Shown here: in pieces, positions 1-64,000 of the stretch | Layout: each line of letters starts with the position of its first letter | Position numbering within the stretch: the first letter of the stretch is position 1 | Assembly: GCA_963711835.1 (NCBI GenBank) | Contig: CAVQFQ010000025.1 | Span: 32,001 to 96,000, forward strand | Direction of reading: 5' to 3' | From: an uncultured delta proteobacterium | Lineage (GTDB): Bacteria; Desulfobacterota; RBG-13-43-22 | Length of the DNA stretch: 64,000 nt | The notes under the pieces: generated by a model | Database searches by the model: none | Told to the model about the DNA's origin: nothing | What the model saw: the letters and a program-made list of their open reading frames with translations, nothing else | Position numbers and translations under genes: made by a program

Positions 1-109
1 CATCCGGGTGCAGATCCAGGGCTAGGCCCAGGGAGAGCCAGACCCCGAGGTGGAACAAGAGCAGCCCAAAAAAGGCCCGCTGATAAAAGAGGTCGCTTTT
101 AGGTTCCAT
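1..109 (-). CDS. 5' end of a GT39/ArnT-like membrane glycosyltransferase (runs off the window)
   Basis: Manual translation MEPKSDLFYQRAFFGLLLFHLGVWLSLGLALDLHPD: a TM helix followed by LHPD(E), typical of GT39 N-termini; ATG overlaps the upstream stop. Confidence 0.5.
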   Translation of the reverse strand, partial: MEPKSDLFYQRAFFGLLLFHLGVWLSLGLALDLHPD

Positions 110-971
110 CTTCATCACCGATCCGGGCCGGGCCGGCCTGGGCTTGCAAGCTGCTGAGATGGGCCTCAATGGATCCCAAAGGGATAGAGGCCAGCAGCTT
201 TTCAAATTTTTTAAGGGTATTGCCCAGGTGGACCCGCAACCAGGGGGCCTTCAGGGCTTTTACCTGCTTCGGAGACCGCTTCCAGAGATCCCAGGGATGG
301 AAATAAAAGAGGTTGATTTTTCCCCGTTCGGTCAGGCGGCGGGCCAGGCTCTGGATGATGGGAAAAGGCCAGAGGTTGAAATAGAGGCCCCCGGAATAGG
401 GCAGCCTCCTGGTTCCCAGGGGGAAGACGGAAACCGGCACCTCCAAAAGCCTTAGTTTTTTGCCCCCGATGACCGGATAAAAAGGTTCTAAGGGAGCGGA
501 GGGAAGGCCGTAAAGAAAGGTCCGGATCGGGAAAAGAGAGGCATCATAAGCAAAGCCAAAGGCCTCGAGCACTTCTAGGACCCAGAGGTTGCCGGCATTC
601 AGGGACCACGAGGGGGCCCGGAATCCTTTGGGGAGCAGCCCGGTGATTTTCTGGTAGGCCGTAACGGCCCGCTCCAATTCGATTTTAAAATGGTCCTGGT
701 TTTTTTGATTTAAAAGATCGTGTTCATAGCCGTGCAGGGCCAGTTCCTGGCCCTGTTCCACAATCATCTCCCCCAGCCGGGGCTTCTTCTCCAGGAGCCG
801 GCCCAGGACAAAGAAGGTGGCCTGAAGTCGATGTTCCCGGCAATAGTCAATAATCTTTCCGGTCCGGTCCAGGAGAGCGGCATGGTCTTCCCCGGCCTCC
901 CAAAAGGAAAAATCAACCACCGGATAGTTGATGTGATACCAGTCCTCGATATCAAAGGTTAGAAGATTCAT
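99..971 (-). CDS. Polysaccharide deacetylase (CE4, DUF3473-type)
   Basis: TFDIEDW, HGYEH, FRAPSW and YFHPW motifs; start set to MNLLTFD at 971. Confidence 0.85.
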   Translation of the reverse strand: MNLLTFDIEDWYHINYPVVDFSFWEAGEDHAALLDRTGKIIDYCREHRLQATFFVLGRLLEKKPRLGEMIVEQGQELALHGYEHDLLNQKNQDHFKIELERAVTAYQKITGLLPKGFRAPSWSLNAGNLWVLEVLEAFGFAYDASLFPIRTFLYGLPSAPLEPFYPVIGGKKLRLLEVPVSVFPLGTRRLPYSGGLYFNLWPFPIIQSLARRLTERGKINLFYFHPWDLWKRSPKQVKALKAPWLRVHLGNTLKKFEKLLASIPLGSIEAHLSSLQAQAGPARIGDEDGT

Positions 972-1332
972 GGCGAATAAGCTGTTGGGAGAGTTCCTGG
1001 ACCTGGTCGCGGAGCAGCACGATTTCCTGGGCCAGGATCCTTTTTTTGGACTTATAATCGGAAAGCTGGATGGAAACATGAATCAGGATGAAAAGGGTCA
1101 CCACATTCAGGAATAAAAAGAGGGCCGAAGGTCCGTATTCGATGCCCAGCCAATAGGCCACCTGGTCGATGATGGGGTGAAAGATGGAGAGGGTTAAGAA
1201 AATAGCCGCTATGCAGATCCATAGAAAGGAATATTCCTCAATCAGAAGCCGGCGGCGGACCAGGGAGATGACCCAGATCAATAAAAAAACGGACAGAAAG
1301 AAAGTGCTGACTTTTAAAATAAGAAAGTTCAT
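952..1332 (-). CDS. DUF2304-like small membrane protein
   Basis: Three TM helices, LGIEYGPS, C-terminal LAQEI; sits directly downstream of a GT2 gene. Confidence 0.75.
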   Translation of the reverse strand: MNFLILKVSTFFLSVFLLIWVISLVRRRLLIEEYSFLWICIAAIFLTLSIFHPIIDQVAYWLGIEYGPSALFLFLNVVTLFILIHVSIQLSDYKSKKRILAQEIVLLRDQVQELSQQLIRHESSNL

Positions 1333-1335
1333 GGC

Positions 1336-2034
1336 TTACCTCCGGGACGGTTTTTTAAAGGAAAGGATCGAGACCAGGACGCGGACCATGTAATAGATAC
1401 TCCGCAAAGGGGTGATGGAGGAGGTCCCCCGGCTCCGGCTGCGCATCTGAACCGGGATTTCCCGGATGAGGCACCCTTTGCTTTTGAGGTAACTGATCGA
1501 TTCGGGTTCCGGATACTCCCCGAGATAGGTCTGGGCCAGAATGGCTACCGCCCTCCGGGAATAGGCTCTGAACCCTGAGGTGTTGTCGATGATGTTCTGG
1601 CCCATAACCAGGATGTTGACCCACTGAAAGAAACGGTTGCCCATCCGGCGCAACCAGGAACCCCGGTAACCGGTGGGTTGGAGGAAGCGGGAACCGATTA
1701 CCATGTCGGCCGGGCCTTCCCTGAGGGCTTGAAGTAAACGGGGGGCCTCCCGGGCCGGGTGCTGGTAATCCCCGTCGATCTGGATGCATTCGGCATAGTC
1801 CTTTTGAAAGGCATAGCGAAAACCGGTCTGCACCGCTGCCCCGATGCCCATATTATAGGGCAGGCTGAGGGTTTTTACGCCCAGCCCCTCGGCCCGAGCC
1901 GCCGTCCGATCGGTCGAACCGTCATTGACGACCAGGATATCGGCGGCCGGAAGATGCTCCCGGATATCCTGAATGACAGCGGTGATGTTGGCTTCCTCCT
2001 GAAAGGCCGGAACAATAATTAAGATCTTTTCCAT
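1336..2034 (-). CDS. GT2 glycosyltransferase (DPM1-like)
   Basis: IIVPAFQE, VVNDGSTD, QIDGDYQH, DNTSGFRAY; the longer ORF start lies in a repeat. Confidence 0.9.
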   Translation of the reverse strand: MEKILIIVPAFQEEANITAVIQDIREHLPAADILVVNDGSTDRTAARAEGLGVKTLSLPYNMGIGAAVQTGFRYAFQKDYAECIQIDGDYQHPAREAPRLLQALREGPADMVIGSRFLQPTGYRGSWLRRMGNRFFQWVNILVMGQNIIDNTSGFRAYSRRAVAILAQTYLGEYPEPESISYLKSKGCLIREIPVQMRSRSRGTSSITPLRSIYYMVRVLVSILSFKKPSRR

Positions 2035-2038
2035 AAGG

Positions 2039-2341
2039 TGAGTTTGTCCTAAGGTTACGTGATTTTTTATGCTATCCATTCGTCGATGGCTTCAGGGGTC
2101 TTGATTTCAAGGTTGTCCGCCAAACCGCCGGTAGCAATGAACCCGGGCAGGAAGTTTCTAAGGGGTTGAGAAACAGGCCGACACCAAAGCGATTAATCGC
2201 TTTGGTGTCGGCCTGTCTCTCAACCACCATTAGAAACTTCGGGCCGGGTTCATGGTACCGGACACGTTTGGCGGACAATCCTTGAAATCAAGACCCCTGA
2301 AGCCCTTCGGTTTGAGAATCACGTAACTTTGGGACTATCCC
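2039..2341. mobile_element. Foldback non-autonomous element (MITE-like), family A, complete copy
   Basis: Near-palindromic along its whole length; perfect 44-bp central palindrome 2173-2216; termini match 48444-48643 and 13128-13212. Confidence 0.8.
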
Positions 2342-2359
2342 CATAATTAAGGTCGGTGA

Positions 2360-3415
2360 TCAAGCCAGGATCAATTGTTTTATCAGACGCCCCCCCAGCC
2401 ATTGCGTCACAGGCAGGGGTAAATGGGGCCAAATTTTTTCCGCCAGACGAAAGGTCAAGGAACCCTGGGCCTGCTGAACCGTAGGCAGGCTGCCTTCGGA
2501 CCGGCATAGGGGATACTGATAGGCCAGGGGCCTGGGCAGGGCCTTCCACTGGCTTTTAAAGGCGAAGGTTCCCGAGTTGGTCTGGCTGCGGCAAAAATCA
2601 AACGACCGGAACCCTTTTTCCCAGGCCCGGCGGATAGCGCTGTAATATAAAAGCTGGTTGGGGAAAAAGGCCTGGGATTGAATCAGGGCGGCCACATAAG
2701 GGGCGCTGAGGGTAGTCCCGTACTCAAAAAGAAGCATTCCCCCCAGGGGCTTTTCCCCCTGGTAGACCAGAAGCAGTCGGCAGCGGTCTTTAAAGACAGC
2801 CAGGATCCGCTGAAAATAGTTCAAGGGGTAAACCGGGAAAAAGAGCTCCTGCATCCTCCGGGAAAATACCCGGTAGAAGTCGCGCAGGAGCGCTTCCGAC
2901 CGGCCCTCGCGGATCTCCAGACCGGCAGCTATGGCTTTTCTGACCTGTCTCAGCCTGGGGGCAATCCGTTTTTCATAAAGGGCCCAGTCTTCGGGCAACT
3001 CCAGCAGCATCTGGGCATGTTCCTTATTGCAAACCGTTGCCGGGAGGGGTTGGTCTTCAAGTTGTCGCAACTCCACGAAACCGGCTCTCAGCTCCCGGGC
3101 CTTCTCAATCAGGCACTGGACCATGGCCTGACGGCATTCGGAATCGACAGCCCAGAGGCCGGCCCTGGTCATGTAGGGCAGGGAGATTAAAAAATTCCCC
3201 TTCCCGATCCAGGGGCTTTTCATAAAGACCAAAGGGCAGAGCCCTTGCACCCGGCCGCCGGTTTCCGCCAGGAGGTAGAAGGTCTTGAGTCTTAGGGCGG
3301 ACTCATAGACCTGGCGCCAGCCATAGAGAAGGGAGAAAGGCGCTTCGGGGAAAAAGCCCAGGGCCTCATCCCAGATTTCTTTCCCTTCATCCAACGGTAA
3401 CCAGCGAAAATCCAT
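2360..3415 (-). CDS. FemAB-related GNAT protein (exopolysaccharide-locus type)
   Basis: LISLPY, ELRQ, PNQLLY and FDFCRS...GTFAFKSQW motifs. Confidence 0.8.
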   Translation of the reverse strand: MDFRWLPLDEGKEIWDEALGFFPEAPFSLLYGWRQVYESALRLKTFYLLAETGGRVQGLCPLVFMKSPWIGKGNFLISLPYMTRAGLWAVDSECRQAMVQCLIEKARELRAGFVELRQLEDQPLPATVCNKEHAQMLLELPEDWALYEKRIAPRLRQVRKAIAAGLEIREGRSEALLRDFYRVFSRRMQELFFPVYPLNYFQRILAVFKDRCRLLLVYQGEKPLGGMLLFEYGTTLSAPYVAALIQSQAFFPNQLLYYSAIRRAWEKGFRSFDFCRSQTNSGTFAFKSQWKALPRPLAYQYPLCRSEGSLPTVQQAQGSLTFRLAEKIWPHLPLPVTQWLGGRLIKQLILA

Positions 3416-3435
3416 TTATGAAAAATGACCGCCTT

Positions 3436-5163
3436 TCAAATGGTCCCATTATCCCTGAACTGGATTTCATACAGTCTTTTGTACTCGCCGTCCAGGGTTA
3501 GCAGGTCTTCATGACGGCCCTGTTCCACGATTCGGCCGCCGGCCAGGACAAGAATCCGGTCCACATTGCGAATGGTTGAAAAGCGATGGGCCACGATAAA
3601 GGTGGTCCTGCCCTGCATCAGATTTTCCAAGGCCCGCTGCACTTCGGCTTCGGAATCGGAGTCCAGCGAAGAGGTGGCCTCATCCAAGATCAAGATAGGG
3701 GCGTCTTTCAGCAGGGCCCGGGCGATGGCGATCCGCTGGCGTTCTCCGCCGGATAGGCGTACCCCCTGTTCTCCGATCAGGGTCTCCATTTTCTCCGGAA
3801 GCCGCCGAATGAAATCATAGGCATAGGCGGCCTGGGCGGCCTTGATAATCTCCGCTTCGGTTTTCTCCGGCGATCCGTAGCCGATATTATTGCGAACCGT
3901 GTCGTTAAAGAGGATGGTCTGCTGGGTGACTATCCCGATCTGCTTTCGTAACGAGACCAGGGTGATCTCCTTAATAGGCTGTCCATCTATTTCTATTTCC
4001 CCTTCGCTGACCTCGTAAAACCTGGGAATCAAATTGACCAGGGTGGTCTTCCCGCCCCCGCTGGTCCCGACCAGGGCTAAAATTTCTCCCACCTTAACGT
4101 CCAATGAAATGTCTTTGAGGACCCAATCCTGTCCGTAGCGGAAGGAAACTTGTTTTAAAACGATTCCCCGGCGGATGCCGCTGATCGGCCGGGCCCCCGG
4201 TTGATCCTGAATATCGGCCTTCAGGTCCATGACCTCGAAGACCCGGACCGCGGCGGCCAGGCCCTGTTGGATGGTATTATTGACCCCGCTCAGATGCTTG
4301 ATCGGTTCATACAACATCAGCAGGGCCGTTAGAAAGGAGAAAAAAGTCCCCGGAGTGGAATGGCCCCGGATCACATTAGTGCCTCCGTACCAGATGATAG
4401 CGGCAATCCCGAGACCTCCCAGAAATTCCATGATGGGTGAAGAGATGGCCTTGATGGAAACATCTTTCATGGTCAACTGGAAGAATTTGCGGTTGCGCTG
4501 TTTAAAGCGGTTGATTTCATGGACCTCGGTGCCGAAGGCCTTGACGATCCGGTTCCCGGACAAGGTCTCGTGGAGATGAATGGACATCTCGGCCATGGTT
4601 TTCTGACTCTGGGTACTGATTTTCCTCAACTTGCGCCCGAACTTTACAATAGGCAAAACGGCCAGGGGTAAGACCAGCAGGGCTAAAATAGACAATTGCC
4701 AGTCCCGGTAAATAATCACGGCCACCAGACCCAGGATGGTAAAGGCGTCTTTCAGTATCCCGGTTACGGCATTGGAGACCGCCCCCTGGATTAAATTGAC
4801 ATCATTGACGATCCGGGACATGAGCATCCCGGTGGGGGTCCGGTCAAAGTAAGACAGGGACAGTTTCTGGAGATGGGCATAAAGTTGTTCCCGGAGGTTG
4901 GCCACGATTTTCTGCCCCACAAAGCTCATCAGATAGGACTGGCCGTAGGCAAAGACGCCCTTGATGATATAAATCAGGATGATGAGAGGAGGCAGCAGGG
5001 ACAGGGTGGAGACTTTTTTCTGGAAAAAGATATCATCCAGGACCGGTTTGACCAGATAAGCCATCAGGGCGGTGACGGCCGCCACCACCAGCATACAGAC
5101 CATGGCGCCGGTCAATTTAAGCCAATAGGGTTTAACCAGGTGAAGAAGTCGCTGGGTGATCAT
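3436..5163 (-). CDS. msbA: Lipid A export ABC transporter MsbA
   Basis: TM domain plus Walker A GTSGGGKT, LSGGERQR and DEATSSLD; next to lpxB. Confidence 0.88.
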   Translation of the reverse strand: MITQRLLHLVKPYWLKLTGAMVCMLVVAAVTALMAYLVKPVLDDIFFQKKVSTLSLLPPLIILIYIIKGVFAYGQSYLMSFVGQKIVANLREQLYAHLQKLSLSYFDRTPTGMLMSRIVNDVNLIQGAVSNAVTGILKDAFTILGLVAVIIYRDWQLSILALLVLPLAVLPIVKFGRKLRKISTQSQKTMAEMSIHLHETLSGNRIVKAFGTEVHEINRFKQRNRKFFQLTMKDVSIKAISSPIMEFLGGLGIAAIIWYGGTNVIRGHSTPGTFFSFLTALLMLYEPIKHLSGVNNTIQQGLAAAVRVFEVMDLKADIQDQPGARPISGIRRGIVLKQVSFRYGQDWVLKDISLDVKVGEILALVGTSGGGKTTLVNLIPRFYEVSEGEIEIDGQPIKEITLVSLRKQIGIVTQQTILFNDTVRNNIGYGSPEKTEAEIIKAAQAAYAYDFIRRLPEKMETLIGEQGVRLSGGERQRIAIARALLKDAPILILDEATSSLDSDSEAEVQRALENLMQGRTTFIVAHRFSTIRNVDRILVLAGGRIVEQGRHEDLLTLDGEYKRLYEIQFRDNGTI

Positions 5164-5239
5164 AAGATTATATCACACGTTTTCTGGGAATTTAACTTTA
5201 ACTTTTCTAAAACACGAGATCATCCGCCTCTATACGGAC

Positions 5240-5317
5240 GATACTGGATACTGGATGCTGGAAAAAACCGATACTGGAGACTGGATCTATTTTATCCAGC
5301 ATCCAGTATCCAGTATC
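5240..5317. repeat. Inverted arrays of GATACTG-type heptamers
   Basis: gatactggatactggatgctgga (5240-5262) is the exact reverse complement of 5295-5317. Confidence 0.8.
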
Positions 5318-5383
5318 ATTCTTGGAGGATCGGGATTAAGAACCCAATTTCAAATAGCTTTCTTTTAGGTTTAATAGATAACG

Positions 5384-6532
5384 TCAGTTGGTCATCTCTA
5401 GAACGATTTTTGCCACCCGGGCCGAGGCGCCCGGGCCCCCCAGGCTGTCCCGGACCCGGGCCAACTCCTCCCGGATCCGGCGGGTATAGTCCGGGTCTGT
5501 CAGAAACCGCTTGGATGCCTCGGCAATGGCCTCCGGTTGGGCCTGGTCTTGAATCAACTCCGGGATAATCTTCCGGCCGGCCACCCAGTTGACTAAACCG
5601 ATATAGGGGACCCGGATCAGGTGTCTGGCTATCCAGTAATTCAGAGGCGAAACCTTATAAACAATCAGGATTGGGACTCCTAAAATGGCGGCTTCCAGAG
5701 TAACGGTCCCTGAGGCCACGATGGCATGGTGACAGGCGGCCAGGGCCTTCCGGGAGTCCTCCTTCACCAGTTGAATCGGGAGTCCCTTCTTCAGATACGG
5801 ATCGATCATTTTCCGGATCGGACCTTCTTCCAGGGTTGCGGCCACCGGGAGGATAAAGGCGATGGCTCGGGCCATCTCCCGGGTTAGACGGGCGGCGCTT
5901 TCCAAGAGCACCGGCAAGATAGCCTTGACCTCGGCCGGGCGGCTCCCGGGCAATAAGCCGATCAAAGGTCGGTCCTGGGATGAGGGAGGAAGATCACCTT
6001 GACGGAGCAGGGTCGGCCCGAGCCCATCCAGCAGGGGATGACCCACAAAATCCACGTTGACCCCCCAGGGGGAATAGAATTCTTTTTCAAAGGGCAGGAT
6101 AACCGCCAGGCGATCCACATAGCGGGCAATGGTCTTTATCCGTCCCGGGCGCCAGGCCCAGACCTGGGGGCTGATATAGTACAGCACCGGGATGTGAAGC
6201 CGATGGGCTATCTTAGCCAGGCGGAGATTCAGGTCGGGATAATCAATCAGGATGATGAGGTCCGGCTTTCTCTTCTTTAAGGCTTCTTTGACCTTTTGGA
6301 AGGCTTTCCAGATATGGAAGATCTTTTTCAGGACCTCGGTAAAACCGACGATGTTAAGCGGAGGCGGATAAACCATTTCCAGGCCTGATCGTTCCAAATC
6401 CGGCCCTCCCAAGCCGAAGAAGGTGAAGGCCTCAGGGCCTTGTCGGAGGGCCTTAATCAAAGAAGCCCCATGGAGGTCTCCAGAGGCTTCTCCGGCGATG
6501 ATGCAAATAGTCTTGATAACCTTATCTCCCAA
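5384..6532 (-). CDS. lpxB: Lipid-A-disaccharide synthase
   Basis: IAGEASGDLHG, IDYPDLN, YISPQVWAWR, LLPGSR; probable TTG start at 6532 (the longer ORF extends into a repeat). Confidence 0.95.
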   Translation of the reverse strand: MGDKVIKTICIIAGEASGDLHGASLIKALRQGPEAFTFFGLGGPDLERSGLEMVYPPPLNIVGFTEVLKKIFHIWKAFQKVKEALKKRKPDLIILIDYPDLNLRLAKIAHRLHIPVLYYISPQVWAWRPGRIKTIARYVDRLAVILPFEKEFYSPWGVNVDFVGHPLLDGLGPTLLRQGDLPPSSQDRPLIGLLPGSRPAEVKAILPVLLESAARLTREMARAIAFILPVAATLEEGPIRKMIDPYLKKGLPIQLVKEDSRKALAACHHAIVASGTVTLEAAILGVPILIVYKVSPLNYWIARHLIRVPYIGLVNWVAGRKIIPELIQDQAQPEAIAEASKRFLTDPDYTRRIREELARVRDSLGGPGASARVAKIVLEMTN

Positions 6533-6543
6533 ACCCGAACCAG

Positions 6544-6842
6544 TTATTAAGGGTCTCAAAATAATAGTGACCAACAGGGACCGGGGGTCTTCTTTTCTGG
6601 GTTGTCCACCTTCAAGCCCAAAGCTTCTTTGCCGGGCCAAATTCGGGATCTAATTCAGAGACAGGCCTACACTAATGCCCGAAACGGACTTGGGTGAATG
6701 CCCTGTATCTAAACCACTTAGCCGTTCGGGCCGGGATAGGGCGATGAGTTACCCTTTGGACAACCCCAGAAAAGAAGACCCCGGTCCCATCTATTGCAAG
6801 CTCCTCAATCTCATGTCAAGACTATAATGAGACCCTTAATAA
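6544..6842. mobile_element. MITE-like element, family B
   Basis: 15-bp perfect terminal IR ttattaagggtctca/tgagacccttaataa plus a ~32-bp subterminal IR; left end repeated at 13073-13129. Confidence 0.8.
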
Positions 6843-6850
6843 AAGGCGAT

Positions 6851-7870
6851 TTAGACCCGGGTTGCTTCCGGGAATCCCGGAAGATGGCCCCAAGCCCCAG
6901 CCGATGGTTTGGCCCGTTCGAAATTTTTTTCAATTTCCTCATTGATCCAGTGGGCCAGGGCCAGGGCCTTTTTACCTTCTTCCCCGCAGACCAGGGGTTT
7001 TTCCCTGCTCTTCACGGAGTCGATAAAGGATCGCAATTCCAATTCCAAGGCATCCCCCGATTCCCTTGACCCTTCCCGGGCCGTGAACTGGGGCATCTGC
7101 GAAGCCCCTTCCCCGCTCGGTTCCAGGTTGACCACGGAATAGGACTTGGCCTTAAAATCAAGAGAAATATAAGCCGCCGGCTGAAATATTCTCATTTTAC
7201 GCAGTTCCTTAACGGAGATTCGGCTGGCGGTAATGTTGGCTACCGCGCCGTTTTGAAATTGGATCCTGACATTGGCGATATCCACCCGCGGCGACACGAC
7301 CGGGACCCCGACCGCCTGGACCTGCTGCGGGGCTGAAGGGACCAGGTTCAGGATGAGGTCGAGATCGTGAATCATGAGATCCAAAATAACATCGACGTCC
7401 GTTCCTCTGAACTTGAAAGGACTCAGGCGGTGGCTTTCGATGAAAAGAGGATTTTGAATAAAGGACTTGATTTCGAGGAAGGCGGGATTAAACCGCTCCA
7501 GGTGCCCGATCTGTAACAGACACTTCCGGTCCTCGGCCAGGGCGACCAATTCTTCGGCCTCGGCGACTGATTGGGTCATCGGTTTTTCGAGCAGGACATC
7601 CACGTTGTGACGGAGAAAGGCTTGGGCCACCTCGGCATGCAGGGAGGTGGGCACCACGATACTGACCGCGTCCGTTATGGAGAGCAAGTGACGGTAATCC
7701 TGATAGCCCCGGATTCGGTATTGGCGCGACAGAGGTTCCAGACGGTCTTTTCGGATATCGGCAATGCCCACCAGCTCCACATCCGGCAGTTGGGCATATT
7801 TCTCCAGATGGTATTTCCCCAGATGGCCGACACCGACAACCCCGACTCGAATTTTTGGTTTTCTTTCCAT
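6851..7870 (-). CDS. Gfo/Idh/MocA oxidoreductase (GnnA-like UDP-GlcNAc 3-dehydrogenase candidate)
   Basis: GVGHLG, EKP, GHLERFNPA, DLMIHD; immediately upstream of lpxB. Confidence 0.8.
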   Translation of the reverse strand: MERKPKIRVGVVGVGHLGKYHLEKYAQLPDVELVGIADIRKDRLEPLSRQYRIRGYQDYRHLLSITDAVSIVVPTSLHAEVAQAFLRHNVDVLLEKPMTQSVAEAEELVALAEDRKCLLQIGHLERFNPAFLEIKSFIQNPLFIESHRLSPFKFRGTDVDVILDLMIHDLDLILNLVPSAPQQVQAVGVPVVSPRVDIANVRIQFQNGAVANITASRISVKELRKMRIFQPAAYISLDFKAKSYSVVNLEPSGEGASQMPQFTAREGSRESGDALELELRSFIDSVKSREKPLVCGEEGKKALALAHWINEEIEKNFERAKPSAGAWGHLPGFPEATRV

Positions 7871-8003
7871 GAAATGAGTGATTAGTGTCCACTCGGAAAT
7901 CGCCGATTTCCGGGTGGAGCGTTCAGCCGTCAGCACATAGCAGTTAGCTTAAACCATTATTTTAAATGTTTTTTGCTGATTGCTGAAAGCTTATCGCTGA
8001 CCG

Positions 8004-8885
8004 CTATTCTATATTCTGCACCTGTTCCCGCATTTTTTCCAATTCAGCCTTCAGCGAAACCACCTGATGGGTAATGTCACTGTCAAGGCTTTTGGAGCCG
8101 ATGGTATTCACCTCCCGATTCATTTCCTGGAGGAGGAATTCCATTTTCTTGCCCACCGGCTTTTTTTCTTTGAAGAGGGTCTGGCACTGTTTCAGATGGC
8201 TGCCCAGGCGGACCAGCTCTTCAGAGATATCGGAGCGGTCGGCCATAAGGGCTACTTCTTGGGCGAAGCGCTGGGAATCGCATTCCACCTCCGGGGCGAT
8301 TTTCTGAATTCGAAGGCTTAAACGGATCCGATAGGCTTCAATCATTTGAGGCAGTCTTAAGGAGATGGCCTCGATTCCCCGCTGAAGGCTTTTGATACGG
8401 GACTGCAGATCCCGAGCCAGATTTTTCCCCTCGACGGAGCGCATCATCTCGACGGCGCTCAGAGCCTTTTCCAGGGCCGGGGCAATCGTCTGCCAGAGCT
8501 CTTCTTCGGAGTGGGGGTCTTCCTGAAAGACGATCAACTCCTTCAGAGAAAGGAAATCCCCCAAAGCGATGGAGCCGGTCAGGTTAAGGGTTTCTTTCAG
8601 CTCGCCAAACAAGGTCCAATAGCTCCTGGCCAAGGGAAGATTCAGGATCGGGGTGCCGCTTTTGAATTTCTCCGGAGAGGAAAACTGGATCGAGACCTCC
8701 ACCCGGCCCCGGGCTATTCGGGCGGCAATGAAGGATTTCAGGCGGTCTTCCAGGGAGGCCCAGACGTGGCCGGTCCGGAGGCTGAGATCGAGGAAACGGC
8801 TGTTATAGGTCCTTATCAAAATAAGGCCCCCAACCCCGTTCAGGGAAAAGTCGGTTTGAGCAAAGGCGGTCATGCTTTTGATCAT
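8004..8885 (-). CDS. yicC: YicC/YloC family endoribonuclease
   Basis: MIKSMTAF start; GKKMEFLLQEMNREVNTIGSK; REQVQNIE end. Confidence 0.93.
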   Translation of the reverse strand: MIKSMTAFAQTDFSLNGVGGLILIRTYNSRFLDLSLRTGHVWASLEDRLKSFIAARIARGRVEVSIQFSSPEKFKSGTPILNLPLARSYWTLFGELKETLNLTGSIALGDFLSLKELIVFQEDPHSEEELWQTIAPALEKALSAVEMMRSVEGKNLARDLQSRIKSLQRGIEAISLRLPQMIEAYRIRLSLRIQKIAPEVECDSQRFAQEVALMADRSDISEELVRLGSHLKQCQTLFKEKKPVGKKMEFLLQEMNREVNTIGSKSLDSDITHQVVSLKAELEKMREQVQNIE

Positions 8886-8894
8886 TTGAAATCC

Positions 8895-9425
8895 TTATCC
8901 CCCGTCCGGGAGATCTCTAAGATATTTTTCTCGGATTTTATTCAACATCCCGATGGTCCAGGGGTCCTGGTAGTCCGGGTAAGACCAGGGAAGGGGCCGA
9001 AAGGTCCCCTTGAAAAAGACTAAGGTTAAATCGGCGAAAACCCCTTTCCCCAGGTAGATGCGGTGGCTGTAATTTTTCCCGGTGGCCAAGACGAACCGTT
9101 CGGCGGTGATCAGCCCGGGATCAAGATTCAAGCCTCGCTTCTGGTCCTGCTGCCAGCGGCTCTCAAAGGCGAATCCCTGGGTTTTTATCTCGACCAGCTT
9201 ATCCTGGGGAATGAGGGGTCGGAAGGCGGCCCAACGGCGGAACAGGGGATGGCCCATTTCCTTCCGGTAATAAGGCGTGTAGTCAAAGGGCCGTATTTCA
9301 GAGAGAAAGTCAATGGGGCCCCATTGCTGATCCAAGACCTTCCACCCTTCCCGGGCCAGGGAGGCTTCTTTGTAAATCAGACTGACAACCAGTCTCGCCG
9401 GTAAGGGTTCCTTGGGTTTACTCAA
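8895..9425 (-). CDS. DUF4416 family protein
   Basis: YYRKEMG, NLDPG, LATGKNYSHRIYL, PWSYPDY. Confidence 0.85.
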   Translation of the reverse strand: MSKPKEPLPARLVVSLIYKEASLAREGWKVLDQQWGPIDFLSEIRPFDYTPYYRKEMGHPLFRRWAAFRPLIPQDKLVEIKTQGFAFESRWQQDQKRGLNLDPGLITAERFVLATGKNYSHRIYLGKGVFADLTLVFFKGTFRPLPWSYPDYQDPWTIGMLNKIREKYLRDLPDGG

Positions 9426-10728
9426 CCGTGGGTCTGCCTACGCAAACGTATTTAAAACCCAACGCGTGCATTTTAACCGGTTCATACATATTTTTCAAAT
9501 CAATAACAAGGGGCCGTTTTAAAAGGCCTTTCATCCGGGCCCAGTCGATGTTGCGAAAAGGGTTCCATTCGGTCACTAAAATGAGGGCCTCGGCGCCCTG
9601 GGCGGCCTCGTATAGGTTATCTTGAAATCGGACCTTTTTTAACAGTTTCTTCCCTTCCTCCATGCCGGCCGGATCGTAAGCCTTGATCCTGGCCCCGGCT
9701 TTTTCCAGGCTCCGAATAATGGTCAGGGCCGGGGCCTCCCGGATATCATTGGTATTGGGTTTAAAGGTCAGCCCCAGGACCCCCAGGGTTTTTCCCCGGA
9801 CCGGACCGGTGGCCTTAAGGATCTTTTCCACCATCCTTTTCTTCTGGCGTTGATTGACCTTGATGACGGTCTTGACGATTTCGAATTCATAGCCCAGGGA
9901 TTTGCCGAGCTGTACCAGGGCGGCGGTGTCCTTGGGGAAGCAGGAGCCCCCGAACCCCGGACCCGGGTGAAGAAATTTGGACCCGATGCGCTGATCCAGC
10001 CCCATGCCTCTGGCCACCAGGTGAATGTCGGCGCCCACTTTCTCGCAGAGATTGGCCATCTCGTTGATGAAAGAAATCTTGGTGGCCAGGAAGGCGTTCG
10101 AGGCATACTTGATCATTTCAGCGGTTTCGACGCCGGTGATCACGAAAGGGGTTTCAATCAGATAGAGCGGGGAATAGAGATCTTTCATAATGGCTTTGGC
10201 TTGGTCGCTTTCGGCCCCGATGACCACCCGGTTGGGGCGCATAAAATCCTCAATGGCCGATCCTTCCCGGAGGAATTCCGGATTGGAGACAATGTCAAAG
10301 GGCAACTTTTTCCTTTGATTTTTTCGGATCAGGTCGGCGATGATTTTACCGGTTCCGACCGGGACGGTGCTTTTGGTCACCACCAGTTTGTAGCCGTCCA
10401 TGGTCCTGCCGATGGCTGAGGCCACTTCCCTGACATAGCGCAAATCGGCCTTGCCCCGATGGTCCGAAGGGGTGCCCACGGCGATAAAGACCGCCAGAGA
10501 ATGCCTGACCCCTTCTTCCAGGTTGTCGGTAAACAGGAGCCGGTTCTCTTTCATATTTTTGGCTACCATTTCCTCCAGGCCGGGTTCGTAAATAGGGATC
10601 TTGCCCTGCTGCAGGGCCTTGATTTTCATCAGGTCGTTGTCGACGCAGGTGACCCGGATGCCGAATTCGGCAAAACAGGCCCCGGTCACCAAACCCACAT
10701 ACCCCGTTCCGATGACACAAATATTCAT
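9418..10728 (-). CDS. ugd: UDP-glucose 6-dehydrogenase
   Basis: IGTGYVG, NPEFLREG, GFGGSCFPKD; start at MNICV. Confidence 0.95.
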   Translation of the reverse strand: MNICVIGTGYVGLVTGACFAEFGIRVTCVDNDLMKIKALQQGKIPIYEPGLEEMVAKNMKENRLLFTDNLEEGVRHSLAVFIAVGTPSDHRGKADLRYVREVASAIGRTMDGYKLVVTKSTVPVGTGKIIADLIRKNQRKKLPFDIVSNPEFLREGSAIEDFMRPNRVVIGAESDQAKAIMKDLYSPLYLIETPFVITGVETAEMIKYASNAFLATKISFINEMANLCEKVGADIHLVARGMGLDQRIGSKFLHPGPGFGGSCFPKDTAALVQLGKSLGYEFEIVKTVIKVNQRQKKRMVEKILKATGPVRGKTLGVLGLTFKPNTNDIREAPALTIIRSLEKAGARIKAYDPAGMEEGKKLLKKVRFQDNLYEAAQGAEALILVTEWNPFRNIDWARMKGLLKRPLVIDLKNMYEPVKMHALGFKYVCVGRPTVE

Positions 10729-12000
10729 GCTGTTTGATCCTCCTCTTTGATGGCTAAAGCGGCTCCCAGGAGATACCAAAATATAAGGGCGCTGTCGTCC
10801 ACGTAATAGCTGTCGAAAAAATTCCTGACGGCAAATCCGACCATCATCGTAATGGCCGAGAGGCGGATTAAGTCAACCCGGTTATCTGGACCTGCCCGGC
10901 CTTTCCGGAATAGAATGACGAAAATCGAGGCCAGCAGCCAGACAAAGGCCAGGAATCCTTGCAGGCCGGTTTGAAAGGTGATATCCAAGAACATATTGTG
11001 GGCATGCCAGAGCAGGGGCTGGTGCCGGGCCCTGAATTCGGTAAAGGTTTCGGAAAAACTTTGCCGGCCGTAGCCGATCCCCTGGAAAGGCCGTTCCTGG
11101 AGAAAGGCGCCCATCAACTTCCAAACCTCCAGAAGGTCCCCGGCCGTCCCGCCTATCTCCTGAGAGGCGCGGTCCTGAGGTTCCGATAAGTTTTCGCCAT
11201 GGAACCAGACCGATTTTGGAATTAATAAAAAAAGAACGACCAGGAACAGAGCAATTCCCAGCAGCATTTTTTTCTTTTTCAAGAGCAGGCCGATCACGAT
11301 TCCTTCCAGGGCGGCGGCCACCCACATGGCCCGGCCGAAGGTGATAAATAGGGAGACGATATTCATCAGGACCAGCGCCCAAAGGAGCCAGCGAATCTTT
11401 CGATAGGCGGGCGATAGGCTGGCAAAAAAAAGAAAAGGGAAGACCATAATCAGGTAGGTTCCATAAGCCCCATAGACATAATGAAAGGAGCCGGCTCGTA
11501 TCGTATAATCCGATAATGAGCCCCCTAATCTAAAAAAGTCCCAAAACCCGAATAGGACCATAGCGCAATTGCCGGCGATGAGTATGAAACCCATCTGGGC
11601 CATTCGAGGCCCGCTTTTTTCGGAAAAGGCATAATAAACCAGATAAAATAAAAGCCCTCCTTTCAGCACTTCCCCCTGGATTTCCTTAAAGGAATAACCG
11701 GGGTTGGTGGCGGTCAGCAGCGAGAGGAAGGCCATGGAGACCCAGACCAGATAAGGTAGGTCGACCGGTGTTCTTGGGCCATAAGACCTTTTTCCGAAGA
11801 ACCATTAAAGCGATCCAGAAAAAAACGGCCAATCCCAAGGACAGCTCCCTGACCGCTGTGATATGAGCCATGGGAAGAGAAAAAAGAAGCAGGTTCAAAG
11901 AGATCCCCAGCCCTTGATCGGCCAGATCGATTAATTTAGACCGGGTGTTTCCCCAGGCAGGGTCCAAAACACTTGGGGTCATGGAGGAAATCCGACTCAT
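10725..12000 (-). CDS. O-antigen ligase family membrane protein (apparent +1 frameshift near 11775)
   Basis: ORFs 11686-12000 and 10725-11735 join as ...KKVLWP/RTPVDLPYLVW...; GIGYG and HAHNMFL motifs. Confidence 0.75.
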
Positions 12001-12009
12001 AAGGATGGC

Positions 12010-13029
12010 CTAAAAGGGTCTGACGGTTTTACCCGAAGAGGATCGGGAAGCCTTGTTTTTCCTGGGTTTGGAAGCGGCGGCCAGGGATTCTACCGTTTTT
12101 TCCAGGCCTTGCCGTAAATCGACTTGCGGCCGATAGCCCAGCATTTTTTGGATTTTTTGGGTAGCGGCCCTGGAATGGCGGATATCTCCCGGCCGGGGAG
12201 GGGCAAAGACCGGTAAATTCGCCTTTTTAGTGATTTTTTGAAGGGTCCTCAGGAGCTGAAGCAGGGTGTAGGCCCGGCCCATAGCCACGTTAAATACCTC
12301 CCCGGCCGAGCCGGTCAGGTGACAGGCCTTTAAATTGGCCTGGACGACATCCCCGACATAAACAAAGTCTCGGGATTGTTTTCCATCCCCGAAGATGATG
12401 GGGGAAATGTCCGATAAAAGGGCTGAGACAAATTTGGGAATAACCGCCGCATATTCGGATCGAGGGTCCTGCCGGGGACCGAAGACATTAAAATAGCGCA
12501 GGGAATGGGTGGCCAGGCCGTAGAGTCTGGAAAAGAGCCGGCAGTAGGTTTCGCCCACCAGTTTGCTGAGACCGTAAGGCGATAGAGGATTCGGCGGCAG
12601 GTTTTCGTGTTTGGGTTTCCGGGCCTTGCTTTCCAAGGTCTCATCTCCATAAACGGCCGATGAGCTGGCAAAGACCACCTTTTTCAGTCCGGCTTTCTTG
12701 GCCGCCAGCAGGATATTCAGCGTCCCGGTGATATTGACCTGATGGGTTGTTTCAGGATCTTCGACGGATTTGGGAACCGAGACGGCGGCTGCCTGGTGAA
12801 AGGCATAATCCATCCCGGCCAGGGTCCGCTCGCACAGTTTTTTATTCCGGATATCCCCCCTGACGATTTGCAGGGACAAGGGGAAAAGGGTCTGAAGCCT
12901 TTGGAGATTTTCCCGTTTGCCGGTAGAAAAGTTGTCCAGCACCCTGACGGTCTGGCCCTGGTTGAGCAGGGTTTCTGTAATGTGAGAGCCGATAAAACCG
13001 GCTCCGCCGGTTACCAGGTAGTTGCCCAT
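12010..13029 (-). CDS. NAD-dependent UDP-sugar 4-epimerase (SDR)
   Basis: TGGAGFIG, YGLSK, LRYFNVFGPRQD. Confidence 0.9.
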   Translation of the reverse strand: MGNYLVTGGAGFIGSHITETLLNQGQTVRVLDNFSTGKRENLQRLQTLFPLSLQIVRGDIRNKKLCERTLAGMDYAFHQAAAVSVPKSVEDPETTHQVNITGTLNILLAAKKAGLKKVVFASSSAVYGDETLESKARKPKHENLPPNPLSPYGLSKLVGETYCRLFSRLYGLATHSLRYFNVFGPRQDPRSEYAAVIPKFVSALLSDISPIIFGDGKQSRDFVYVGDVVQANLKACHLTGSAGEVFNVAMGRAYTLLQLLRTLQKITKKANLPVFAPPRPGDIRHSRAATQKIQKMLGYRPQVDLRQGLEKTVESLAAASKPRKNKASRSSSGKTVRPF

Positions 13030-13072
13030 AATTTGTTCCTATTCGATTCTATCAGACCCTGTTTCTGAGAAT

Positions 13073-13212
13073 TTATTAAGGGTCTCAAAATAATAGTGAC
13101 CAACAGGGACCGGGGGGTCTTCTTTTCTGAATTTGTTCCAACGTTACGTGATTCTTAAGCTATCCATTCATATCATAGAGGGCTTCGGGGGTCTTGATTT
13201 CAAGGTTGTCCG
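13073..13212. mobile_element. Chimeric remnant: family B left end joined to family A left end
   Basis: 13073-13129 is nearly identical to 6544-6599; 13128-13212 is similar to 2039-2119. Confidence 0.75.
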
Positions 13213-13275
13213 AAAGGTAATCCATAGCCCCAACACCATTTCTTCAAGACGTGGAAAAATTTCAAATCGCTTTGC

Positions 13276-14280
13276 TTAGATTTTAATTGAATCCAGAATG
13301 ACCCTTTTCAGGTCTGCGGCCTGAATGGCCGCCGTTCCTATTTCGCCCACCACGATCCCGGCGGCGTAATTAGCCGCCATGCAGGCCTGGATGATATTCA
13401 GGCCCGAGACCAGGGAAAGCATTAGAGTGGCGATGACCGTATCTCCGGCTCCGGTGACATCAAAGACCTTTTTGGCTACCGTCGGGATATGATTCACCTT
13501 TTGACCTTTTGAAAAAAGGGTCATCCCTTCTTTCCCCCGGGTAATCAGGACGGATTTACATTGCAGCTGTTTTAAGAGCTGCTTCCCGGCCCAAATCAGG
13601 TCCTCTTCCCTATCCAATTTTTTCCCGACCGCCTGTCCGGCTTCAAGATGATTAGGGGTAATCAAGGTCACCCCTTTGTACCAGCGGATATTTCCGGGCT
13701 TGGGGTCCACCAGGATAGGCAGGGCCTTTTTCCCGGCAACCTTCCGGATGTGGGCCATTAATTCCTGAGAGACCACACCCTTCCCGTAATCGGATACAAT
13801 AATGCCGTGAATCCCGGATAGGTTTTCCCTGATGACCTCCAGGATGGTCTTCAAGCTGGCCGGGCTGATGGGAGAGACCCTTTCCCGGTCCACCCGCACC
13901 ACCTGCTGCTGGTGAGCGATAATCCTGGTTTTGATGGCTGTGGGCCGGCCTTCTTCCACTACCAGGCCGTCGGTTGGTGTTCCCAAAGACTGTAGTTTCC
14001 GCATCAAACGCCGGCCCATGCCGTCCGAACCGATTACGCCGGTCAATAAGACCTGGGTCCGGAGCCCGAGCAAATTATTGACCACATTGGCGGCACCGCC
14101 CAGGAGGAAGGTTTCCTTTTCGACTTTGACTACCGGGACCGGGGCTTCGGGTGAGATACGGGATACTTCTCCCCAGAGGAACTGGTCCATCATGATATCG
14201 CCGATCACCAGGATCTTTCGGCTGGGAAACAAGGAAAGGGCTCCCAAAATTTTTTGGAGATCGTCTTTCTTAGGGTCCAT
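13276..14280 (-). CDS. rfaE1: D-glycero-beta-D-manno-heptose-7-phosphate kinase (HldE kinase domain)
   Basis: RISPEAPVPV, GGAANV, SDYGKG, DVTGAGDT. Confidence 0.93.
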   Translation of the reverse strand: MDPKKDDLQKILGALSLFPSRKILVIGDIMMDQFLWGEVSRISPEAPVPVVKVEKETFLLGGAANVVNNLLGLRTQVLLTGVIGSDGMGRRLMRKLQSLGTPTDGLVVEEGRPTAIKTRIIAHQQQVVRVDRERVSPISPASLKTILEVIRENLSGIHGIIVSDYGKGVVSQELMAHIRKVAGKKALPILVDPKPGNIRWYKGVTLITPNHLEAGQAVGKKLDREEDLIWAGKQLLKQLQCKSVLITRGKEGMTLFSKGQKVNHIPTVAKKVFDVTGAGDTVIATLMLSLVSGLNIIQACMAANYAAGIVVGEIGTAAIQAADLKRVILDSIKI

Positions 14281-14384
14281 TTTTACTGTTTCTCCCGGCT
14301 CCCGCGGAAGTCTCCAACCCTGGACCTTGATCTTTCCCGGATGCTTTTCATAAATAATTTTTCATCAAAAATGAGAATTAAAAA

Positions 14385-14414
14385 AGTATAGTCGTTTCGC
14401 TTAAGGCTTGTCAA
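14385..14414 (-). promoter_or_regulatory. Sigma70-type promoter of the envelope operon
   Basis: TTGACA-N18-TATACT on the minus strand upstream of rfaE1. Confidence 0.55.
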
Positions 14415-14495
14415 TAAAATCTCAAGATTTTTTAACAGGTTGAGATAATTTCCTTTTCGTGTCATACTGCCGGACAAGGAAGGAGGACGCCGGCC

Positions 14496-15122
14496 GTGCA
14501 GAAACAACGAATCCAACGCCTTTTGGGAATTGCCCAAGAGATCATCGTCACCCCTGCCCAAACCCCCTCCCGGATTTATCGAAAGTTTTCCATTTCCAAA
14601 TCGCAGTTCTACCGGGACCTGGAGACACTGGCTGCCTGGGGCTTTCCGGTGGATTATCAAAGGCCCTTGGGGGCTTTTATACTCAGCCGGGAGAAACCCC
14701 TGATTGACGGCCTTCCTTTAAAAACAGTGATTAGTCTGGCCAGAGGTTTGTCCCGGGTCCCTTCTAACGACCTGTTCTTTTTTATCTGGGAAGTGATCCT
14801 CTGGCTCAGGGAAAAATCGGAAGGCGATCGGGAGGCGATCTCCTTCCTGATAAAAGAGATGGTGCTGCGGGAATGGTTCTTTCGGGAAGGCTGGTCGGAA
14901 AAAGTCCTGGATTTGTTGATGGAGGCCATCCGGGAGAAAAAACGGGTCGTTATCCTCTATAAACAGGAAAAAGAAGAGCGGTTGGTGGTGGATCCGGAGA
15001 AAATTATTTGGAAGGATGATGGCTGGGTCCTATCCGCCCATTTGGTCGGCGAAGGCCGGAAGGGCTTTTTCGATCTCTTATCCATCCTGGAAGTCTTGGA
15101 TACCTCTTTTAAAGCCCCCTAA
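14496..15122 (+). CDS. HTH-WYL domain transcriptional regulator
   Basis: N-terminal HTH (ISKSQFYRDLETL); C-terminal WYL-like VDPEKIIWKDDGWVLSAH...FFDL. Confidence 0.7.
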   Translation: MQKQRIQRLLGIAQEIIVTPAQTPSRIYRKFSISKSQFYRDLETLAAWGFPVDYQRPLGAFILSREKPLIDGLPLKTVISLARGLSRVPSNDLFFFIWEVILWLREKSEGDREAISFLIKEMVLREWFFREGWSEKVLDLLMEAIREKKRVVILYKQEKEERLVVDPEKIIWKDDGWVLSAHLVGEGRKGFFDLLSILEVLDTSFKAP

Positions 15123-15220
15123 AGCTGCCTACACCTCATCTGAAAAACAGGTTGGTTCTTCTCCCAACAAGTTGGGAGGAAGGGGAAGCCGTTAACAACG
15201 TGATAAATCTCACAAAAAAA

Positions 15221-15249
15221 TTGACAAAAGAGCTAAAAAAAACTATAAG
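15221..15249 (+). promoter_or_regulatory. Sigma70-type promoter of the acyl-CoA operon
   Basis: TTGACA-N17-TATAAG. Confidence 0.65.
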
Positions 15250-15342
15250 GGAAAGGCTCTAAGAGGCTCCGTAAAACCTTAGTCTTTTTCAGCCGTTACG
15301 GACCGTCTAGGGACCGTGGCCTATACATCCCCCCTATTCCTT

Positions 15343-15375
15343 CAAGGGGCCGGCAAGGGGCCGGCAAGGGGCCGG
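15343..15375 (+). repeat. Tandem repeat (CAAGGGGCCGG)x3
   Basis: Three exact 11-bp copies in the thiolase leader. Confidence 0.9.
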
Positions 15376-15408
15376 GACCCTTATCCAATGCGTGAGGAGG
15401 AAAACCTG

Positions 15409-16596
15409 ATGATCGAAGAGGTTGTCATTGTAAGTGCCGTCCGAACGCCCCTCGGGGCCTTTAACGGCAGTTTGAGCGGTTTCAGCGCCACTGAGCTGGG
15501 TTCATTGGTGATCACCGAGGCCATTAAAAGGGCCGGTTTGACCAAGGAACAGGTAGATGAAGTCATCATGGGCAATGTTCTCCCCGCCGGACTGGGGCAA
15601 AATCCGGCCCGGCAGGCCATGATTAAGGCCGGGCTGCCCTATGAAGTTGGAGCCATCACCGTAAACAAGGTCTGCGGTTCCGGTCTGAAGGCGGTCATGC
15701 TCGGAGCCCAGGCCATAGCCTTGGGAGATGCTCAGGTTGTGGTGGCCGGGGGTCTGGAGAATATGACCCAGGCCCCTTACTATCTTGAAAAAGCCCGGAG
15801 CGGTTACAGAATGGGTAACGGCGTTTTGATAGACTCCCTGGATCATGATGGTTTGAGGGATCTCCAGAATGATTTTCTGATGGGGGTGAGCGCTGAATAC
15901 TGCGCCGAAAAATATGGAGTAACACGTGAGGATCAGGACCTTTTTGCCTGCCGGTCGTATCAAAAGGCCTTAAAAGCCCGGGCGGAGGGAAAATTTAAGG
16001 AAGAAATCCTGCCCCTTTCCATACCCCGCAAGGGCAAGGAACCCCTGGTCTTTGATCAGGATGAAATTCTTCGGGAAACCAGTCTGGAAGCCTTGTCCGG
16101 TTTGAGACCGGCCTTTAAAAAGGATGGAACGGTCACGGCCGGCAATTCCTCTAAAATCAGCGATGGGGCGGCGGCCGTGGTTCTGATGTCGGCCACCCGA
16201 GCCGGGGAGTTGGGGATTAAGCCTATGGTTAAGGTGGGAGCCCAGGGAGCCTCGGGATTGGATCCCAAATATGTCCTGGTGGCACCTCTCCTGTCCATTC
16301 CCAAGGTGCTCAAAAAGGCCGGGCTCTCGATTAAGGATATTGATCTCCAGGAAGTGAACGAAGCCTTTTCGTCCTCGACTGTAGCCGTGATTAAAGAATT
16401 AGGACTCGATCCTGATCGGGTGAATATTCATGGCGGGTCCGTGGCCCTGGGTCACCCGATCGGGGCCAGCGGGGCCAGGGTCCTGGTGACCCTGCTTTAT
16501 GCCATGAAAGACCGGGGAGCCAAACGGGGGATGGCCTCCTTATGCCTCGGGGGGGGCGAAGCGGTCAGTTTGATTGTTGAAACAGCTCATAGCTGA
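15409..16596 (+). CDS. Acetyl-CoA C-acetyltransferase (thiolase)
   Basis: [24 protein letters not shown]; GAGGAGG RBS before ATG 15409. Confidence 0.95.
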   Translation: MIEEVVIVSAVRTPLGAFNGSLSGFSATELGSLVITEAIKRAGLTKEQVDEVIMGNVLPAGLGQNPARQAMIKAGLPYEVGAITVNKVCGSGLKAVMLGAQAIALGDAQVVVAGGLENMTQAPYYLEKARSGYRMGNGVLIDSLDHDGLRDLQNDFLMGVSAEYCAEKYGVTREDQDLFACRSYQKALKARAEGKFKEEILPLSIPRKGKEPLVFDQDEILRETSLEALSGLRPAFKKDGTVTAGNSSKISDGAAAVVLMSATRAGELGIKPMVKVGAQGASGLDPKYVLVAPLLSIPKVLKKAGLSIKDIDLQEVNEAFSSSTVAVIKELGLDPDRVNIHGGSVALGHPIGASGARVLVTLLYAMKDRGAKRGMASLCLGGGEAVSLIVETAHS

Positions 16597-16632
16597 GAGT
16601 TCAAAGCTCGTAGTTTTTTTCAAGGAGGGAAT

Positions 16633-17811
16633 ATGAAAGAAGTAGTTATTGTAAGCGCTGCCAGGACGCCGGTGGGTCGATTCGGCGGGAGTTTAAAGGA
16701 TTTTTCAGCCGTTCAACTGGGAGTAATTGCCGTGAAGGAGGCCTTGAAAAGGGCCTCAATCCCGGCGGATAAGGTAGATGAAGTTATCCTGGGGAATGTC
16801 CTGCAAGCCGGCTTGGGACAGAATACGGCCAGGCAGGTCCTGATCCATTCGGGTATTCCACAGGAGGCCCCGGCTACCACCATCAACAAGGTCTGCGCCT
16901 CCGGTCTTAAATCCGTCATGCTGGCGGCCCAGGCCATCAAATCCGGGGATGCCGACATCGTCCTGGCCGGAGGGATTGAAAACATGAGCCAGGCCCCCTA
17001 TGCCCTGCGCCAGGCCCGCTGGGGAGCCCGGATGGGGAGCGCCGAATTGGTCGATCTGATGATCTACGATGGACTCCAGGACGTCTTCGGCCAGGTCCAT
17101 ATGGGGATTACCGCGGAAAAGGTGGCTGAAAAATTCGGAATTACCAGGGAGGACCAGGATCGGCTGGCCCTGCGCAGCCAGGATAATGCCCAGAAAGCCA
17201 TTAAATCAGGTCGATTTAAAGAAGAGATCATACCCGTACCGATCCCACAAAAAAAAGGAGAACCTCTTCTTTTTGATACCGATGAGCATCCCCGGGCGAC
17301 CACCCTGGAGGCCCTGGGCCAGCTTAAACCGGCCTTCAAAAAGGATGGGACGGTTACGGCCGGGAATGCCTCGGGGATCAATGACAGCGGGGCGGCCTTG
17401 GTGGTCATGTCCCTGGACAAGGCCAACGAGCTGGGACTCCGGCCTTTGGCCTATGTCCGCTCCTATGCCACGGCCGGTGTGGATCCCTCCATCATGGGCA
17501 CCGGTCCCATCCCGGCTTCCAAAAAGGCCCTGGAGAAGGCCGGATTGACCGCCGAGAACCTGGATCTGATCGAAGCCAATGAGGCCTTTGCGGCCCAGGC
17601 CGCGGCGGTCAACAAGGAGATGGGCTGGGACCTGGAGAAGGTCAACGTCAACGGCGGGGCCATTGCCATCGGCCATCCGATTGGGGCCAGCGGGGCCCGG
17701 ATTTTAATTACCTTGCTTTTTGAGATGATCAAAAGGGATTCCTCTTTGGGATTGGCTACCCTTTGTGTCGGCGGCGGCATGGGGGCGGCCTTGATACTGG
17801 AAAGAAAATAA
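16633..17811 (+). CDS. Acetyl-CoA C-acetyltransferase (thiolase), second paralogue
   Basis: [25 protein letters not shown]. Confidence 0.95.
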
Positions 17812-17957
17812 AAACCGTGAGGCGCCAGGCGCGAAGGCGTAACGGGTATTAACCATGACTTTAATAACGGATCTTAACCTCTTACCCCTCACGACTTCCG
17901 CGCTCACGAGAAAACGGATTCACTAAAAAAAAGAACTGATTTTATCAGGGAGGTGAT

Positions 17958-18743
17958 ATGGCTTACGAATTAATTCTTTTGGAAATTTCAGAAGGGATTG
18001 CCACGATTTCCGTTAATCGTCCCAAGGCCTTGAATGCCCTGAATCCCCAGGTCATGGAGGAGATCGGCGCAGCCTTGAAGGAGATCAGCCAAAATAAGGA
18101 AGTGCGGGCGGCCATATTGACCGGCACCGGGGACAAGGCCTTCGTGGCCGGAGCCGACATCGGGAGCATGGCCAAACAAACCCCGTTGGAGGCCAAACGA
18201 TTTGGCGCTGCGGGACAGGAAGTTCTCTTTGCCATGGAAGCGATGGAGATCCCGATCATTGCGGCAGTCAACGGATTTGCTTTGGGAGGCGGGACTGAGA
18301 TCGCCATGGCCTGCGATTTTATTTATGCCTCGGAAAAGGCCAAATTCGGCCAGCCTGAAATCAACCTGGGTATCATCCCCGGATTCGGCGGCACCCAGCG
18401 CCTGGCCCGCCTGGTGGGAAAGGGCTGGGCCCGGGAGTTGTGTCTGACCGGCGTTATCATTTCCGCCCAGGAGGCCCAAGAGATCGGCCTGGTGAACAAG
18501 GTGTTTCCTCCAGAAACCTTGATGGAGGAGACCCGTAAAACGGCCAAACTGATAGCTTCGAAAGGCCGGGCCGCTATCCGGGCCGTCAAACAGGCCGTCA
18601 ATCGGGGCTTTGATGTGGATCTGCGCAACGGCTGCGCCATGGAAGTGGATGCCTTTGCCATCGCTTTCACCAGCCCCGATGCCAAAGAGGGCTTGACGGC
18701 CTTTCTGGAAAAAAGAAAGCCGGATTTTAAGGGAGAAATTTAA
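17958..18743 (+). CDS. crt: Enoyl-CoA hydratase (crotonase)
   Basis: AFVAGADI, GGGTE, GQPEINLGIIPGFGGTQRL. Confidence 0.92.
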   Translation: MAYELILLEISEGIATISVNRPKALNALNPQVMEEIGAALKEISQNKEVRAAILTGTGDKAFVAGADIGSMAKQTPLEAKRFGAAGQEVLFAMEAMEIPIIAAVNGFALGGGTEIAMACDFIYASEKAKFGQPEINLGIIPGFGGTQRLARLVGKGWARELCLTGVIISAQEAQEIGLVNKVFPPETLMEETRKTAKLIASKGRAAIRAVKQAVNRGFDVDLRNGCAMEVDAFAIAFTSPDAKEGLTAFLEKRKPDFKGEI

Positions 18744-18932
18744 CTGCCGTACTGGTACTGGATATTGGTTGCTGGATAAAGACGAAAAACTTTTTTTGAC
18801 AGCGGATTAGGAAAGAAAAAAGATCGAGGTTCGAAGGCCAACGGATTAGAGGTTTAACTAAGGAGACTTTCTCCCCGGAACCCTTGAATCCGCGGCCCCT
18901 TGAACCCTTTAATCACTAAGGAGATAGTAATT

Positions 18933-20081
18933 ATGGATTTTAATTTAACGGAAGAACAGCAGATGGTCCGGGAAATGGCCCGGCGGTTTGCCGAGGCCGA
19001 AATCAAACCCGTGGCCGCCAAACTGGATGCCACGCATGACCATCCGGCCGAGATCTGCAAGAAGTTGGCGGAATTGAAATTTCTGGGCATCGCCGTTCCC
19101 GAGGAATACGGCGGCGGGGGTATGGACTATGTCAGCTACGCGGTGGCTCTGATTGAAATCTCCAAGGCCTGCGCCTCCACCGGGGTCATCATGTCGGTCA
19201 ACAACTCGTTGTATTGTTTCCCGGTCATGGCCTTTGGGACCCATGAACAGAAAGTAAAGTATTTAACCCCGGTAGCCAGCGGCCAATACCTGGGATGCTT
19301 TGGTTTGACCGAGGCCGGGGCCGGGTCCGATCCGTCCGGTATGCGGACCACGGCCGTCCTGGATGGCCAGCAATGGGTCATTAACGGCGAAAAAAAATTT
19401 ATCACCAACGGCAATGTCTCCCGCTATGGCGTGCTGGCGGCCGTCACCGAAAAAGGAAAAGGCTATAAGGGAATCAGCTCGTTTGTGGTGGACTTTGAAA
19501 ACACGCCGGGTTTTTCTCTGGGGCGGGTCGAAGAAAAACTGGGCATCAACGCCTCGGGAACGGCGGAACTGGTTTTTGACAATGCCCGGGTCCCCAAAGA
19601 TGCCTTGCTGGGCAATCCCGGAGACGGGTTTAAACAGATGCTGACCACCCTGGATGGGGGGCGGATCGGGATCGCTTCCCAGGCCATCGGAATCGGCCGG
19701 GCCGTTTTGGAAGAATCCTTGGATTACGCCAAGAGCCGCGAGCAATTCGGCAAAGCCATCTCCACCTTCCAGGCCATCCAGTGGAAGCTGGCCGATATGG
19801 CCACCCAATTGGACGCGGCGGAACTGCTGACCCTTCGGGCGGCCTGGATGGAAGACCACCATCTGCATTACGAAAAAGCAGCTGCCATGGCCAAAATGTT
19901 CGCTTCCGATTCGGCCATGCAGGCGGCCATAGAAGGTGTTCAGATCCTGGGCGGCTACGGCTACTGCCGGGAATACCCCATGGAGCGGCACATGCGGGAT
20001 GCCAAGATCACCCAGATCTACGAAGGCACCAACGAGATCATGCGGATCGTAATTGCCAATAATATCCTGAAAGGCAAATAA
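18933..20081 (+). CDS. Short/branched-chain acyl-CoA dehydrogenase
   Basis: LTEAGAGSD, FITNG, GGYGY, IYEGTNE. Confidence 0.93.
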   Translation: MDFNLTEEQQMVREMARRFAEAEIKPVAAKLDATHDHPAEICKKLAELKFLGIAVPEEYGGGGMDYVSYAVALIEISKACASTGVIMSVNNSLYCFPVMAFGTHEQKVKYLTPVASGQYLGCFGLTEAGAGSDPSGMRTTAVLDGQQWVINGEKKFITNGNVSRYGVLAAVTEKGKGYKGISSFVVDFENTPGFSLGRVEEKLGINASGTAELVFDNARVPKDALLGNPGDGFKQMLTTLDGGRIGIASQAIGIGRAVLEESLDYAKSREQFGKAISTFQAIQWKLADMATQLDAAELLTLRAAWMEDHHLHYEKAAAMAKMFASDSAMQAAIEGVQILGGYGYCREYPMERHMRDAKITQIYEGTNEIMRIVIANNILKGK

Positions 20082-20237
20082 AAAAAGGGTTCAAGGGGTC
20101 AAGGATTCAAGCGAAAAAGGGAAGCATTAAAATTCAAGAAATACTAACCGAACAACTATTATAAACGTTGCCCGGGAATTAATTTGGATCACCACTTTGA
20201 CCCCTCGGCCCCTTGAACCCTCTTAGAGGTTTTTTTC

Positions 20238-21392
20238 ATGAACTTTGCCCTAACGGAAGAACAGAAAATGATCCAGGAAACGTGCCGGGATTTCGCCCGG
20301 ACGGAACTGGCCCCCCAGGCCGCCCGGCTGGATGAGACCAAAGACCGGACCATCCTCCTCAAAAATCTAAAAAAGATGGCCGAGTTGGGGCTGATGGGCA
20401 TGACTATTCCGGAGAACTATGGGGGGCCCCAGGTGGGGGTGGTGGCCTATAGCCTGGCCATGACCGAGATCGGGGCCGGCTGTGCCTCAACAGCGGTTAC
20501 CATGTCGGTTACCAATATGGTGGCGGAAGTTCTCCTGGAGTTCGGGACCGAAGAAGTAAAACGCAGGCACATCCCCCGGATCTGCTCCGGAGAGTATCCG
20601 GCCGGGGCCTTTGGACTTACGGAACCGGGGGCCGGCTCGGATCCGGCCGGGATGAGGACCACGGCCGTGCTGGACGGCAACGAATGGGTTCTGAACGGCC
20701 AGAAGATTTTTATTACCAGCGCCGAATACGCCGGTTTGGTCATTGCTTGGGCGGTTACCGATAAAAACGCCCCCAAAGGGCGGGGGATCAGCGCCTTTGT
20801 GGTCGAACAGGGGACGCCGGGCTATCTGGTTGGGGCTGATGAGAAGAAAATGGGACAAAAAGGCTCCAGCACCAATCAGTTGATTTTTGACAACTGCCGC
20901 ATCCCCAAGGAAAATCTGTTAGGATCGGCAGATGACGGCCTTCGGATCGCCTTGATGGAGCTGGCCGGAGGACGGATTGGGATCGGCTCCATGTCCGTTG
21001 GGATTGGGCGGGCAGCCATGGATTTTGCCCTGGACTACGCCAAAAACCGGGAGCAGTTCGGCCAACCTATTTCCGCTTTTCAGGCCATCCAATGGATGAT
21101 AGCCGATGCCTATACCGAGTTGGAGGCTGCCCAATTGCTGATCCTGCGGGCGGCTTTCCTGAAGGAAACCGGCAAGGGCTTTACACGTGAGGCGGCCATG
21201 GGAAAGGTTCTGGCTTCCGAAGCAGCCAACCGGGCCTGTTACAAGGCGGTTCAGATTCTGGGCGGCTACGGTTATACCGCCGACTATCCGGTGGAAAGAC
21301 TGGCCCGGGACGTTCGGGTGACCACGCTTTATGAGGGGACTTCCGAAATACAACGGCTGGTTATTGCCAGGGAATTGCTGGGAGCCAGTTAA
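20238..21392 (+). CDS. Short-chain acyl-CoA dehydrogenase, second paralogue
   Basis: LTEPGAGSD, GGYGY, LYEGTSE. Confidence 0.93.
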   Translation: MNFALTEEQKMIQETCRDFARTELAPQAARLDETKDRTILLKNLKKMAELGLMGMTIPENYGGPQVGVVAYSLAMTEIGAGCASTAVTMSVTNMVAEVLLEFGTEEVKRRHIPRICSGEYPAGAFGLTEPGAGSDPAGMRTTAVLDGNEWVLNGQKIFITSAEYAGLVIAWAVTDKNAPKGRGISAFVVEQGTPGYLVGADEKKMGQKGSSTNQLIFDNCRIPKENLLGSADDGLRIALMELAGGRIGIGSMSVGIGRAAMDFALDYAKNREQFGQPISAFQAIQWMIADAYTELEAAQLLILRAAFLKETGKGFTREAAMGKVLASEAANRACYKAVQILGGYGYTADYPVERLARDVRVTTLYEGTSEIQRLVIARELLGAS

Positions 21393-21929
21393 ATGACTGA
21401 TGCCCGTGTCAAAGGGATGATCCAGATCTATACCGGAACAGGAAAAGGCAAGACTACGGCAGCCCTGGGTTTGGCCATGCGGGCCATCGGATATGGCCAG
21501 AAGGTGTTCATTATTCAATTTATGAAAGGGGAGGAGAAGACAGGCGAGTTGCTGACTGCCGAAAAGCTATCCCCCTATCTGACCATCAAGCCCATGGGGA
21601 GGGAGGGTTTTATTGTTAAGGATCATATTGATCCCATCGATCTCCATTGGGCCCAGGAAGGGATGGATCTGGCCCGGGAAGTGATCAGAAACGGCGCCCA
21701 CGATATCCTGATTTTGGATGAAATCAACGTGGCCGTGTCTTTTGGATTGATCTCCGTCCAGGAGGTTTTGCAATTAATCAATAAAAAACCGCCCGGAATG
21801 GAATTGGTCCTAACCGGGAGATATGCCCCCGCCGAATTTTTGGAGAGGGCCGATTTGGTAACGGAAATGAAAAACATCAAGCATTATTACGAGAAGGGTG
21901 TTCCCCACCGGGAGAGTATCGAGCGTTAG
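21393..21929 (+). CDS. cobO: Cob(I)alamin adenosyltransferase (CobA/CobO/BtuR)
   Basis: YTGTGKGKTTAALG, LDEIN, LTGR, ADLVTEM. Confidence 0.93.
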   Translation: MTDARVKGMIQIYTGTGKGKTTAALGLAMRAIGYGQKVFIIQFMKGEEKTGELLTAEKLSPYLTIKPMGREGFIVKDHIDPIDLHWAQEGMDLAREVIRNGAHDILILDEINVAVSFGLISVQEVLQLINKKPPGMELVLTGRYAPAEFLERADLVTEMKNIKHYYEKGVPHRESIER

Positions 21930-21995
21930 GGAATTCAGGGCGGTCCTCCCGGACGGCCTTCCCCGGGTCCTTCCTGGGCTCCGGCATCTGCCATA

Positions 21996-22031
21996 GCGCC
22001 CATCCGGAAAGGATTGGTTCCGGATGGGCGC
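21996..22031. terminator. Hairpin between convergent cobO and the methyltransferase gene
   Basis: 14-bp perfect stem gcgcccatccggaa/ttccggatgggcgc. Confidence 0.65.
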
Positions 22032-22055
22032 CCGAAGGGCCTGGATTTTTTCTGC

Positions 22056-23079
22056 TTATTTAAAATAATCGTCCCGGGCCTTTTTGAGCTGCTGAATATT
22101 CTCCAGGGGGGACCGGGGGGCGATCCCGCAGCCCGGGCAAAGAAAATCCGTGCCGTTTTCGAGGGCCTGGATGGATTCCTTATAGACCTCCTCCGGTGTT
22201 CCGCTGAAGAGAGTGGTGGCCGTGGCTACATTTCCAAAGACTTTAACTCCGCTTTTGTGGGCGATCTCCACCGCCCGCTTTAGGTCCGCTTTTTCTTCGA
22301 TGCTAATCCCGACCGCTCCCGTGGCGCACATCAATTCGATAATCGGATCGGTATCGGCACAGACGTGTAAAACCACCGGCCCCTTGATGCTGCTGATGAT
22401 TTCCTTTTCCAAAGGTAAAACAAATTTTTCATAAATTTTTGGGCTGAGGAGGGCCGGACCGGAAGTGGGTTCGGCAAAGACATAGAAATCGGCCCCCAGG
22501 TCAAAGGCGAAATTGGCGGCCGCTATGGCGGCCTGTTTGGTGACTTCAAAGGTCTTCAGCAGGGCATCCGGTTTTTTAAAGACCCATTTCATGAAGAGCT
22601 CGGTCCCCACCAGGTTGGCGGCGCAGGTAAAGGCCCCCTCCGATTCGCCGAAGATAACCATCGTCTCTCCGACTCTTTCTTCGAGCAGCCTGAAATTTTC
22701 TTTATAAACCGGAAAACGACCCCGGCTTAAAAAGTCGGCCGGGAATGCCAAATTTTCAACGCCTTCGGCATAGGGGTGTTCCTTGATAAAATACTGGCGA
22801 TCGATCTCCGGCTTGCCCATGCCGCACCCCATAGCCTGGCTTAAAGGAATGATATCCCAGCCCATGGCCTTGACCCATTCAAAGTGCCCATAGACATGTC
22901 CCGCCATGGCCAACTCGGTCATGGCCTTCGGATCGTCATCCGCCAGGGGCCTCTCATAGCCGCATTTCTTCATAAAATCGACTACGCCATAGGTTGTTGT
23001 ACGAGCCTACCGGGGTCTTGTCGACCTCTTTCCCCTGCAGTTGGTTTAAAAACCTTTTTTTTAAACTCAATTCTTCCAT
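22056..23079 (-). CDS. MtaA/CmuA-family methylcobamide methyltransferase (apparent +1 frameshift near 23000)
   Basis: LHVCA and PGCGIAP Zn motifs; upstream frame MEELSLKKRFLNQLQGKEVDKTPVG with GGAGG RBS supplies the missing N-terminus. Confidence 0.85.
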
Positions 23080-23313
23080 CTTGGGCCTCCTTATATTTAA
23101 AAAAATGAATAATTTCCTTTTTAATTAGCTTAAACTAAAATACCACCGTTTTCAAATGATTTAATAACTCGACTATAAATTTCCTCTTTGCTATACTTCT
23201 TGTCCATCTCATTTGCATTGGGACCTCATCTGACGGATAATTTTCTGGTGTCCGGGTCTCACGTTATCGACATCTGACCAGACCCTCCATTTATTTGAGA
23301 AAGGTCTAAAACT

Positions 23314-23835
23314 ATGTACTTAGACTTACGGAGTGCCCTTGTCCGTGATGGCAACCGGGTCACTTTTTTTGGACTTCCCATTGCCTTGCATTGCCACCAC
23401 TACAATATTAATCTCCAAAAAACAGCGGAAGACATTTTGGGAGCGGAAGGGATTGAACTCCTCTTCCGGGCCGCTGAAGAGGCCAGCCATATGGGATTTA
23501 AAGCCATTTTAGGTTGGTATGATCGGATTAAGACCACAAAATCGAAATTGGAATTGGCCGCTTCGGTTTATCAAAACTGCGGATTAGGCGTTATCCATTT
23601 CCAACAAATAGATCCCAAGAAAGGTCGGGTAGTCAGTACCTCCAGTTATCATGTCACCGGATGGTTGGCCAAGCATGGCATTCGATCAACTCCGGGTTGC
23701 CATTTTTCCCGAGGCTGGATCGCTGGGGTTCTGGAAGTCATTTACGATCGACCCATTGGATATTTTGCTGTGAATGAGCGGGCCTGTAAGATGATGCGAA
23801 AAGAGAAATGTATTTTCGAGGTGAAGGAGCGTTAA
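23314..23835 (+). CDS. V4R (4-vinyl reductase) domain protein
   Basis: CGLG...PGCHFSRGWIAG...ERAC...CIFEV. Confidence 0.75.
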   Translation: MYLDLRSALVRDGNRVTFFGLPIALHCHHYNINLQKTAEDILGAEGIELLFRAAEEASHMGFKAILGWYDRIKTTKSKLELAASVYQNCGLGVIHFQQIDPKKGRVVSTSSYHVTGWLAKHGIRSTPGCHFSRGWIAGVLEVIYDRPIGYFAVNERACKMMRKEKCIFEVKER

Positions 23836-24435
23836 GTGGCCATTGATGGAAATAAAATAATTCAAGCTTTCATGGAAGGAAGTCGGATTCGGGATGAAAA
23901 GGGGATTATTCCTATCTTTGGGGTATATCTTTCCCTTTTTTTTGTCCAATATTATAATCGCCTTTCCTTTGATTTTGAAAGAAGGCTGGGTGAAGAGCGA
24001 CAAGCGGAGGCAGAAGCTTATCTGATTCAAGCCGCTCAAGAATGTGGCTATGCCACGTTTCATGGGCTACTCAATTCCTGGGAATGGGAAAACCTCGTTA
24101 AACCTATGATTGAGAAGGAAGAAGATAAGCTTCTTGGATTCACCGCTGTGGCTTTGGCTGCCGGGTGGGGTGATTTGAGCATAAGAAGCCTCATTCCTGG
24201 GGAAAAGCTCGTTGTCTATGTAAATGAATCCTATGAGGCCACAGGCTACCTCCAATCCCACGGTCGTGCCGGTTCAGGAAAATGTTTTATGCTTCGCGGG
24301 GTAACGGGAGCCTTTATGGATGTCCTCTACGGAGAAGACTATCCGGACGGCTGCTTCACATTTTTAGCAGAAGAGCCTCTCTGCCGGGCCAAGGGAGATG
24401 TTCATTGTGAGTTCGAAGTCCATAAAAAATCCTAA
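23836..24435 (+). CDS. V4R domain protein
   Basis: GWG...CFMLRG...EPLCRAKGDVHCEF. Confidence 0.75.
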   Translation: MAIDGNKIIQAFMEGSRIRDEKGIIPIFGVYLSLFFVQYYNRLSFDFERRLGEERQAEAEAYLIQAAQECGYATFHGLLNSWEWENLVKPMIEKEEDKLLGFTAVALAAGWGDLSIRSLIPGEKLVVYVNESYEATGYLQSHGRAGSGKCFMLRGVTGAFMDVLYGEDYPDGCFTFLAEEPLCRAKGDVHCEFEVHKKS

Positions 24436-26673
24436 AGGTTTTCAAAGGGAAGCCAACCTCGTTACCGGGCCAACTTGTTGGGAATACTTGGCCTGTTCCA
24501 AGGTGTTCTGTCCGGCATACGATAAAAGAAACCTGACCTGCTGGACCGTTTCTAAAACTCATTGCAGCGAAGAGGTCAGTGATGATTTCTTTAAAAAAAT
24601 AGCGGCCTGTGTGGTTTGCCCATACTTCAAAAAAATAGGTGACCAGGACCCAAGCGGATGGAATTATTTTCTGGCTGAGCAGATCCGCCAATATAATTTT
24701 AAGGCCTTGGGGCAGATCTATCAAAAGGAAGAAAGCTTTATCGAAATCTTGGATCGCATCCCCGATGGGCTTTTTACCATCGATCAGGAATGGAGGATCA
24801 CTTACTTTAATCCGGCGGCCGAAAAAATCACCGGTTTTTCAACCCACGATGCGGTAGGGATGTATTGCAAGGACGTTTTAAAAAACACGATTTGTGAGAC
24901 CGATTGTGCTCTGAAACGAGCTGTGGCTAACGGTACCTACACCTATCATCAGGAGCAGATGATAACCAATATTGAAGGGAAAAAGATTCCGATTATCTGT
25001 TCAACCTCCGTCTTTTTAGATAACGAAAGGCGAATTACCGGGGGCATTGAGATATTCAAAGATATTACGGAACTGAGAAATCTCCAGGAGGAAATTTTAA
25101 GAAGGGAAAGAAAGTACCGGCGCATCTTTGAAAGCAGTAATGACATGATTTATATTTCTAATCAGGGAGGCGCAATTCTGAATGTAAACCAGGCTGGGGT
25201 GGATATGCTCGGATACCGCAGCAAAGAGGAGTTGATGGGCATCAGATCGGTAAGACAACTGTACCGAAGTACCCGAGATCGTGATCTTTTCATGGAACGG
25301 ATCAATCGAGACGGGTACGTCAAAGATTTCGAAGTAGATTTGAAGCGGAAAGACAAATCGCTTGTCCATGTGCTCATTTCCAGCCGGCGCCATATAAATC
25401 CCGAAACAGAAGAAATCGAGTTCGAGGGAATTATTAAAGATATTACTCAGCGCAAAAAGGCAGAGCAAGCCCTCAAACAACGAAACCGGGATCTCTCCAT
25501 TCTCAATACGATTGCTTTGGGTTTGAATATTACCATGGATTTGGATCAACTCTTGAGAATGACTCTAAAAAATATTATTAAGATGCTGCGAATACAAAGC
25601 GGGGCCCTGTTTCTGATTGACCGGGAAAAGAAAAAGGTCTTGCTCCAAGGGGGATATGGATTACCCGTCCAGGAACCCGGGCGCCTGGGCGAAGTTTTCT
25701 TTAAGGATATCCCCTTGATGAATTTCCTTTTAGACGAGGATGGGAAGCTTCCACCAAAACCAAAGTTTCCTCCCTTTCAGGTAACTTACCCGGGAGAAGG
25801 TGGGAGGCCGGTTCCTTGGTTGTTTAGTTTTCTTATAACCTCACGGGGCAAATGCCTGGGATTCTTTGGCCTGGATCTTCCGCTCACAAAAATGCTAAGC
25901 CCCCATGAAGTGCATTTGCTCTCTTCTTTGGGCAATTTTTTAGGTGGAGCCATAGAAAATACTCAACTCGTTGAAACCATAAGGCGCCATCGACAAGAGC
26001 TGCGAAAACTAACTGAGAAGCTATTCCAGAGCCAGGAAGAGGAACGACGTCGTATCGCTCGGGAATTGCATGACGAAGCTGGCCAGGCCATGACGGGGAT
26101 TAAATTGGGGTTGGATAGGCTGGAAGGGGCTGTGCCGGATGATAACCAAATTCTTAAAGAAGAAATAGATCAAATCAGGAAGATGGTGACCCGCACTTCT
26201 TCGGAAATCAGACAGCTCTCCTATCGACTCCATCCTACGCTACTGAGCGACCTTGGCCTGGAGCCGGCTCTGGACCTCTATTTAAAGAGCGTGGCCAACC
26301 AGTCGAAAATGAACATCGACTTTCGCATGGTGGGATTTGACCACCGCCTGGACGCTGATATTGAAACCGTGCTCTATCGCTTCAGCCAAGAGGCCTTGAC
26401 CAACACGCTAAAACATTCCGGAGCGGAAAACTTTCACCTCTCAATCATCAAGGGGTCACCAAAAATTATTTTTTTAGCTGAGGATGATGGGATTGGATTC
26501 GATGGCCGGATCATAGGAAACAACAAGAGGAGTTTGGGGTTACTGGGTATGCGGGAGCGGGCTTCCCTTTTAGGAGGAACCTTCCAAATCCGAAGCCAAC
26601 CCATAACCAGGGTACCCGAATTCGTATTGAAATTCCCTTAAACGAGGTGCAGAGCCATGGCACAAACGATTAA
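24398..26673 (+). CDS. Sensor histidine kinase: Cys-rich CW domain, 2xPAS, GAF, HisKA_3 (frameshift near 26603; start uncertain)
   Basis: CWEYLAC..C..CW..C..CxxC; ERRRIARELHDEAGQ; DDGIGF; GLLGMRER; the alternative frame restores NQGTRIRIEIPL as in the paralogue. Confidence 0.88.
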
Positions 26674-27321
26674 AATTCTACTGGTTGACGACCATACCAT
26701 TGTCAGGCAGGGACTGGCTCGCTTATTGGAGGATCAACCTGGTTTTAAAGTGGTGGGGGAAGCGGTGAATGGTAGGATTGCCGTTGAAAAGGCACAATCA
26801 CTAAAACCGGATGTCATTATAATGGATATCGCCATGCCTTCTTTAAACGGCATTGAAGCCGCCAAAAGAATACGCAAGCTCCTCCCCAATACCAAGATAC
26901 TGATTCTATCCATGTATTCTCAAGAAAATTATATTCACGAACTTTTAGAAGCCGGGATATCGGGATATTTATTAAAAGACACCTCCAGCGGTCCTGATAT
27001 TGTTCATGCTATTGAAGCGGCCATGAAGGGTGAAACCTCCCTAAGCCCGTCCGTGTCCAAATTGTTGGTGGATCGGTATCTCTCACTCCGAAAAAGTTCT
27101 CCCAAGGAAGAACGCTTCAATCAGCTATCCGATCGGGAAAGGGAGGTCTTACAGCTCATTGCCGAGGGCATTCGACCAAAAAGATTGCCGATCTACTCTG
27201 TATCAGCATTAGCACGATTAAAACCCATCGGGCCAAGGTTATGGAAAAACTGGAATTGCGCACCACACCCCAATTAATATATTTTGCTATTCAGCTCGGT
27301 TTGGTTGAGCAGGAACTTTAG
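26657..27321 (+). CDS. NarL/FixJ-family response regulator (-1 frameshift near 27167)
   Basis: DDH, MDIAMP, LSDREREV; restoring one G gives GHSTKKIADLLCISISTIKTHR...EQEL*. Confidence 0.88.
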
Positions 27322-27367
27322 CCCCCCTCTTTCCTCTCCATCCTTCTCATCTCCAGAGATTATAAGG

Positions 27368-27449
27368 ATCATCCTTTTGTTGCCTAAGGATCATCTTTTT
27401 GTTGATTAAAAAACATCCTTTTGTTGATAAAAAACATCCCCAAGACGAT
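27368..27449 (+). promoter_or_regulatory. Four phased CATC-N5-GWYG boxes (putative response-regulator sites)
   Basis: CATC at 27370, 27392, 27414 and 27435 (22/22/21-bp spacing). Confidence 0.65.
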
Positions 27450-27574
27450 TTACCTTACGATCAAGTTTGTTGTATATTTGTTAAAATTCAAAAAGGTGAA
27501 CTGGCTGATTTCTTTTTTGTTGGGTCGATACAAACCATACCGATTAACCCTAATCCGAGGTCAGACAGAGAATT

Positions 27575-27920
27575 ATGAGCTTCCTGCTCAGGCCACAGCA
27601 CTCCCTAGGCAATCCTTTATACACAAAGTTGACCCTCCCGTGATGAGGCGCTGGAAGCGCTTCGAACGATTCTAAAAGAAGAAGAGATAAGCATACCTAT
27701 TGATTTGATTTTAATCCGGGATGAAGCTGAAGCTACAGCCAAGCATTTCCAGGGTTCTCCGACCATCCAGATCAATGGATTGGATTTGGAGCCTGAGGCC
27801 CGAGAGCACCCAAAGATCGGTATGGGTTGACGATTTTATATAGCGGAGGATGGACGATTCTCCAAGACCCCACCGGATTTCTTGGTCCGGGAGCAATTGA
27901 GGATATTGCTCAATGAATAA
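27575..27920 (+). CDS. Putative two-Sec thioredoxin-fold selenoprotein (DF/DUF2703-like), +1 frameshift near 27608
   Basis: ILYTQS-U-PSRDEALEALR...FQGSPTIQINGLDL...GMG-U-RFY; TGA at 27630 and 27828, each followed by a 7-bp-stem hairpin. Confidence 0.75.
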
Positions 27921-27958
27921 AAAGAACTAATTGATATTAATTCGAAAGGAGTGACTTC

Positions 27959-29005
27959 ATGTCGGTCTTCAACTCAAGAGAAAGAGTCCTTCGACTTTTT
28001 CGTCGTGAACCGTTGGATACCATGCCCGTGTTTAGTGGGATGGGTATGGTTACTATCCAGGCTATTCGTAAGATGGGGATCCCTTTTCCCCAGGTCCATA
28101 AATCGGCGGAATACATGGCCCGGGCGGCCTTGACTTCGGCTGAAATCTTCGGTTTTGATGCCGTGGTTATCCCTTATGATATGTGTACCGTTCCCGAAGC
28201 CCTGGGCCGTGGGGTGAGCCTTTATGAGGACTCTGAGGATATCCTTTACCCTACCGTTCCAACCAAATGGGAAAGCCTGGAGGCAGTGGAAATTCCCCCG
28301 AATTATCTTTCTTTGGGTCGGATGCCTTTGGTGGACAAGGCATTCGGTCTTTTAAAGGCCCAGTCGGATCAGGGGTTGGCCATCGGGGGATGGGTCTTGG
28401 GACCTTTTACCATGGCCGGACAACTCCTGGAACTGGATTTTCTCTTAAAAGGAATTAGAAAGGATAAAGAACGTATCGAAGCTTTTCTGGCCACCATGAC
28501 TGATCTGGTGATTGAAGTAGCACGACATTATCAGGCCCTGGGACTTGATTATATCACGATCAGGGAAATGGGTTCAGGGACGGATCTCCTTTCCCCGCGT
28601 ATGTGGACGACCATCATTGAACCCAACCTAAAAAGGCTTTTTGCCGCTATCCAATCACCCAAGATTCTCCATATCTGCGGTTCCACCGACCTGATTATCG
28701 AAATGATGAATAACTGCGGGGCCGATGCCCTTAGTGTGGATCAGAAAAACAATTTAGCCTTATCTCGAAAAAAGTTGGGGAATGAAGTGCTGCTTTTAGG
28801 TAATTTCGATCCCTACCGTACTCTAGTGCATATGGACCCTTCTCAGGTGGAGTCGATTATTAAGAAGTGTATCGATGACGGTGCGGATGCGGTCTGGCCA
28901 GGATGTGACTTGTGGCCTGATGTGAATGAAGAAAATCTGAAAGTTGCTTTAAATACCATAAAGACTTATGGTCGCAAGCCGAGTCCCGCAGTCGGAAGGC
29001 TCTAA
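27959..29005 (+). CDS. MtaA/CmuA-family methyltransferase
   Basis: URO-D fold, GPFT, LHICG, PGCDLWP. Confidence 0.9.
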   Translation: MSVFNSRERVLRLFRREPLDTMPVFSGMGMVTIQAIRKMGIPFPQVHKSAEYMARAALTSAEIFGFDAVVIPYDMCTVPEALGRGVSLYEDSEDILYPTVPTKWESLEAVEIPPNYLSLGRMPLVDKAFGLLKAQSDQGLAIGGWVLGPFTMAGQLLELDFLLKGIRKDKERIEAFLATMTDLVIEVARHYQALGLDYITIREMGSGTDLLSPRMWTTIIEPNLKRLFAAIQSPKILHICGSTDLIIEMMNNCGADALSVDQKNNLALSRKKLGNEVLLLGNFDPYRTLVHMDPSQVESIIKKCIDDGADAVWPGCDLWPDVNEENLKVALNTIKTYGRKPSPAVGRL

Positions 29006-29030
29006 TAAATTTTATGAAAGGAGAAAAAAC

Positions 29031-29693
29031 ATGGCAAGCAAGGACGAATTGCACAAGGTCTTAAAGGAGGGAGTAATTAACTTTCAGGAAGAGGAAGTCA
29101 GGGAGGGGGCTCAAAAGATTCTGGCGGAAGGGTACGATCCTCTGGAAGCGGTCATGGATGGGCTCGCTGCCGGGATGCTGGTCGTGGGAGATCTTTATGA
29201 ACGCAACGAGTATTTCGTTCCCGAGGTGCTCATGTGCGCCGATGCCCTGTATGCCGGGTTGGACATTTTAAGACCCCATATCCCGAAAAAGGAAGGCAAT
29301 ATCAAGGGGCAGGTCGTTATCGGGACCGTTCAGGGGGATGTCCATGATATCGGTAAGAACCTAATTAAGATGATGTTTGATGTAAGCGGTTTCCAGGTTC
29401 ATGATCTGGGTCGGGATGTCCCCGTGGAGAAGTTCGTGGCGGAACAGATGCGCACCGATTCCGAAATCGTCGCCCTGTCGGCGATGATGAGTACAACCAT
29501 GCTGGGCATGAAAAAAGTAATCCAGATGATCAAGGAAAAAAATCCCAACGTAGCCATTATGCTGGGTGGGGCACCGGTTTCTCAGGATGTAACCAAGTTG
29601 TTCGGTGCGGATGGCTATGCCGAATCGGCAGGTAATGCCGTTGAAGAGGCCATAAAAATGATCGGCCGTCTCCGGGAACTTAAGAAGGCGTAA
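29031..29693 (+). CDS. Methyltransferase corrinoid protein
   Basis: EYFVPE, GDVHDIGKN, SAMM, GGAP. Confidence 0.93.
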   Translation: MASKDELHKVLKEGVINFQEEEVREGAQKILAEGYDPLEAVMDGLAAGMLVVGDLYERNEYFVPEVLMCADALYAGLDILRPHIPKKEGNIKGQVVIGTVQGDVHDIGKNLIKMMFDVSGFQVHDLGRDVPVEKFVAEQMRTDSEIVALSAMMSTTMLGMKKVIQMIKEKNPNVAIMLGGAPVSQDVTKLFGADGYAESAGNAVEEAIKMIGRLRELKKA

Positions 29694-29834
29694 AAAGGGC
29701 CTCCTGTAATTATCTCCTTTTTCATTCAGCCGAAGGCCGAAACCCAGTCGTTTGATATGGTTCGGGCTTCCGGCTTTCGCCGTAGTGACGGAATTTGTGA
29801 GTTGGGCAAGAGAATCCAATAAGGGAGGGAAAGT

Positions 29835-31892
29835 TTGAAGGATAACAACGCGACTGTGATTTTCCAACCTTCTGGCCGCAGAGGGCTTGTTGAGAAAGGG
29901 ATTTCTTTAATTGAGGCTTCCCGAAGGTTGGGTGTAGACATCGAGGCCTTATGTGGGGAGAAAAAGAAGTGCGGCAAATGCAAGATTCGGATTGAAGAGG
30001 GTTTTTTTGAAAAGTTCGGTATTCAATCCAGCCTGTCCCATACGTCTCCCTGGTTGGAAGAGGAAGATAAGTATGTCAATGAACAGGAGAAGAACACCGG
30101 TTATCGCCTGGGATGTGTTGCCAATGTTGAGGGGGATCTTTTGGTCTTCGTACCGGAAGAATCCCGGGCCGGCAAACAGGTGGTGAGTAAAAAGGCCCGG
30201 GACATCTACATCGAGCATAACCCGGCCGTCAGGATCTATTATGTCGAAGTGGACCCGCCTACTTTTGAGGACCCTACCGGCGATTTTGAACGAATCTGTA
30301 GGGAGCTGGAAAAACAATATGGGCTTGGCAAGTTAACGATCGACTTCTTCACCCTTCGGCAACTCCCCATGGCCCTTCGCGATGGAGACTGGAAAGTGAC
30401 CGTGAGCATCTGGAATGACCTTGAGATCATCCGGGTGCGGCCCGGCAAGGCCGAGGCTGCTTATGGAATCGCCATTGATGTGGGGACTACCACCGTGGCC
30501 GGGTATTTTTGCAATCTCAACACCATGGAGGTTGTAGATACCGTCACCCTGATGAATCCTCAGTGTAAATACGGGGAAGACGTCATGGCCCGAATTACCT
30601 GTCATATGACGAACCCGGACGGCCTCAAACGGATGAGCGACGACATTATCGAGGGCCTGAACTGGATCATCGGTGAGGCCGTTAAGAACACCTTTCCTCC
30701 CAAGAAAAAGGTAAAAAGATCTGACGGGGAGGAAGGCCCTGAGGAATGGGTGGAGGTGCCGGAAGAAGGGAAGACCTATCTCCGGCTTACCTTGGATGAT
30801 GTCGAGGATGTAACCATTGGCGGGAATACAGCCATGCATCATATCCTGCTCCAGCTCAACCCGGAATTTGTGGGGATGGCCCCCTTTCCTCCGGTGATTC
30901 ATCACAGCCTGGATGTCAAGACCCGGGATATCGGTCTCAATATTAACCGCGGATCCTATGTCTTCGTCCTGCCAAATGAGGCAGGTTTCGTGGGGGCCGA
31001 TAATGTGGGGGTGCTTATCGCAGAGGAACCCTATAAGTCCGATGAGACCCAGCTTATCATTGATATCGGGACAAACGGCGAGCTGGTTCTGGGCAACAGG
31101 CACAAGCTGATATCCTCCTCATGTGCTACGGGCCCGGCCCTGGAAGGGGCCCAGCTTCAATTCGGCATGCGGGCCGCCCCGGGGGCCATTGAACGGATCA
31201 AAATTGATCCGGAGACCCATGAAGTGGATTACAAGGTGATCGGGCGGGATGCCTGGCGGCAGTACTCCGAACCCAAGGAGATGAAGACCAAGGGAATCTG
31301 CGGATCGGGGATCCTGGATGTCTTGGCCGAACTTTATCGTTCCGGGGTTATTATGAAGAGCGGTGTGTTCAGTAAGAATCAAAAATCGAACCGCTCCCGT
31401 ATTAATCCGGAAACCAAGCAACCTGAATTTGTGATTGCCTGGGCAAATGAGACTAGTATCGGGCGGGATGTGGTAATTTCCCAAAAGGATATCAGACAAA
31501 TCCAACTGGCCAAAGGAGCCCTATATTGCGGATGTAAATTGATGATGCGGCGTATGGGTATTGATAAGGTGGAGATAGTAAAGATTGCCGGGGCTTTTGG
31601 TACCCACGTAGACCGAGAAAAGGCCTTGATCATGGGTCTATTCCCGGATTGTGCGATCGACAAGATTGTTTCCATAGGAAACGCCGCCGGGGATGGAGCT
31701 AGGGCGGCCCTGTTGAACCGGGAAAAACGGATTGAGGCCAACTGGGTCTCCCGCAATGTGGAATATATTGAATTGACGGTGGAAAAGGATTTCCAGGTTC
31801 AATTTATGGAGGCCATGCAGATACCCCATATGAAGGATGCCTTTCTCCATTTGGAAGGATTGGTAAGAGCTGAAATTCTTCACCAGAAATAA
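29835..31892 (+). CDS. ASKHA-type ATP-dependent reductive activator of corrinoid proteins (RACE/RamA-like, DUF4445)
   Basis: N-terminal 2Fe-2S (CG...CGKC...RLGC), DVGTTT, GFVGAD, DIGTNGE, GPALEG, GICGSG, GNAA. Confidence 0.92.
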   Translation: MKDNNATVIFQPSGRRGLVEKGISLIEASRRLGVDIEALCGEKKKCGKCKIRIEEGFFEKFGIQSSLSHTSPWLEEEDKYVNEQEKNTGYRLGCVANVEGDLLVFVPEESRAGKQVVSKKARDIYIEHNPAVRIYYVEVDPPTFEDPTGDFERICRELEKQYGLGKLTIDFFTLRQLPMALRDGDWKVTVSIWNDLEIIRVRPGKAEAAYGIAIDVGTTTVAGYFCNLNTMEVVDTVTLMNPQCKYGEDVMARITCHMTNPDGLKRMSDDIIEGLNWIIGEAVKNTFPPKKKVKRSDGEEGPEEWVEVPEEGKTYLRLTLDDVEDVTIGGNTAMHHILLQLNPEFVGMAPFPPVIHHSLDVKTRDIGLNINRGSYVFVLPNEAGFVGADNVGVLIAEEPYKSDETQLIIDIGTNGELVLGNRHKLISSSCATGPALEGAQLQFGMRAAPGAIERIKIDPETHEVDYKVIGRDAWRQYSEPKEMKTKGICGSGILDVLAELYRSGVIMKSGVFSKNQKSNRSRINPETKQPEFVIAWANETSIGRDVVISQKDIRQIQLAKGALYCGCKLMMRRMGIDKVEIVKIAGAFGTHVDREKALIMGLFPDCAIDKIVSIGNAAGDGARAALLNREKRIEANWVSRNVEYIELTVEKDFQVQFMEAMQIPHMKDAFLHLEGLVRAEILHQK

Positions 31893-31903
31893 GCAGGGTT
31901 TAA

Positions 31904-32248
31904 ATGCAGAAAGACCAACCAGAGAAGAGAGGCGTCCAAGTATCCGTGGAACCGGGTATTTGCGGCTTTTCTTGTACGATCAAGGCCAGGATAAAGGAAC
32001 GCTGGTCAGTGCAACTGGAAATTAATTCCGGCTGTGAGCAGATCCAGAACCTTTCTAACCTCTTGAAGGATATTACGGTCAAGGATTTGTTTTTGCCTAT
32101 AACCCGGAATCCTCTTTATCTTTCGGCTGAACAAGCGGGTTGTCACCCTTCCTGCGCGGTTCCGGTAGCGGCGGTTAAAGCGACCGAAGTGGCCATGGGG
32201 ACAGCCCTGCCGCAAGAGGTCAAGATTGAATTCGAGGTCATGAAATAA
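31904..32248 (+). CDS. Small Cys-rich protein (DUF6951-like)
   Basis: PGICGF, SGC, HPSCAVP; paralogue at 47919. Confidence 0.7.
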   Translation: MQKDQPEKRGVQVSVEPGICGFSCTIKARIKERWSVQLEINSGCEQIQNLSNLLKDITVKDLFLPITRNPLYLSAEQAGCHPSCAVPVAAVKATEVAMGTALPQEVKIEFEVMK

Positions 32249-32275
32249 TTTAAATTTATTGCGGAAAGGTAAAAA

Positions 32276-33547
32276 ATGATTTCAAAACCTATCCATCTGG
32301 TAGTCGTTCATAGTGGAGATTCAAATTGAAAGCCCTGCGAGCGGGCGCTGGATGCGGCTCAAAAGATAAAGGATCGTTTTGGCAATGCCATCCGATTCGA
32401 AGCCTTTACCATTGCTTCGGAAGAAGGAAAGGCCTTTAAAGTCACCACCTCAACCAATGTCTTTGTAAATGGGGAACTGCTTCCCCTAAACACCTGGCTG
32501 GAGGAAGAGAAATTCGTTCAGTATATTCAGGAAGCTATCGGAGGAAAGGAAAAAGCAGCCGGAAAGATTGAGGTACACGAAAAGTTCGACGTGGTGATCA
32601 TTGGCGGCGGCCCGGCCGGATTGACGGCAGGTATCTATTGTGCTCGCGCCAGGCTGAAAACCATCTTATTGGAAGGGGCCAGCCTTGGTGGTCAGGTGGC
32701 TATGACGGACAAGATTGAAAATTACCCGGGGTACACCGGCGAAAGCGGCCCTGAATTAATTAATACTATGGAAAGGCAGGCCAGGAAGTTCGGTCTTGAG
32801 ATACAAACGTTCAAAACGGTGACCCAGATCATGGGAGACGGGTTGCTCAAAGAAGTCTATGCCGGAAATGATCTTTATCCCTGCGAGGCGCTTATCTTAG
32901 CCACCGGCCTTAAGACATCGGAATTAAATCTTGAAAAAGAAGATTATTTCAGGGGCAAAGGCCTGTCGTATTGTGCCGTTTGTGATGCTAATTTTTTTGT
33001 CGGAAAGAAAGTTGTGGTCGTCGGGGGCGGGGACACCGCGGCTGAAGATGCCTTGTACCTGTCCAAATTTGCCTCACAGGTTTTTATTGTCCACAGAAGG
33101 GACGAGTTGCGGGCGGCAAAAATATTACAAGAAGCCGTTTCCTGCAATGAAAAGATCACCGTCTTGTGGAGCCATGTCGTCCAGAGTCTGGTTGGGGACA
33201 CGGTGTTGGAGGGGCTGGTTTTGAGGGATCTGAAGACCGGAAACGAAACCAGGCTGGATGTGGAGGGTTTTTTCGTTGCCATTGGATCTCGTCCCTACAC
33301 CGGCTTCATTAAAAACCTGGTGGCTATGGATGAACAAGGGTTTGTCCTGGTAAATTCCAGGATGGAGACTTCCTATCCAGGTATCTTTGCGGCTGGTGAT
33401 ATCAGAGACACCCCTTTGAGACAGGTATCCACAGCCGTTGGCGATGGGGCCATTGCGGCCATATCGGCTGAAAAATTTGTCAGAGACGTGAAGGATAAAG
33501 GCGAGTGTAAACTACCCGAATCAAAAACGGCCTCCTTTCCTTTTTGA
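32276..33547 (+). CDS. trxB: Putative selenoprotein: N-terminal UxxC thioredoxin-like domain fused to thioredoxin reductase
   Basis: ATG 32276 (GGAAAGG RBS) is in frame with the TrxR ORF; the only stop is TGA 32327 in U-K-P-C; TrxR motifs GGGPAG, CAVCD, GGGDTA, HRRD. Confidence 0.85.
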
Positions 33548-33550
33548 TTC

Positions 33551-34498
33551 ATGGTTCTGAAAAACAGAATGCCTCCAGTAACTATGTATATCATAGGCGG
33601 TTTCCTTGGTTCCGGGAAGACCACTTTTTTGCAAACCCTGTTGGATTGGCAGGGCGATCTTTCCTCCACCGCTGTTATGGTTAACGAATTTGGGGAAATC
33701 TCGGTTGACGGGATGCTCCTGGATTCGAAAGGTAGCCAGCTTGTGGAATTGGCCAGCGGATGCATCTGCTGCTCCATGAGAGGGGAATTTATCAAGAGTT
33801 TGGAGAATGTTTTAGATAATTTTACGATTACCAGAATTTTTGTTGAGACAACGGGCGTGGCCGATACCTTGGAACTTATTTCGGTTCTGAAAGAATCCAA
33901 GGTCTCGGAACGTGTTGCCCTGAAAAAGATTATTTGCGTCCTGGATGCCGACCTCTGGCCGGGAAGAGATAATTTTGGGCTGGTTTTTTTAAATCAAATA
34001 AAGGCTGCCGATCTGATCCTTCTCAATAAAGTCGATCTCGTCGAAAAAGGTCAGGTGGTTCCCTTTATGGAAGAGATACAAAAGATAAATCCCGACAGTC
34101 TGGTCATCCCTACTTATTACTGCAGGATAGACCTGGATCTGCTTTTGGATGGGGAAGAACGAGATCGCCCCCTGCGCCTCGACACAGTGAATGGGCTGCC
34201 AGACTTTAATTCTAATCTGGAGAAGCCCATCGGTTTTGCGACTTTTCTTTTTCAGGAGGAGGGCTCGCTCTCCGAGGCTTGTTTCAAAGAGTTCCTTGAT
34301 AAAATCCCTCCCCACATTTTTCGTATTAAGGGGCAAGTAAGGTTTTCGGGAAAGGCTTTTCTGCTGAACCATGTCGGAGGCAGGAGCCAATGGATCGAAT
34401 CTGAAAACAAAAGTGGCTCCCAATTGGTCTTTATCGGCTGGAATATGGATACGGAGGCCCTTAAGGCCGATCTGGCAGCTTGCCTGGAGGGCAAGTGA
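33551..34498 (+). CDS. CobW/COG0523 metallochaperone GTPase
   Basis: GFLGSGKTT, NEFGE, GCICC, ETTG, NKVD, RIKG. Confidence 0.9.
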   Translation: MVLKNRMPPVTMYIIGGFLGSGKTTFLQTLLDWQGDLSSTAVMVNEFGEISVDGMLLDSKGSQLVELASGCICCSMRGEFIKSLENVLDNFTITRIFVETTGVADTLELISVLKESKVSERVALKKIICVLDADLWPGRDNFGLVFLNQIKAADLILLNKVDLVEKGQVVPFMEEIQKINPDSLVIPTYYCRIDLDLLLDGEERDRPLRLDTVNGLPDFNSNLEKPIGFATFLFQEEGSLSEACFKEFLDKIPPHIFRIKGQVRFSGKAFLLNHVGGRSQWIESENKSGSQLVFIGWNMDTEALKADLAACLEGK

Positions 34499-34552
34499 TC
34501 ATGAAGGAAGGACTTTCCAAAAGTGTTTGGATATCAGAAAGGGGATTGGGCC

Positions 34553-34990
34553 GTGGATAAGGAGTCTATTCAAAAAGGTATGCTGGCCTTAGCGCAGGAG
34601 GGATTTCGCTGCAGCCAAATTATGCTGGCCTTGGGACTCAAACGCCAGGGCAAGGAAAACCCGGATCTGATTCGAGCCATGGGCGGTTTGATCGTCGGGG
34701 TCGGCTACAGCGGCAAGATTTGCGGTGCCCTCACCGGGGGTACTTGCCTGATCACTTTGTATGCCGGTAGGGGGCGGGCTGATGAGAAAGAGCACCCTAA
34801 GCTGTGGCCCATGGTCCAGGAATTCGTTGAATGGTTTGAGTCGGAGATAGGGGAAAACAAGGGAATCATTGACTGTGATGGGATCCTGGAAAGAGCCGGT
34901 GTAGCTAAACCTTCCAGCGAGACCTGCGGACCGATCGTACTTAAAGCCTACATAAAGGCCGTTTCCATTTTAGAGGCAAACGGACTATAG
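34553..34990 (+). CDS. C-GCAxxG-C-C family redox protein (DVU_1555-like)
   Basis: CSQ, ICGALTGG, DC and TC residues. Confidence 0.8.
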   Translation: MDKESIQKGMLALAQEGFRCSQIMLALGLKRQGKENPDLIRAMGGLIVGVGYSGKICGALTGGTCLITLYAGRGRADEKEHPKLWPMVQEFVEWFESEIGENKGIIDCDGILERAGVAKPSSETCGPIVLKAYIKAVSILEANGL

Positions 34991-35040
34991 CAAAAAAAAT
35001 ACCATAAATTAAACTCGAAAAAGAAAGGGGGCGAGAGAAG

Positions 35041-35259
35041 GTGGCGAACGAAATAAAGACAAGCAAGTTGCAGATTATTGCCAATACGGGGAACTGAATA
35101 CCGATTATTAAAATAGCCCTGGAAGGGACTGAAGGGGTTGAAAAGGCCGAGGTCGATATTCAATATGCCACCGTATGGCATGATCCGGCTAAGGTTTCTG
35201 CTGATCAGTTGGCCGCCATAGTAACCAAAGCAGGAAAAGATTGTTTTCCTGTAAGTTAA
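35041..35259 (+). CDS. Putative HMA-fold (CopZ/MerP-like) selenoprotein, one Sec
   Basis: MANEIKTSKLQIIANTGN-U-IPIIKIALEGTEGVEKAEVDIQYATVWHDPAKVSADQLAAIVTKAG; TGA 35095; CCC-TGGAA-GGG hairpin. Confidence 0.75.
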
Positions 35260-35283
35260 GACAAGCCTGAAAGGAGGGCAAAC

Positions 35284-36333
35284 ATGAGCATTCCAAAAGA
35301 CAAAATGACCCCCAAGGAAAGAATGGGCTCCCTACTTCAAGGAAAACCCATTGACAGAGTCCCTTGCATTCCGGTTATCCTTAACGGTTGTGCCAGAGTG
35401 GCAGGCTATACCATCAAGGAAATGACCCTGGACGGAGAGAAGTTCGGTAAGGCTAATGTAGCCACTTATAAAAAATACGGCCATGATATGATTTGTCTGC
35501 TTGATGCCACGGGTACCACAGCCGAGGCAGCGGGAACCAAACTGAATTATCCGGATGAGATGCCTGCTTTTGTGGAAGACCCCTTGATCAAGTCCAGGGA
35601 CGATTTAAAAAAGCTGCGTCCACTGGACCCCACCAAGGATGGCCGCCTCAACAATTACCTGATAGCCACGGAGTATTGCGTTTCAGAAGTAGGCAACGAG
35701 GTGTTTGTCGGGACCCTCTTTGCCGGCGCCTTTACCACCGCAGCCTGTTTGAGAGGCACTGAGGCCCTTTTGAAAGATATCTATAAAGATAAAGAAATGG
35801 TCCATCATCTGGTGAGATGGGCAACCGACGTCACCATACCTTTTTTAGATGAAGTCATCAAAAGAGGGGGCGTTCCGTTTTTGTGTGAGCCGGTAGGTAC
35901 GGGAAGCATCCTGAATCCCAAAGCCTTTGCTGAATTTGTAGAACCGTATCAGAAAGAATTAAACGATTTTGTAAAATCTAAAGGTCTCCCCGCGCTAAAT
36001 CATATCTGTGGGAATTCCCTGCCGATCATGGAACCTTGGCTCCGGACCGGCCCGACGGTCATTAGTGTGGATCGGGTGGATATCGGGGAGATCTCAAAAA
36101 AGTTTGGAGATAAGGTGGGATTGTGTGGGAATGTCAATCCCGGGAAGACGCTCTTTATGGGTTCCCCGGAAGCGGTCGATGCCGAGGTAAAGGATATTAT
36201 GGAAAAAGCTGGGAAAAATCCCTGCGGTTTTGTGCTGGCTTCGGGGTGCGAAGTGCCCAGTGAAACGCCTCCGGAGAATATCTTTGCCATGATGGATGCC
36301 GCGAGAAAATATGGGCAACATCCATTACCTTAG
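35284..36333 (+). CDS. MtaA/CmuA (URO-D-fold) methyltransferase
   Basis: MTPKER, DRVP, NHICG, GNVNP, ASGCE. Confidence 0.88.
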   Translation: MSIPKDKMTPKERMGSLLQGKPIDRVPCIPVILNGCARVAGYTIKEMTLDGEKFGKANVATYKKYGHDMICLLDATGTTAEAAGTKLNYPDEMPAFVEDPLIKSRDDLKKLRPLDPTKDGRLNNYLIATEYCVSEVGNEVFVGTLFAGAFTTAACLRGTEALLKDIYKDKEMVHHLVRWATDVTIPFLDEVIKRGGVPFLCEPVGTGSILNPKAFAEFVEPYQKELNDFVKSKGLPALNHICGNSLPIMEPWLRTGPTVISVDRVDIGEISKKFGDKVGLCGNVNPGKTLFMGSPEAVDAEVKDIMEKAGKNPCGFVLASGCEVPSETPPENIFAMMDAARKYGQHPLP

Positions 36334-36349
36334 ATAGGAGGTGTAACTT

Positions 36350-36580
36350 ATGGAAGACATAAAAGAGATTATCATTAAGATCCCCAGCTTAACTTGAACT
36401 ACTTGAGAGGTGATGGTTAACGCGGCTCTGGATGAGTCCGTCGGCGTTCTTGAGTATGAAACAAGTATTGCAACACTGCAAACACGGGTGAAATTTAATT
36501 CAAATCAAACCAACGAAGAGACCTTGATGGAAAATATCAAGAAGAAAACAGGTTATAGTAACCTATACGTACTCTCATAA
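36350..36580 (+). CDS. Putative HMA-fold selenoprotein with UxxU motif
   Basis: AGGAGG RBS; MEDIKEIIIKIPSLT-U-TT-U-EVMVNAALDESVGV...TGY; TGA 36395 and 36404 occupy both Cys of the MTCxxC motif. Confidence 0.85.
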
Positions 36581-36915
36581 GGTTCGTGTCCTTTCTGGGG
36601 GGCGGAGATTTCTATCCTATCCCCAGAAAGGATAAATTTTTCAATCAGGGTCGTTCAATTCCCTTTCGTCATTCCACTATTAAATCCCTTCAGGAAGAAT
36701 TTTTTTTCATATCGGCATTAATATTTCAACCAAGTTATAAGAATGAGCTAGAAGAAAAAATATATTATCGGAAATATCTATTTAAAAATAAATTTGCATC
36801 CAAATTTTCTATTTGATCTATCGCCTTAACCATAATAATAGAACAACATTTAGATTCCTAGTTCAGCACAATCTGTATGCGCAATTAAGTTGAATCAAAA
36901 TAGAGAGGCTGAGAA

Positions 36916-37524
36916 ATGAAAGAGAAAAGGATCATTGATTGTCGAGGCCTTGCCTGCCCTCAACCGGTAATTCAAACTAAGGAGGCCCTTGAAAAGTTCT
37001 CAGCCGGCTGTCTTCAAGTTATAGCCGATAATGATTCCTCCTGCATCAATGTCAGGCGTTACGCCGAGAGCCAGGGGCATCTGGTTCAAGTTGAGGAAAA
37101 GGAAGGAAATTATTTTTTGGAGATTGAGAAAAGAAATGCTTCAATTGCCTCGGATAGGTTAACCGAAGTTTCCCAGGAAGCTCAGGAAAAGAGCCTTGTG
37201 ATTTATATTGCTTCCGAAGGGGTTGGAAGGGGAGATGATGAATTGGGCCGTATTCTAATGGCCGCCTACCTGGATACCCTCTCCCAATTTGCCCGAGAGA
37301 TCTCTCACCTGATTTTTATGAATAGTGGGGTCAAGTTGGCAGTGGAGGGCTCTTCAGTTCTTGAGCAAATAGAAAATCTGAAGAGCATGGGTGTCGAGGT
37401 GCTGAGCTGCGGTACCTGCTTGAATTTTTTCGGGGTTATTGAAAAACTTCGAGTCGGCTCTGTTTCCAATATGATGATTATACAGGAGATCCTTTCTAAG
37501 GCGAAAAAGGTCTTGAGCCCATAA
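36916..37524 (+). CDS. yedF: Selenium-metabolism protein YedF (SirA/TusA + DsrE domains)
   Basis: IDCRGLACPQPV, GRGDDELG, NSGV, SCGTCL, GSVSNM. Confidence 0.88.
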   Translation: MKEKRIIDCRGLACPQPVIQTKEALEKFSAGCLQVIADNDSSCINVRRYAESQGHLVQVEEKEGNYFLEIEKRNASIASDRLTEVSQEAQEKSLVIYIASEGVGRGDDELGRILMAAYLDTLSQFAREISHLIFMNSGVKLAVEGSSVLEQIENLKSMGVEVLSCGTCLNFFGVIEKLRVGSVSNMMIIQEILSKAKKVLSP

Positions 37525-37647
37525 AAAATAAACCGGTGAATTTTCACCTACTGAGGCGGATATCTTATTTTTCAAATATAAAATAATACCTCCCGATCGA
37601 TCATGTCGGTTAAACGGATTGTTTGTACCTGTGATGAAAGGAGCTGC

Positions 37648-38187
37648 GTGGAAAACAAAAGGCATTCCCGTAATAAGATAAAGCCAGCCTCACTGATTTC
37701 ACTGGTCCAAAGAGCCCTCGAATTGGGGGCGAATGAAGCCAAGCCTTTGAGGACGGATCAGGTGGTTTTTGATCCTCGTGCCCATCTCAAGTGCCGCTTT
37801 GGCTGCGGGCGCTGGGGCAAGTATTGGACCTGCCCACCCCATCTTGCTCTCCCGCAGTCCACTTTTGATAAAGCCTTTGCTCGATACCAGACGGCTTTGG
37901 TTATCAAAACCAGCGATCCCAAATCCGGGCAAGAGGTGGCCCTATCTTTGGAAAAAGAGGCCATGTTACAATATGGCTGCTCCTTTGCCCTGGCCCTGGC
38001 CCTCTGTGTTCAGTGTGAAGAGTGCGCTTATCCGGAGCCCTGCCGTTACCCTCACCTGGCCAGGCCGGCCTTGGATGCCTTAGGCGTAGACGTGGGCAAG
38101 ACCCTGGAGCCTCTGGGCTTTAAGGTGGAATTCGACAAGGAAGGCCTGCTCCTTCCCGTCTGGTACACCATGGTCTTGCTGGATTAA
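37648..38187 (+). CDS. DUF2284-type Cys-rich metal-binding protein
   Basis: KCRFGC..WG..WTCPP, CxxCxxC, CRYP..ARP..GVDV. Confidence 0.8.
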   Translation: MENKRHSRNKIKPASLISLVQRALELGANEAKPLRTDQVVFDPRAHLKCRFGCGRWGKYWTCPPHLALPQSTFDKAFARYQTALVIKTSDPKSGQEVALSLEKEAMLQYGCSFALALALCVQCEECAYPEPCRYPHLARPALDALGVDVGKTLEPLGFKVEFDKEGLLLPVWYTMVLLD

Positions 38188-38482
38188 GATTTAAAGCCTT
38201 GTGGTCTGAGGGGGTCGGCTTTCGGGAATGCCGTTTCAGAGAGGATGTGTATCATAAAAAATGGTTATATTCTTTCTTGGAATGCCTCCTCCCACCTGAT
38301 TTTGAAGAGTTGGTAACGTCAACCCAATACCCTTTCTAATTGTACTGCCCTAATCTTTGCAGCGCATAGGGGCCATCCCACCCTTTTAAAGATGGGAAAT
38401 CCCGTCAATCAAAGGAACATACGGGAATCGGCCGGATAAAAAATGTCTGGTTCCGGCGGCCGGATTTTGTTATAGTTGGCCC

Positions 38483-40477
38483 ATGTCTGGGCAAGCAAAA
38501 ATCTTATCTGCAACCCCTTTGATACCCACTGGTCCGGCGGAGGAAGTTCTTTTCCAGGTCATGGCCCGACTGAATGACGGTCTTTTTATCGTCGACAGCG
38601 GGGGAAAAATTACCTATCTGAATCCGGCGGCCGAGGAAATAACCGGCCTTTCATCCTCCGAGGCGGCAGGCCGCCCCTGCAGCGAAGTATTCGAAAGCCT
38701 GACTGTTGAGCAGGGCCCTTTCCCCCCCGAAGGCCCGGAAACGACGGATTCGATTCTTCATCAAAAATGTTTGTCCCTGAAGGGCGACGGAAAAAAAATT
38801 CCACTCTATCGCACCCTGTCGGTCTTAACGGATCGGGCCGGAAAGACGATCGGCCAAATGGGGATCTTGAGGGATGTTTCCCGCAGCAAGGCCCTGGAGG
38901 ATGATTGGCAGCTTTCCGAGAACCAATACCGGCAGATTTTTGAGGGATCCAGGGATTTGATTTTTATTACCTCCAAGGAGGGGAGGATTAAAGATGTCAA
39001 TCAAGCCGGGTTGGACTTGCTGAAATACCGCCATAAGCCGGAATTATTGGACCTGGAATCGGTGGAGAAGATATTTCGAAATCCCATACATTGGGCGGTA
39101 TTCCGGAAACAAATCGACCGCCACGGTTCCATAAAAGACTTCGAAGCCGGATTCAAGAGGAAGGATGGCGCCTTTATTCATTGTCTGCTGAGCGGAAATG
39201 CGGTTCGCAACTGGATCGGAGAGATTGTAGGCTATGAGGCGATAGCCAAAGATATCACCGCCCGCATGGACGCCCATCGGATTTTACAACAGCGGCATAG
39301 CGACTTACAGGTACTGACCTCCGTTGCTCTGGCCATGAACACCACCCAGGATTTAAATGACATCCTCAAAATTGCCCTGACCAAGGTTCTAAATGCTTTA
39401 AACCTGACCTCGGGGGGGATCTTCTTAATCGACCATGATAAAGCGGCCTACCTGCTCCGGGCCCAACAGGGACTCCCGGATATCGGGGCCGATACCGGCA
39501 ACCGCATTTTCCTCACGGACCAACTCCTTATGGAGGGGCTCCTCAAAAAAAATCTTCATCTTGCCCCGGAACCCATTTTCCCTCCTTTCAAGGCCGTCCT
39601 GCGGGGCGAAAACGAGGCTCCGGCTTTGGAGTTTACCTGCTTCCTGATTACCGCCAAGGAGAAGGCCTGCGGGTTTATGGCCTTTGTGGTTCCCGCAAAC
39701 AGGGATCTTACCTCCGGGGAAGATTACCATCTCCTGGGTTCTTTAGGGAACTTTTTAGGCGGGGCTATTGAAAACGCCCAACTTCTCGAAACGATTCAGG
39801 AGCACCGGGAAGAGCTCAAAGGGTTGACGGCGAACCTGTTTCATTCCCAGGAGGGAGAAAGAAAACGGATTGCCCAGGAATTGCATGACGAGGCCGGGCA
39901 AGCCCTGACCGGGATTCATTTTACCCTGGAAACGATTGAGAAGGGCATTTCCTCCGAATCGATCCAGACCCGGGAACTTATTGCCGAGGTGAAACGGCAG
40001 ATCAACCGCACTTATCAGGAAATGCGCAATATTTCGTATAGCCTGCACCCGGCCATTTTAAGTGATTTAGGCCTGGAACCGGCCTTGGATTCCTATGTGG
40101 CCAATCTTTCCCTGCTTCGGGAAATTGAAATCGATTTCAAAATGATCGGTTTCGAAAAGCGCCTGGACACGGAAATGGAGACCGTCTTATACCGCCTTTC
40201 GCAGGAGGCGATAACCAACTCTCTGAAACACTCCGGGGCAAAACATATTAAGCTTTCGATCATCAAGAGTTATCCCCGTATTATCTTTGTTGCCGAGGAT
40301 GACGGGGTGGGTTTCAGCAGCCCTTCAAGAACCAAGCCCAAACAATCCCTGGGTCTATTGGGCATGCGGGAAAGGGCCTCCATGTTGGGGGGAAACTTCT
40401 CGATCCGGTCGAACCCCGGGCAAGGGACCAGGATACGAATTGAAATGCCCATCCGGGAGGCCTCTAATGGCCGATAA
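38483..40477 (+). CDS. PAS/GAF sensor histidine kinase (HisKA_3)
   Basis: ERKRIAQELHDEAGQ, DDGVGF, GLLGMRER; paralogue of 24398. Confidence 0.92.
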   Translation: MSGQAKILSATPLIPTGPAEEVLFQVMARLNDGLFIVDSGGKITYLNPAAEEITGLSSSEAAGRPCSEVFESLTVEQGPFPPEGPETTDSILHQKCLSLKGDGKKIPLYRTLSVLTDRAGKTIGQMGILRDVSRSKALEDDWQLSENQYRQIFEGSRDLIFITSKEGRIKDVNQAGLDLLKYRHKPELLDLESVEKIFRNPIHWAVFRKQIDRHGSIKDFEAGFKRKDGAFIHCLLSGNAVRNWIGEIVGYEAIAKDITARMDAHRILQQRHSDLQVLTSVALAMNTTQDLNDILKIALTKVLNALNLTSGGIFLIDHDKAAYLLRAQQGLPDIGADTGNRIFLTDQLLMEGLLKKNLHLAPEPIFPPFKAVLRGENEAPALEFTCFLITAKEKACGFMAFVVPANRDLTSGEDYHLLGSLGNFLGGAIENAQLLETIQEHREELKGLTANLFHSQEGERKRIAQELHDEAGQALTGIHFTLETIEKGISSESIQTRELIAEVKRQINRTYQEMRNISYSLHPAILSDLGLEPALDSYVANLSLLREIEIDFKMIGFEKRLDTEMETVLYRLSQEAITNSLKHSGAKHIKLSIIKSYPRIIFVAEDDGVGFSSPSRTKPKQSLGLLGMRERASMLGGNFSIRSNPGQGTRIRIEMPIREASNGR

Positions 40478-41135
40478 AGCGGTTACCGTACTGTTGGCCG
40501 ACGACCATACCATTGTCCTCCAAGGCTTGGCCAAGTTATTGGAAGGGGAACCGAACATCCGGGTGGTGGGGGAAGCGCACAACGGGCGGGAGGCCGTCAA
40601 TAAGGTGGAGGAATTAAAACCCGATGTGATCGTGATGGACATCGCCATGCCCATTTTAAACGGCATTGAGGCCACCCGTCAGATCAAAAAAATCCGCCCT
40701 CAAAGCAAAGTCATCATCCTATCCATGCATTCACACGATCGTTTTATCAATGAACTTTTTTCTCTGGGGGCCTCGGGCTATCTTCTGAAGGATTCTACAG
40801 GCCAGGACATCATTCGGGCGATTCAGGCCGCCGTCAGGGGAGATACCTACTTGAGTCCTTCCATTTCCCGGCGGGTTATAGAAAACTATGTTTCCTTGAA
40901 AAAAAATAAATCCTCCCAGGAAGAACTTTACAGTCAACTTTCAAACCGGGAGCGGGAAGTGTTCCAGATGATCGCCGAGGGGCGTTCCACGAAAGAAATT
41001 GCCGATATTCTTTATGTCAGCCAAAGTACGGTAAAGTCCCATCGCGCCAATATCCTGGAAAAACTGCAGATAGAAAACCTTAGCCAGCTCATCCAGTTTG
41101 CCATTTCCTTGAACCTAGTGGAAATCCAGCAATAG
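40467..41135 (+). CDS. NarL-family response regulator
   Basis: DDH, MDIAMP, LSNREREV HTH; start at MADKAV. Confidence 0.93.
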   Translation: MADKAVTVLLADDHTIVLQGLAKLLEGEPNIRVVGEAHNGREAVNKVEELKPDVIVMDIAMPILNGIEATRQIKKIRPQSKVIILSMHSHDRFINELFSLGASGYLLKDSTGQDIIRAIQAAVRGDTYLSPSISRRVIENYVSLKKNKSSQEELYSQLSNREREVFQMIAEGRSTKEIADILYVSQSTVKSHRANILEKLQIENLSQLIQFAISLNLVEIQQ

Positions 41136-41161
41136 ACTTTTCCACCCGGAATCCCTTCAAA

Positions 41162-41200
41162 ATAGTCTCGTTGCCTCCCAAAAATCATCTCTCGGACGAT
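41162..41200 (+). promoter_or_regulatory. ATCATC-N5-GACGAT box, with a degenerate copy 22 bp upstream
   Basis: Same motif as at 27368-27449, in the equivalent position after the response regulator. Confidence 0.5.
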
Positions 41201-41296
41201 AGATTTAGTTTCTTTTTTAAGGTATTGTTTCATAGAGGCTATTACAGAAATAATTTTTTTAACGCGTTTTTATCTTTTTTATAAGGAGGCTGACTC

Positions 41297-42244
41297 GTGT
41301 TCCAGATAGAAACAGCACAAAAAGTGTGCCAGGTCGGAGGGGTGAAGTTCGGGGGGCAACCTGGAGAATATCCTACCGTGGTCTGTTCCTCCATCTTCCA
41401 AAAAGGAGACAAATTATTTCTGGGAAAAAGGCAGGAGGGCTTTGATGAAAAGCGGGCCGCGGAACTCCTTAAGACCCAGGACAAGCTCTGGCAGGAGACC
41501 GGGGTGCCGGGCATGGCCGATATCGTGGCCAATACCGGCAGTGAATTTAAGACTTATATTGATTTTGTGACCTCAGTGAGTAATATGCCCTTTTGTATCG
41601 ATGCCTGGACTATGAAACCCAAACTGGAGGGGGCGGCCTATTGTGCCGAAAAAGGCCTGCTGGACCGGATGTTTTATAACAGCCTGACGGTCTGGGAAAA
41701 GGATTTGGAGACCGAAATCAAGGAAATTGCCCAAATCGGCGTAAAACACGTGCTCCTGGTGGCCTTTGATATGGCGGATCAATTACCCAGTGGGAGAATC
41801 GCCGGCACCCAAAAACTACTTGATGCCATTGATAAGGTGGGGGCATCCTTTGAAAGCCTATTTGTTGACACTTCGGTCATGAACGGACCGGCCACGGCTT
41901 TTTGTGGCCTGGCCAACCGTCTGATTAAGGAAAAATGGGGCTTCCCCACCGGAAGCGCTCCGAGTAACGGATCGTATATGTGGAAAAAGGCCCGGGAAAT
42001 GTGGGGGTTCACGGGCTGGTCGGCGGTCGATGCCGGTTTGGAGTCCCTGGCCTCCTTTCTATACCATGACATCATCTTTTCCGGTCCCATGGCCGGTGCC
42101 CCGAGAATCTTTCCGGCCGTGGCCATGGCCGATGCCTTTTTAGCCACGGCGGTTTTTGCCGAGAGCAAGCGGTTGCCCCAGGATCCGAACCATCCGCTAT
42201 TTAAGCTCTTTCCGGAATTTGTGGAGCAACTCAAAAAGATTTAA
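41297..42244 (+). CDS. MtrH-family methylcorrinoid:tetrahydrofolate methyltransferase (MtgA/CmuB-like)
   Basis: GGVKFGGQPGEYPTV N-terminus, YNS, G.APSN. Confidence 0.88.
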   Translation: MFQIETAQKVCQVGGVKFGGQPGEYPTVVCSSIFQKGDKLFLGKRQEGFDEKRAAELLKTQDKLWQETGVPGMADIVANTGSEFKTYIDFVTSVSNMPFCIDAWTMKPKLEGAAYCAEKGLLDRMFYNSLTVWEKDLETEIKEIAQIGVKHVLLVAFDMADQLPSGRIAGTQKLLDAIDKVGASFESLFVDTSVMNGPATAFCGLANRLIKEKWGFPTGSAPSNGSYMWKKAREMWGFTGWSAVDAGLESLASFLYHDIIFSGPMAGAPRIFPAVAMADAFLATAVFAESKRLPQDPNHPLFKLFPEFVEQLKKI

Positions 42245-42341
42245 TAAGCTAAGGTTCCAATTCTAAACCGGCAGCGGGTGGCCGGCCGAGGCCTTTCGCC
42301 GAGGGAATCCCCGGAAATAAAAAGAAAAAGGAGGGACAGGC

Positions 42342-43022
42342 ATGGCTTCAGAAGAAAGAACAAAAGAACTAATGAAAGCCCTTCAGGAGGCGGTAGTCAA
42401 CTACGATGAGGACAAGGTCAAGGAATTGTCTCAGGCCGTTATCGATGAAGGGGCGGATCCCTTTACGGCTACCATGGACGGTTTGGCTGAAGGGATGATT
42501 CAGGTTGGGGATCTTTATAATAAAAAGGAATACTTCGTCCCCGAGCTCCTGATGTGCGCCGATGCCCTGTATGCAGGACTGGACCTTCTGAAGCCCGCCA
42601 TTGAGGCTTCCGGGAGAAAAAGCGAATCCAAGGGTTCTATCGTGCTCGGGGTGGTCGAAGGCGATGTCCACGACATCGGTAAAAACCTGATCAAGATGAT
42701 GTTTGAGGTGGCCGGCTGGACCGTTTATGACTTGGGTAAAGACGTGCCTTTGGACCGGTTCTTGGAGGAACAGTTGAGGACGGACTCGGATATCGTCGGG
42801 CTTTCGGCCTTGATGACTACCAGCATGATCAGTATGCCCGAGATCGTCAAGAAGCTGAAGGAGAAAAATCCCAAGGTTCGGGTTATGTTGGGCGGCGCCC
42901 CCATTACCCCGGAAGTGGTGGAAAAGTACGGCGCCGACGGCTACGCCCGGGATGCCGGGACGGCCGTAGACGAGGCCATTAAATTGATTAAGATGCTCCG
43001 GGAAGAAGAAAAGGCAAAGTAA
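42342..43022 (+). CDS. Methyltransferase corrinoid protein
   Basis: EYFVPE, GDVHDIGKN, SALMTT, GGAP. Confidence 0.93.
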   Translation: MASEERTKELMKALQEAVVNYDEDKVKELSQAVIDEGADPFTATMDGLAEGMIQVGDLYNKKEYFVPELLMCADALYAGLDLLKPAIEASGRKSESKGSIVLGVVEGDVHDIGKNLIKMMFEVAGWTVYDLGKDVPLDRFLEEQLRTDSDIVGLSALMTTSMISMPEIVKKLKEKNPKVRVMLGGAPITPEVVEKYGADGYARDAGTAVDEAIKLIKMLREEEKAK

Positions 43023-43160
43023 ATCAAAGCCTTTTCAAGGGTGATTTCCCTTTTCCTTTGAGCGATCCGGCGGGCAAAAAATAACACCCTTTTTTGTTTT
43101 CTCAGTCTTACTCTGAGCTGAGCATTAACTCGTTATCGGGATAGAGAAAGGAGCCGTATT

Positions 43161-46100
43161 ATGCCGAGTGGGGAAATTGAAAAAGTTTTAGTCATTTTTC
43201 AACCCTCAGGATGTCGAGGGCACATCGAACCAGGAAAGACCCTCAAACAGGCCTCCGTGGCCTTAGGCGTGGATATTGAAGGGGTCTGCGGGGAACAGGC
43301 TATTTGCGGGACCTGCAAGGTTCGGGTCGAGGAAGGGGAATTCGAAAAATACGGTATCCGCTCCACCCGAGATCATCTTTCCGCTATGGGGCCTTCGGAG
43401 AGAAAATTCTTTAACCTGCGGCAGGTCGACGAGGGCTACCGGCTGGCCTGTCAGGCCCAGATCCTGGGCGATGTGGTTATCTTCGTCCCGGAAGAAAGCC
43501 GGATGGGTAAGCAGGTGGTCCGAAAGGCGCCTACCGCGCGGCCGATTGAAATCAAACCGGCGGTCAGAAAATATCCGGTCGAGCTGATCAAAGCCACCCT
43601 GGAAGACAATATCGGTGATTGGGAACGATTGACGGCGGCCCTGGAGGAAAAATACGGCCTGAAGCAGTTGACCTTAGACTACGAAGTGCTCATGGATTTA
43701 CAGACCATCGTCCGCCAGGGGGAGTGGAAGATTACGGTTACGGTCTGGCAGGGCCGGGAAGTGATCCGGGTCGAACCCGGAATCAAGGAAAAGGGCTATG
43801 GGCTGGCGGTCGATGTGGGCACTTCCACGGTAGCCGGTTACTTGTGCGATATAAGCGATGGGACGGTGATCGCCACCGCCTCCATGATGAATCCCCAGAT
43901 TGTCTATGGGGAAGATGTCATGTCCCGGATCAGTTACACCATGACCAATTCGGACGGCTTGGAGATCCTGAACCAGGCTATCGTGGACGGTCTGAACGGT
44001 ATCGTGGCCGAAGTAGCGGAAACCGCCGGTATCAAGCGCCAGGATATCCTGGATATGAGCATCGTAGGCAACACCTGTATGCACCATATCTATTTGAACA
44101 TCGATCCCAAGTACATCGGGCGTTCTCCCTTTGCGCCGAGTTTACACCATTCGATGGATATCAAGGCCCGTGATTTCGGCTTCAAGATTCCCCAGGAAAA
44201 AGAAAGGGAAGACAAAGGGAAGTATGCCCCCTGCCGGGTGGAATGTCCGGCGGGGGTTAACGTCGATGATTTCTTATATCTCATGGCGCAGCATAAGTTT
44301 AAAGAGGCCCTGGAACTGGTCCGATTATCCTATCCCTTTTCCGGCGTCTGCGGTCGGGTCTGTACCCATCCCTGCGAAGGGATATGCGAAAGGGGTAAAG
44401 TGGATGCGCCCATTTCCATCCGGGCGGCCCATCGTTTTCTGGCTGATTATGAATTGACCCAGGGAAGGGAAAAGGCCGCTCCCGTGGAATTGAAAAAGGC
44501 CTCCCGGATCGCTATCGTAGGTTCCGGGCCGGCCGGTCTGGCCTGTGCTTATGATTTGATTCGCCGGGGACACCCTATAACCGTTTTTGAGGCCAAGGCC
44601 CAGGCCGGAGGTATGCTGCGCTACGGCATTCCGGAATACCGGCTGCCGAAAGGTATTCTGGAAGATGAAATCCATTACCTGGAAGAGTTGGGTGTGGAGA
44701 TAAAGACCAATACCGCCGTGAAAAACGTGGAGGATATCTTCAACGAGGGATATCAAGCTATCTTCCTGGCGACCGGGACCTGGAAAAGCCAGAAATTGAA
44801 CCTACCGGGGGAAGACAGCCCGGATGTAATCTATGCCCTCGATTTTCTAAGAGAGGTGAATTCAGGCGAGAAAGTCGGACTGGGCGGCCGGGTGGCGGTT
44901 ATCGGCGGAGGCAGTGTGGCTGTGGATGCAGCCCGGCTATCCAAGCGTCTGGGCGCCCGGGAAATTCACCTGATCTGTCTGGAATCCACCGACCTGACCT
45001 GCCGGGATCGGATGCCGGCCCAGGATCTGGAAATCGAACAAGCCCGCCAAGAAGGGATTATTATCCATCCTTCCCTGGGCGTTGGGAAAATTATCTCCGA
45101 AGAGGGCAAGGTCAAGGCGGTCGACACAGTCGGTTGTGTGTCGGTTTATGATGCCGAAGGCCGGTTTGACCCGCAGTTTTCCAAAGAGCCCGCTCCCTCG
45201 ATTTCCGTAGATACCGTGATTGTGGCCGTAGGCCAGAGGGCCGAGGATAACGTTTTCTCGGAAATCAATCGGCACTCTTCGGGGATCATCCAGGTTGATG
45301 AAATTACTCTCGAAACAAACCAAAAGGGGGTTTTTGCCGGTGGTGATGTAGCTACCGGCCCCGCCAATGTGATCAAGGCCGTTCGGGCCGGAAAAGAGGC
45401 CGCTATTTCCATCGAGCTTTATCTGGCCGGGATGGATATGAAGGAAGACCGGCCTAAACCTTTAAAGGCTGTCGAAGATGTACCCAAAGAAGGGGTCAGG
45501 AAAGAAGCCCGCCAGGAGGTTCCGGAACGGCCCCTGGATCAGCGTCAGGGTTTTGATGAGGTGGAATTGGGCTTTGAGGAATCCCAGGTGGTTCAAGAAT
45601 CGCTCCGCTGTCTCCACTGCGCGGTGTATGCCCAGAAGGACGTCTCCGATGGTGAAGAGGCCCGGGGCTGGGGTATCAAAATCGCCCCCGGGGCGTACAT
45701 CCATTGTCTGCCGATTGAGGCCGGTTTTGTAGGGGCCGATAATGTGGGCGTGCTGATTGCCGAAGCACCCTATAACCAGGATAGCCTCGAGCTGGTTATC
45801 GATATCGGCACCAACGGGGAAATCATTCTGGGCAACCGGAAGAGGTTGATTTCCGCTTCCTGCGCCACGGGACCGGCCTTTGAGGGGGCCCAGTTGCGTT
45901 TCGGTATGCGGGCCGCCCCTGGGGCCATTGAAAAAATTGAAATTGATAAAGAGACCCAGGAGGTCCGTTTCAAGGTTATTGACGAGACCCGCTGGAATAC
46001 CGAAATGAAACCGGAAGAGATAAAGGCCAAGGGCATCTGCGGCTCCGGTATCATTGATGCCATCCCGCAACTCTTCTTAGCCGGTATTATTGATAAAACG

Positions 46101-46613
46101 GGAAAGTTCGTTAAAGAACTCCAGCATCCCCGGTTGCGGCAAGTGGAGGGTCAATACGAATACATTATTGCCTGGGCCCACGAGACCTCCATCGGCCAGG
46201 ATGTGGTCGTCTGCCAGGATGATATCCGGGCCATCCAGTTGGGTAAGGCCGCCATGTACGCCGGCAGCAAAATCCTGATGGAGACCCTGGGGATTGAAAA
46301 GCTGGACAAGGTGATTTTAGCCGGGGCCTTCGGAAGTTACATTGACAAGCTGTCGGCCGCGATTCTGGGGATGTTCCCGGATTGTGATCCCAAAAATGTG
46401 TATTCGGTAGGCAATGCGGCCGGGGACGGGGCTCGGATGGCTTTGCTCAATGTCGATAAACGGAGAGAGGCCGATGAGTATGCCAGAAAGGTGGAGTATA
46501 TCGAGCTCACCATCTCCCCGAGATTCGAAAAGATATTTGCCCAATCGATGTGGTTTCCCCATATGAAGGACCCTTTTCCGAACTTGCAGGAGTATCTCCC
46601 GGCCAAGAAATAG
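43161..46613 (+). CDS. ASKHA corrinoid activator with an inserted GltD/SudA-like FAD/Fe-S oxidoreductase module
   Basis: RACE motifs on both sides of an insert containing APCRVECP, CGRVCTHPCE, GSGPAG, GGGSVA, FAGGD and RCLHC. Confidence 0.9.
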   Translation: MPSGEIEKVLVIFQPSGCRGHIEPGKTLKQASVALGVDIEGVCGEQAICGTCKVRVEEGEFEKYGIRSTRDHLSAMGPSERKFFNLRQVDEGYRLACQAQILGDVVIFVPEESRMGKQVVRKAPTARPIEIKPAVRKYPVELIKATLEDNIGDWERLTAALEEKYGLKQLTLDYEVLMDLQTIVRQGEWKITVTVWQGREVIRVEPGIKEKGYGLAVDVGTSTVAGYLCDISDGTVIATASMMNPQIVYGEDVMSRISYTMTNSDGLEILNQAIVDGLNGIVAEVAETAGIKRQDILDMSIVGNTCMHHIYLNIDPKYIGRSPFAPSLHHSMDIKARDFGFKIPQEKEREDKGKYAPCRVECPAGVNVDDFLYLMAQHKFKEALELVRLSYPFSGVCGRVCTHPCEGICERGKVDAPISIRAAHRFLADYELTQGREKAAPVELKKASRIAIVGSGPAGLACAYDLIRRGHPITVFEAKAQAGGMLRYGIPEYRLPKGILEDEIHYLEELGVEIKTNTAVKNVEDIFNEGYQAIFLATGTWKSQKLNLPGEDSPDVIYALDFLREVNSGEKVGLGGRVAVIGGGSVAVDAARLSKRLGAREIHLICLESTDLTCRDRMPAQDLEIEQARQEGIIIHPSLGVGKIISEEGKVKAVDTVGCVSVYDAEGRFDPQFSKEPAPSISVDTVIVAVGQRAEDNVFSEINRHSSGIIQVDEITLETNQKGVFAGGDVATGPANVIKAVRAGKEAAISIELYLAGMDMKEDRPKPLKAVEDVPKEGVRKEARQEVPERPLDQRQGFDEVELGFEESQVVQESLRCLHCAVYAQKDVSDGEEARGWGIKIAPGAYIHCLPIEAGFVGADNVGVLIAEAPYNQDSLELVIDIGTNGEIILGNRKRLISASCATGPAFEGAQLRFGMRAAPGAIEKIEIDKETQEVRFKVIDETRWNTEMKPEEIKAKGICGSGIIDAIPQLFLAGIIDKTGKFVKELQHPRLRQVEGQYEYIIAWAHETSIGQDVVVCQDDIRAIQLGKAAMYAGSKILMETLGIEKLDKVILAGAFGSYIDKLSAAILGMFPDCDPKNVYSVGNAAGDGARMALLNVDKRREADEYARKVEYIELTISPRFEKIFAQSMWFPHMKDPFPNLQEYLPAKK

Positions 46614-46737
46614 GTGTTGGAGTGCAAAAAAGAATTGCGTGTGAAGAAAATTCAAAACGAACATCGAACATGAAATTTCGAATGACGAAGTGTTCTTTTT
46701 TTTGATAGGCATCATTCGTTAATTAAGGAGGCTAATC

Positions 46738-47775
46738 ATGATGGGAACGGAAATGAGTTCCAGAGAAAGGGTGCTGAAATTATTCAACAAGGAAAAGGTC
46801 GATCGTCTGCCCATTTTCAGCGGTATGGGAAACATCACCGTCCAAGGACTGGAGGGGACCAACTGGCGGTTTGCGGAACTACACGTGGATGCCGGAAAAA
46901 TGGCCAAAATGGCCGCCTCAACCGCCCAGCTTTTCGGCTTTGAATCTGCCGTAGTCCCTTTTGATATGGGCGTGGAAGCCGAGGCTTTAGGGGCCGGCGT
47001 TAATTTCTATGCCGGTCACACCGATATCGTTTATCCGACCATTATCAAGAAGGCGGCCGACAAGTTTCAGGATTTGAAGATCCAGGTCCCGGATTTATCC
47101 AAAGCCGGGAGGATCCCCTTGGTGGCCGAGGCCATTCGCATCCTGAAAGAACAGGTAGGGGATAAAATTGCTATCGGCGCCTGGGTGCTGGGTCCTTATA
47201 CCTTGGCCGGCCAGTTGACCGATATCGGCGATCTGGCCAAGTCCGCGTTCAAGAAAACGGCTCAAGTCCAGGAGGTCCTCAACCAATTGGCCGATGTCAT
47301 TATTGCCATTTCCAAGATTTACCGCCAGGCCGGGGCGGATTACATCACCATTCGGGAAATGGGAGCCGGTCCGGATATCTTAAGTCCTCGGATGTTCAAG
47401 GCCCTGATTCAGTCTCCCCTGGAAAAGGTCTTTGCCGGTTTGCAATCGCCCAAGATCCTGCATATTTGCGGCAGCACGGACACGATCATTGAGCAAATGG
47501 CCCAGTGCGGGGCGGAGGCCATCAGCGTGGACCAAAAGAATACCCTGGCGGAAACCCGAAAGAAGATCGGCAAGGATCTGCTGCTGTTTGGGAATTTCAG
47601 CCCTTATGATACCTTGGTTCTCATGGAGGCCTCGGAAGTGGACCCGGTCATTAAGAAGTGTCTGGAAGACGGTGCCGATGCCGTCTGGCCCGGATGTGAT
47701 CTTTGGCCGGATGTTAAGAAAGAAAATATGCAGGCCATGATGGCGGCCGCCTTGAAATACGGACAGCGCTCCTAA
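46738..47775 (+). CDS. MtaA/CmuA-family methyltransferase
   Basis: LHICG, PGCDLWP; close paralogue of 27959. Confidence 0.9.
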   Translation: MMGTEMSSRERVLKLFNKEKVDRLPIFSGMGNITVQGLEGTNWRFAELHVDAGKMAKMAASTAQLFGFESAVVPFDMGVEAEALGAGVNFYAGHTDIVYPTIIKKAADKFQDLKIQVPDLSKAGRIPLVAEAIRILKEQVGDKIAIGAWVLGPYTLAGQLTDIGDLAKSAFKKTAQVQEVLNQLADVIIAISKIYRQAGADYITIREMGAGPDILSPRMFKALIQSPLEKVFAGLQSPKILHICGSTDTIIEQMAQCGAEAISVDQKNTLAETRKKIGKDLLLFGNFSPYDTLVLMEASEVDPVIKKCLEDGADAVWPGCDLWPDVKKENMQAMMAAALKYGQRS

Positions 47776-47918
47776 GGGGAAACATCGGACCCATTTCGTA
47801 TTAAAGCAGGACCCGGGCTCTTGGCCCGGGAAGGGGATGAAAAGGCCAACCACCTTGACCGTTAGAGGTAAATTCGCGGAACAGGTTTTATAAGTACCTA
47901 TAGGGGAGCAACAGGCCT

Positions 47919-48266
47919 ATGACAAGAGTCCGGGTCAAATCCGGCGGCTGCGGCTTTGAGGCTCACATACACGTTCAAAAAACGGAGAGAAGAAAAGTAT
48001 CGGTCACGATAAGCAGTAACTGCCCCCAGGTAAGCTGCCTGGCCAAGGAATTGCCGGACCTGACCATGATGGAGGTGCTCAAGAGCCCCATCGATAAAAA
48101 CCCGGTCTATGAAAAAGCCGGGCAATGCGGATTACATCCCGGTTGCCCGGTGCCCTGCGGGGTCTTAAAAGCCGCTGAAGTTGAGCTTGAACTGGCCCTG
48201 AAAAAGGAGGCCGCCATTGAATTCCAGGAGGTAGGCCTCAAAGATCAAAAGGCAAACAAAGGTTAG
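47919..48266 (+). CDS. Small Cys-rich protein (DUF6951-like)
   Basis: GGCGF, SNC, HPGCPVP; paralogue of 31904. Confidence 0.7.
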   Translation: MTRVRVKSGGCGFEAHIHVQKTERRKVSVTISSNCPQVSCLAKELPDLTMMEVLKSPIDKNPVYEKAGQCGLHPGCPVPCGVLKAAEVELELALKKEAAIEFQEVGLKDQKANKG

Positions 48267-48378
48267 GAGGAAATAAACCATTCACTCCTTCATCTTATCG
48301 GCTTGAGGGCCATTCTCTTCCGGCATGATTACTCCCCTTTAACCCCTGATCCGGGATTCTGGAAAATCAAGAAAAAGA

Positions 48379-48408
48379 TTGACAAAAATCGACCTAAGGA
48401 CTTAATAT
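48379..48408 (+). promoter_or_regulatory. Sigma70-type promoter upstream of the mutase operon
   Basis: TTGACA-N18-TAATAT. Confidence 0.45.
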
Positions 48409-48443
48409 TTAAATTCTTTCCATCCACTGGAAATGAAATCTTA

Positions 48444-48643
48444 GGGATAGTCCCAAAGTTACGTGATTCTCAAACTGAAGGGGGTGTCTCTTAAAATAGT
48501 AAATCACCCCAAAGGGCTTCAGGGGTCTTGATTTCAAGGATTGTCCGCCAAAACGCCGGCAGCCTGAACCCGGGCAGGAAGAGACCCCCGAAGCCCTCGA
48601 CGAATGGATGGCTTAAAAATCACGTAACGTTGGGACAAACTCA
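48444..48643. mobile_element. Family A element, short copy
   Basis: Both termini are reverse complements of those of 2039-2341; TTA close to both ends. Confidence 0.8.
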
Positions 48644-48712
48644 AACCTTATTTCATCCGGCACCGGTTTTAAATTCTATTCTTTAATCCATCATACCGAG
48701 AGAGGATGGTGT

Positions 48713-50398
48713 ATGAGCAGCCTGTTTAACAAAAAGCAATTGGAAAAGGTGCGGGTCGGGCGAGAAGCCTGGGAAAAGGACCTGGCCGGGAAGCTGGTCC
48801 AAAAACCGGATCGAAAGGCCCGCTTCTCGACCGTATCCGACCTGGAGATCAAGTCCATTTATTCCCCGGAGGACATTGCCCACCTGGATTATGAACAAGA
48901 CCTGGGTTTCCCAAGCCAATATCCCTATACCCGGGGGGTGCAGACCTCTATGTATCGGGGCCAGCTCTGGACGATGCGGATGTTTGCCGGACTGGGCTCG
49001 GCTGAGGATACCAATCAACGCTTCCACTATCTGGTCCAACAGGGCCAGACTGGCTTGAGTACCGCCTTTCATATGCCCACCTTGATGGGCTACGATAGCG
49101 ATTCTCCCCTGGCCAGAGGGGAATGTGGCAAATGCGGGGTGGCCATCGATACCTTAAAAGATATGGAGATCCTCTTTGACGGTCTTCCGATTGATCGGAT
49201 CACCACCTCGATGACGATCAATCCCCCGGCCTCGGTCATCTGGGCTATGTACCTGGCCATGGGGGAAAAAAGAGGGATCCTCCGAAGCAAGTTGGGCGGG
49301 ACTATTCAAAACGATATGTTAAAGGAATTTGCCGCCCAGAAGACCTTCATGTGTCCGATTCGCCCTTCACTCCGGGTGGTAACCGACACGGTTGAATTCG
49401 GGACTAAGGAGGTGCCGCGTTGGAATACCATCAGTATCAGCGGTTATCACATTCGGGAGGCCGGTTCCACGGCTGTTCAGGAACTGGCCTTTACCCTGGC
49501 CGATGGGTTGGCTTATGTGGAGGACGCCATGAACAGGGGCCTGGATGTTGATGATTTTGCCCCCCGCCTGTCTTTTTTCTTTAATGCCCACATTGACTTT
49601 TTTGAGGAGATTGCCAAATACCGGGCGGCCCGTCGGATGTGGGCCCGGTTTATGAAGGAGCGGTTTAAGGCCAAAAACCCCAGGTCCTGGTGGCTGCGCT
49701 TCCATACCCAGACCGCCGGATGCTCCTTAACGGCCCAGCAGCCCTATAATAACGTGGTCCGGACCGCTTTAGAGGCCTTGGCGGCCATATTGGGCGGGAC
49801 GCAATCCTTGCACACCAACTCGTTAGACGAGGTATTGGCCATCCCGACCGCCGAAGCGGCGACTATTGCCCTGCGCACCCAGCAGATCCTTGCCGAGGAA
49901 TCGGGGGTGACCCATACCATTGATCCCTTGGGGGGGTCTTATTTTATCGAGGCCTTGACCAACCAGATGGAAGAAGAGGCCCTGGCCTACATCCGAAAGA
50001 TCGATGAAATGGGGGGTATGGTTGAGGCCCTGGATCGACATTATCCTCAAATGGAGATAGCCGATTCCGCCTATAAATTTCAACAACAGATCGATCGCGG
50101 GGAAAAGACCATGGTCGGGGTCAATAAATACGCCACCGGAGAGCCGCCACCGGTTGAGATCCTGAAAATTGACCCTGAATTGGAGGCTAAGCAGATTGCC
50201 CGCCTCCATCAGGTGAAAAACGATCGGAACAATAAGAAGGTCCGGGAATGCCTGGAACGCTTAGGTGAGGCCTGTGTGAACAATGAGAATGTCATGCCTT
50301 TCCTGATCCAGGCGGTTAAGGAATATGCCAGCTTGCAGGAATGCTGTGATGTTTACCGGAAGGTATTCGGGCGATACCGGGATCCCGGGATTTTTTGA
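48713..50398 (+). CDS. icmA: B12-dependent acyl-CoA mutase large subunit, isobutyryl-CoA-mutase-like
   Basis: YPYTRG, WTMRMFAG (Phe rather than Tyr), EFAAQK (Gln rather than Arg), SISGYHIREAG. Confidence 0.8.
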   Translation: MSSLFNKKQLEKVRVGREAWEKDLAGKLVQKPDRKARFSTVSDLEIKSIYSPEDIAHLDYEQDLGFPSQYPYTRGVQTSMYRGQLWTMRMFAGLGSAEDTNQRFHYLVQQGQTGLSTAFHMPTLMGYDSDSPLARGECGKCGVAIDTLKDMEILFDGLPIDRITTSMTINPPASVIWAMYLAMGEKRGILRSKLGGTIQNDMLKEFAAQKTFMCPIRPSLRVVTDTVEFGTKEVPRWNTISISGYHIREAGSTAVQELAFTLADGLAYVEDAMNRGLDVDDFAPRLSFFFNAHIDFFEEIAKYRAARRMWARFMKERFKAKNPRSWWLRFHTQTAGCSLTAQQPYNNVVRTALEALAAILGGTQSLHTNSLDEVLAIPTAEAATIALRTQQILAEESGVTHTIDPLGGSYFIEALTNQMEEEALAYIRKIDEMGGMVEALDRHYPQMEIADSAYKFQQQIDRGEKTMVGVNKYATGEPPPVEILKIDPELEAKQIARLHQVKNDRNNKKVRECLERLGEACVNNENVMPFLIQAVKEYASLQECCDVYRKVFGRYRDPGIF

Positions 50399-50411
50399 TG
50401 GAGGATGACCT

Positions 50412-50822
50412 ATGGCAGGGGAAAGAAAATTACGTGTACTGGTTGGCAAACCAGGATTAGACGGACACGATCGTGGGGCCCGTATCATTGCCCGGGCCTT
50501 CCGGGATGCGGGATTTGAGGTGGTTTATACCGGGCTGCATCAGACCCCGGAGGAGATCGTCCAAGCCGCCCTTCAGGAAGATGTCGATATGATCGGGTTA
50601 TCCAGCCTGGCCGGCGCCCATAACTATTTATTGCCCCGGGTCCTGGAACTCCTCAAGGAAAATAAGGCCGAAGATATCGCCCTGGTCGGCGGAGGAATCT
50701 TCCCGGATGCAGATATTATTACCTTAAAGCAGATGGGGGTCAAAGAGTTATTTACCCCTGGGGCAACCCTGGATGATATCACCAACTGGGTCAGGGAAAA
50801 CATCAAGCCGAGATCATTATGA
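50412..50822 (+). CDS. icmB: Acyl-CoA mutase B12-binding small subunit
   Basis: [20 protein letters not shown]. Confidence 0.85.
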
Positions 50823-51805
50823 ACTGGACTCAAAAAATCTTAGCCGGGGATCTCCGCTCCGTAGCCCGGTTAATCCGAGATATTGATGACGGGATTCCGG
50901 AGGCCCGGTCCGTCTTGAAGGAGTTGTACCCCCATACCGGACGGGCTTACGTCATCGGCATCACCGGTTCGCCCGGGGTGGGAAAAAGCACCCTGGTGGA
51001 CCGGATGATCCAACATCTCAGGGCCCGGGGCAAGACCGTAGGCATCCTGGCCGTGGATCCCACCAGCCCCTTCAGCGGCGGGGCCATCCTGGGGGACCGC
51101 ATCCGCATGCAGCGGCACAGCACCGACGAAGGGGTCTTTATCCGCAGTATGGCCACCCGGGGTCATTTCGGAGGCCTGACCCCTTCCACCCGGGGGGCCA
51201 TTGCCGTGTTGGATGCCATGGGCAAGGATTATATCCTGGTGGAAACGGTCGGGGTAGGGCAGGACGAGATCGAGATTGTCCGGTCCGCCCACACTACCCT
51301 GATCGTTCTGATCCCGGGCATGGGGGACGACATCCAGGCCATCAAGGCCGGCATCTTGGAGGTCGGGGACGTCTTCGTCATCAACAAGTGCGAGCGGGAA
51401 GGGGCCCAGAAGACCCGCCAGGAGCTTCAGATGATGATCGAGATGGGTAAGGACCGTAAAGCCAAGGGCGGCTGGAAGCCTCTCATTTTTATGACCGAGG
51501 CGGTCAAAAACGATGGCTTGGAGGCCTTAATGGCCGGTATTGAGGAACACCGGGGCTTCCTATTCAAAAAAGACCCTGCTTATTTATCGGAGTTCCAGTA
51601 TTCCCGGGCCCGTATGGAGCTGTTTGATCTGGTCAAGCAGGATGTTATTCAGGTTATCATGGATCATTTGACCCAGACCGGCCGCTGGGATCACTTTGTC
51701 CAGGAACTGGTCCAAAAAAAAACCGATCCCTATACGCTTTCCGAAGAAATCATCGCCCGCTACCTGAACGCCGGAAACGAGCCCATTACAGACCGCTTGG
51801 AGTAG
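50819..51805 (+). CDS. meaB: Mutase-associated GTPase MeaB/ArgK
   Basis: [28 protein letters not shown]. Confidence 0.93.
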
Positions 51806-51835
51806 GCTTCTTAAGCTGGATGCGAGTGACCTTTT

Positions 51836-52153
51836 ATGGGTGAATTAACAAAGTTCAAGGACTTGCCGATCAATTGGGAGATGGGGCCGGCCGATGCCGT
51901 GGCCCTTCACCTGGAATGGGGCAATACCGGCTATGGCGGCCATTACGGCGATCCGGAGAAAGAATCCTTTTATTTTTCCATTGATACCTGGCAGGAACCC
52001 TTCTTGGTTCGGCTGCAGAAGATGACCAAGGACGGGCCGGAAACCCTTTACGAGATGGAGCTGCCTGGCAGATTCTGGCCTTGTTGCGATTATTCCAAAG
52101 GGGTTCATCCCCTTCCCCCGGAAGTTAGAGACTGGCTCGTGACCTTTTTCTAA
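51836..52153 (+). CDS. DVU0772-like small protein
   Basis: INWEM.P.DAV..HLEWGN...YF.IDTW pattern, recognised from memory. Confidence 0.55.
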   Translation: MGELTKFKDLPINWEMGPADAVALHLEWGNTGYGGHYGDPEKESFYFSIDTWQEPFLVRLQKMTKDGPETLYEMELPGRFWPCCDYSKGVHPLPPEVRDWLVTFF

Positions 52154-52169
52154 AAACGCCATCCCCAAA

Positions 52170-52910
52170 ATGCATCCACAAGATAAAGTTCAAAGGTATA
52201 CCTATTTGATAATCATCGGGATCCTCAGCCTGGCGGCTGTCGGGATTTTTATCGGGCTTTATTGGGAGATCCTTAGGGGTGGATTAAGTCACTATTACCT
52301 GGTTTTTTCCGATAAAGAGGCCATAAAAACCCTGTTAAAATCCTGGGGTCCCTGGGCTCCTTTGATTTACGTTATTTTTCAGGCGGCCCAGGTTCTGATT
52401 GCCCCGTTACCCGGGGAGGCGACCGGGGGATTCGTGGCCGGCTATTTCTTCGGAGTCTTTTGGGGGACCCTTTACTCCCTGATCGGACTGATATGCGGAT
52501 CCGTGGTGGCTTTTTTATTGGGCAATTGGTTGGAACACCGTTTTGTCGTCAAATGGGTTCCACACCAAATTATGGAGCGGTTCCATCATTTGGCCGAAAC
52601 CAAAGGTCTGGTTATCTCTCTGATCATTTTCGTCCTGCCTTATTTCCCCAAAGATTATTTTTGTTTCCTCCTAGGGATAAGCGAGATGTCGTTATCCCTT
52701 TTCTTGTTTGTTATAATCATCGGCCGCCTGCCGGGGGCCCTGATGTTCGCCTTACAGGGGGCTCAGGTCTATAAAGGAGAATACCATCACGTCATTGTCC
52801 TGAGCGTTATCTACATCCTGCTGGCCTTCGCCCTTTTTATGTATCGCCAGCGCCTCTATCAATGGCTTAAGAAAAGGGCCAAGCCCCAAAAAAAAGATTC
52901 TCCCATCTAA
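52170..52910 (+). CDS. TVP38/TMEM64 (DedA/VTT) membrane protein
   Basis: QVLIAPLPGE, PYFPKD, GRLPG. Confidence 0.85.
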   Translation: MHPQDKVQRYTYLIIIGILSLAAVGIFIGLYWEILRGGLSHYYLVFSDKEAIKTLLKSWGPWAPLIYVIFQAAQVLIAPLPGEATGGFVAGYFFGVFWGTLYSLIGLICGSVVAFLLGNWLEHRFVVKWVPHQIMERFHHLAETKGLVISLIIFVLPYFPKDYFCFLLGISEMSLSLFLFVIIIGRLPGALMFALQGAQVYKGEYHHVIVLSVIYILLAFALFMYRQRLYQWLKKRAKPQKKDSPI

Positions 52911-52970
52911 CCCCAGGTTAACCCGGTTTGGATTGGAAAGGCCGATTAAACCTGACAGGAGGTTTTGCCC

Positions 52971-53250
52971 ATGGACTTCAAGACCCTGCTGACTACCTTC
53001 GGAATGATCTTTCTGGCCGAACTTGGGTGATAAAACGCAACTGGCCACCTTCGCTTTTTCCGCCAATAGTTCCTCCCGGCTTTCGGTCTTTCTGGGGTCG
53101 GCCGGGGCCCTGGTCTTGACTTCTTTTCTTGGCGTGCTTCTCGGGGGGGTGGTTCATAAGTGGATCCCGCCCCAGGTGATTAAAATGGGGGCCGGGGGTC
53201 TGTTCATCCTCCTGGGGTTTTGGATGGTCTTTTTTTCAAATGGAAAATAG
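52971..53250 (+). CDS. TMEM165/GDT1 (UPF0016) protein, +1 frameshift near 53025
   Basis: MDFKTLLTTFGMIFLAEL/GDKTQL: removing one G restores ELGDKT. Confidence 0.8.
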
Positions 53251-53288
53251 AAGGGTGAAGGCGTTTTTTTTAAAGCCTGAGGGGCCGA

Positions 53289-54272
53289 TTGAATCGCCGT
53301 GATTTTTTAAAGATTTCAGGGGCGGCCGGGGCCGCCCTATGGTCCGGATTAAAAGGAGAGGCCGTTATGGGTACACCCAAAACCAATGTCGCCTTGGTCA
53401 AGACCGATAACCGAAAAGAAGGGGTAAAAGCCTCTTTGAAAACACTGGGCCTTAATCCGGTCAAAGGGAAAGAGGTCCTGATCAAGCCCAATTTCAATAC
53501 CGCGGATGTCCCCCCGGGATCAACCCACAAGGATACCCTGTTGGCCCTGGTGGAGGAGATCTGGGCCATGGGAGCTAAATCGATCAGCCTGGGGGAAAGA
53601 AGCTATCCCCCCACTCAGGAGGTCATGGAGCAAAAAGGAATTTTGCCTCACCTGAAGAAATTACAGGTTCAGGTGATCAACTTTGATGCCCTGGACCGGA
53701 ACGACTGGATCGAGGTCCGGCCTAAGGACAGCCACTGGAAGGACGGCTTTCGCATCGCCCGACCCGTGCTGGAATCGGAGTGTCTGGTTTCCACCTGTTG
53801 TCTAAAAACCCATCAGTACGGCGGGGTTTTCACCCTATCCTTGAAGCTTCATGTGGGGGTGGTGCCTACGGCCCGGCAGGGATTCGCGTATATGAGTGAA
53901 CTGCACGGTTCGCCACACCAGCGAAAAATGATTGCCGAGATCAACCAGCCCTTCAGGCCTTCTCTGGTCGTCCTGGATGGGGTGGAAGCCTTTGTCGACG
54001 GTGGGCCGATGACCGGCAAGCAGGCCCGGGGAGAAGTTTTTTTGGCTTCCGGCGATCGTGTAGCCATCGACGCCGTCGGCCTGGCGGTGTTAAAGTCCTT
54101 GGGAAGCAATGCCGCCATCATGGAAACTAAGATATTCGAGCAGGAGCAGATTGCCCGGGCGGTTCAACTGGGCCTGGGGGTTGCCTCGGCGGAAGAAATA
54201 GCTCTGCTGGCGGCTGATGATCAAAGCCGGGATTATCGAAATCGTATTGAAGCCTTGTTAAATAAAGGGTAG
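53289..54272 (+). CDS. Tat-signal DUF362 protein
   Basis: RRDFLK; IKPNFN, LKTH, SLK, DRVAID. Confidence 0.82.
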   Translation: MNRRDFLKISGAAGAALWSGLKGEAVMGTPKTNVALVKTDNRKEGVKASLKTLGLNPVKGKEVLIKPNFNTADVPPGSTHKDTLLALVEEIWAMGAKSISLGERSYPPTQEVMEQKGILPHLKKLQVQVINFDALDRNDWIEVRPKDSHWKDGFRIARPVLESECLVSTCCLKTHQYGGVFTLSLKLHVGVVPTARQGFAYMSELHGSPHQRKMIAEINQPFRPSLVVLDGVEAFVDGGPMTGKQARGEVFLASGDRVAIDAVGLAVLKSLGSNAAIMETKIFEQEQIARAVQLGLGVASAEEIALLAADDQSRDYRNRIEALLNKG

Positions 54273-54308
54273 GTTTTTTCCCTTAATCGGAAAGCAGAAA
54301 AGACGGCC

Positions 54309-54794
54309 ATGCTGGATACCGTGGTGATCATTTTCGGTGGGATTTTGGTTTTATTAGGGGTTGCCGGGAGCCTCCTGCCGATTCTACCGGGGCCGCCTTT
54401 GAGTTTTATGGGGCTGCTGCTCTTGGCCCTGGTTCGCGGCTTCGCGCCTCCTCTGACTCCGACCTTGATGGGGATCATGATCGTGCTGACTATTCTATCA
54501 GCCGTGGCCGACCATGTCCTCCCCCTGATAGGCGCCAAACGATACGGGGCCTCCAAGTGGGGGCTCTGGGGATCGGTGGCGGGAATGATCATCGGGATGT
54601 TTTACTCTCCTCTGGGTCTGATCCTGGGGGCCATGGCCGGGGCCTTGGTTGTGGAACTGATGATGCAGAAAGAAAAGAAGGCGGCCTTCCGGGCCAGTTG
54701 GGGAATCCTGGTGGGAACCTTGGTCGGCCTGGGGTTAAAATTGGGCCTCTCGGGAGTAATGGCCTATTATTTCCTTCGAGGCTTATCTTCCTGA
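54309..54794 (+). CDS. DUF456 membrane protein
   Basis: LPILPGPPL, GAKRYGASKWG. Confidence 0.85.
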   Translation: MLDTVVIIFGGILVLLGVAGSLLPILPGPPLSFMGLLLLALVRGFAPPLTPTLMGIMIVLTILSAVADHVLPLIGAKRYGASKWGLWGSVAGMIIGMFYSPLGLILGAMAGALVVELMMQKEKKAAFRASWGILVGTLVGLGLKLGLSGVMAYYFLRGLSS

Positions 54795-54880
54795 GGATTA
54801 TTCTTCTCGTCCGGCAATGAAGGCTTAGGAGAAACCGGATCAATGGTCGCCCTTATCGGTGCGACGACCGGAATACCGAT

Positions 54881-55837
54881 TTACCGGATGGGCTTTAAAA
54901 TCTCGATCGGGTTGGAAAGGGAATGGGTCGGCATGTGTTCAGAAGGCCGTTGGCAGAAGTCCAGTTGAATACGGTAATTCCCGGGATCCAGATTCTCCGG
55001 AAGGTTCAGATAGATGAATCGGGATGCCTTTCGGTCCGGGATCAGGATACATTTCGAGCGATCCGGATTTTCGATTTCCAGCTCTTTGGGCTGCAGGGAA
55101 CTTTCCGCCGCCTTCCATAAAACCGCTTTTCCTTTAACGCCGAATCCGAAATCGCTGACGGAGGCGAAAGAGAGGCGGATCCTTTGACCGGGCCGGTATC
55201 GGTCGTATTCAGTGGACAGGGTCATCCGGCGATTATAGTCGCTTTCCCCGGTTGTCACCTTGGAGGTAGCCGCCTCCCAGAATCGAGGTCTGGCCGAGTC
55301 CAGGTGAATCACTTCGCCTCCGTAATGGCCGACGCCGCAACAGTTGTTTCGGCGAATAAGCTCCCAAAGATCTTTTCCTTTGACGCCGTCAATGGAAAAA
55401 TCGATGGCCAGGCCGTCGATGTGGGTGCTGGTCCTGGCTACATTCCCTCCGGCATTTTTCAATTTTTGGTTGTACTCGGGGTTGCGGAATCCGGAGTGTA
55501 AGAGGATGGGTTTGCCCGGGGCTGCCAAATCCGAAAAGTAATCCAGCATGAAAATCAACCGCTGAGAGATATGCTCGCCCTGGTCCCTGGTGGGTAATCC
55601 AAAGACCTGATCAAGGGCATCAAAGGAGGGGTCACAGAGAGAGCCGTCAGGGTTCAGGAGATGCACCCGGGCTTCCAGACCGTTATGCAGGTTGCGAATA
55701 TGAATCCGTCCATCGCCCATAAGAAAAAAAAGGGCCGGATGGTCCGGAATATCCTGGGCGCGGGCCGGGGGGAAAAAAAGACAGCAGGAAAGGGCGAGAC
55801 CCATAGCCCAAAATTTTTTGGAAGGGTGCTTGAGCAT
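54881..55837 (-). CDS. YcbK/DUF882 peptidase M15A family exported protein
   Basis: Signal peptide; SGFR..YN, STH..G.AID, GVGHY, IHLD. Confidence 0.82.
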   Translation of the reverse strand: MLKHPSKKFWAMGLALSCCLFFPPARAQDIPDHPALFFLMGDGRIHIRNLHNGLEARVHLLNPDGSLCDPSFDALDQVFGLPTRDQGEHISQRLIFMLDYFSDLAAPGKPILLHSGFRNPEYNQKLKNAGGNVARTSTHIDGLAIDFSIDGVKGKDLWELIRRNNCCGVGHYGGEVIHLDSARPRFWEAATSKVTTGESDYNRRMTLSTEYDRYRPGQRIRLSFASVSDFGFGVKGKAVLWKAAESSLQPKELEIENPDRSKCILIPDRKASRFIYLNLPENLDPGNYRIQLDFCQRPSEHMPTHSLSNPIEILKPIR

Positions 55838-55944
55838 AAAGAAAAACCTGTTCCCTTAGAAAACGATTTTCCCCGAAAAGGAACCCCCAGCCAGGCCTGA
55901 ATGATCCTATCTCACAGTTTGAGTTCGGGTGGCCAGGGACCCTT

Positions 55945-56856
55945 CTATTGGAGGATTAATACAATCTCCGATAGCGCTTTCTGCCAGTACCGGGTTGGCA
56001 CCTGGCAGGTAGCGACCCGCTCGTGTCCCCCGCCGCCGTAACGAAGCAGAAGACCGCCCAGGTTTCTTTTACAGGTTCGGTTCAAGATGCTGTGCCCGGC
56101 CGTGATGACGACGTTCTGTTTCTCCCGGCCCCAGAGGACCCGGACTTCGACATTCTGCTCAGACCAGAGAGCATAGACCAAAAAGCGATTACCGATGTAG
56201 ACGACCTCCTCATCGATCAAATTGGTGATGATGGCCTGGCCTTCAACGCGACAGCACCGGGTCAACATCTCCTTAAAATGGGTCTGCTGTTCGAGGTAGC
56301 GTTCTATCCGCTCCTGTACATCCGGAACCTCCAGGATCTGTTCGACGGTCAGGGTGCGGCAATACTGGATCATATCTTCCATCAATTGATAGTTGCTGAT
56401 CCGGTAGTCCTTGAAACGCCCCAGCCCGGTGCGCGGGTCCATCAGAAAAGACAACAGGACCCACCCCTGGGGATTTAAAATCTCCTCTTGGCTTAAATTT
56501 CCGGAATCGCTCTTGTTGACGGCCTGCAGCAGGGGCAGCAGTTGGGATCCGAAGGCCTTTCCCCCGCCGTAATATTCCCAAACCACCTGGGCGGCACTGG
56601 GGGCCCGGTTGGAGGCGCCTTCGAAACGGGGTCTATCAGGGCCGAGGCGTTCCTCTTCACTGATATGGTGGTCGAACCAGAGGCCGCAGCCAGGGGCAAA
56701 GGGAACATTAGCCAGCACATCGTTGGCGGTAACTTCTACCTTGCCGTCCTGGACATCCTTGGGGTGGACAAATTTATACTGATCAACGACCCCTTTTTCC
56801 ACCAAAAGAACGGCGCAGGCCAAGCCATCAAAATCGGAGCGGGTAAGCAGACGCAT
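55945..56856 (-). CDS. DHH-family phosphoesterase (exopolyphosphatase-like)
   Basis: TRSDFDG, FDHH, GGGGH. Confidence 0.85.
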   Translation of the reverse strand: MRLLTRSDFDGLACAVLLVEKGVVDQYKFVHPKDVQDGKVEVTANDVLANVPFAPGCGLWFDHHISEEERLGPDRPRFEGASNRAPSAAQVVWEYYGGGKAFGSQLLPLLQAVNKSDSGNLSQEEILNPQGWVLLSFLMDPRTGLGRFKDYRISNYQLMEDMIQYCRTLTVEQILEVPDVQERIERYLEQQTHFKEMLTRCCRVEGQAIITNLIDEEVVYIGNRFLVYALWSEQNVEVRVLWGREKQNVVITAGHSILNRTCKRNLGGLLLRYGGGGHERVATCQVPTRYWQKALSEIVLILQ

Positions 56857-56936
56857 TTTGATTCCCCCTTTATCTTAATTGTTTGACGTTTATGGGGGGG
56901 AGTATAAAATAGGGCCTTAGGGGGTGTCAAGACAGG

Positions 56937-57824
56937 ATGTTAACAAGACATAAAATCCTATTTTTTTTCTCAGCTCTTATTTCGCTAACCCTGATCGTTG
57001 TGGGTGCCTATTTTTATGTCAACGTTACCCGCCAACCACCCCAGGAGCTTCCCGTTGCGGTCACAGGAGTCATCTCCCTTGGATCAGACACCTGGCTTCT
57101 CCCTAAAAAGGCCCTGGTTGGAAAAATCTCCGCTTCGGAAGGGTCCCTGTATCAGGTAAAGAACCTCCGGGCTCGAAAAGTGCAGGTTGCTCTGCTTCAA
57201 GATTCGGATGCCGGTATTAAGATCAAAAACGCATCCTTGCGACCGGGTGATTTCGTCATTGTCAACCCTCAAAGTATCAGTGAAAATCAGGCCGTATCAC
57301 CTGTTGCCGGGATTGATGACAAGCAACTGATCCAATTGGTCCTGGAGGCCGGCAGGGTTGCTATTGAAAAAGAGGATTTCTATGAAAGCCTCCGGTTTCT
57401 CTCGTCTCGATATCAAGACCCCTGGGGGTATAATGCAAAACTCATTGAGGCCTTCTTAAAGCGGGCCTATAAAGAGTTTTCTAATCCCCGTCTGGAAGTA
57501 TTCGAAGAGCCTGTTATCCAGTTGGAGGGTAATCGGGCGCTGGTGCAGCTCGCGGTTCGTTTGAGCGCAACCTATCAGACACGATCCAATTATCTGCTGG
57601 GGGATTCAAAAGGATTCAACAGCCTCGTGCTCACCCTGGAGAGGGGTCCTGTTGGGTGGAAACTTGTCCATGTTAAGGGAGTGAAACCTTTAGGCTTTGA
57701 CGAGGGATTTCTGAAACTGATTGGCTCCGAAATCGGCTTGTCTTTGACCGAGGCCGAGCAGCGGGAGCGCCAAAAGGCCTGCATGCCCTGCCGGGAAAGG
57801 ATGGCTGAGCGTTTCGGTTCGTAA
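56937..57824 (+). CDS. Membrane-anchored hypothetical protein with C-terminal CxxC
   Basis: N-terminal TM helix, 295 aa, ends ACMPCRER; upstream TTGACG-N16-TAAAAT. Confidence 0.6.
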
Positions 57825-57843
57825 AAGTAAAAAGGAGGTGCCC

Positions 57844-58311
57844 ATGGTTACACTTAAGATCAACGGGAAGAAATACCAGGTAGAAGTCCCTCCGGATACC
57901 CCCCTGCTCTGGGTCATCCGGGAGGAGTTAAAGCTGACCGGGACCAAGTTTGGCTGCGGCATCGGGGAGTGTGGGTCCTGTACGGTCCACCTGGATGGCC
58001 AAGCCGTCCGGTCCTGCCAGGTGCCTGTAGAAAAGGCCCAGGGCAAGGCCATTACCACCATAGAAGGGCTTCCGGAAAACCACCCGGTAAAGAAGGCCTG
58101 GATCGAGGAGGAGGTCCCCCAATGCGGCTACTGCCAGCCAGGTCAAATCATGCAGGCGGTCGCCTTCCTGGCCAAAAATCCCAATCCCAAGGAGGAGGCC
58201 ATAGTCAAGGCCATGGAAGACATCCTCTGCCGCTGCGGCACTTATCCCCGTATAAAAAAGGCCGTTAAAACAGCGGCCGATCTGATGAGAAAGGAGGGCA
58301 AGATATCATGA
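57844..58311 (+). CDS. (2Fe-2S) small subunit, IorA/CoxS-like
   Basis: [19 protein letters not shown]. Confidence 0.92.
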
Positions 58312-60482
58312 GGACCTCACTTTCACGTCGTAGTTTTTTGGAGGGATCCCTGGGCGGCCTCAGTCTCATAGTGGCGGTCTTAATGACTCCGCGCGGATTC
58401 CGACTGGTCCAAGCCGGAGAGCTGAAAAAAAATAGTTCTCAAAATATCCGGCTTGGAAGCTGGATTGAAATAACCCCGGATAACCGCATTGTCATAATCG
58501 TCTCCCAATCGGAGATGGGGCAAGGGGTCTATACCTCCATGCCTATGATTGTAGCCGATGAATTGGAAGCGGACTGGAAGCAGGTTCGCTCTCATCCCGC
58601 CCCAGCCCGGGACGAGTATAAGAATCCTATTTTCAAGATGCAGCTTACCGGTGGAAGCACCAGCGTTAGACACCGGTTGGAACAGTTGCGCAAAGCCGGG
58701 GCAGCGGCCCGGGAGATGCTTCTGATGGCTGCGGCCGAGACCTGGAAAACGGCCAGAGAGGAGTGTGAGGCCTTCCAGGGAACAATACGGCATAAGGCCA
58801 GCGGCCGAAGCCTGACCTTCGGGCAACTGGTCAAAAAGGCCGCCACCCTTCCGGTTCCGCAAGATCCACCCTTGAAAAAGGAGAACCAGTTCCGGTTGAT
58901 TGGACAGCCCTTGCCCCGTTTGGACACCCCGGTCAAGGTCCAGGGATTGGCCCGTTTTGGCCTGGATGTCCAAATGCCGGACCTGCTCTATGCGGTCGTA
59001 GCCAGGCCGCCGGTTTATGGGGCCAAGGTTGTTTCCTTCAATCAAAAAGTTCCCCAAAAAGTTCCGGGAGTGACCCGGATCGTAACGATTAATCGGGGGA
59101 TCGCGGTTTGTGCAAAGACTCCTTGGCAGGCCTGGAGGGGTCGGGAGGCCCTGAACCTCAAGTGGGGTGATGGATCCCATCCAAAGTTGGATACCGGAGC
59201 TGTGGAGAAGATTTTTTTGGAATCTTTGGCTAAGGCCGGCATAAATGCAAAAAATAAAGGAGATGCCAAAAAAGTCCTGGACCAGGCCGCTAAAAAAGCC
59301 GAGGCTGTTTATCAACTGCCCTACCTGGCCCATACTACCATGGAACCTATGAATTGTACGGCCCATGTCCAAAAGGAACGCTGTGATATCTGGGTCCCAA
59401 CCCAGTTCCAAACGGCGGCTCAACAAATGGGCGCCAAACTGACCGGTCTGAAACCGGACCGTGTTTTCGTTCATACGACCTTTCTCGGAGGCGGGTTCGG
59501 GCGGCGGTCCGAAGTCGATGTGGTGGAGGAAGCGGTTCAAATTTCACACCAGGTTAAGAAACCGATCAAGGTCATCTGGACCCGGGAGGAGGATATTCAA
59601 TATGATTTTTACCGCCCCGGGAATTGCTGCCTGATAACTGCCGGCCTTGATGAAGCAGGGCGATTGCTGGCCTGGTCCCATAAGGTCGTGACCCCTTCGA
59701 TCTTCACCCGGGTTTTCCCTTCCATGATGAAAAATGGGATTGACCCGGCGGCCGTGGAAGGGATCGAAGACACCCCTTATGAAATCCCGAATCTTAACGT
59801 GGAGTACACCGAGGTTGATTTGCCGATACCGGTTGGATTTTGGCGCTCCGTGGGTAATTCTCATAATGCCTTTACTATGGAGTGTTTTATGGATGAAATG
59901 GCTCATCTGGCTCAGAGGGATCCTTTGGAATTTCGATTGGGCCTTCTTAAAAGTCATAAGAGAGCGGCCAGGGTCCTGGAAGTGGCGGCCGAAAAGGCCG
60001 GTTGGGGGAAACCATTAACCAGAGGGCAGGGCCGAGGGATAGCCCAGCACCATTCTTTTGGCAGCTATGTGGCCCAGGTGGCCGAGATCTCTTTAGACAA
60101 AAAAGAAGGGGCCATCCAGGTTCATAGGGTTGTCTGCGTCCTGGATTGCGGCCTGGTGGTAAATCCGAATACGGTCATGGCCCAAATGGAAGGGGCGATC
60201 ATAATGGGCTTGAGCGCCGCCTTAAAGGAGAAGGTCGAATTTATCAAAGGGGGTGTTAAAACGGCAAATTTTGATGAATACCCCCTGATCCGAATGAAAG
60301 AGATTCCTGAAATCGAGGTCCACATTATTAAAAGCAACGATCCGCCGGGCGGTATCGGCGAACCGGGCCTGCCCCCCATCGCCCCGGCCGTAGCAAATGC
60401 CCTTTTTGCTGCAGCCGGAATTCGCCTCCGGCGGTTGCCAATGAGTGCCGGGGCAATTTTGGAGGCTTTGGATAATAAATAG
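58308..60482 (+). CDS. Xanthine-dehydrogenase-family molybdopterin subunit (IorB-like), Tat signal
   Basis: SRRSFL, EMGQG, TGGSTS, GGGFGRR, WRSV, GIGEP. Confidence 0.9.
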
Positions 60483-60643
60483 GAGTTTGCCCCTGTTTCC
60501 CTTTGCCTTACCGGTTGCTAATCAGAATTTGATAGTGTAAAAAGGAAACAAGTAATAAAAAGAGACTTTTTATATTAAAGGACTGGGGTCCCCAAACCTA
60601 AGATGTGTCGAAATAATTTTGCTGAAGTGGGAGAAGAGCTGGC

Positions 60644-62173
60644 ATGGCCACGGAATTATTGATAAATGCCCGTTCCTATGAAACCCGGGTGGCCGTTATT
60701 GAAAATAATATTTTGGCCGAACTCCATGTGGAAAGGCCGAACAGGCACAGCCTGGCCGGCAATATCTATAAAGGGCAGGTGGTCAGGGTCCTGCCGGGGA
60801 TGCAGGCGGCTTTTGTGGATATCGGTCTAGAACGAGCGGCTTTTCTGTATGTCAGTGATGTAACTGATAATTTTGAGGAATTCGAAGCCATGATGAAGGA
60901 GGAGGAAGAGGAACGGGAGGGCCTTGTTGAGATAGAGGGGGATGCGGAGGAAAAGCCCCTGGCAGGGCAGCCTTATTTCAATATTGAAGATCTGTTATCC
61001 GAAGGACAGGAACTCCTGGTTCAGGTGGCCCGGGAACCCATAGGGTCCAAAGGGGCCAGGATCACCACCCACATTTCCTTGCCCGGACGTCATCTGGTTC
61101 TTATGCCGACCATGGATCATATCGGGGTTTCCCGCCGGATTGAGGATGAAAACGAGCGGAAAAAGCAGCGGGATCTGCTGGCCAACCTCAAACCAAGCGG
61201 TTTCGGGTTGATTGCCAGAACCGCCAGCGAAGGGGTCCCCAAAGACAAGATCAAAACCGAGATGGATTTTTTGATTAAGCTCTGGAACAATATCCAGCAA
61301 AAAATGAACCGGGCACCCTTACCCAGCCTGATCCACGAAGATTTGAATATTACCCTCCGGGCGGTCCGGGACCTTTTTACCAAGGAGGTGGACCGGTTGG
61401 TGATCGACTCCCGCTCCGAATACGAGCAGATCCTGACCTTTATTGATACCTTCATGCCCAAACTGAAACAGTTGGTTCATTTCTATGAGGAGAAAGAACC
61501 CCTTTTCGATGCCTATGGGATCGAAGTGGAGGTGGGCCGGGCTTTAGGGAAAAAGGTCTGGCTGAAATCGGGAGGCTATATCGTCATTGAAACGACCGAA
61601 GCCCTGACCTCGATTGATATCAATACCGGCCGCTACGTGGGGAAAAGAAACCTGGAAGAGACCATCCTGAAAACGAACCTGGAGGCGGTCAAGGAGATTG
61701 CCTACCAGTTGCGGCTCCGAAATATCGGAGGGCTGGTGGTGATCGATTTTATTGATATGGAAAAAAAGGGGGACCGGGAAAAGGTCTTTAACGCCCTGAA
61801 GGAGGCCTTAAAAAGAGACAAGAGCAAAACCAATGTCCTGAAAATGTCGGAACTCGGTCTGATCGAAATGACTCGTAAAAGGACCCGGGAAAACCTGAAC
61901 CGGCTTTTTCGGGAACCCTGCTTTTATTGTGAAGGAGAAGGCTGGCTGAAATCCAAGAATTCCATCTGTTATCAAATTTTCAGGCAGATCGAGCGGGAAG
62001 TCTGGGAGATCCCGGCGGATAACCTGATCTTACAGGTCCACCCCGATATCGCCGGCCTGCTTCTGGATGAGGAGCAGACGGCCATGGAGGAGCTGGAACA
62101 ACGGATCGGGAAGAGGATTTCGGTCGAATCCAAGGAAGCGATGCACTTGGAGCAGTTTAAAATTTATAGTTGA
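60644..62173 (+). CDS. rng: Ribonuclease G (Rne/Rng family)
   Basis: GNIYKG, GMQAAFVDIG, IDINTG, IDFIDM. Confidence 0.92.
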   Translation: MATELLINARSYETRVAVIENNILAELHVERPNRHSLAGNIYKGQVVRVLPGMQAAFVDIGLERAAFLYVSDVTDNFEEFEAMMKEEEEEREGLVEIEGDAEEKPLAGQPYFNIEDLLSEGQELLVQVAREPIGSKGARITTHISLPGRHLVLMPTMDHIGVSRRIEDENERKKQRDLLANLKPSGFGLIARTASEGVPKDKIKTEMDFLIKLWNNIQQKMNRAPLPSLIHEDLNITLRAVRDLFTKEVDRLVIDSRSEYEQILTFIDTFMPKLKQLVHFYEEKEPLFDAYGIEVEVGRALGKKVWLKSGGYIVIETTEALTSIDINTGRYVGKRNLEETILKTNLEAVKEIAYQLRLRNIGGLVVIDFIDMEKKGDREKVFNALKEALKRDKSKTNVLKMSELGLIEMTRKRTRENLNRLFREPCFYCEGEGWLKSKNSICYQIFRQIEREVWEIPADNLILQVHPDIAGLLLDEEQTAMEELEQRIGKRISVESKEAMHLEQFKIYS

Positions 62174-62229
62174 CAAAAATTAAAAATCTGCTTAAATAAA
62201 AATTTTAATTTTTTTGAGAGGGTATAACC

Positions 62230-62544
62230 ATGTATGCCATTATTCAAACCGGGGGGAAACAGTATCAGGTCGCCCCGGGAGATGTGATCCAGGTGGAATC
62301 CCTGGAAGGGGCCAAGGGGGATGCCGTAACCCTGCCCCAGGTCCTGTTCGTCGCCCGGGAGCAGGACATCCAGGTGGGACGGCCTTACCTGGAAGGGATT
62401 TCGGTCCTGGGAGAGATTCTTCATCAGGGCCGTCACCGAAAGATATTGATTTTTAAGCATAAAAGGAGAAAGGGGTACCGTAAGCTGGTCGGTCATCGGC
62501 AGCCCTTTACCTCCCTGAAAATAAAAGAAATTCAAGGTCTGTAA
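62230..62544 (+). CDS. rplU: 50S ribosomal protein L21
   Basis: [19 protein letters not shown]. Confidence 0.97.
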
Positions 62545-62555
62545 GGAGTTCAGTC

Positions 62556-62804
62556 ATGGCACATAAAAAAGCCGGTGGAAGTTCCAGAAACGGCCGGGAT
62601 AGCGCCGGGCAGCGTTTTGGAGTGAAACGGTTTGCCGGTCAGATTGTCAAGGCCGGCAACATTCTGGTGCGGCAAATAGGGACCCGATTCCATCCCGGCG
62701 AAAATGTCGGATTGGGAAAGGACTACACCCTTTTTGCCAAAAAAGACGGGGTAGTGGCCTTCGAACGTTGGGGAAAAGACCGAAAAAGGGTCAGCGTGCA
62801 TTAA
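62556..62804 (+). CDS. rpmA: 50S ribosomal protein L27
   Basis: [16 protein letters not shown]. Confidence 0.98.
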
Positions 62805-62915
62805 ACGCTTTTTTCGGGTTATCTGCTGAGATTCCCAACTCCGAGTGCCCCTAATCATCCAACTCTCGATCCCACCCTCCCCCTCACGGCCTGGGGAGGT
62901 TCTTTCCAGCCCCTA

Positions 62916-63962
62916 TTGAAATTTATTGATGAAGCCAAAATCGTCGCGCGTTCCGGAGACGGAGGCAACGGTTGCCTCAGTTTCCGCCGGGAGGCCTTCA
63001 GGCCGCACGGCGGGCCGGATGGGGGCGACGGGGGCAAGGGTGGGGATGTCCTTATAACCGCCTCGGCCAAGATCCATTCGCTTTTAGATTTCCACTACCA
63101 GAGGCTTTTTAAGGCCTCCAAGGGGGCCCATGGCCAGGGCAATGACCGCCATGGTAAGAACGGACTGGATGTGCGCCTGCTGGTACCCCGGGGCACCCTC
63201 ATCCGGGAGGTGGAAACCGGCCTGATTATGGGCGACCTGATTGAAGACGGCCAAACCATCGTGGCGGCTAGGGGAGGAAGAGGAGGGAAGGGGAACAGGC
63301 ATTTTGCCACCTCCACCCACCGTACTCCGCGATTCGCTCAGAAAGGTGAGCCCGGGGTGGAGCTGACCTTGCATCTGGAGTTGAAACTCTTGGCCCAGGT
63401 AGGGCTCATCGGCCTCCCCAATGCCGGCAAATCCACCCTTCTTTCCAGACTTTCAGCCGCCAGACCTAAAATCTCCGACTATCCTTTCACCACCTTAAGC
63501 CCCAACCTGGGGGTCATCGAGGATCAACAAGGTCGCCGCCTGACCCTGGCCGACATTCCGGGGATTATCGCAGGCGCCAGCGCCGGAGCCGGTTTGGGAA
63601 TAAAATTCCTTCGCCACATTGAGAGGACCCAACTTTTGGTTTTTTTGATCGATGGGTCTCTGGAAGGGGAAGGTCCGAGAGAGTCTTTCCAGACCTTATG
63701 GGAAGAAATGAAGGCCTTTAACCCCAAGCTGGTGGATAAGCCGGGCTTGATTGGGGTCAATAAAATGGATCTGCCTGGTTCTCAGATCAAATATGGGAAG
63801 ACCAAAGCGGCCTTAAAACCTTTTGGATTGCCTATAATACCCCTGTCAGCCAAGACCGGCCAGGGGTTGCCTCTTTTGATCGAGCACCTTTTCTTAAAAA
63901 TTGGGTCAGGAGACTATGGAGATTCGAACGGGCTCAACCGATCTGAGGAAAAGCGTACTTAA
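62916..63962 (+). CDS. obgE: GTPase ObgE
   Basis: GGPDGGDGG, GLPNAGKST, YPFTT, DIPG. Confidence 0.97.
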   Translation: MKFIDEAKIVARSGDGGNGCLSFRREAFRPHGGPDGGDGGKGGDVLITASAKIHSLLDFHYQRLFKASKGAHGQGNDRHGKNGLDVRLLVPRGTLIREVETGLIMGDLIEDGQTIVAARGGRGGKGNRHFATSTHRTPRFAQKGEPGVELTLHLELKLLAQVGLIGLPNAGKSTLLSRLSAARPKISDYPFTTLSPNLGVIEDQQGRRLTLADIPGIIAGASAGAGLGIKFLRHIERTQLLVFLIDGSLEGEGPRESFQTLWEEMKAFNPKLVDKPGLIGVNKMDLPGSQIKYGKTKAALKPFGLPIIPLSAKTGQGLPLLIEHLFLKIGSGDYGDSNGLNRSEEKRT

Positions 63963-64000
63963 GGATGTCAAAAGGATCGTCGTTAAAATCGGCAGTGCCG
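63916..64000 (+). CDS. proB: Glutamate 5-kinase, 5' end
   Basis: MEIRTGSTDLRKSVLKDVKRIVVKIGSA; the obgE-proB order is common. Confidence 0.75.
   Translation, partial: MEIRTGSTDLRKSVLKDVKRIVVKIGSA

Follow-up and report, generated by a model that had tools for sequence, protein, structure and literature searches.

Type 1 mlp gene clusters, as described by Kountz and Balskus (PMC10418091), encode Mlp1/2/3 enzymes together with a corrinoid protein as well as a Ram/RACE activator, and include those of ClMlp2 and of M. voltae SdmC. The same paper reports that ClMlp2 catalyses methylcobalamin:selenide methyl transfer, that the Mlp2 of M. voltae is required for dimethylselenide use, and that a His-Cys-Cys site is tied to sulfur and selenium substrates. 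Sulfate reducers degrade dimethyl sulfide (DMS) and methanethiol (PMC10762971), and anoxic dimethylarsenic demethylation has no known enzyme (PMC10579292). Our search of the literature did not reveal any paper assigning bacterial genes to DMS or methanethiol degradation by sulfate reducers, or to anoxic dimethylarsenic demethylation. Haft and Tolstoy are said to have described, in 2025, the tso selenoprotein neighbourhoods (TsoR, TsoA, TsoX; NF045707, NF045695, NF045809). Here we analysed a gene cluster lying in a window of 64,000 nucleotides (the whole stretch of DNA under study) from an uncultured delta proteobacterium.

A corrinoid methyl-transfer cluster in a sediment-type anaerobe

The presence of a B12 methyl-transfer gene cluster in this host, a sediment-type anaerobe, was confirmed (Table 1). 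Profile scans recovered the core inventory of the initial annotation, namely four MtaA-like (MtaA/CmuA) enzymes, one MtrH-type enzyme, two corrinoid proteins, two ASKHA activators (RACE) and two two-component pairs (HK/RR), and the cluster also contains the four announced UGA genes, with six UGAs, as well as CobW, a DVU_1555-type C-GCAxxG-C-C protein, YedF and a DUF2284 protein. Two V4R and two DUF6951 genes had been overlooked, as had the GltD-like insert of the second RACE, and the genes do not all lie on one strand as was first thought, MtaA0 being divergent. Four genes (MtaA0, HK1, RR1 and DF) are frameshifted in the window, and these frameshifts are absent from close-strain contigs of other runs. 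Intergenic gaps from DF to HMA2 do not exceed 141 nt. The genome, whose completeness of 89% applies to all genome-wide absences given here, contains acsB and dsrA above cut-off, with the Wood-Ljungdahl pathway and dsr genes; MtaB, MttB and MtmB, of which the initial annotation had seen no gene in the window, had no match in it.

Table 1. Features of the cluster, in window coordinates.
Feature	Position	Strand	Remarks
MtaA0, MtaA-like Zn methyltransferase, module B, relocated and divergent	22056..23079	-	75-80% to family orthologues directly before Corr2; MtaA-like match at 22056-22973 (-); near 23001-23003 the 5' end leaves the frame
Two V4R-domain proteins, module A regulators	23314..24435	+	V4R scores weak and under cut-off; module A loci have orthologues at 57-70%
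HK1 (PAS-PAS-GAF-HisKA_3) and RR1 (NarL type)	24398..27320	+	both frameshifted near 3' ends
DF-family thioredoxin-like selenoprotein, 2 Sec	27575..27920	+	ATG 27575 one base out of frame near 27608
MtaA1, MtaA-like Zn methyltransferase, module A	27959..29005	+	large environmental family
Corr1, corrinoid protein	29031..29693	+	
RACE1, ASKHA corrinoid reductive activator	29835..31892	+	
DUF6951 protein a	31904..32248	+	
TsoX(UxxC)-thioredoxin reductase (TsoX-TrxR) fusion selenoprotein, module C	32276..33547	+	same UGA in L006, L032, L041
CobW-family metal GTPase	33551..34498	+	
DVU_1555-type C-GCAxxG-C-C protein	34523..34990	+	161.5 vs cut-off 103
HMA1, HMA-fold selenoprotein, 1 Sec	35041..35259	+	
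MtaA2, Mlp2-like Zn methyltransferase at the centre of module C	35284..36333	+	
HMA2, HMA-fold selenoprotein with UxxU	36350..36580	+	
YedF, sulfurtransferase-like selenium metabolism protein	36916..37524	+	TIGR03527 218.5 vs 110
DUF2284 protein	37603..38187	+	NF041536 has this domain joined to ArsM
HK2 and RR2, paralogues of HK1/RR1 (45% and 57%)	38483..41135	+	
MtrH-family enzyme, homologue of methylcorrinoid:THF methyltransferase MtgA	41297..42244	+	6sj8, E 5.5e-38; passes NF002142 (290.5 vs 287)
Corr2, corrinoid protein, module B	42342..43022	+	
RACE2, module B activator with a GltD-like NAD(P)H flavoprotein insert	43161..46613	+	82-84% orthologues
MtaA3, module B MtaA-like Zn methyltransferase, sharing 49% with MtaA1	46738..47775	+	
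DUF6951 protein b	47919..48266	+	

Selenocysteine decoding and the UGA genes

The initial annotation had read four genes through in-frame UGAs, with the Sec machinery still to be looked for; selA, selB and selD were found in the genome above cut-off, together with tRNA-Sec (selC). In all four genes the UGAs align to Cys of homologues and are followed in 3' by SECIS-like hairpins, and orthologues of 46-81% identity retain the same UGAs. The motif TGGA lies 20-23 nt past five of the six UGAs, the sixth sharing the hairpin of its neighbour, compared with 57 of 1034 stop TGAs in a wider window of 19-34 nt, in a crude in-house SECIS test whose motif was picked after viewing these same sequences; TGGA was also seen past the UGA of selD. 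An Rfam search for SECIS gave no match. Since the Sec machinery is present, the UGAs are kept in orthologues and TGGA lies at this spacing, we conclude that the six UGAs are not due to chance, in line with the original reading.

Comparison with curated selenoprotein profiles divided these genes. Judging from profile scores, two of them belong to families already known, TsoX and DF. The DF gene (27612-27920, UGAs at 27630 and 27828) passes NF049942 (92.7 vs 70), and the TsoX-TrxR fusion (UGA at 32327), which carries an HSGxxxU motif, passes NF045809 (94.3 vs 52) and TIGR01292 (359 vs 343). HMA1 (UGA at 35095) and HMA2 (UGAs at 36395 and 36404), with scores of 37 and 35.8, failed NF041115 (UxxU metal-binding selenoprotein, cut-off 95); they have the predicted fold of that family and, by these scores, are separate subfamilies. 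Under every curated cut-off in this comparison, they are two additional HMA selenoprotein subfamilies. HMA2 passes Pfam HMA (29.6 vs 24.8). HMA1 carries Sec in place of the second Cys of the CxxC loop, as well as a conserved C-terminal Cys, and its predicted structure, a beta-alpha-beta-beta-alpha-beta fold with a metal loop (pLDDT 78, from an alignment that included 5 ordinary HMA sequences), has a TM score of 0.87 to MerP. Close homologues of HMA1 and HMA2 yielded no Cys form, being truncated, or misread as Trp, at the UGA.

Three modules with separate histories

Three modules, each found apart in relatives, make up the island as a mosaic, and the single integrated system initially proposed is not supported: module B occurs in 7 relatives, none of which matches the Sec genes of the window. 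Only module C (TsoX-TrxR, HMA1 with U, MtaA2 and HMA2 with UxxU) is Sec-linked. Counting identical UGAs, its conservation extends to 6 other loci, all chosen via MtaA2 and one of which (L030) belongs to a near-identical strain. In the loci extending far enough, HMA1 lies directly upstream of the MtaA2 orthologue (5/5), HMA2 directly downstream (5/5), and TsoX-TrxR is present (3/3). The order HMA1-MtaA2-HMA2 is fixed across orders; HMA1 was found in none of the 330 other genomes of the phylum, and strong HMA2 matches only next to MtaA2. A Corr1-like gene (70%) lies inside the L032 cassette and an MtrH gene (70%) follows HMA2 in L006; the genome of the latter (G408) has no close corrinoid protein (best 30%), and the G005 cassette has no corrinoid gene in the 20 kb examined. 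The expected co-occurrence of Sec genes with methyltransferases was thus observed for TsoX-TrxR, HMA1 and HMA2, which accompany MtaA2 elsewhere, and not for DF (beside MtaA in 0/20 other loci) or stand-alone TsoX (0/9).

These last counts would be expected if the Sec genes were support staff, brought together by insertions at a hotspot that lies between cobO and methylmalonyl-CoA mutase, and devoted to zinc or cobalt delivery and to thiol-redox upkeep of oxygen-sensitive Zn-thiolate enzymes and corrinoid proteins. The mosaic structure of the island, its lower GC content at 23-38 kb (0.46-0.50 vs 0.528 for the genome), the other small Trx-fold proteins that occupy the same place in relatives, and the fact that CobW is a metallochaperone and HMA folds are chaperones, are all consistent with such a role. 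We nevertheless consider it rather unlikely, given the fixed order around MtaA2 and the lack of Cys forms of HMA1 and HMA2 among close homologues, two features which suggest instead a dedicated role that would require selenium.

Zinc sites and relatives of the MtaA-like enzymes

All four MtaA-like proteins match Pfam URO-D; two of them pass NF004889 (247.8 and 272.4 vs a cut-off of 244) and none passes TIGR01463 (best 233.9 vs 235.4). Alignment to M. mazei MtaA shows H-x-C and the C-terminal Cys in each of the four. The corresponding residues of MtaA2 (H240, C242 and C322) are invariant in 21/21 aligned sequences, and regular expressions detected both motifs in 81 of 88 MtaA2 homologues and in all of the 120 top homologues of MtaA1, whose family comprises 2170 environmental clusters at E<=1e-70. 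Such zinc sites, of the S/Se type, support the kind of chemistry that the initial annotation had suggested. They also bear on the possibility of a system that demethylates halomethanes or O-methyl compounds, as mec, cdm or mto do. The parts list of mec is identical (MtaA/CmuA enzymes, MtrH, corrinoid, activator, HK/RR), but His-Cys-Cys sites are at odds with the zinc-free chloromethane enzyme CdmB, the mec paper saw no homologues above 35% outside DCM and chloroform degraders (bioRxiv 2021.08.30.458270), and the mec gene order and MecJ were not seen here, Mec being compared by description. We regard this possibility as highly unlikely.

In our trees MtaA2 falls into a clade (support 98/96) with the Mlp2-like members of L007, L028, L044, L045 and L046, clusters that pair an Mlp2-like with an Mlp3-like enzyme and with corrinoid and/or RACE genes; its Mlp2 label is deduced from cluster make-up and tree shape, ClMlp2 and SdmC being outside the trees. 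MtaA0, MtaA1 and MtaA3 fall into other clades, and the Mlp3/Mlp1-like clade, as labelled from L007-type clusters, includes none of the four.

Coupling of MtaA to small thiol proteins recurs, as in relatives CxxC thioredoxin-like domains are fused to, or encoded after, MtaA-like enzymes; this counts for the S/Se reading preferred below. The slot of the CoM methylase, behind an MtmB-like MT1 and a corrinoid gene, is taken in G276 and G036 by an MtaA-thioredoxin pair or fusion. The Sec-HMA proteins might stand in for coenzyme M, as protein-bound carriers running between the corrinoid and another acceptor, with a selenol methylated (or repair-demethylated) by MtaA2; MtaA enzymes act on Zn-bound thiolates, and HMA1 has a single Sec. 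This appears quite improbable, as an MtrH-type THF methylase is already there and no CoM replacement would be needed.

As a separate observation, relatives encode a corrinoid methyltransferase, an MtaA with selenocysteine at the predicted zinc-ligand position, which is missing from the 119-family selenoprotein table.

Possible substrates

The reading that we prefer, tentatively and at a little under an even chance, is that methyl-S/Se compounds are demethylated, their methyl group going to corrinoid and THF while Sec-HMA proteins capture the selenide set free. The zinc enzymes would strip the methyl group from methylated sulfur or selenium compounds, and tetrahydrofolate would receive it by way of the corrinoid proteins and the MtrH-type enzyme; transfer to THF, also put forward in the initial annotation, is supported by the THF-methylating MtrH homologue and the Wood-Ljungdahl pathway. 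MtaA1, MtaA3 and MtaA0 would deal with bulk methyl-sulfur (methanethiol, DMS or methyl thioethers), oxidised by the sulfate reducer, while RACE1/2 would hold cobalt at Co(I). MtaA2, a probable relative of the methyl-selenide enzyme Mlp2/SdmC, would hold CH3-Se- at its zinc and move the methyl to Co(I). The flanking Sec-HMA proteins would trap the selenide released (or else present the element in its methylated form) in an adduct bound to the protein, and would themselves be re-reduced by TsoX-TrxR using NADPH. YedF, whose gene adjoins module C, may hand selenium to SelD. Against this reading, HMA folds are known as metal carriers and not as selenide carriers, the cluster fails the type 1 mlp definition, and the arsenic-type genes predicted in sister cassettes fit poorly.

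These genes point to the strongest rival, unlikely though possible, in which module C would handle methyl-arsenic anaerobically, in the reverse of ArsM chemistry. HMA2 (UxxU) and HMA1 would bind MAs(III)/DMAs(III), MtaA2 would move the As-methyl to Co(I)-corrinoid and thence to THF, and TsoX-TrxR would give the reducing step that closes the redox cycle. In 3/5 sister loci with downstream DNA, an ArsM-type Sec methyltransferase gene lies behind HMA2, one thioredoxin-like gene between; its product passes NF041537 (cut-off 510) in L032 and L041 (529 and 626) and was identified by reading, not profile-scored, in L031. An ArsR-type regulator heads L032 and L041. The four UGA-bearing DF orthologues of the family directly precede ACR3 genes, of which three pass TIGR00832 and the fourth is a fragment, DUF2284 is the domain fused to ArsM, module A relatives come with MTH895/ArsE-like and MIP-channel genes, and a methylotrophic methanogen demethylates DMAs(III) (PMC10579292). 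However, ACR3 had no match in this genome (89% complete), the window's own cassette has no ArsM-like gene, the ArsM-like selenoproteins are predicted families, the literature examined reports no MtaA-family enzyme cleaving As-C, and the nearest characterised relative works on selenide. That module C might be a protein-carrier, B12-dependent route of C-As cleavage without known counterpart, with capture by obligate-Sec HMA proteins, is similarly doubtful.

Oxidative methylmercury demethylation, with CH3Hg+ captured by the UxxU HMA, its methyl moved by MtaA2 to Co(I) and its carbon ending as CO2, seems most improbable. The best NCBIfam match of HMA2 is MerTP (E 4e-12), far under cut-off, and the fold of HMA1 resembles MerP; on the other hand, gene maps of the sister loci contain no mer matches, the two-Sec MerB-like lyase of this genome is encoded separately on contig C4, HgcA was not found in the genome, and a profile scan of the window revealed no merA, merB, merT, hgcA or saoL. 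The methylated metal(loid) substrate of the initial annotation has little specific support as methylmercury, and more as arsenic than could be seen from the window.

The cluster provides small, soluble and concrete candidates, among them a family of over 2000 MtaA1-like proteins from the environment, with coupling to a THF methylase. Its compact Sec cassette has an 80% orthologue of MtaA2 in a named species, Phosphitispora fastidiosa (P0013), which makes the substrate question directly testable.

Comparison with known systems

As in type 1 mlp clusters, a Sec-using anaerobe here combines several His-Cys-Cys MtaA-like enzymes with a corrinoid protein and RACE, with selenium-linked neighbours and an MtaA2 nesting in the Mlp2-like clade. 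In contrast, the mlp definition of PMC10418091 excludes an MtrH-type THF methylase within 20 kb, which the window has; it needs Mlp2 and Mlp3, whereas the cluster has neither Mlp1 nor Mlp3; and it requires co-directional core genes at most 2 kb apart, whereas MtaA0 is divergent and MtaA2 lies 3 kb from RACE1. The parts of that paper examined do not mention an Mlp2-like gene boxed by two Sec-HMA genes and TsoX-TrxR.

The likeness to tso lies in a TsoX domain above cut-off and in sister cassettes that close with NF041537 and whose first genes resemble TsoR and TsoA (below cut-off); unlike in tso, TsoX is here part of a fusion with thioredoxin reductase and is linked to a corrinoid methyltransferase. 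A TsoR-TsoA-TsoB-like operon of the same genome is located elsewhere, on contig C13. The mec cassette (bioRxiv 2021.08.30.458270) shares the components listed above, but has no described selenoproteins, another gene order, DCM as substrate and a MecJ antiporter missing from the window. The Methanosarcina MtsAB and MtaA-type methylthiol:CoM methyltransferases agree with the present enzymes in fold and zinc ligands (4ay7, E 1.3e-47), but the latter are bacterial, of about 30% identity class and below equivalog cut-offs, and MtrH/THF, not CoM, would be the sink. Finally, the SAO system (bioRxiv 2022.07.06.499078) is built on a MerB-like lyase and an ABC transporter, and its paper never uses the words cobalamin or methyltransferase; it nevertheless resembles this locus as a multi-selenoprotein operon of anaerobes with a proposed organometallic chemistry.

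Gene content of the island and its host

Domain and family profile scans recovered the genes that the initial annotation had listed for this region; its statement that all lie on the same strand failed for MtaA0, which is on the minus strand. Four URO-D-family proteins (MtaA0 to MtaA3) matched MtaA/CmuA models, with two of the four passing NF004889 and none passing TIGR01463. When aligned with M. mazei MtaA (PDB 4ay7), all four retained H-x-C and the C-terminal Cys. The MtrH-family protein was over the NF002142 cut-off and its structural match was MtgA, a methylcorrinoid:THF methyltransferase. The scans additionally turned up two genes each for V4R and DUF6951 proteins, and a GltD-like flavoprotein embedded in the activator RACE2. 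RACE2, which carries this whole NAD(P)H flavoprotein within its middle domain, is 82-84% conserved in seven family genomes; the insert possibly supplies the electrons with which the corrinoid is activated. An Rfam scan gave no match, and a promoter/terminator scan gave a signal no higher than chance. Short contigs of RNA run X10 fell on MtaA1, Corr1, RACE1 and TsoX, with none across 34122-36876; they were set aside because assembled contigs cannot demonstrate transcription.

MtaA0, HK1, RR1 and DF were frameshifted in the window by four single-base shifts within 5 kb (22990-27620). Contigs from other runs differed by bases exactly at 23001/23003, 26599/26603, 27164 and 27608, and correction of the base at 27608 places ATG 27575 in frame with DF. 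As each frameshift was absent from contigs of two or three other runs, a pseudogene island is unlikely, and the shifts are likely assembly errors. The contigs compared are from strains 88-99% alike, so some lesions may be strain-specific. Other-run contigs also bridged HK1-RR1-DF, DUF6951a-TsoX and CGC-HMA1-MtaA2, and L030, the locus of a near-identical strain, spans CobW to HK2. The gene order up to 40 kb has thus been seen independently.

The genome carries acsB and dsrA over cut-offs, the best DNA matches to the window were sediment metagenomes, and named near homologues came from Desulfocapsa, Syntrophaceae, Desulfobacteraceae and Deltaproteobacteria. From these data we infer that the host is a Desulfobacterota sulfate reducer with a Wood-Ljungdahl pathway. 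MttB, MtmB, MtaB and HgcA were not found in the genome, which is 89% complete. An 877-aa fused UroD-like/corrinoid methyltransferase lies outside the cluster.

Coordinates of the features discussed
Feature	Location	Position	Strand
Island	window	22056-48266	
MtaA0	window	22056	-
MtaA1	window	27959	
MtaA2	window	35284	
MtaA3	window	46738	
RACE2 with GltD-like insert	window	43161-46613	
MerB-family protein	own genome, contig C4	133252-133944	+
UroD-like/corrinoid fusion	own genome, contig C10	10935-13568	
TsoR-TsoA-TsoB-like operon	own genome, contig C13	71558-74184	
Module B	L010, L011, L012, L014, L016, L018, L019		
FRQU selenoprotein	L023	3973-4269	-
FRQU selenoprotein	L021	5744-6088	
Multi-UGA operon	L032	380-8600	
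Multi-UGA operon	L041	5298-11214	
Two-Sec DF gene upstream of ACR3	L079, L080, L081, L084	around 9600-11200	
Sec-MtaA	L023	5513-6544	-
Sec-MtaA	L020	9404	
Sec-MtaA	L022	7100	
Sec-MtaA	L024, L025, L026, L063, L066, L068		
MtmB-like cluster	L063	17237-19995	-
MtmB-like cluster	L029	13118-18379	-

Selenoprotein genes

The Sec machinery presupposed by the initial annotation is present in the genome, with selA, selB and selD over cut-off and a tRNA-Sec. The DF-family protein scored 92.7 against a cut-off of 70; in the TsoX-TrxR fusion the TsoX domain scored 94.3 against 52 and the thioredoxin reductase 359 against 343. Both the DF and TsoX families appear in a selenoprotein review table (PMC13188914). 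HMA1 (37) and HMA2 (35.8) were far below the NF041115 cut-off of 95, and the HMA1 model, whose alignment included five ordinary HMA proteins, had the HMA fold (TM 0.87 to MerP). Close homologues of both in protein sets were truncated at the UGA or had Trp in its place; no Cys version occurred among six HMA1 matches and the five nearest full or partial HMA2-type matches. The motif TGGA lay in a predicted hairpin loop 20-23 nt past five of the six UGAs, compared with 57 of 1034 stop TGAs searched over a wider window; it was picked post hoc from these very sequences, and the selD UGA carries it as well. By all the sequence tests applied, the UGA genes of the island are selenoprotein genes.

Read-through was not adopted for the TrxR stop TGA, which has no hairpin, nor for that of CobW, which passed a crude hairpin test, yet in orthologous loci CobW is not joined to the gene after it. 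The same genome contains a separate TsoR-TsoA-TsoB-like selenoprotein operon.

Mosaic structure of the island in relatives

The island is real and conserved, yet less unified than the single integrated system first proposed: relatives carry modules A, B and C apart or solitary, and conservation as one whole was rejected. Module B (MtaA0-Corr2-RACE2-MtaA3, 75-87% identity) was solitary in seven family genomes, and the window's Sec genes had no match at these seven loci. Module A, found in eight genomes of two families (L020-L026, L066-L069), comprises two V4R genes, HK, RR, MtrH, the flavoprotein and MtaA1 and, contig permitting, Corr1, RACE1, DUF6951 and CobW. Other small thioredoxin-fold proteins stood alongside, and two of these contain a UGA (HUIPC, scoring above its cut-off). 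Adjoining HUIPC at two loci was a thioredoxin-like UxxC (FRQU) selenoprotein, under the HUIPC model cut-off, in a run that also has GcvH-like, DGC-domain and SMC-like genes.

Module C consists of TsoX-TrxR, (CobW, CGC), HMA1, MtaA2 and HMA2. Its six sister loci (L006, L030-L033, L041) were selected through their MtaA2 orthologue (79-99%), L030 being from the near-identical strain. HMA1 was upstream and HMA2 downstream of MtaA2 in five of five loci each with DNA on the relevant side, TsoX-TrxR was upstream in three of three, and all UGAs were kept. HMA1 was found in none of 330 other genomes of the phylum, and close MtaA2 was likewise absent in 400; strong HMA2 matches occurred in one of 20 family genomes and one of 31 genomes around G408 (the genome of L006), both adjoining MtaA2. 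No MtaA or corrinoid gene was seen at nine stand-alone TsoX loci (three on contigs below 10 kb) or at the 20 DF loci examined out of 33 matches, and both were rejected as methyltransferase partners. These counts tie three of the four Sec genes to a single methyltransferase, MtaA2, and leave DF as a passenger; the supposed co-occurrence thus stands for TsoX-TrxR, HMA1 and HMA2, and falls for DF and stand-alone TsoX.

Two sister loci are operons of about seven UGA genes (TsoA-like, DsrE-like, TsoX-TrxR, HMA1, HMA2, ArsM/AhpD); the ArsM protein of such operons has a C-terminal U-x-x-stop-like tail.

Possible substrates

Gene content, sites and linkage are the observed part; from them we infer a chemistry that is tentative in every step but may well be correct, namely demethylation of methyl-S or methyl-Se compounds, the likeliest of the readings compared. 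Zinc-activated methyl-S and methyl-Se groups would be transferred to Co(I)-corrinoid, and MtrH would pass the methyl group from the corrinoid to THF. The MtaA1 family, with 2170 clusters and zinc motifs in 120 of 120 top homologues, is large and would suit a bulk substrate, e.g. methanethiol or DMS. Sulfate reducers are described as using both compounds (PMC10762971). The small MtaA2 cassette would suit the salvage of selenium: the Sec-HMA proteins would catch it, TsoX-TrxR would provide reducing power and YedF would relay it. The putative functions of YedF, CobW and V4R follow their family names. Two observations speak against corrinoid coupling: L041 lacks a nearby gene for a corrinoid methyl carrier, and G408 yielded no close corrinoid protein, though an MtrH gene comes after HMA2 where its contig ends.

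Module C might instead demethylate MAs(III)/DMAs(III) via MtaA2 onto a corrinoid and then THF. The L032 and L041 cassettes open with TsoR-like, TsoA-like and DsrE-like (UGA) genes and their last gene encodes an arsenite methyltransferase/AhpD selenoprotein that scored above cut-off, L031 having a shorter version of this layout. Each of four family DF orthologues with UGA lies just before an ACR3 arsenite exporter, which hints at what DF proteins do; two family copies without UGA gave no sign of ACR3 in the BLAST map. A methylotrophic methanogen demethylates DMAs(III) by a route described as unclear (PMC10579292). However, ACR3 was not matched in the genome and ArsM is absent from the window's cassette; we regard methyl-arsenic as an unlikely substrate. 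Methylmercury, which the HMA fold alone favours, is highly improbable, the two-Sec MerB-like gene being on a different contig. That gene, over the Pfam cut-off with two in-frame TGAs, is unlinked to the methyl-transfer cluster.

A candidate Sec-MtaA family

In five family genomes the place of DF is taken by an MtaA-like gene that reads APGU where the zinc-binding Cys is expected; a CxxC thioredoxin-like gene comes next. These Sec-MtaA genes have an in-frame TGA at this position, a SECIS-like hairpin, and Phe in place of the His ligand. A sample of 401 genomes gave ten matches, eight with one TGA and two with Cys; Cys versions occur in G377 and G036. The CxxC thioredoxin-like domain was always next or fused. 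Sec-MtaA was not found in the window's own genome. UroD/MtaA families are not among the 119 of the review table (PMC13188914), the corresponding terms were absent from the BSepDB main text, dedicated NCBIfam models gave no match, and a literature text search returned no paper. Sec-MtaA is a candidate new selenoprotein family.

Two non-methanogen clusters combine corrinoid and MtmB-like genes with an MtaA-thioredoxin pair or fusion. No THF methylase was seen in either, and the methyl acceptor may be the thioredoxin domain or sulfide.

Comparison of MtaA2 with the mlp systems

The MtaA2 clade comprises 17 clusters at at least 79%, Phosphitispora fastidiosa among them. The nearest relatives outside this clade (35-46%) are encoded alongside an Mlp3-like enzyme, RACE and a corrinoid protein (L007, L028, L044-L046). 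A careful tree built on 36 of the 88 collected rows placed MtaA2 and the kin from L007-type clusters in one clade with 98/96 support, with MtaA0, MtaA1 and MtaA3 outside it and the cluster partners in an Mlp1/3-like clade; a quick tree of all 88 rows agreed. This topology is that described for type 1 mlp clusters in PMC10418091. In that work ClMlp2 methylates selenide with methylcobalamin as donor (KM 80 uM), and M. voltae Mlp2 is required for dimethylselenide use. MtaA2 is thus probably Mlp2-like, as judged from a tree that omits ClMlp2 itself. By the type 1 description given there the window does not qualify, since it includes a homologue of a THF methylase and lacks Mlp3. Literature searches gave no prior description of the module C cassette, part of which Haft and Tolstoy 2025 may cover. 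For the core chemistry of the island a close precedent has been described; the new elements are the fixed Sec-HMA/Mlp2/Sec-HMA cassette with its TsoX-TrxR fusion, the coupling of this cassette to a THF methylase, and the family of Sec-MtaA proteins.

Follow-up and report, generated by a model that had tools for sequence, protein, structure and literature searches.

The window, a stretch of 64,000 nucleotides to which all positions below refer, carries on its forward strand a fusion gene (32276..33547, +) that joins a TsoX domain to a low-Mr thioredoxin reductase (TrxR). The product comprises 423 amino acids with a predicted selenocysteine (Sec) at residue 18, encoded by an in-frame TGA (32327..32329, +) as the first residue of a U-K-P-C motif. 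On comparative sequence evidence, this TGA is very likely read as selenocysteine. The fusion protein is, on balance, best regarded as a self-contained NADPH reductase of the selenoproteins encoded in the same cassette, to which it would relay electrons via its own predicted U18/C21 pair.

A single reading frame extends from ATG 32276 to TGA 33545-33547, and its sole internal stop is TGA 32327-32329 at codon 18, around which the fusion protein reads MISKPIHLVVVHSGDSN-U-KPC. The initial annotation had described this frame correctly from the letters as open to ATG 32276 apart from the TGA. It was equally right that the listed reductase starts inside the FAD-binding strand, since the table-11 open reading frame begins at GTG 32591, which is residue 106, 105 codons past ATG 32276, and falls within DVVIIGGGPAG (residues 105-115). 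Between TGA 32327 and 32591 there is no in-frame ATG, GTG or TTG, and no ribosome-binding site is found within 10 nt before 32591. A putative ribosome-binding site, AAGGT (32266..32270, +), lies 5 nt before ATG 32276, and GAGGT or GGAGGT stands at the equivalent place before the start in two related loci (L042 and L045). The gene starts 27 nt past a DUF6951 gene, and a CobW gene begins 3 nt past its end. The promoter and terminator scan gave 8 and 12 sites, respectively, vs. 13.4 and 14.0 expected by chance. In RNA run X1 (share 0.12), one 234-nt contig with a depth of 2.1 covers 32350-32581 with one difference; because it stops short of the TGA, it says nothing for expression or read-through.

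The proposed selenocysteine read-through is supported by the invariance of the TGA, by the selenocysteine machinery of the genome, and by purifying selection on the codons before the TGA. The fusion and its TGA are retained in all five fused loci (the window, L042, L043, L044 and L045), so that the upstream frame is indeed kept in relatives, and the TGA is also present in 10 of 10 stand-alone TsoX loci aligned. Cysteine takes the aligned position in one homologue (P0010, CTSC) and in thioredoxins. The window genome encodes tRNA-Sec (75 bits) and SelB (385 bits), together with a gene assigned to SelD by a motif only; SelB is present in both of the two genomes of fused relatives. In pairwise comparison of the four diverged loci, the 11 codons that precede the TGA show a pN of 0.06-0.20 vs. 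a pS of 0.64-1.16 in all six pairs, and the remaining TsoX domain shows a pN of 0.15-0.28 vs. a pS of 0.54-0.82, like the TrxR half. These observations bear directly on the opposite reading, in which the TGA is a true stop, the TrxR starts downstream, and the upstream frame is a relic. Database records appear to favor it, as all five matches from one homologue search start past the TGA, and the hairpin described below has no unusual stability. However, selection before the TGA, the invariance of the codon and the Sec machinery, together with the lack of a usable start before 32591 and the truncation of the FAD-binding strand that a start at this point would entail, make a true stop extremely unlikely. 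Among database proteins, seven that represent the fusion (P0002-P0006, P0025 and P0026) begin after the Sec position, as do most TsoX representatives, of which 5 of 54 keep the N-terminal motif. Two further representatives (P0007 and P0008) show tryptophan at the Sec position, probably a TGA called as Trp.

The predicted SECIS element (32343..32360, +) comprises an apical stem CGC/GCG, a UGGAU loop that begins 19 nt after the TGA, a bulged G and a lower stem. The letters of the hairpin originally proposed, GAGC-GGG-CGC-TGGAT-GCG-GCTC, are present at 32339-32360 and its loop is conserved, but another fold of the window sequence has the lower energy (-8.4 kcal/mol for the hairpin vs. -11.7 kcal/mol for the minimum-energy fold). 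Folding energy was dropped as proof of a SECIS element, the region being no stabler than shuffles (z 0.16). The hairpin differs from the minimum-energy fold in three of five loci and reaches -7.5 kcal/mol or lower in three of five. With the folding energy unremarkable, the hairpin is credited because it is conserved. The codons GCG CTG GAT GCG, located 15-26 nt past the TGA, are invariant in all four diverged loci and stand out against near-saturated silent sites. SECIS-like pairing is kept in 28 of 30 cells (93%), including one G-C/U-A compensation, vs. 33-43% in slid registers; covariation compared with shuffles (43 of 500) shows no clear excess. A hairpin is also present at the equivalent place in stand-alone TsoX genes, with silent-site U-A/C-G compensation (6 against 4). 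In the bacterial SECIS model given in PMC13188914, a G occupies the first two loop positions, the spacing is 16-37 nt, and the energy is at most -7.5 kcal/mol. The window hairpin agrees with this model in loop G, spacing (19 nt) and energy (-8.4 kcal/mol), though not as the minimum-energy fold. An NGGAW loop closed by three pairs, a pattern picked after the window hairpin had been seen, follows 717 of 125,324 TGAs genome-wide. It is found in three of six other candidate Sec genes examined, namely, both HMA-like neighbors and an MvhD-like gene, the labels of these genes being assigned from motifs.

By its profile score, the N-terminal domain (residues 7-86; 32294..32533, +) is a member of the catalogued UxxC selenoprotein family TsoX. 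The NF045809 model gives 98.1 bits for the domain and 94.3 bits in the full protein, with a cut-off of 52. Table 1 of PMC13188914, which covers 119 families, includes TsoX among the predicted UxxC selenoproteins, with one Sec and with credit to Haft and Tolstoy 2025, and gives no function for it. The family motif of NF045809 is HSGNPxU, and the fusion domain has the variant HSGD[S/P]N-U-KPC, which reads HSGDSN-U-KPC in the window and HSGDPN-U-KPC in all four fused relatives. The domain resembles the rest of the family in its UxxC with TGA, in the SECIS-like hairpin at the equivalent position, and, in L033 and L045, in being preceded by TsoA-like and TsoR-like genes. Unlike other TsoX proteins, it is joined to a TrxR, its SECIS register is shifted, and it lies within a corrinoid methyltransferase cassette. 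The AlphaFold model of the domain (AF2, 14-row alignment) has a mean pLDDT of 84.8 and matches thioredoxins, with Foldseek TM values of 0.5-0.7 and VIA-align top matches to thioredoxins (best Z 10.8, rmsd 1.8 Å over 81 residues); U18 is placed at the start of the first helix. A Pfam assignment was rejected, as it consisted of a weak Thioredoxin_2 match alone (E 0.058), with PF26315 listed on homologues. The structure prediction and these comparisons agree with the thioredoxin-like fold with UxxC that had been suggested for this region. The description of the domain as cryptic holds only in part, because it belongs to an already known family and carries threonine in place of the cis-proline.

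This threonine, Thr60 (32453..32455, +), is profile-aligned with the cis-proline of thioredoxin GIPT and of 1nho AVPA. Threonine occupies the position in 14 of 14 aligned rows, and one of the 59 top homologues has proline there; the outgroup of MJ0307/MTH895 type retains proline. Consequently, of the features of a canonical thioredoxin, the predicted fold and the U/CxxC at helix 1 are found in the domain, whereas the cis-proline before beta-3 is not. The cis-proline likely shapes substrate binding, and ordinary disulfide exchange is therefore not guaranteed for a TsoX with threonine instead. Its absence makes a metalloid-binding role a real rival: instead of reducing disulfides, TsoX could serve as an arm that binds or carries metal(loid)s, in which U18/C21 would take methyl-selenium, arsenic or mercury species from the HMA-like proteins and pass them to the flavin dithiol. 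Mercuric reductase has an N-terminal metal-binding domain, and the carrier arm would follow a like logic on a TrxR scaffold. In PMC2757866, the cis-proline is described as more conserved than CxxC among proteins of the thioredoxin fold and, from a citation therein, as possibly blocking metal binding. However, this link is a citation in a review and concerns proteins other than TsoX. All 14 aligned rows retain the second cysteine of UxxC, as a redox pair does, and the reductase half is a regular TrxR, with its CxxC present and a score above the equivalog cut-off. Set against these points, a carrier arm in place of a reductase is rather unlikely.

The low-Mr thioredoxin reductase domain (residues 105-402; 32588..33481, +) scores 359.4 bits with TIGR01292, vs. 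a cut-off of 343.45. It contains the TrxR CxxC motif CAVC (residues 233-236; 32972-32983, +), the TrxR motif GGGDTA (33023-33040, +) and the NADPH motif HRRDELR (33092-33112, +), corresponding to CxxC, GxGxxA and HRRxxxR of NADPH-dependent TrxR as given in PMC10880999. The score and the motifs bear out the fusion to an intact NADPH-type TrxR. The HRR motif is kept in eight of nine fused sequences. In the ninth, P0003, HWLNELQ replaces HRRxxxR, suggesting another electron donor or an error. A linker of about 15 residues (32540..32584, +), without indels in nine fused sequences, connects the two domains and includes residues of low pLDDT (91-95). The full-length AlphaFold model has a pTM of 0.56 and an rmsd of about 19 Å to TrxRs with wrong domain packing; because the arrangement is unreliable, it is uninformative on docking. 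The window genome encodes two more TrxRs, a housekeeping enzyme and a Cys-type glutaredoxin-TrxR fusion (CPDC; L008:1114-2475 on contig C5 of G000), and the TsoX-TrxR copy is therefore probably dedicated.

The search for fused homologues showed that the fusion recurs in relatives. It is found in L042 (a Syntrophaceae MAG), in L043 (=G005, of the window's family) and in L045 (a metagenome), together with a near-identical locus, L044. The fused loci are few and related, with three diverged ones beyond the window and one near copy, and therefore do not constitute independent evidence. TsoX occurs in 4 of 20 same-family genomes (one fused), above the cut-off in 9 of 400 phylum genomes (none fused), and in 4 of 70 genomes of the order of G408 (one fused). 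Searching 1.84 billion representatives with a profile yielded 89 matches, of which three are fused to TrxR and one (P0059) to an ArsM-like protein. In P0059, TsoX is joined to an ArsM-like selenoprotein methyltransferase. All 10 fused TsoX domains form one branch with a support of 99/98 in a 41-row tree that omits P0006 (too short), L044 (a near copy), L031 and most lower-ranked representatives; this topology is consistent with a single fusion event. Other scans were less productive. A single-sequence pattern scan of genome contigs returned 241 stretches, none of which was confirmed as a fusion; the alignment-based rescan confirmed 2 of 22 in genome contigs and 2 of 479 in metagenomes. A word-index search for shorter forms yielded none of five candidates, which is a miss of sensitivity, as the profile search gave 89 matches.

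Split operons of TsoX and TrxR were absent from 11 stand-alone loci scanned for TrxR motifs, and in L030 a fragment of a TrxR is located about 1 kb upstream of TsoX. By motif, stand-alone TsoX is near TsoA in 6 of the 11 loci. In three loci (L030:8448-8756, L032 and L040), a DsrE-like gene (YV-U-GVC) directly follows stand-alone TsoX; the copy scanned scores above the cut-off of no NCBIfam model. The fused copy is the sole TsoX of the window genome. Another contig of this genome carries an operon of TsoR-like, TsoA and TsoB-like selenoproteins without TsoX (G000 C13, about 71500-75700; L051); a Sec rhodanese gene precedes this operon, and selB lies about 4 kb past it. That TsoX mostly occurs without TrxR, and that L033 contains a second small thioredoxin-like gene (HUIPC-like) and a second TrxR, could be taken to mean that the two domains are tethered and uncoupled, with the TrxR serving another thioredoxin, such as the HUIPC-like one of L033, and TsoX having a separate role. 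Such an arrangement is very improbable in view of the one conserved fusion, the linker length fixed in nine of nine aligned sequences, and the failure to find a separate thioredoxin gene in the window cassette.

The fusion gene lies in a same-strand run in which genes for an MtaA-like protein, a corrinoid protein, an AcsV/RACo activator and DUF6951 precede it, and genes for CobW, a C-GCAxxG protein, a one-Sec HMA-like protein, an MtaA-like protein, a UxxU HMA-like protein, YedF and DUF2284 follow it. The CobW-family GTPase (33551..34498, +) is directly 3' of the fusion, likewise in L042 and L045. The one-Sec HMA-like protein (NTGN-U-IP; 35041..35259, +), conserved in L033 and L042, is a candidate partner whose gene contains a CCC-UGGAA-GGG hairpin. 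No NCBIfam model reaches its cut-off with this protein (best NF041115, 37 of 95 bits), which is thus possibly an unnamed selenoprotein subfamily; it has no match in 400 phylum genomes, which indicates that the cassette is rare. Next come an MtaA/CmuA-like (UroD-fold) methyltransferase with a His-Cys-Cys motif (35284..36333, +), with orthologues in L033 and L042, and an HMA-like protein with a predicted U-T-T-U motif (36350..36580, +), the second candidate partner, conserved in the same two loci. In the latter gene, one UGGAU-loop hairpin lies 16-37 nt from both TGAs and could serve both. The label "DF-like" given earlier to one of these small neighbors did not survive, as both match HMA/CopZ/MerP-type models only.

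The order TsoX-TrxR, HMA-Sec, MtaA-like, HMA-UxxU is kept in all three loci that are long enough (the window, L033 and L042). Genes for corrinoid proteins are close by in the window, L042 and L045. In L033 and L042, these genes are followed by one for an ArsM/AhpD-type selenoprotein, of which the window genome has none above the cut-off, the best score being 187 of 510 bits. Relatives of the cassette MtaA fall into 16 further clusters (79-87% identity), among them an orthologue with 80% identity in the named species Phosphitispora fastidiosa and one in a Desulfocapsa MAG. The wider corrinoid methyl-transfer region of the window (22056-47775) comprises four MtaA-like His-Cys-Cys enzymes, two corrinoid proteins, two AcsV/RACo activators, an MtrH/MtgA-like gene and two PAS sensor/response-regulator pairs. 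An AcsV/RACo-type corrinoid activator (43161-46613, +; 1150 aa) contains a GltD-like NAD(P)/FAD insert of roughly 480 residues, which could be its own electron supply.

In the preferred mechanism, electrons would pass from NADPH to FAD and on to the CAVC disulfide (C233/C236), as in the TrxR family. From C233/C236 they would be transferred to the U18-K-P-C21 selenol/thiol pair, and U18/C21 would then reduce Se-Se or Se-S bonds of the co-encoded selenoproteins. By analogy with AhpF and other Trx-TrxR chimeras, the TrxR-to-TsoX relay quite likely takes place within the homodimer; it is suggested by the fusion itself, by the fixed-length linker, and by the precedents of AhpF and chimeric TrxA-TrxB. 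Both halves are intact and under similar selection. The neighborhood and the TsoX-ArsM fusion suggest, somewhat less firmly, that the cassette selenoproteins are the acceptors. The U-T-T-U HMA-like protein and, in loci that encode it, the ArsM/AhpD selenoprotein are the likeliest of these; in relatives, the ArsM-like selenoprotein is as good a substrate candidate as the small HMA neighbors. Thiols do not readily reduce a diselenide of the UxxU type; this would account for the use of a selenol as donor. ArsM turnover forms disulfides that are proposed in PMC6138428 to be reduced by thioredoxin. The reductase reading must nevertheless accommodate the fact that most TsoX proteins are unfused (three of four in the family, nine of nine in the phylum sample, and three of four in the order of G408).

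The same neighborhood also provides arguments for the carrier arm, because the neighbors include HMA/MerP-like selenoproteins, a CobW GTPase, the ArsR-type TsoR and ArsM-like enzymes, and because TsoX is known fused to ArsM. A further alternative dispenses with a protein partner. The fusion could be a small-molecule selenium reductase, converting dimethyl diselenide, selenite or selenotrisulfides to methylselenol or selenide for the MtaA-like enzyme. The clusters described by Kountz and Balskus (PMC10418091), in which MtaA, corrinoid and RACE genes are tied to methyl-selenide metabolism and methylcobalamin:selenide transfer is demonstrated for one enzyme, lend it some plausibility, as the window cluster is like these mlp clusters and ClMlp2 moves methyl between methylcobalamin and selenide. 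Thioredoxin systems are described in PMC3511371 as reducing selenite and turning over methylselenol, YedF is encoded downstream, and all four MtaA-like proteins of the window have His-Cys-Cys. Nevertheless, this alternative leaves the co-travel of two HMA-like selenoproteins unexplained, and the MtrH/MtgA-like gene of the window is absent from described mlp clusters; a small-molecule reductase without a protein partner is improbable.

Reduction of the cassette selenoproteins would fit a corrinoid-dependent pathway that moves methyl groups onto or off selenium or a comparable soft metalloid, an assignment that is offered tentatively. The window shares with Type 1 mlp clusters several MtaA-like His-Cys-Cys methyltransferases, corrinoid proteins, RACE/AcsV-like activators, selenium genes and an anaerobic host, and the gene content of an mlp cluster (several SCMT-like His-Cys-Cys methyltransferases, a corrinoid protein and a RACE activator) is found in it. 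It differs from them by the additional MtrH/MtgA-like gene, and HMA, CobW and TrxR genes are not mentioned in the main text of PMC10418091, where "thioredoxin" occurs in the references alone. A more speculative and rather doubtful extension is that the cis-proline-less TsoX arm of the Sec TrxR carries a methyl-metalloid besides electrons. The fusion would then be the reducing hub of an undescribed mobile cassette of sediment anaerobes that moves methyl between B12 and protein-bound selenium or arsenic, comprising TsoX-TrxR, CobW, the one-Sec HMA, the MtaA-like protein, the UxxU HMA, a corrinoid protein and often ArsM/AhpD.

The fusions of TsoX to TrxR and to an ArsM-like protein name both a likely electron donor and a likely acceptor for this family, which can now be tested with one purified protein and NADPH. 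The bacterial selenoproteome thereby gains a low-Mr TrxR, in a form that gene callers shorten. The fused family is small, with 10 sequences in the tree, and has close Cys precedents. Neither a low-Mr TrxR nor a Sec Trx-TrxR fusion appears in the 119-family table of PMC13188914, and the words "Tso" and "fusion" are absent from the BSepDB main text (PMC13326102). Literature searches, with the TsoX-defining paper outside their scope, returned no paper on a TsoX-TrxR or Sec-Trx-TrxR fusion. NCBIfam types NF045809 as "equivalog_domain", and curators may therefore already have seen fused forms. Consequently, the TsoX family and the Cys Trx-TrxR architecture are already known, and what the searches did not turn up is a low-Mr TrxR with an N-terminal Sec Trx-fold domain in this cassette, which may have been noticed before.

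Among known systems, AhpF (PDB 1HYU; TIGR03140) has a similar arrangement of an N-terminal Trx-fold redox domain, a short linker and a TrxR module, and Foldseek aligns about 415 columns of it with the fusion model, whose packing is unreliable. The N-terminal domain of AhpF is a double Trx fold, whereas that of the fusion comprises about 90 aa and one Trx fold. The fusion scores 245.7 bits with TIGR03140, below the cut-off of 502.9, and it further differs from AhpF in having Sec instead of Cys, the NADPH-type HRRxxxR, and no peroxiredoxin among the neighbors scanned. Mammalian TrxR and thioredoxin-glutathione reductase (TGR) have a high-Mr scaffold with a C-terminal Cys-Sec. The fusion resembles them, by analogy only, as a pyridine-nucleotide flavoenzyme with a mobile Sec-Cys center; unlike them, it has a low-Mr scaffold and carries its Sec in an N-terminal Trx-fold domain. 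NTRC, Grx-TrxR and chimeric TrxA-TrxB, the last as described in PMC10880999, likewise combine a Trx-fold domain and a low-Mr TrxR in one chain. These are Cys enzymes, with the Trx domain of NTRC being C-terminal, whereas the fusion has Sec in an N-terminal domain. The Grx-TrxR of the same genome has a proline before beta-3 (LIPTVVF), in contrast to Thr60 of TsoX-TrxR.
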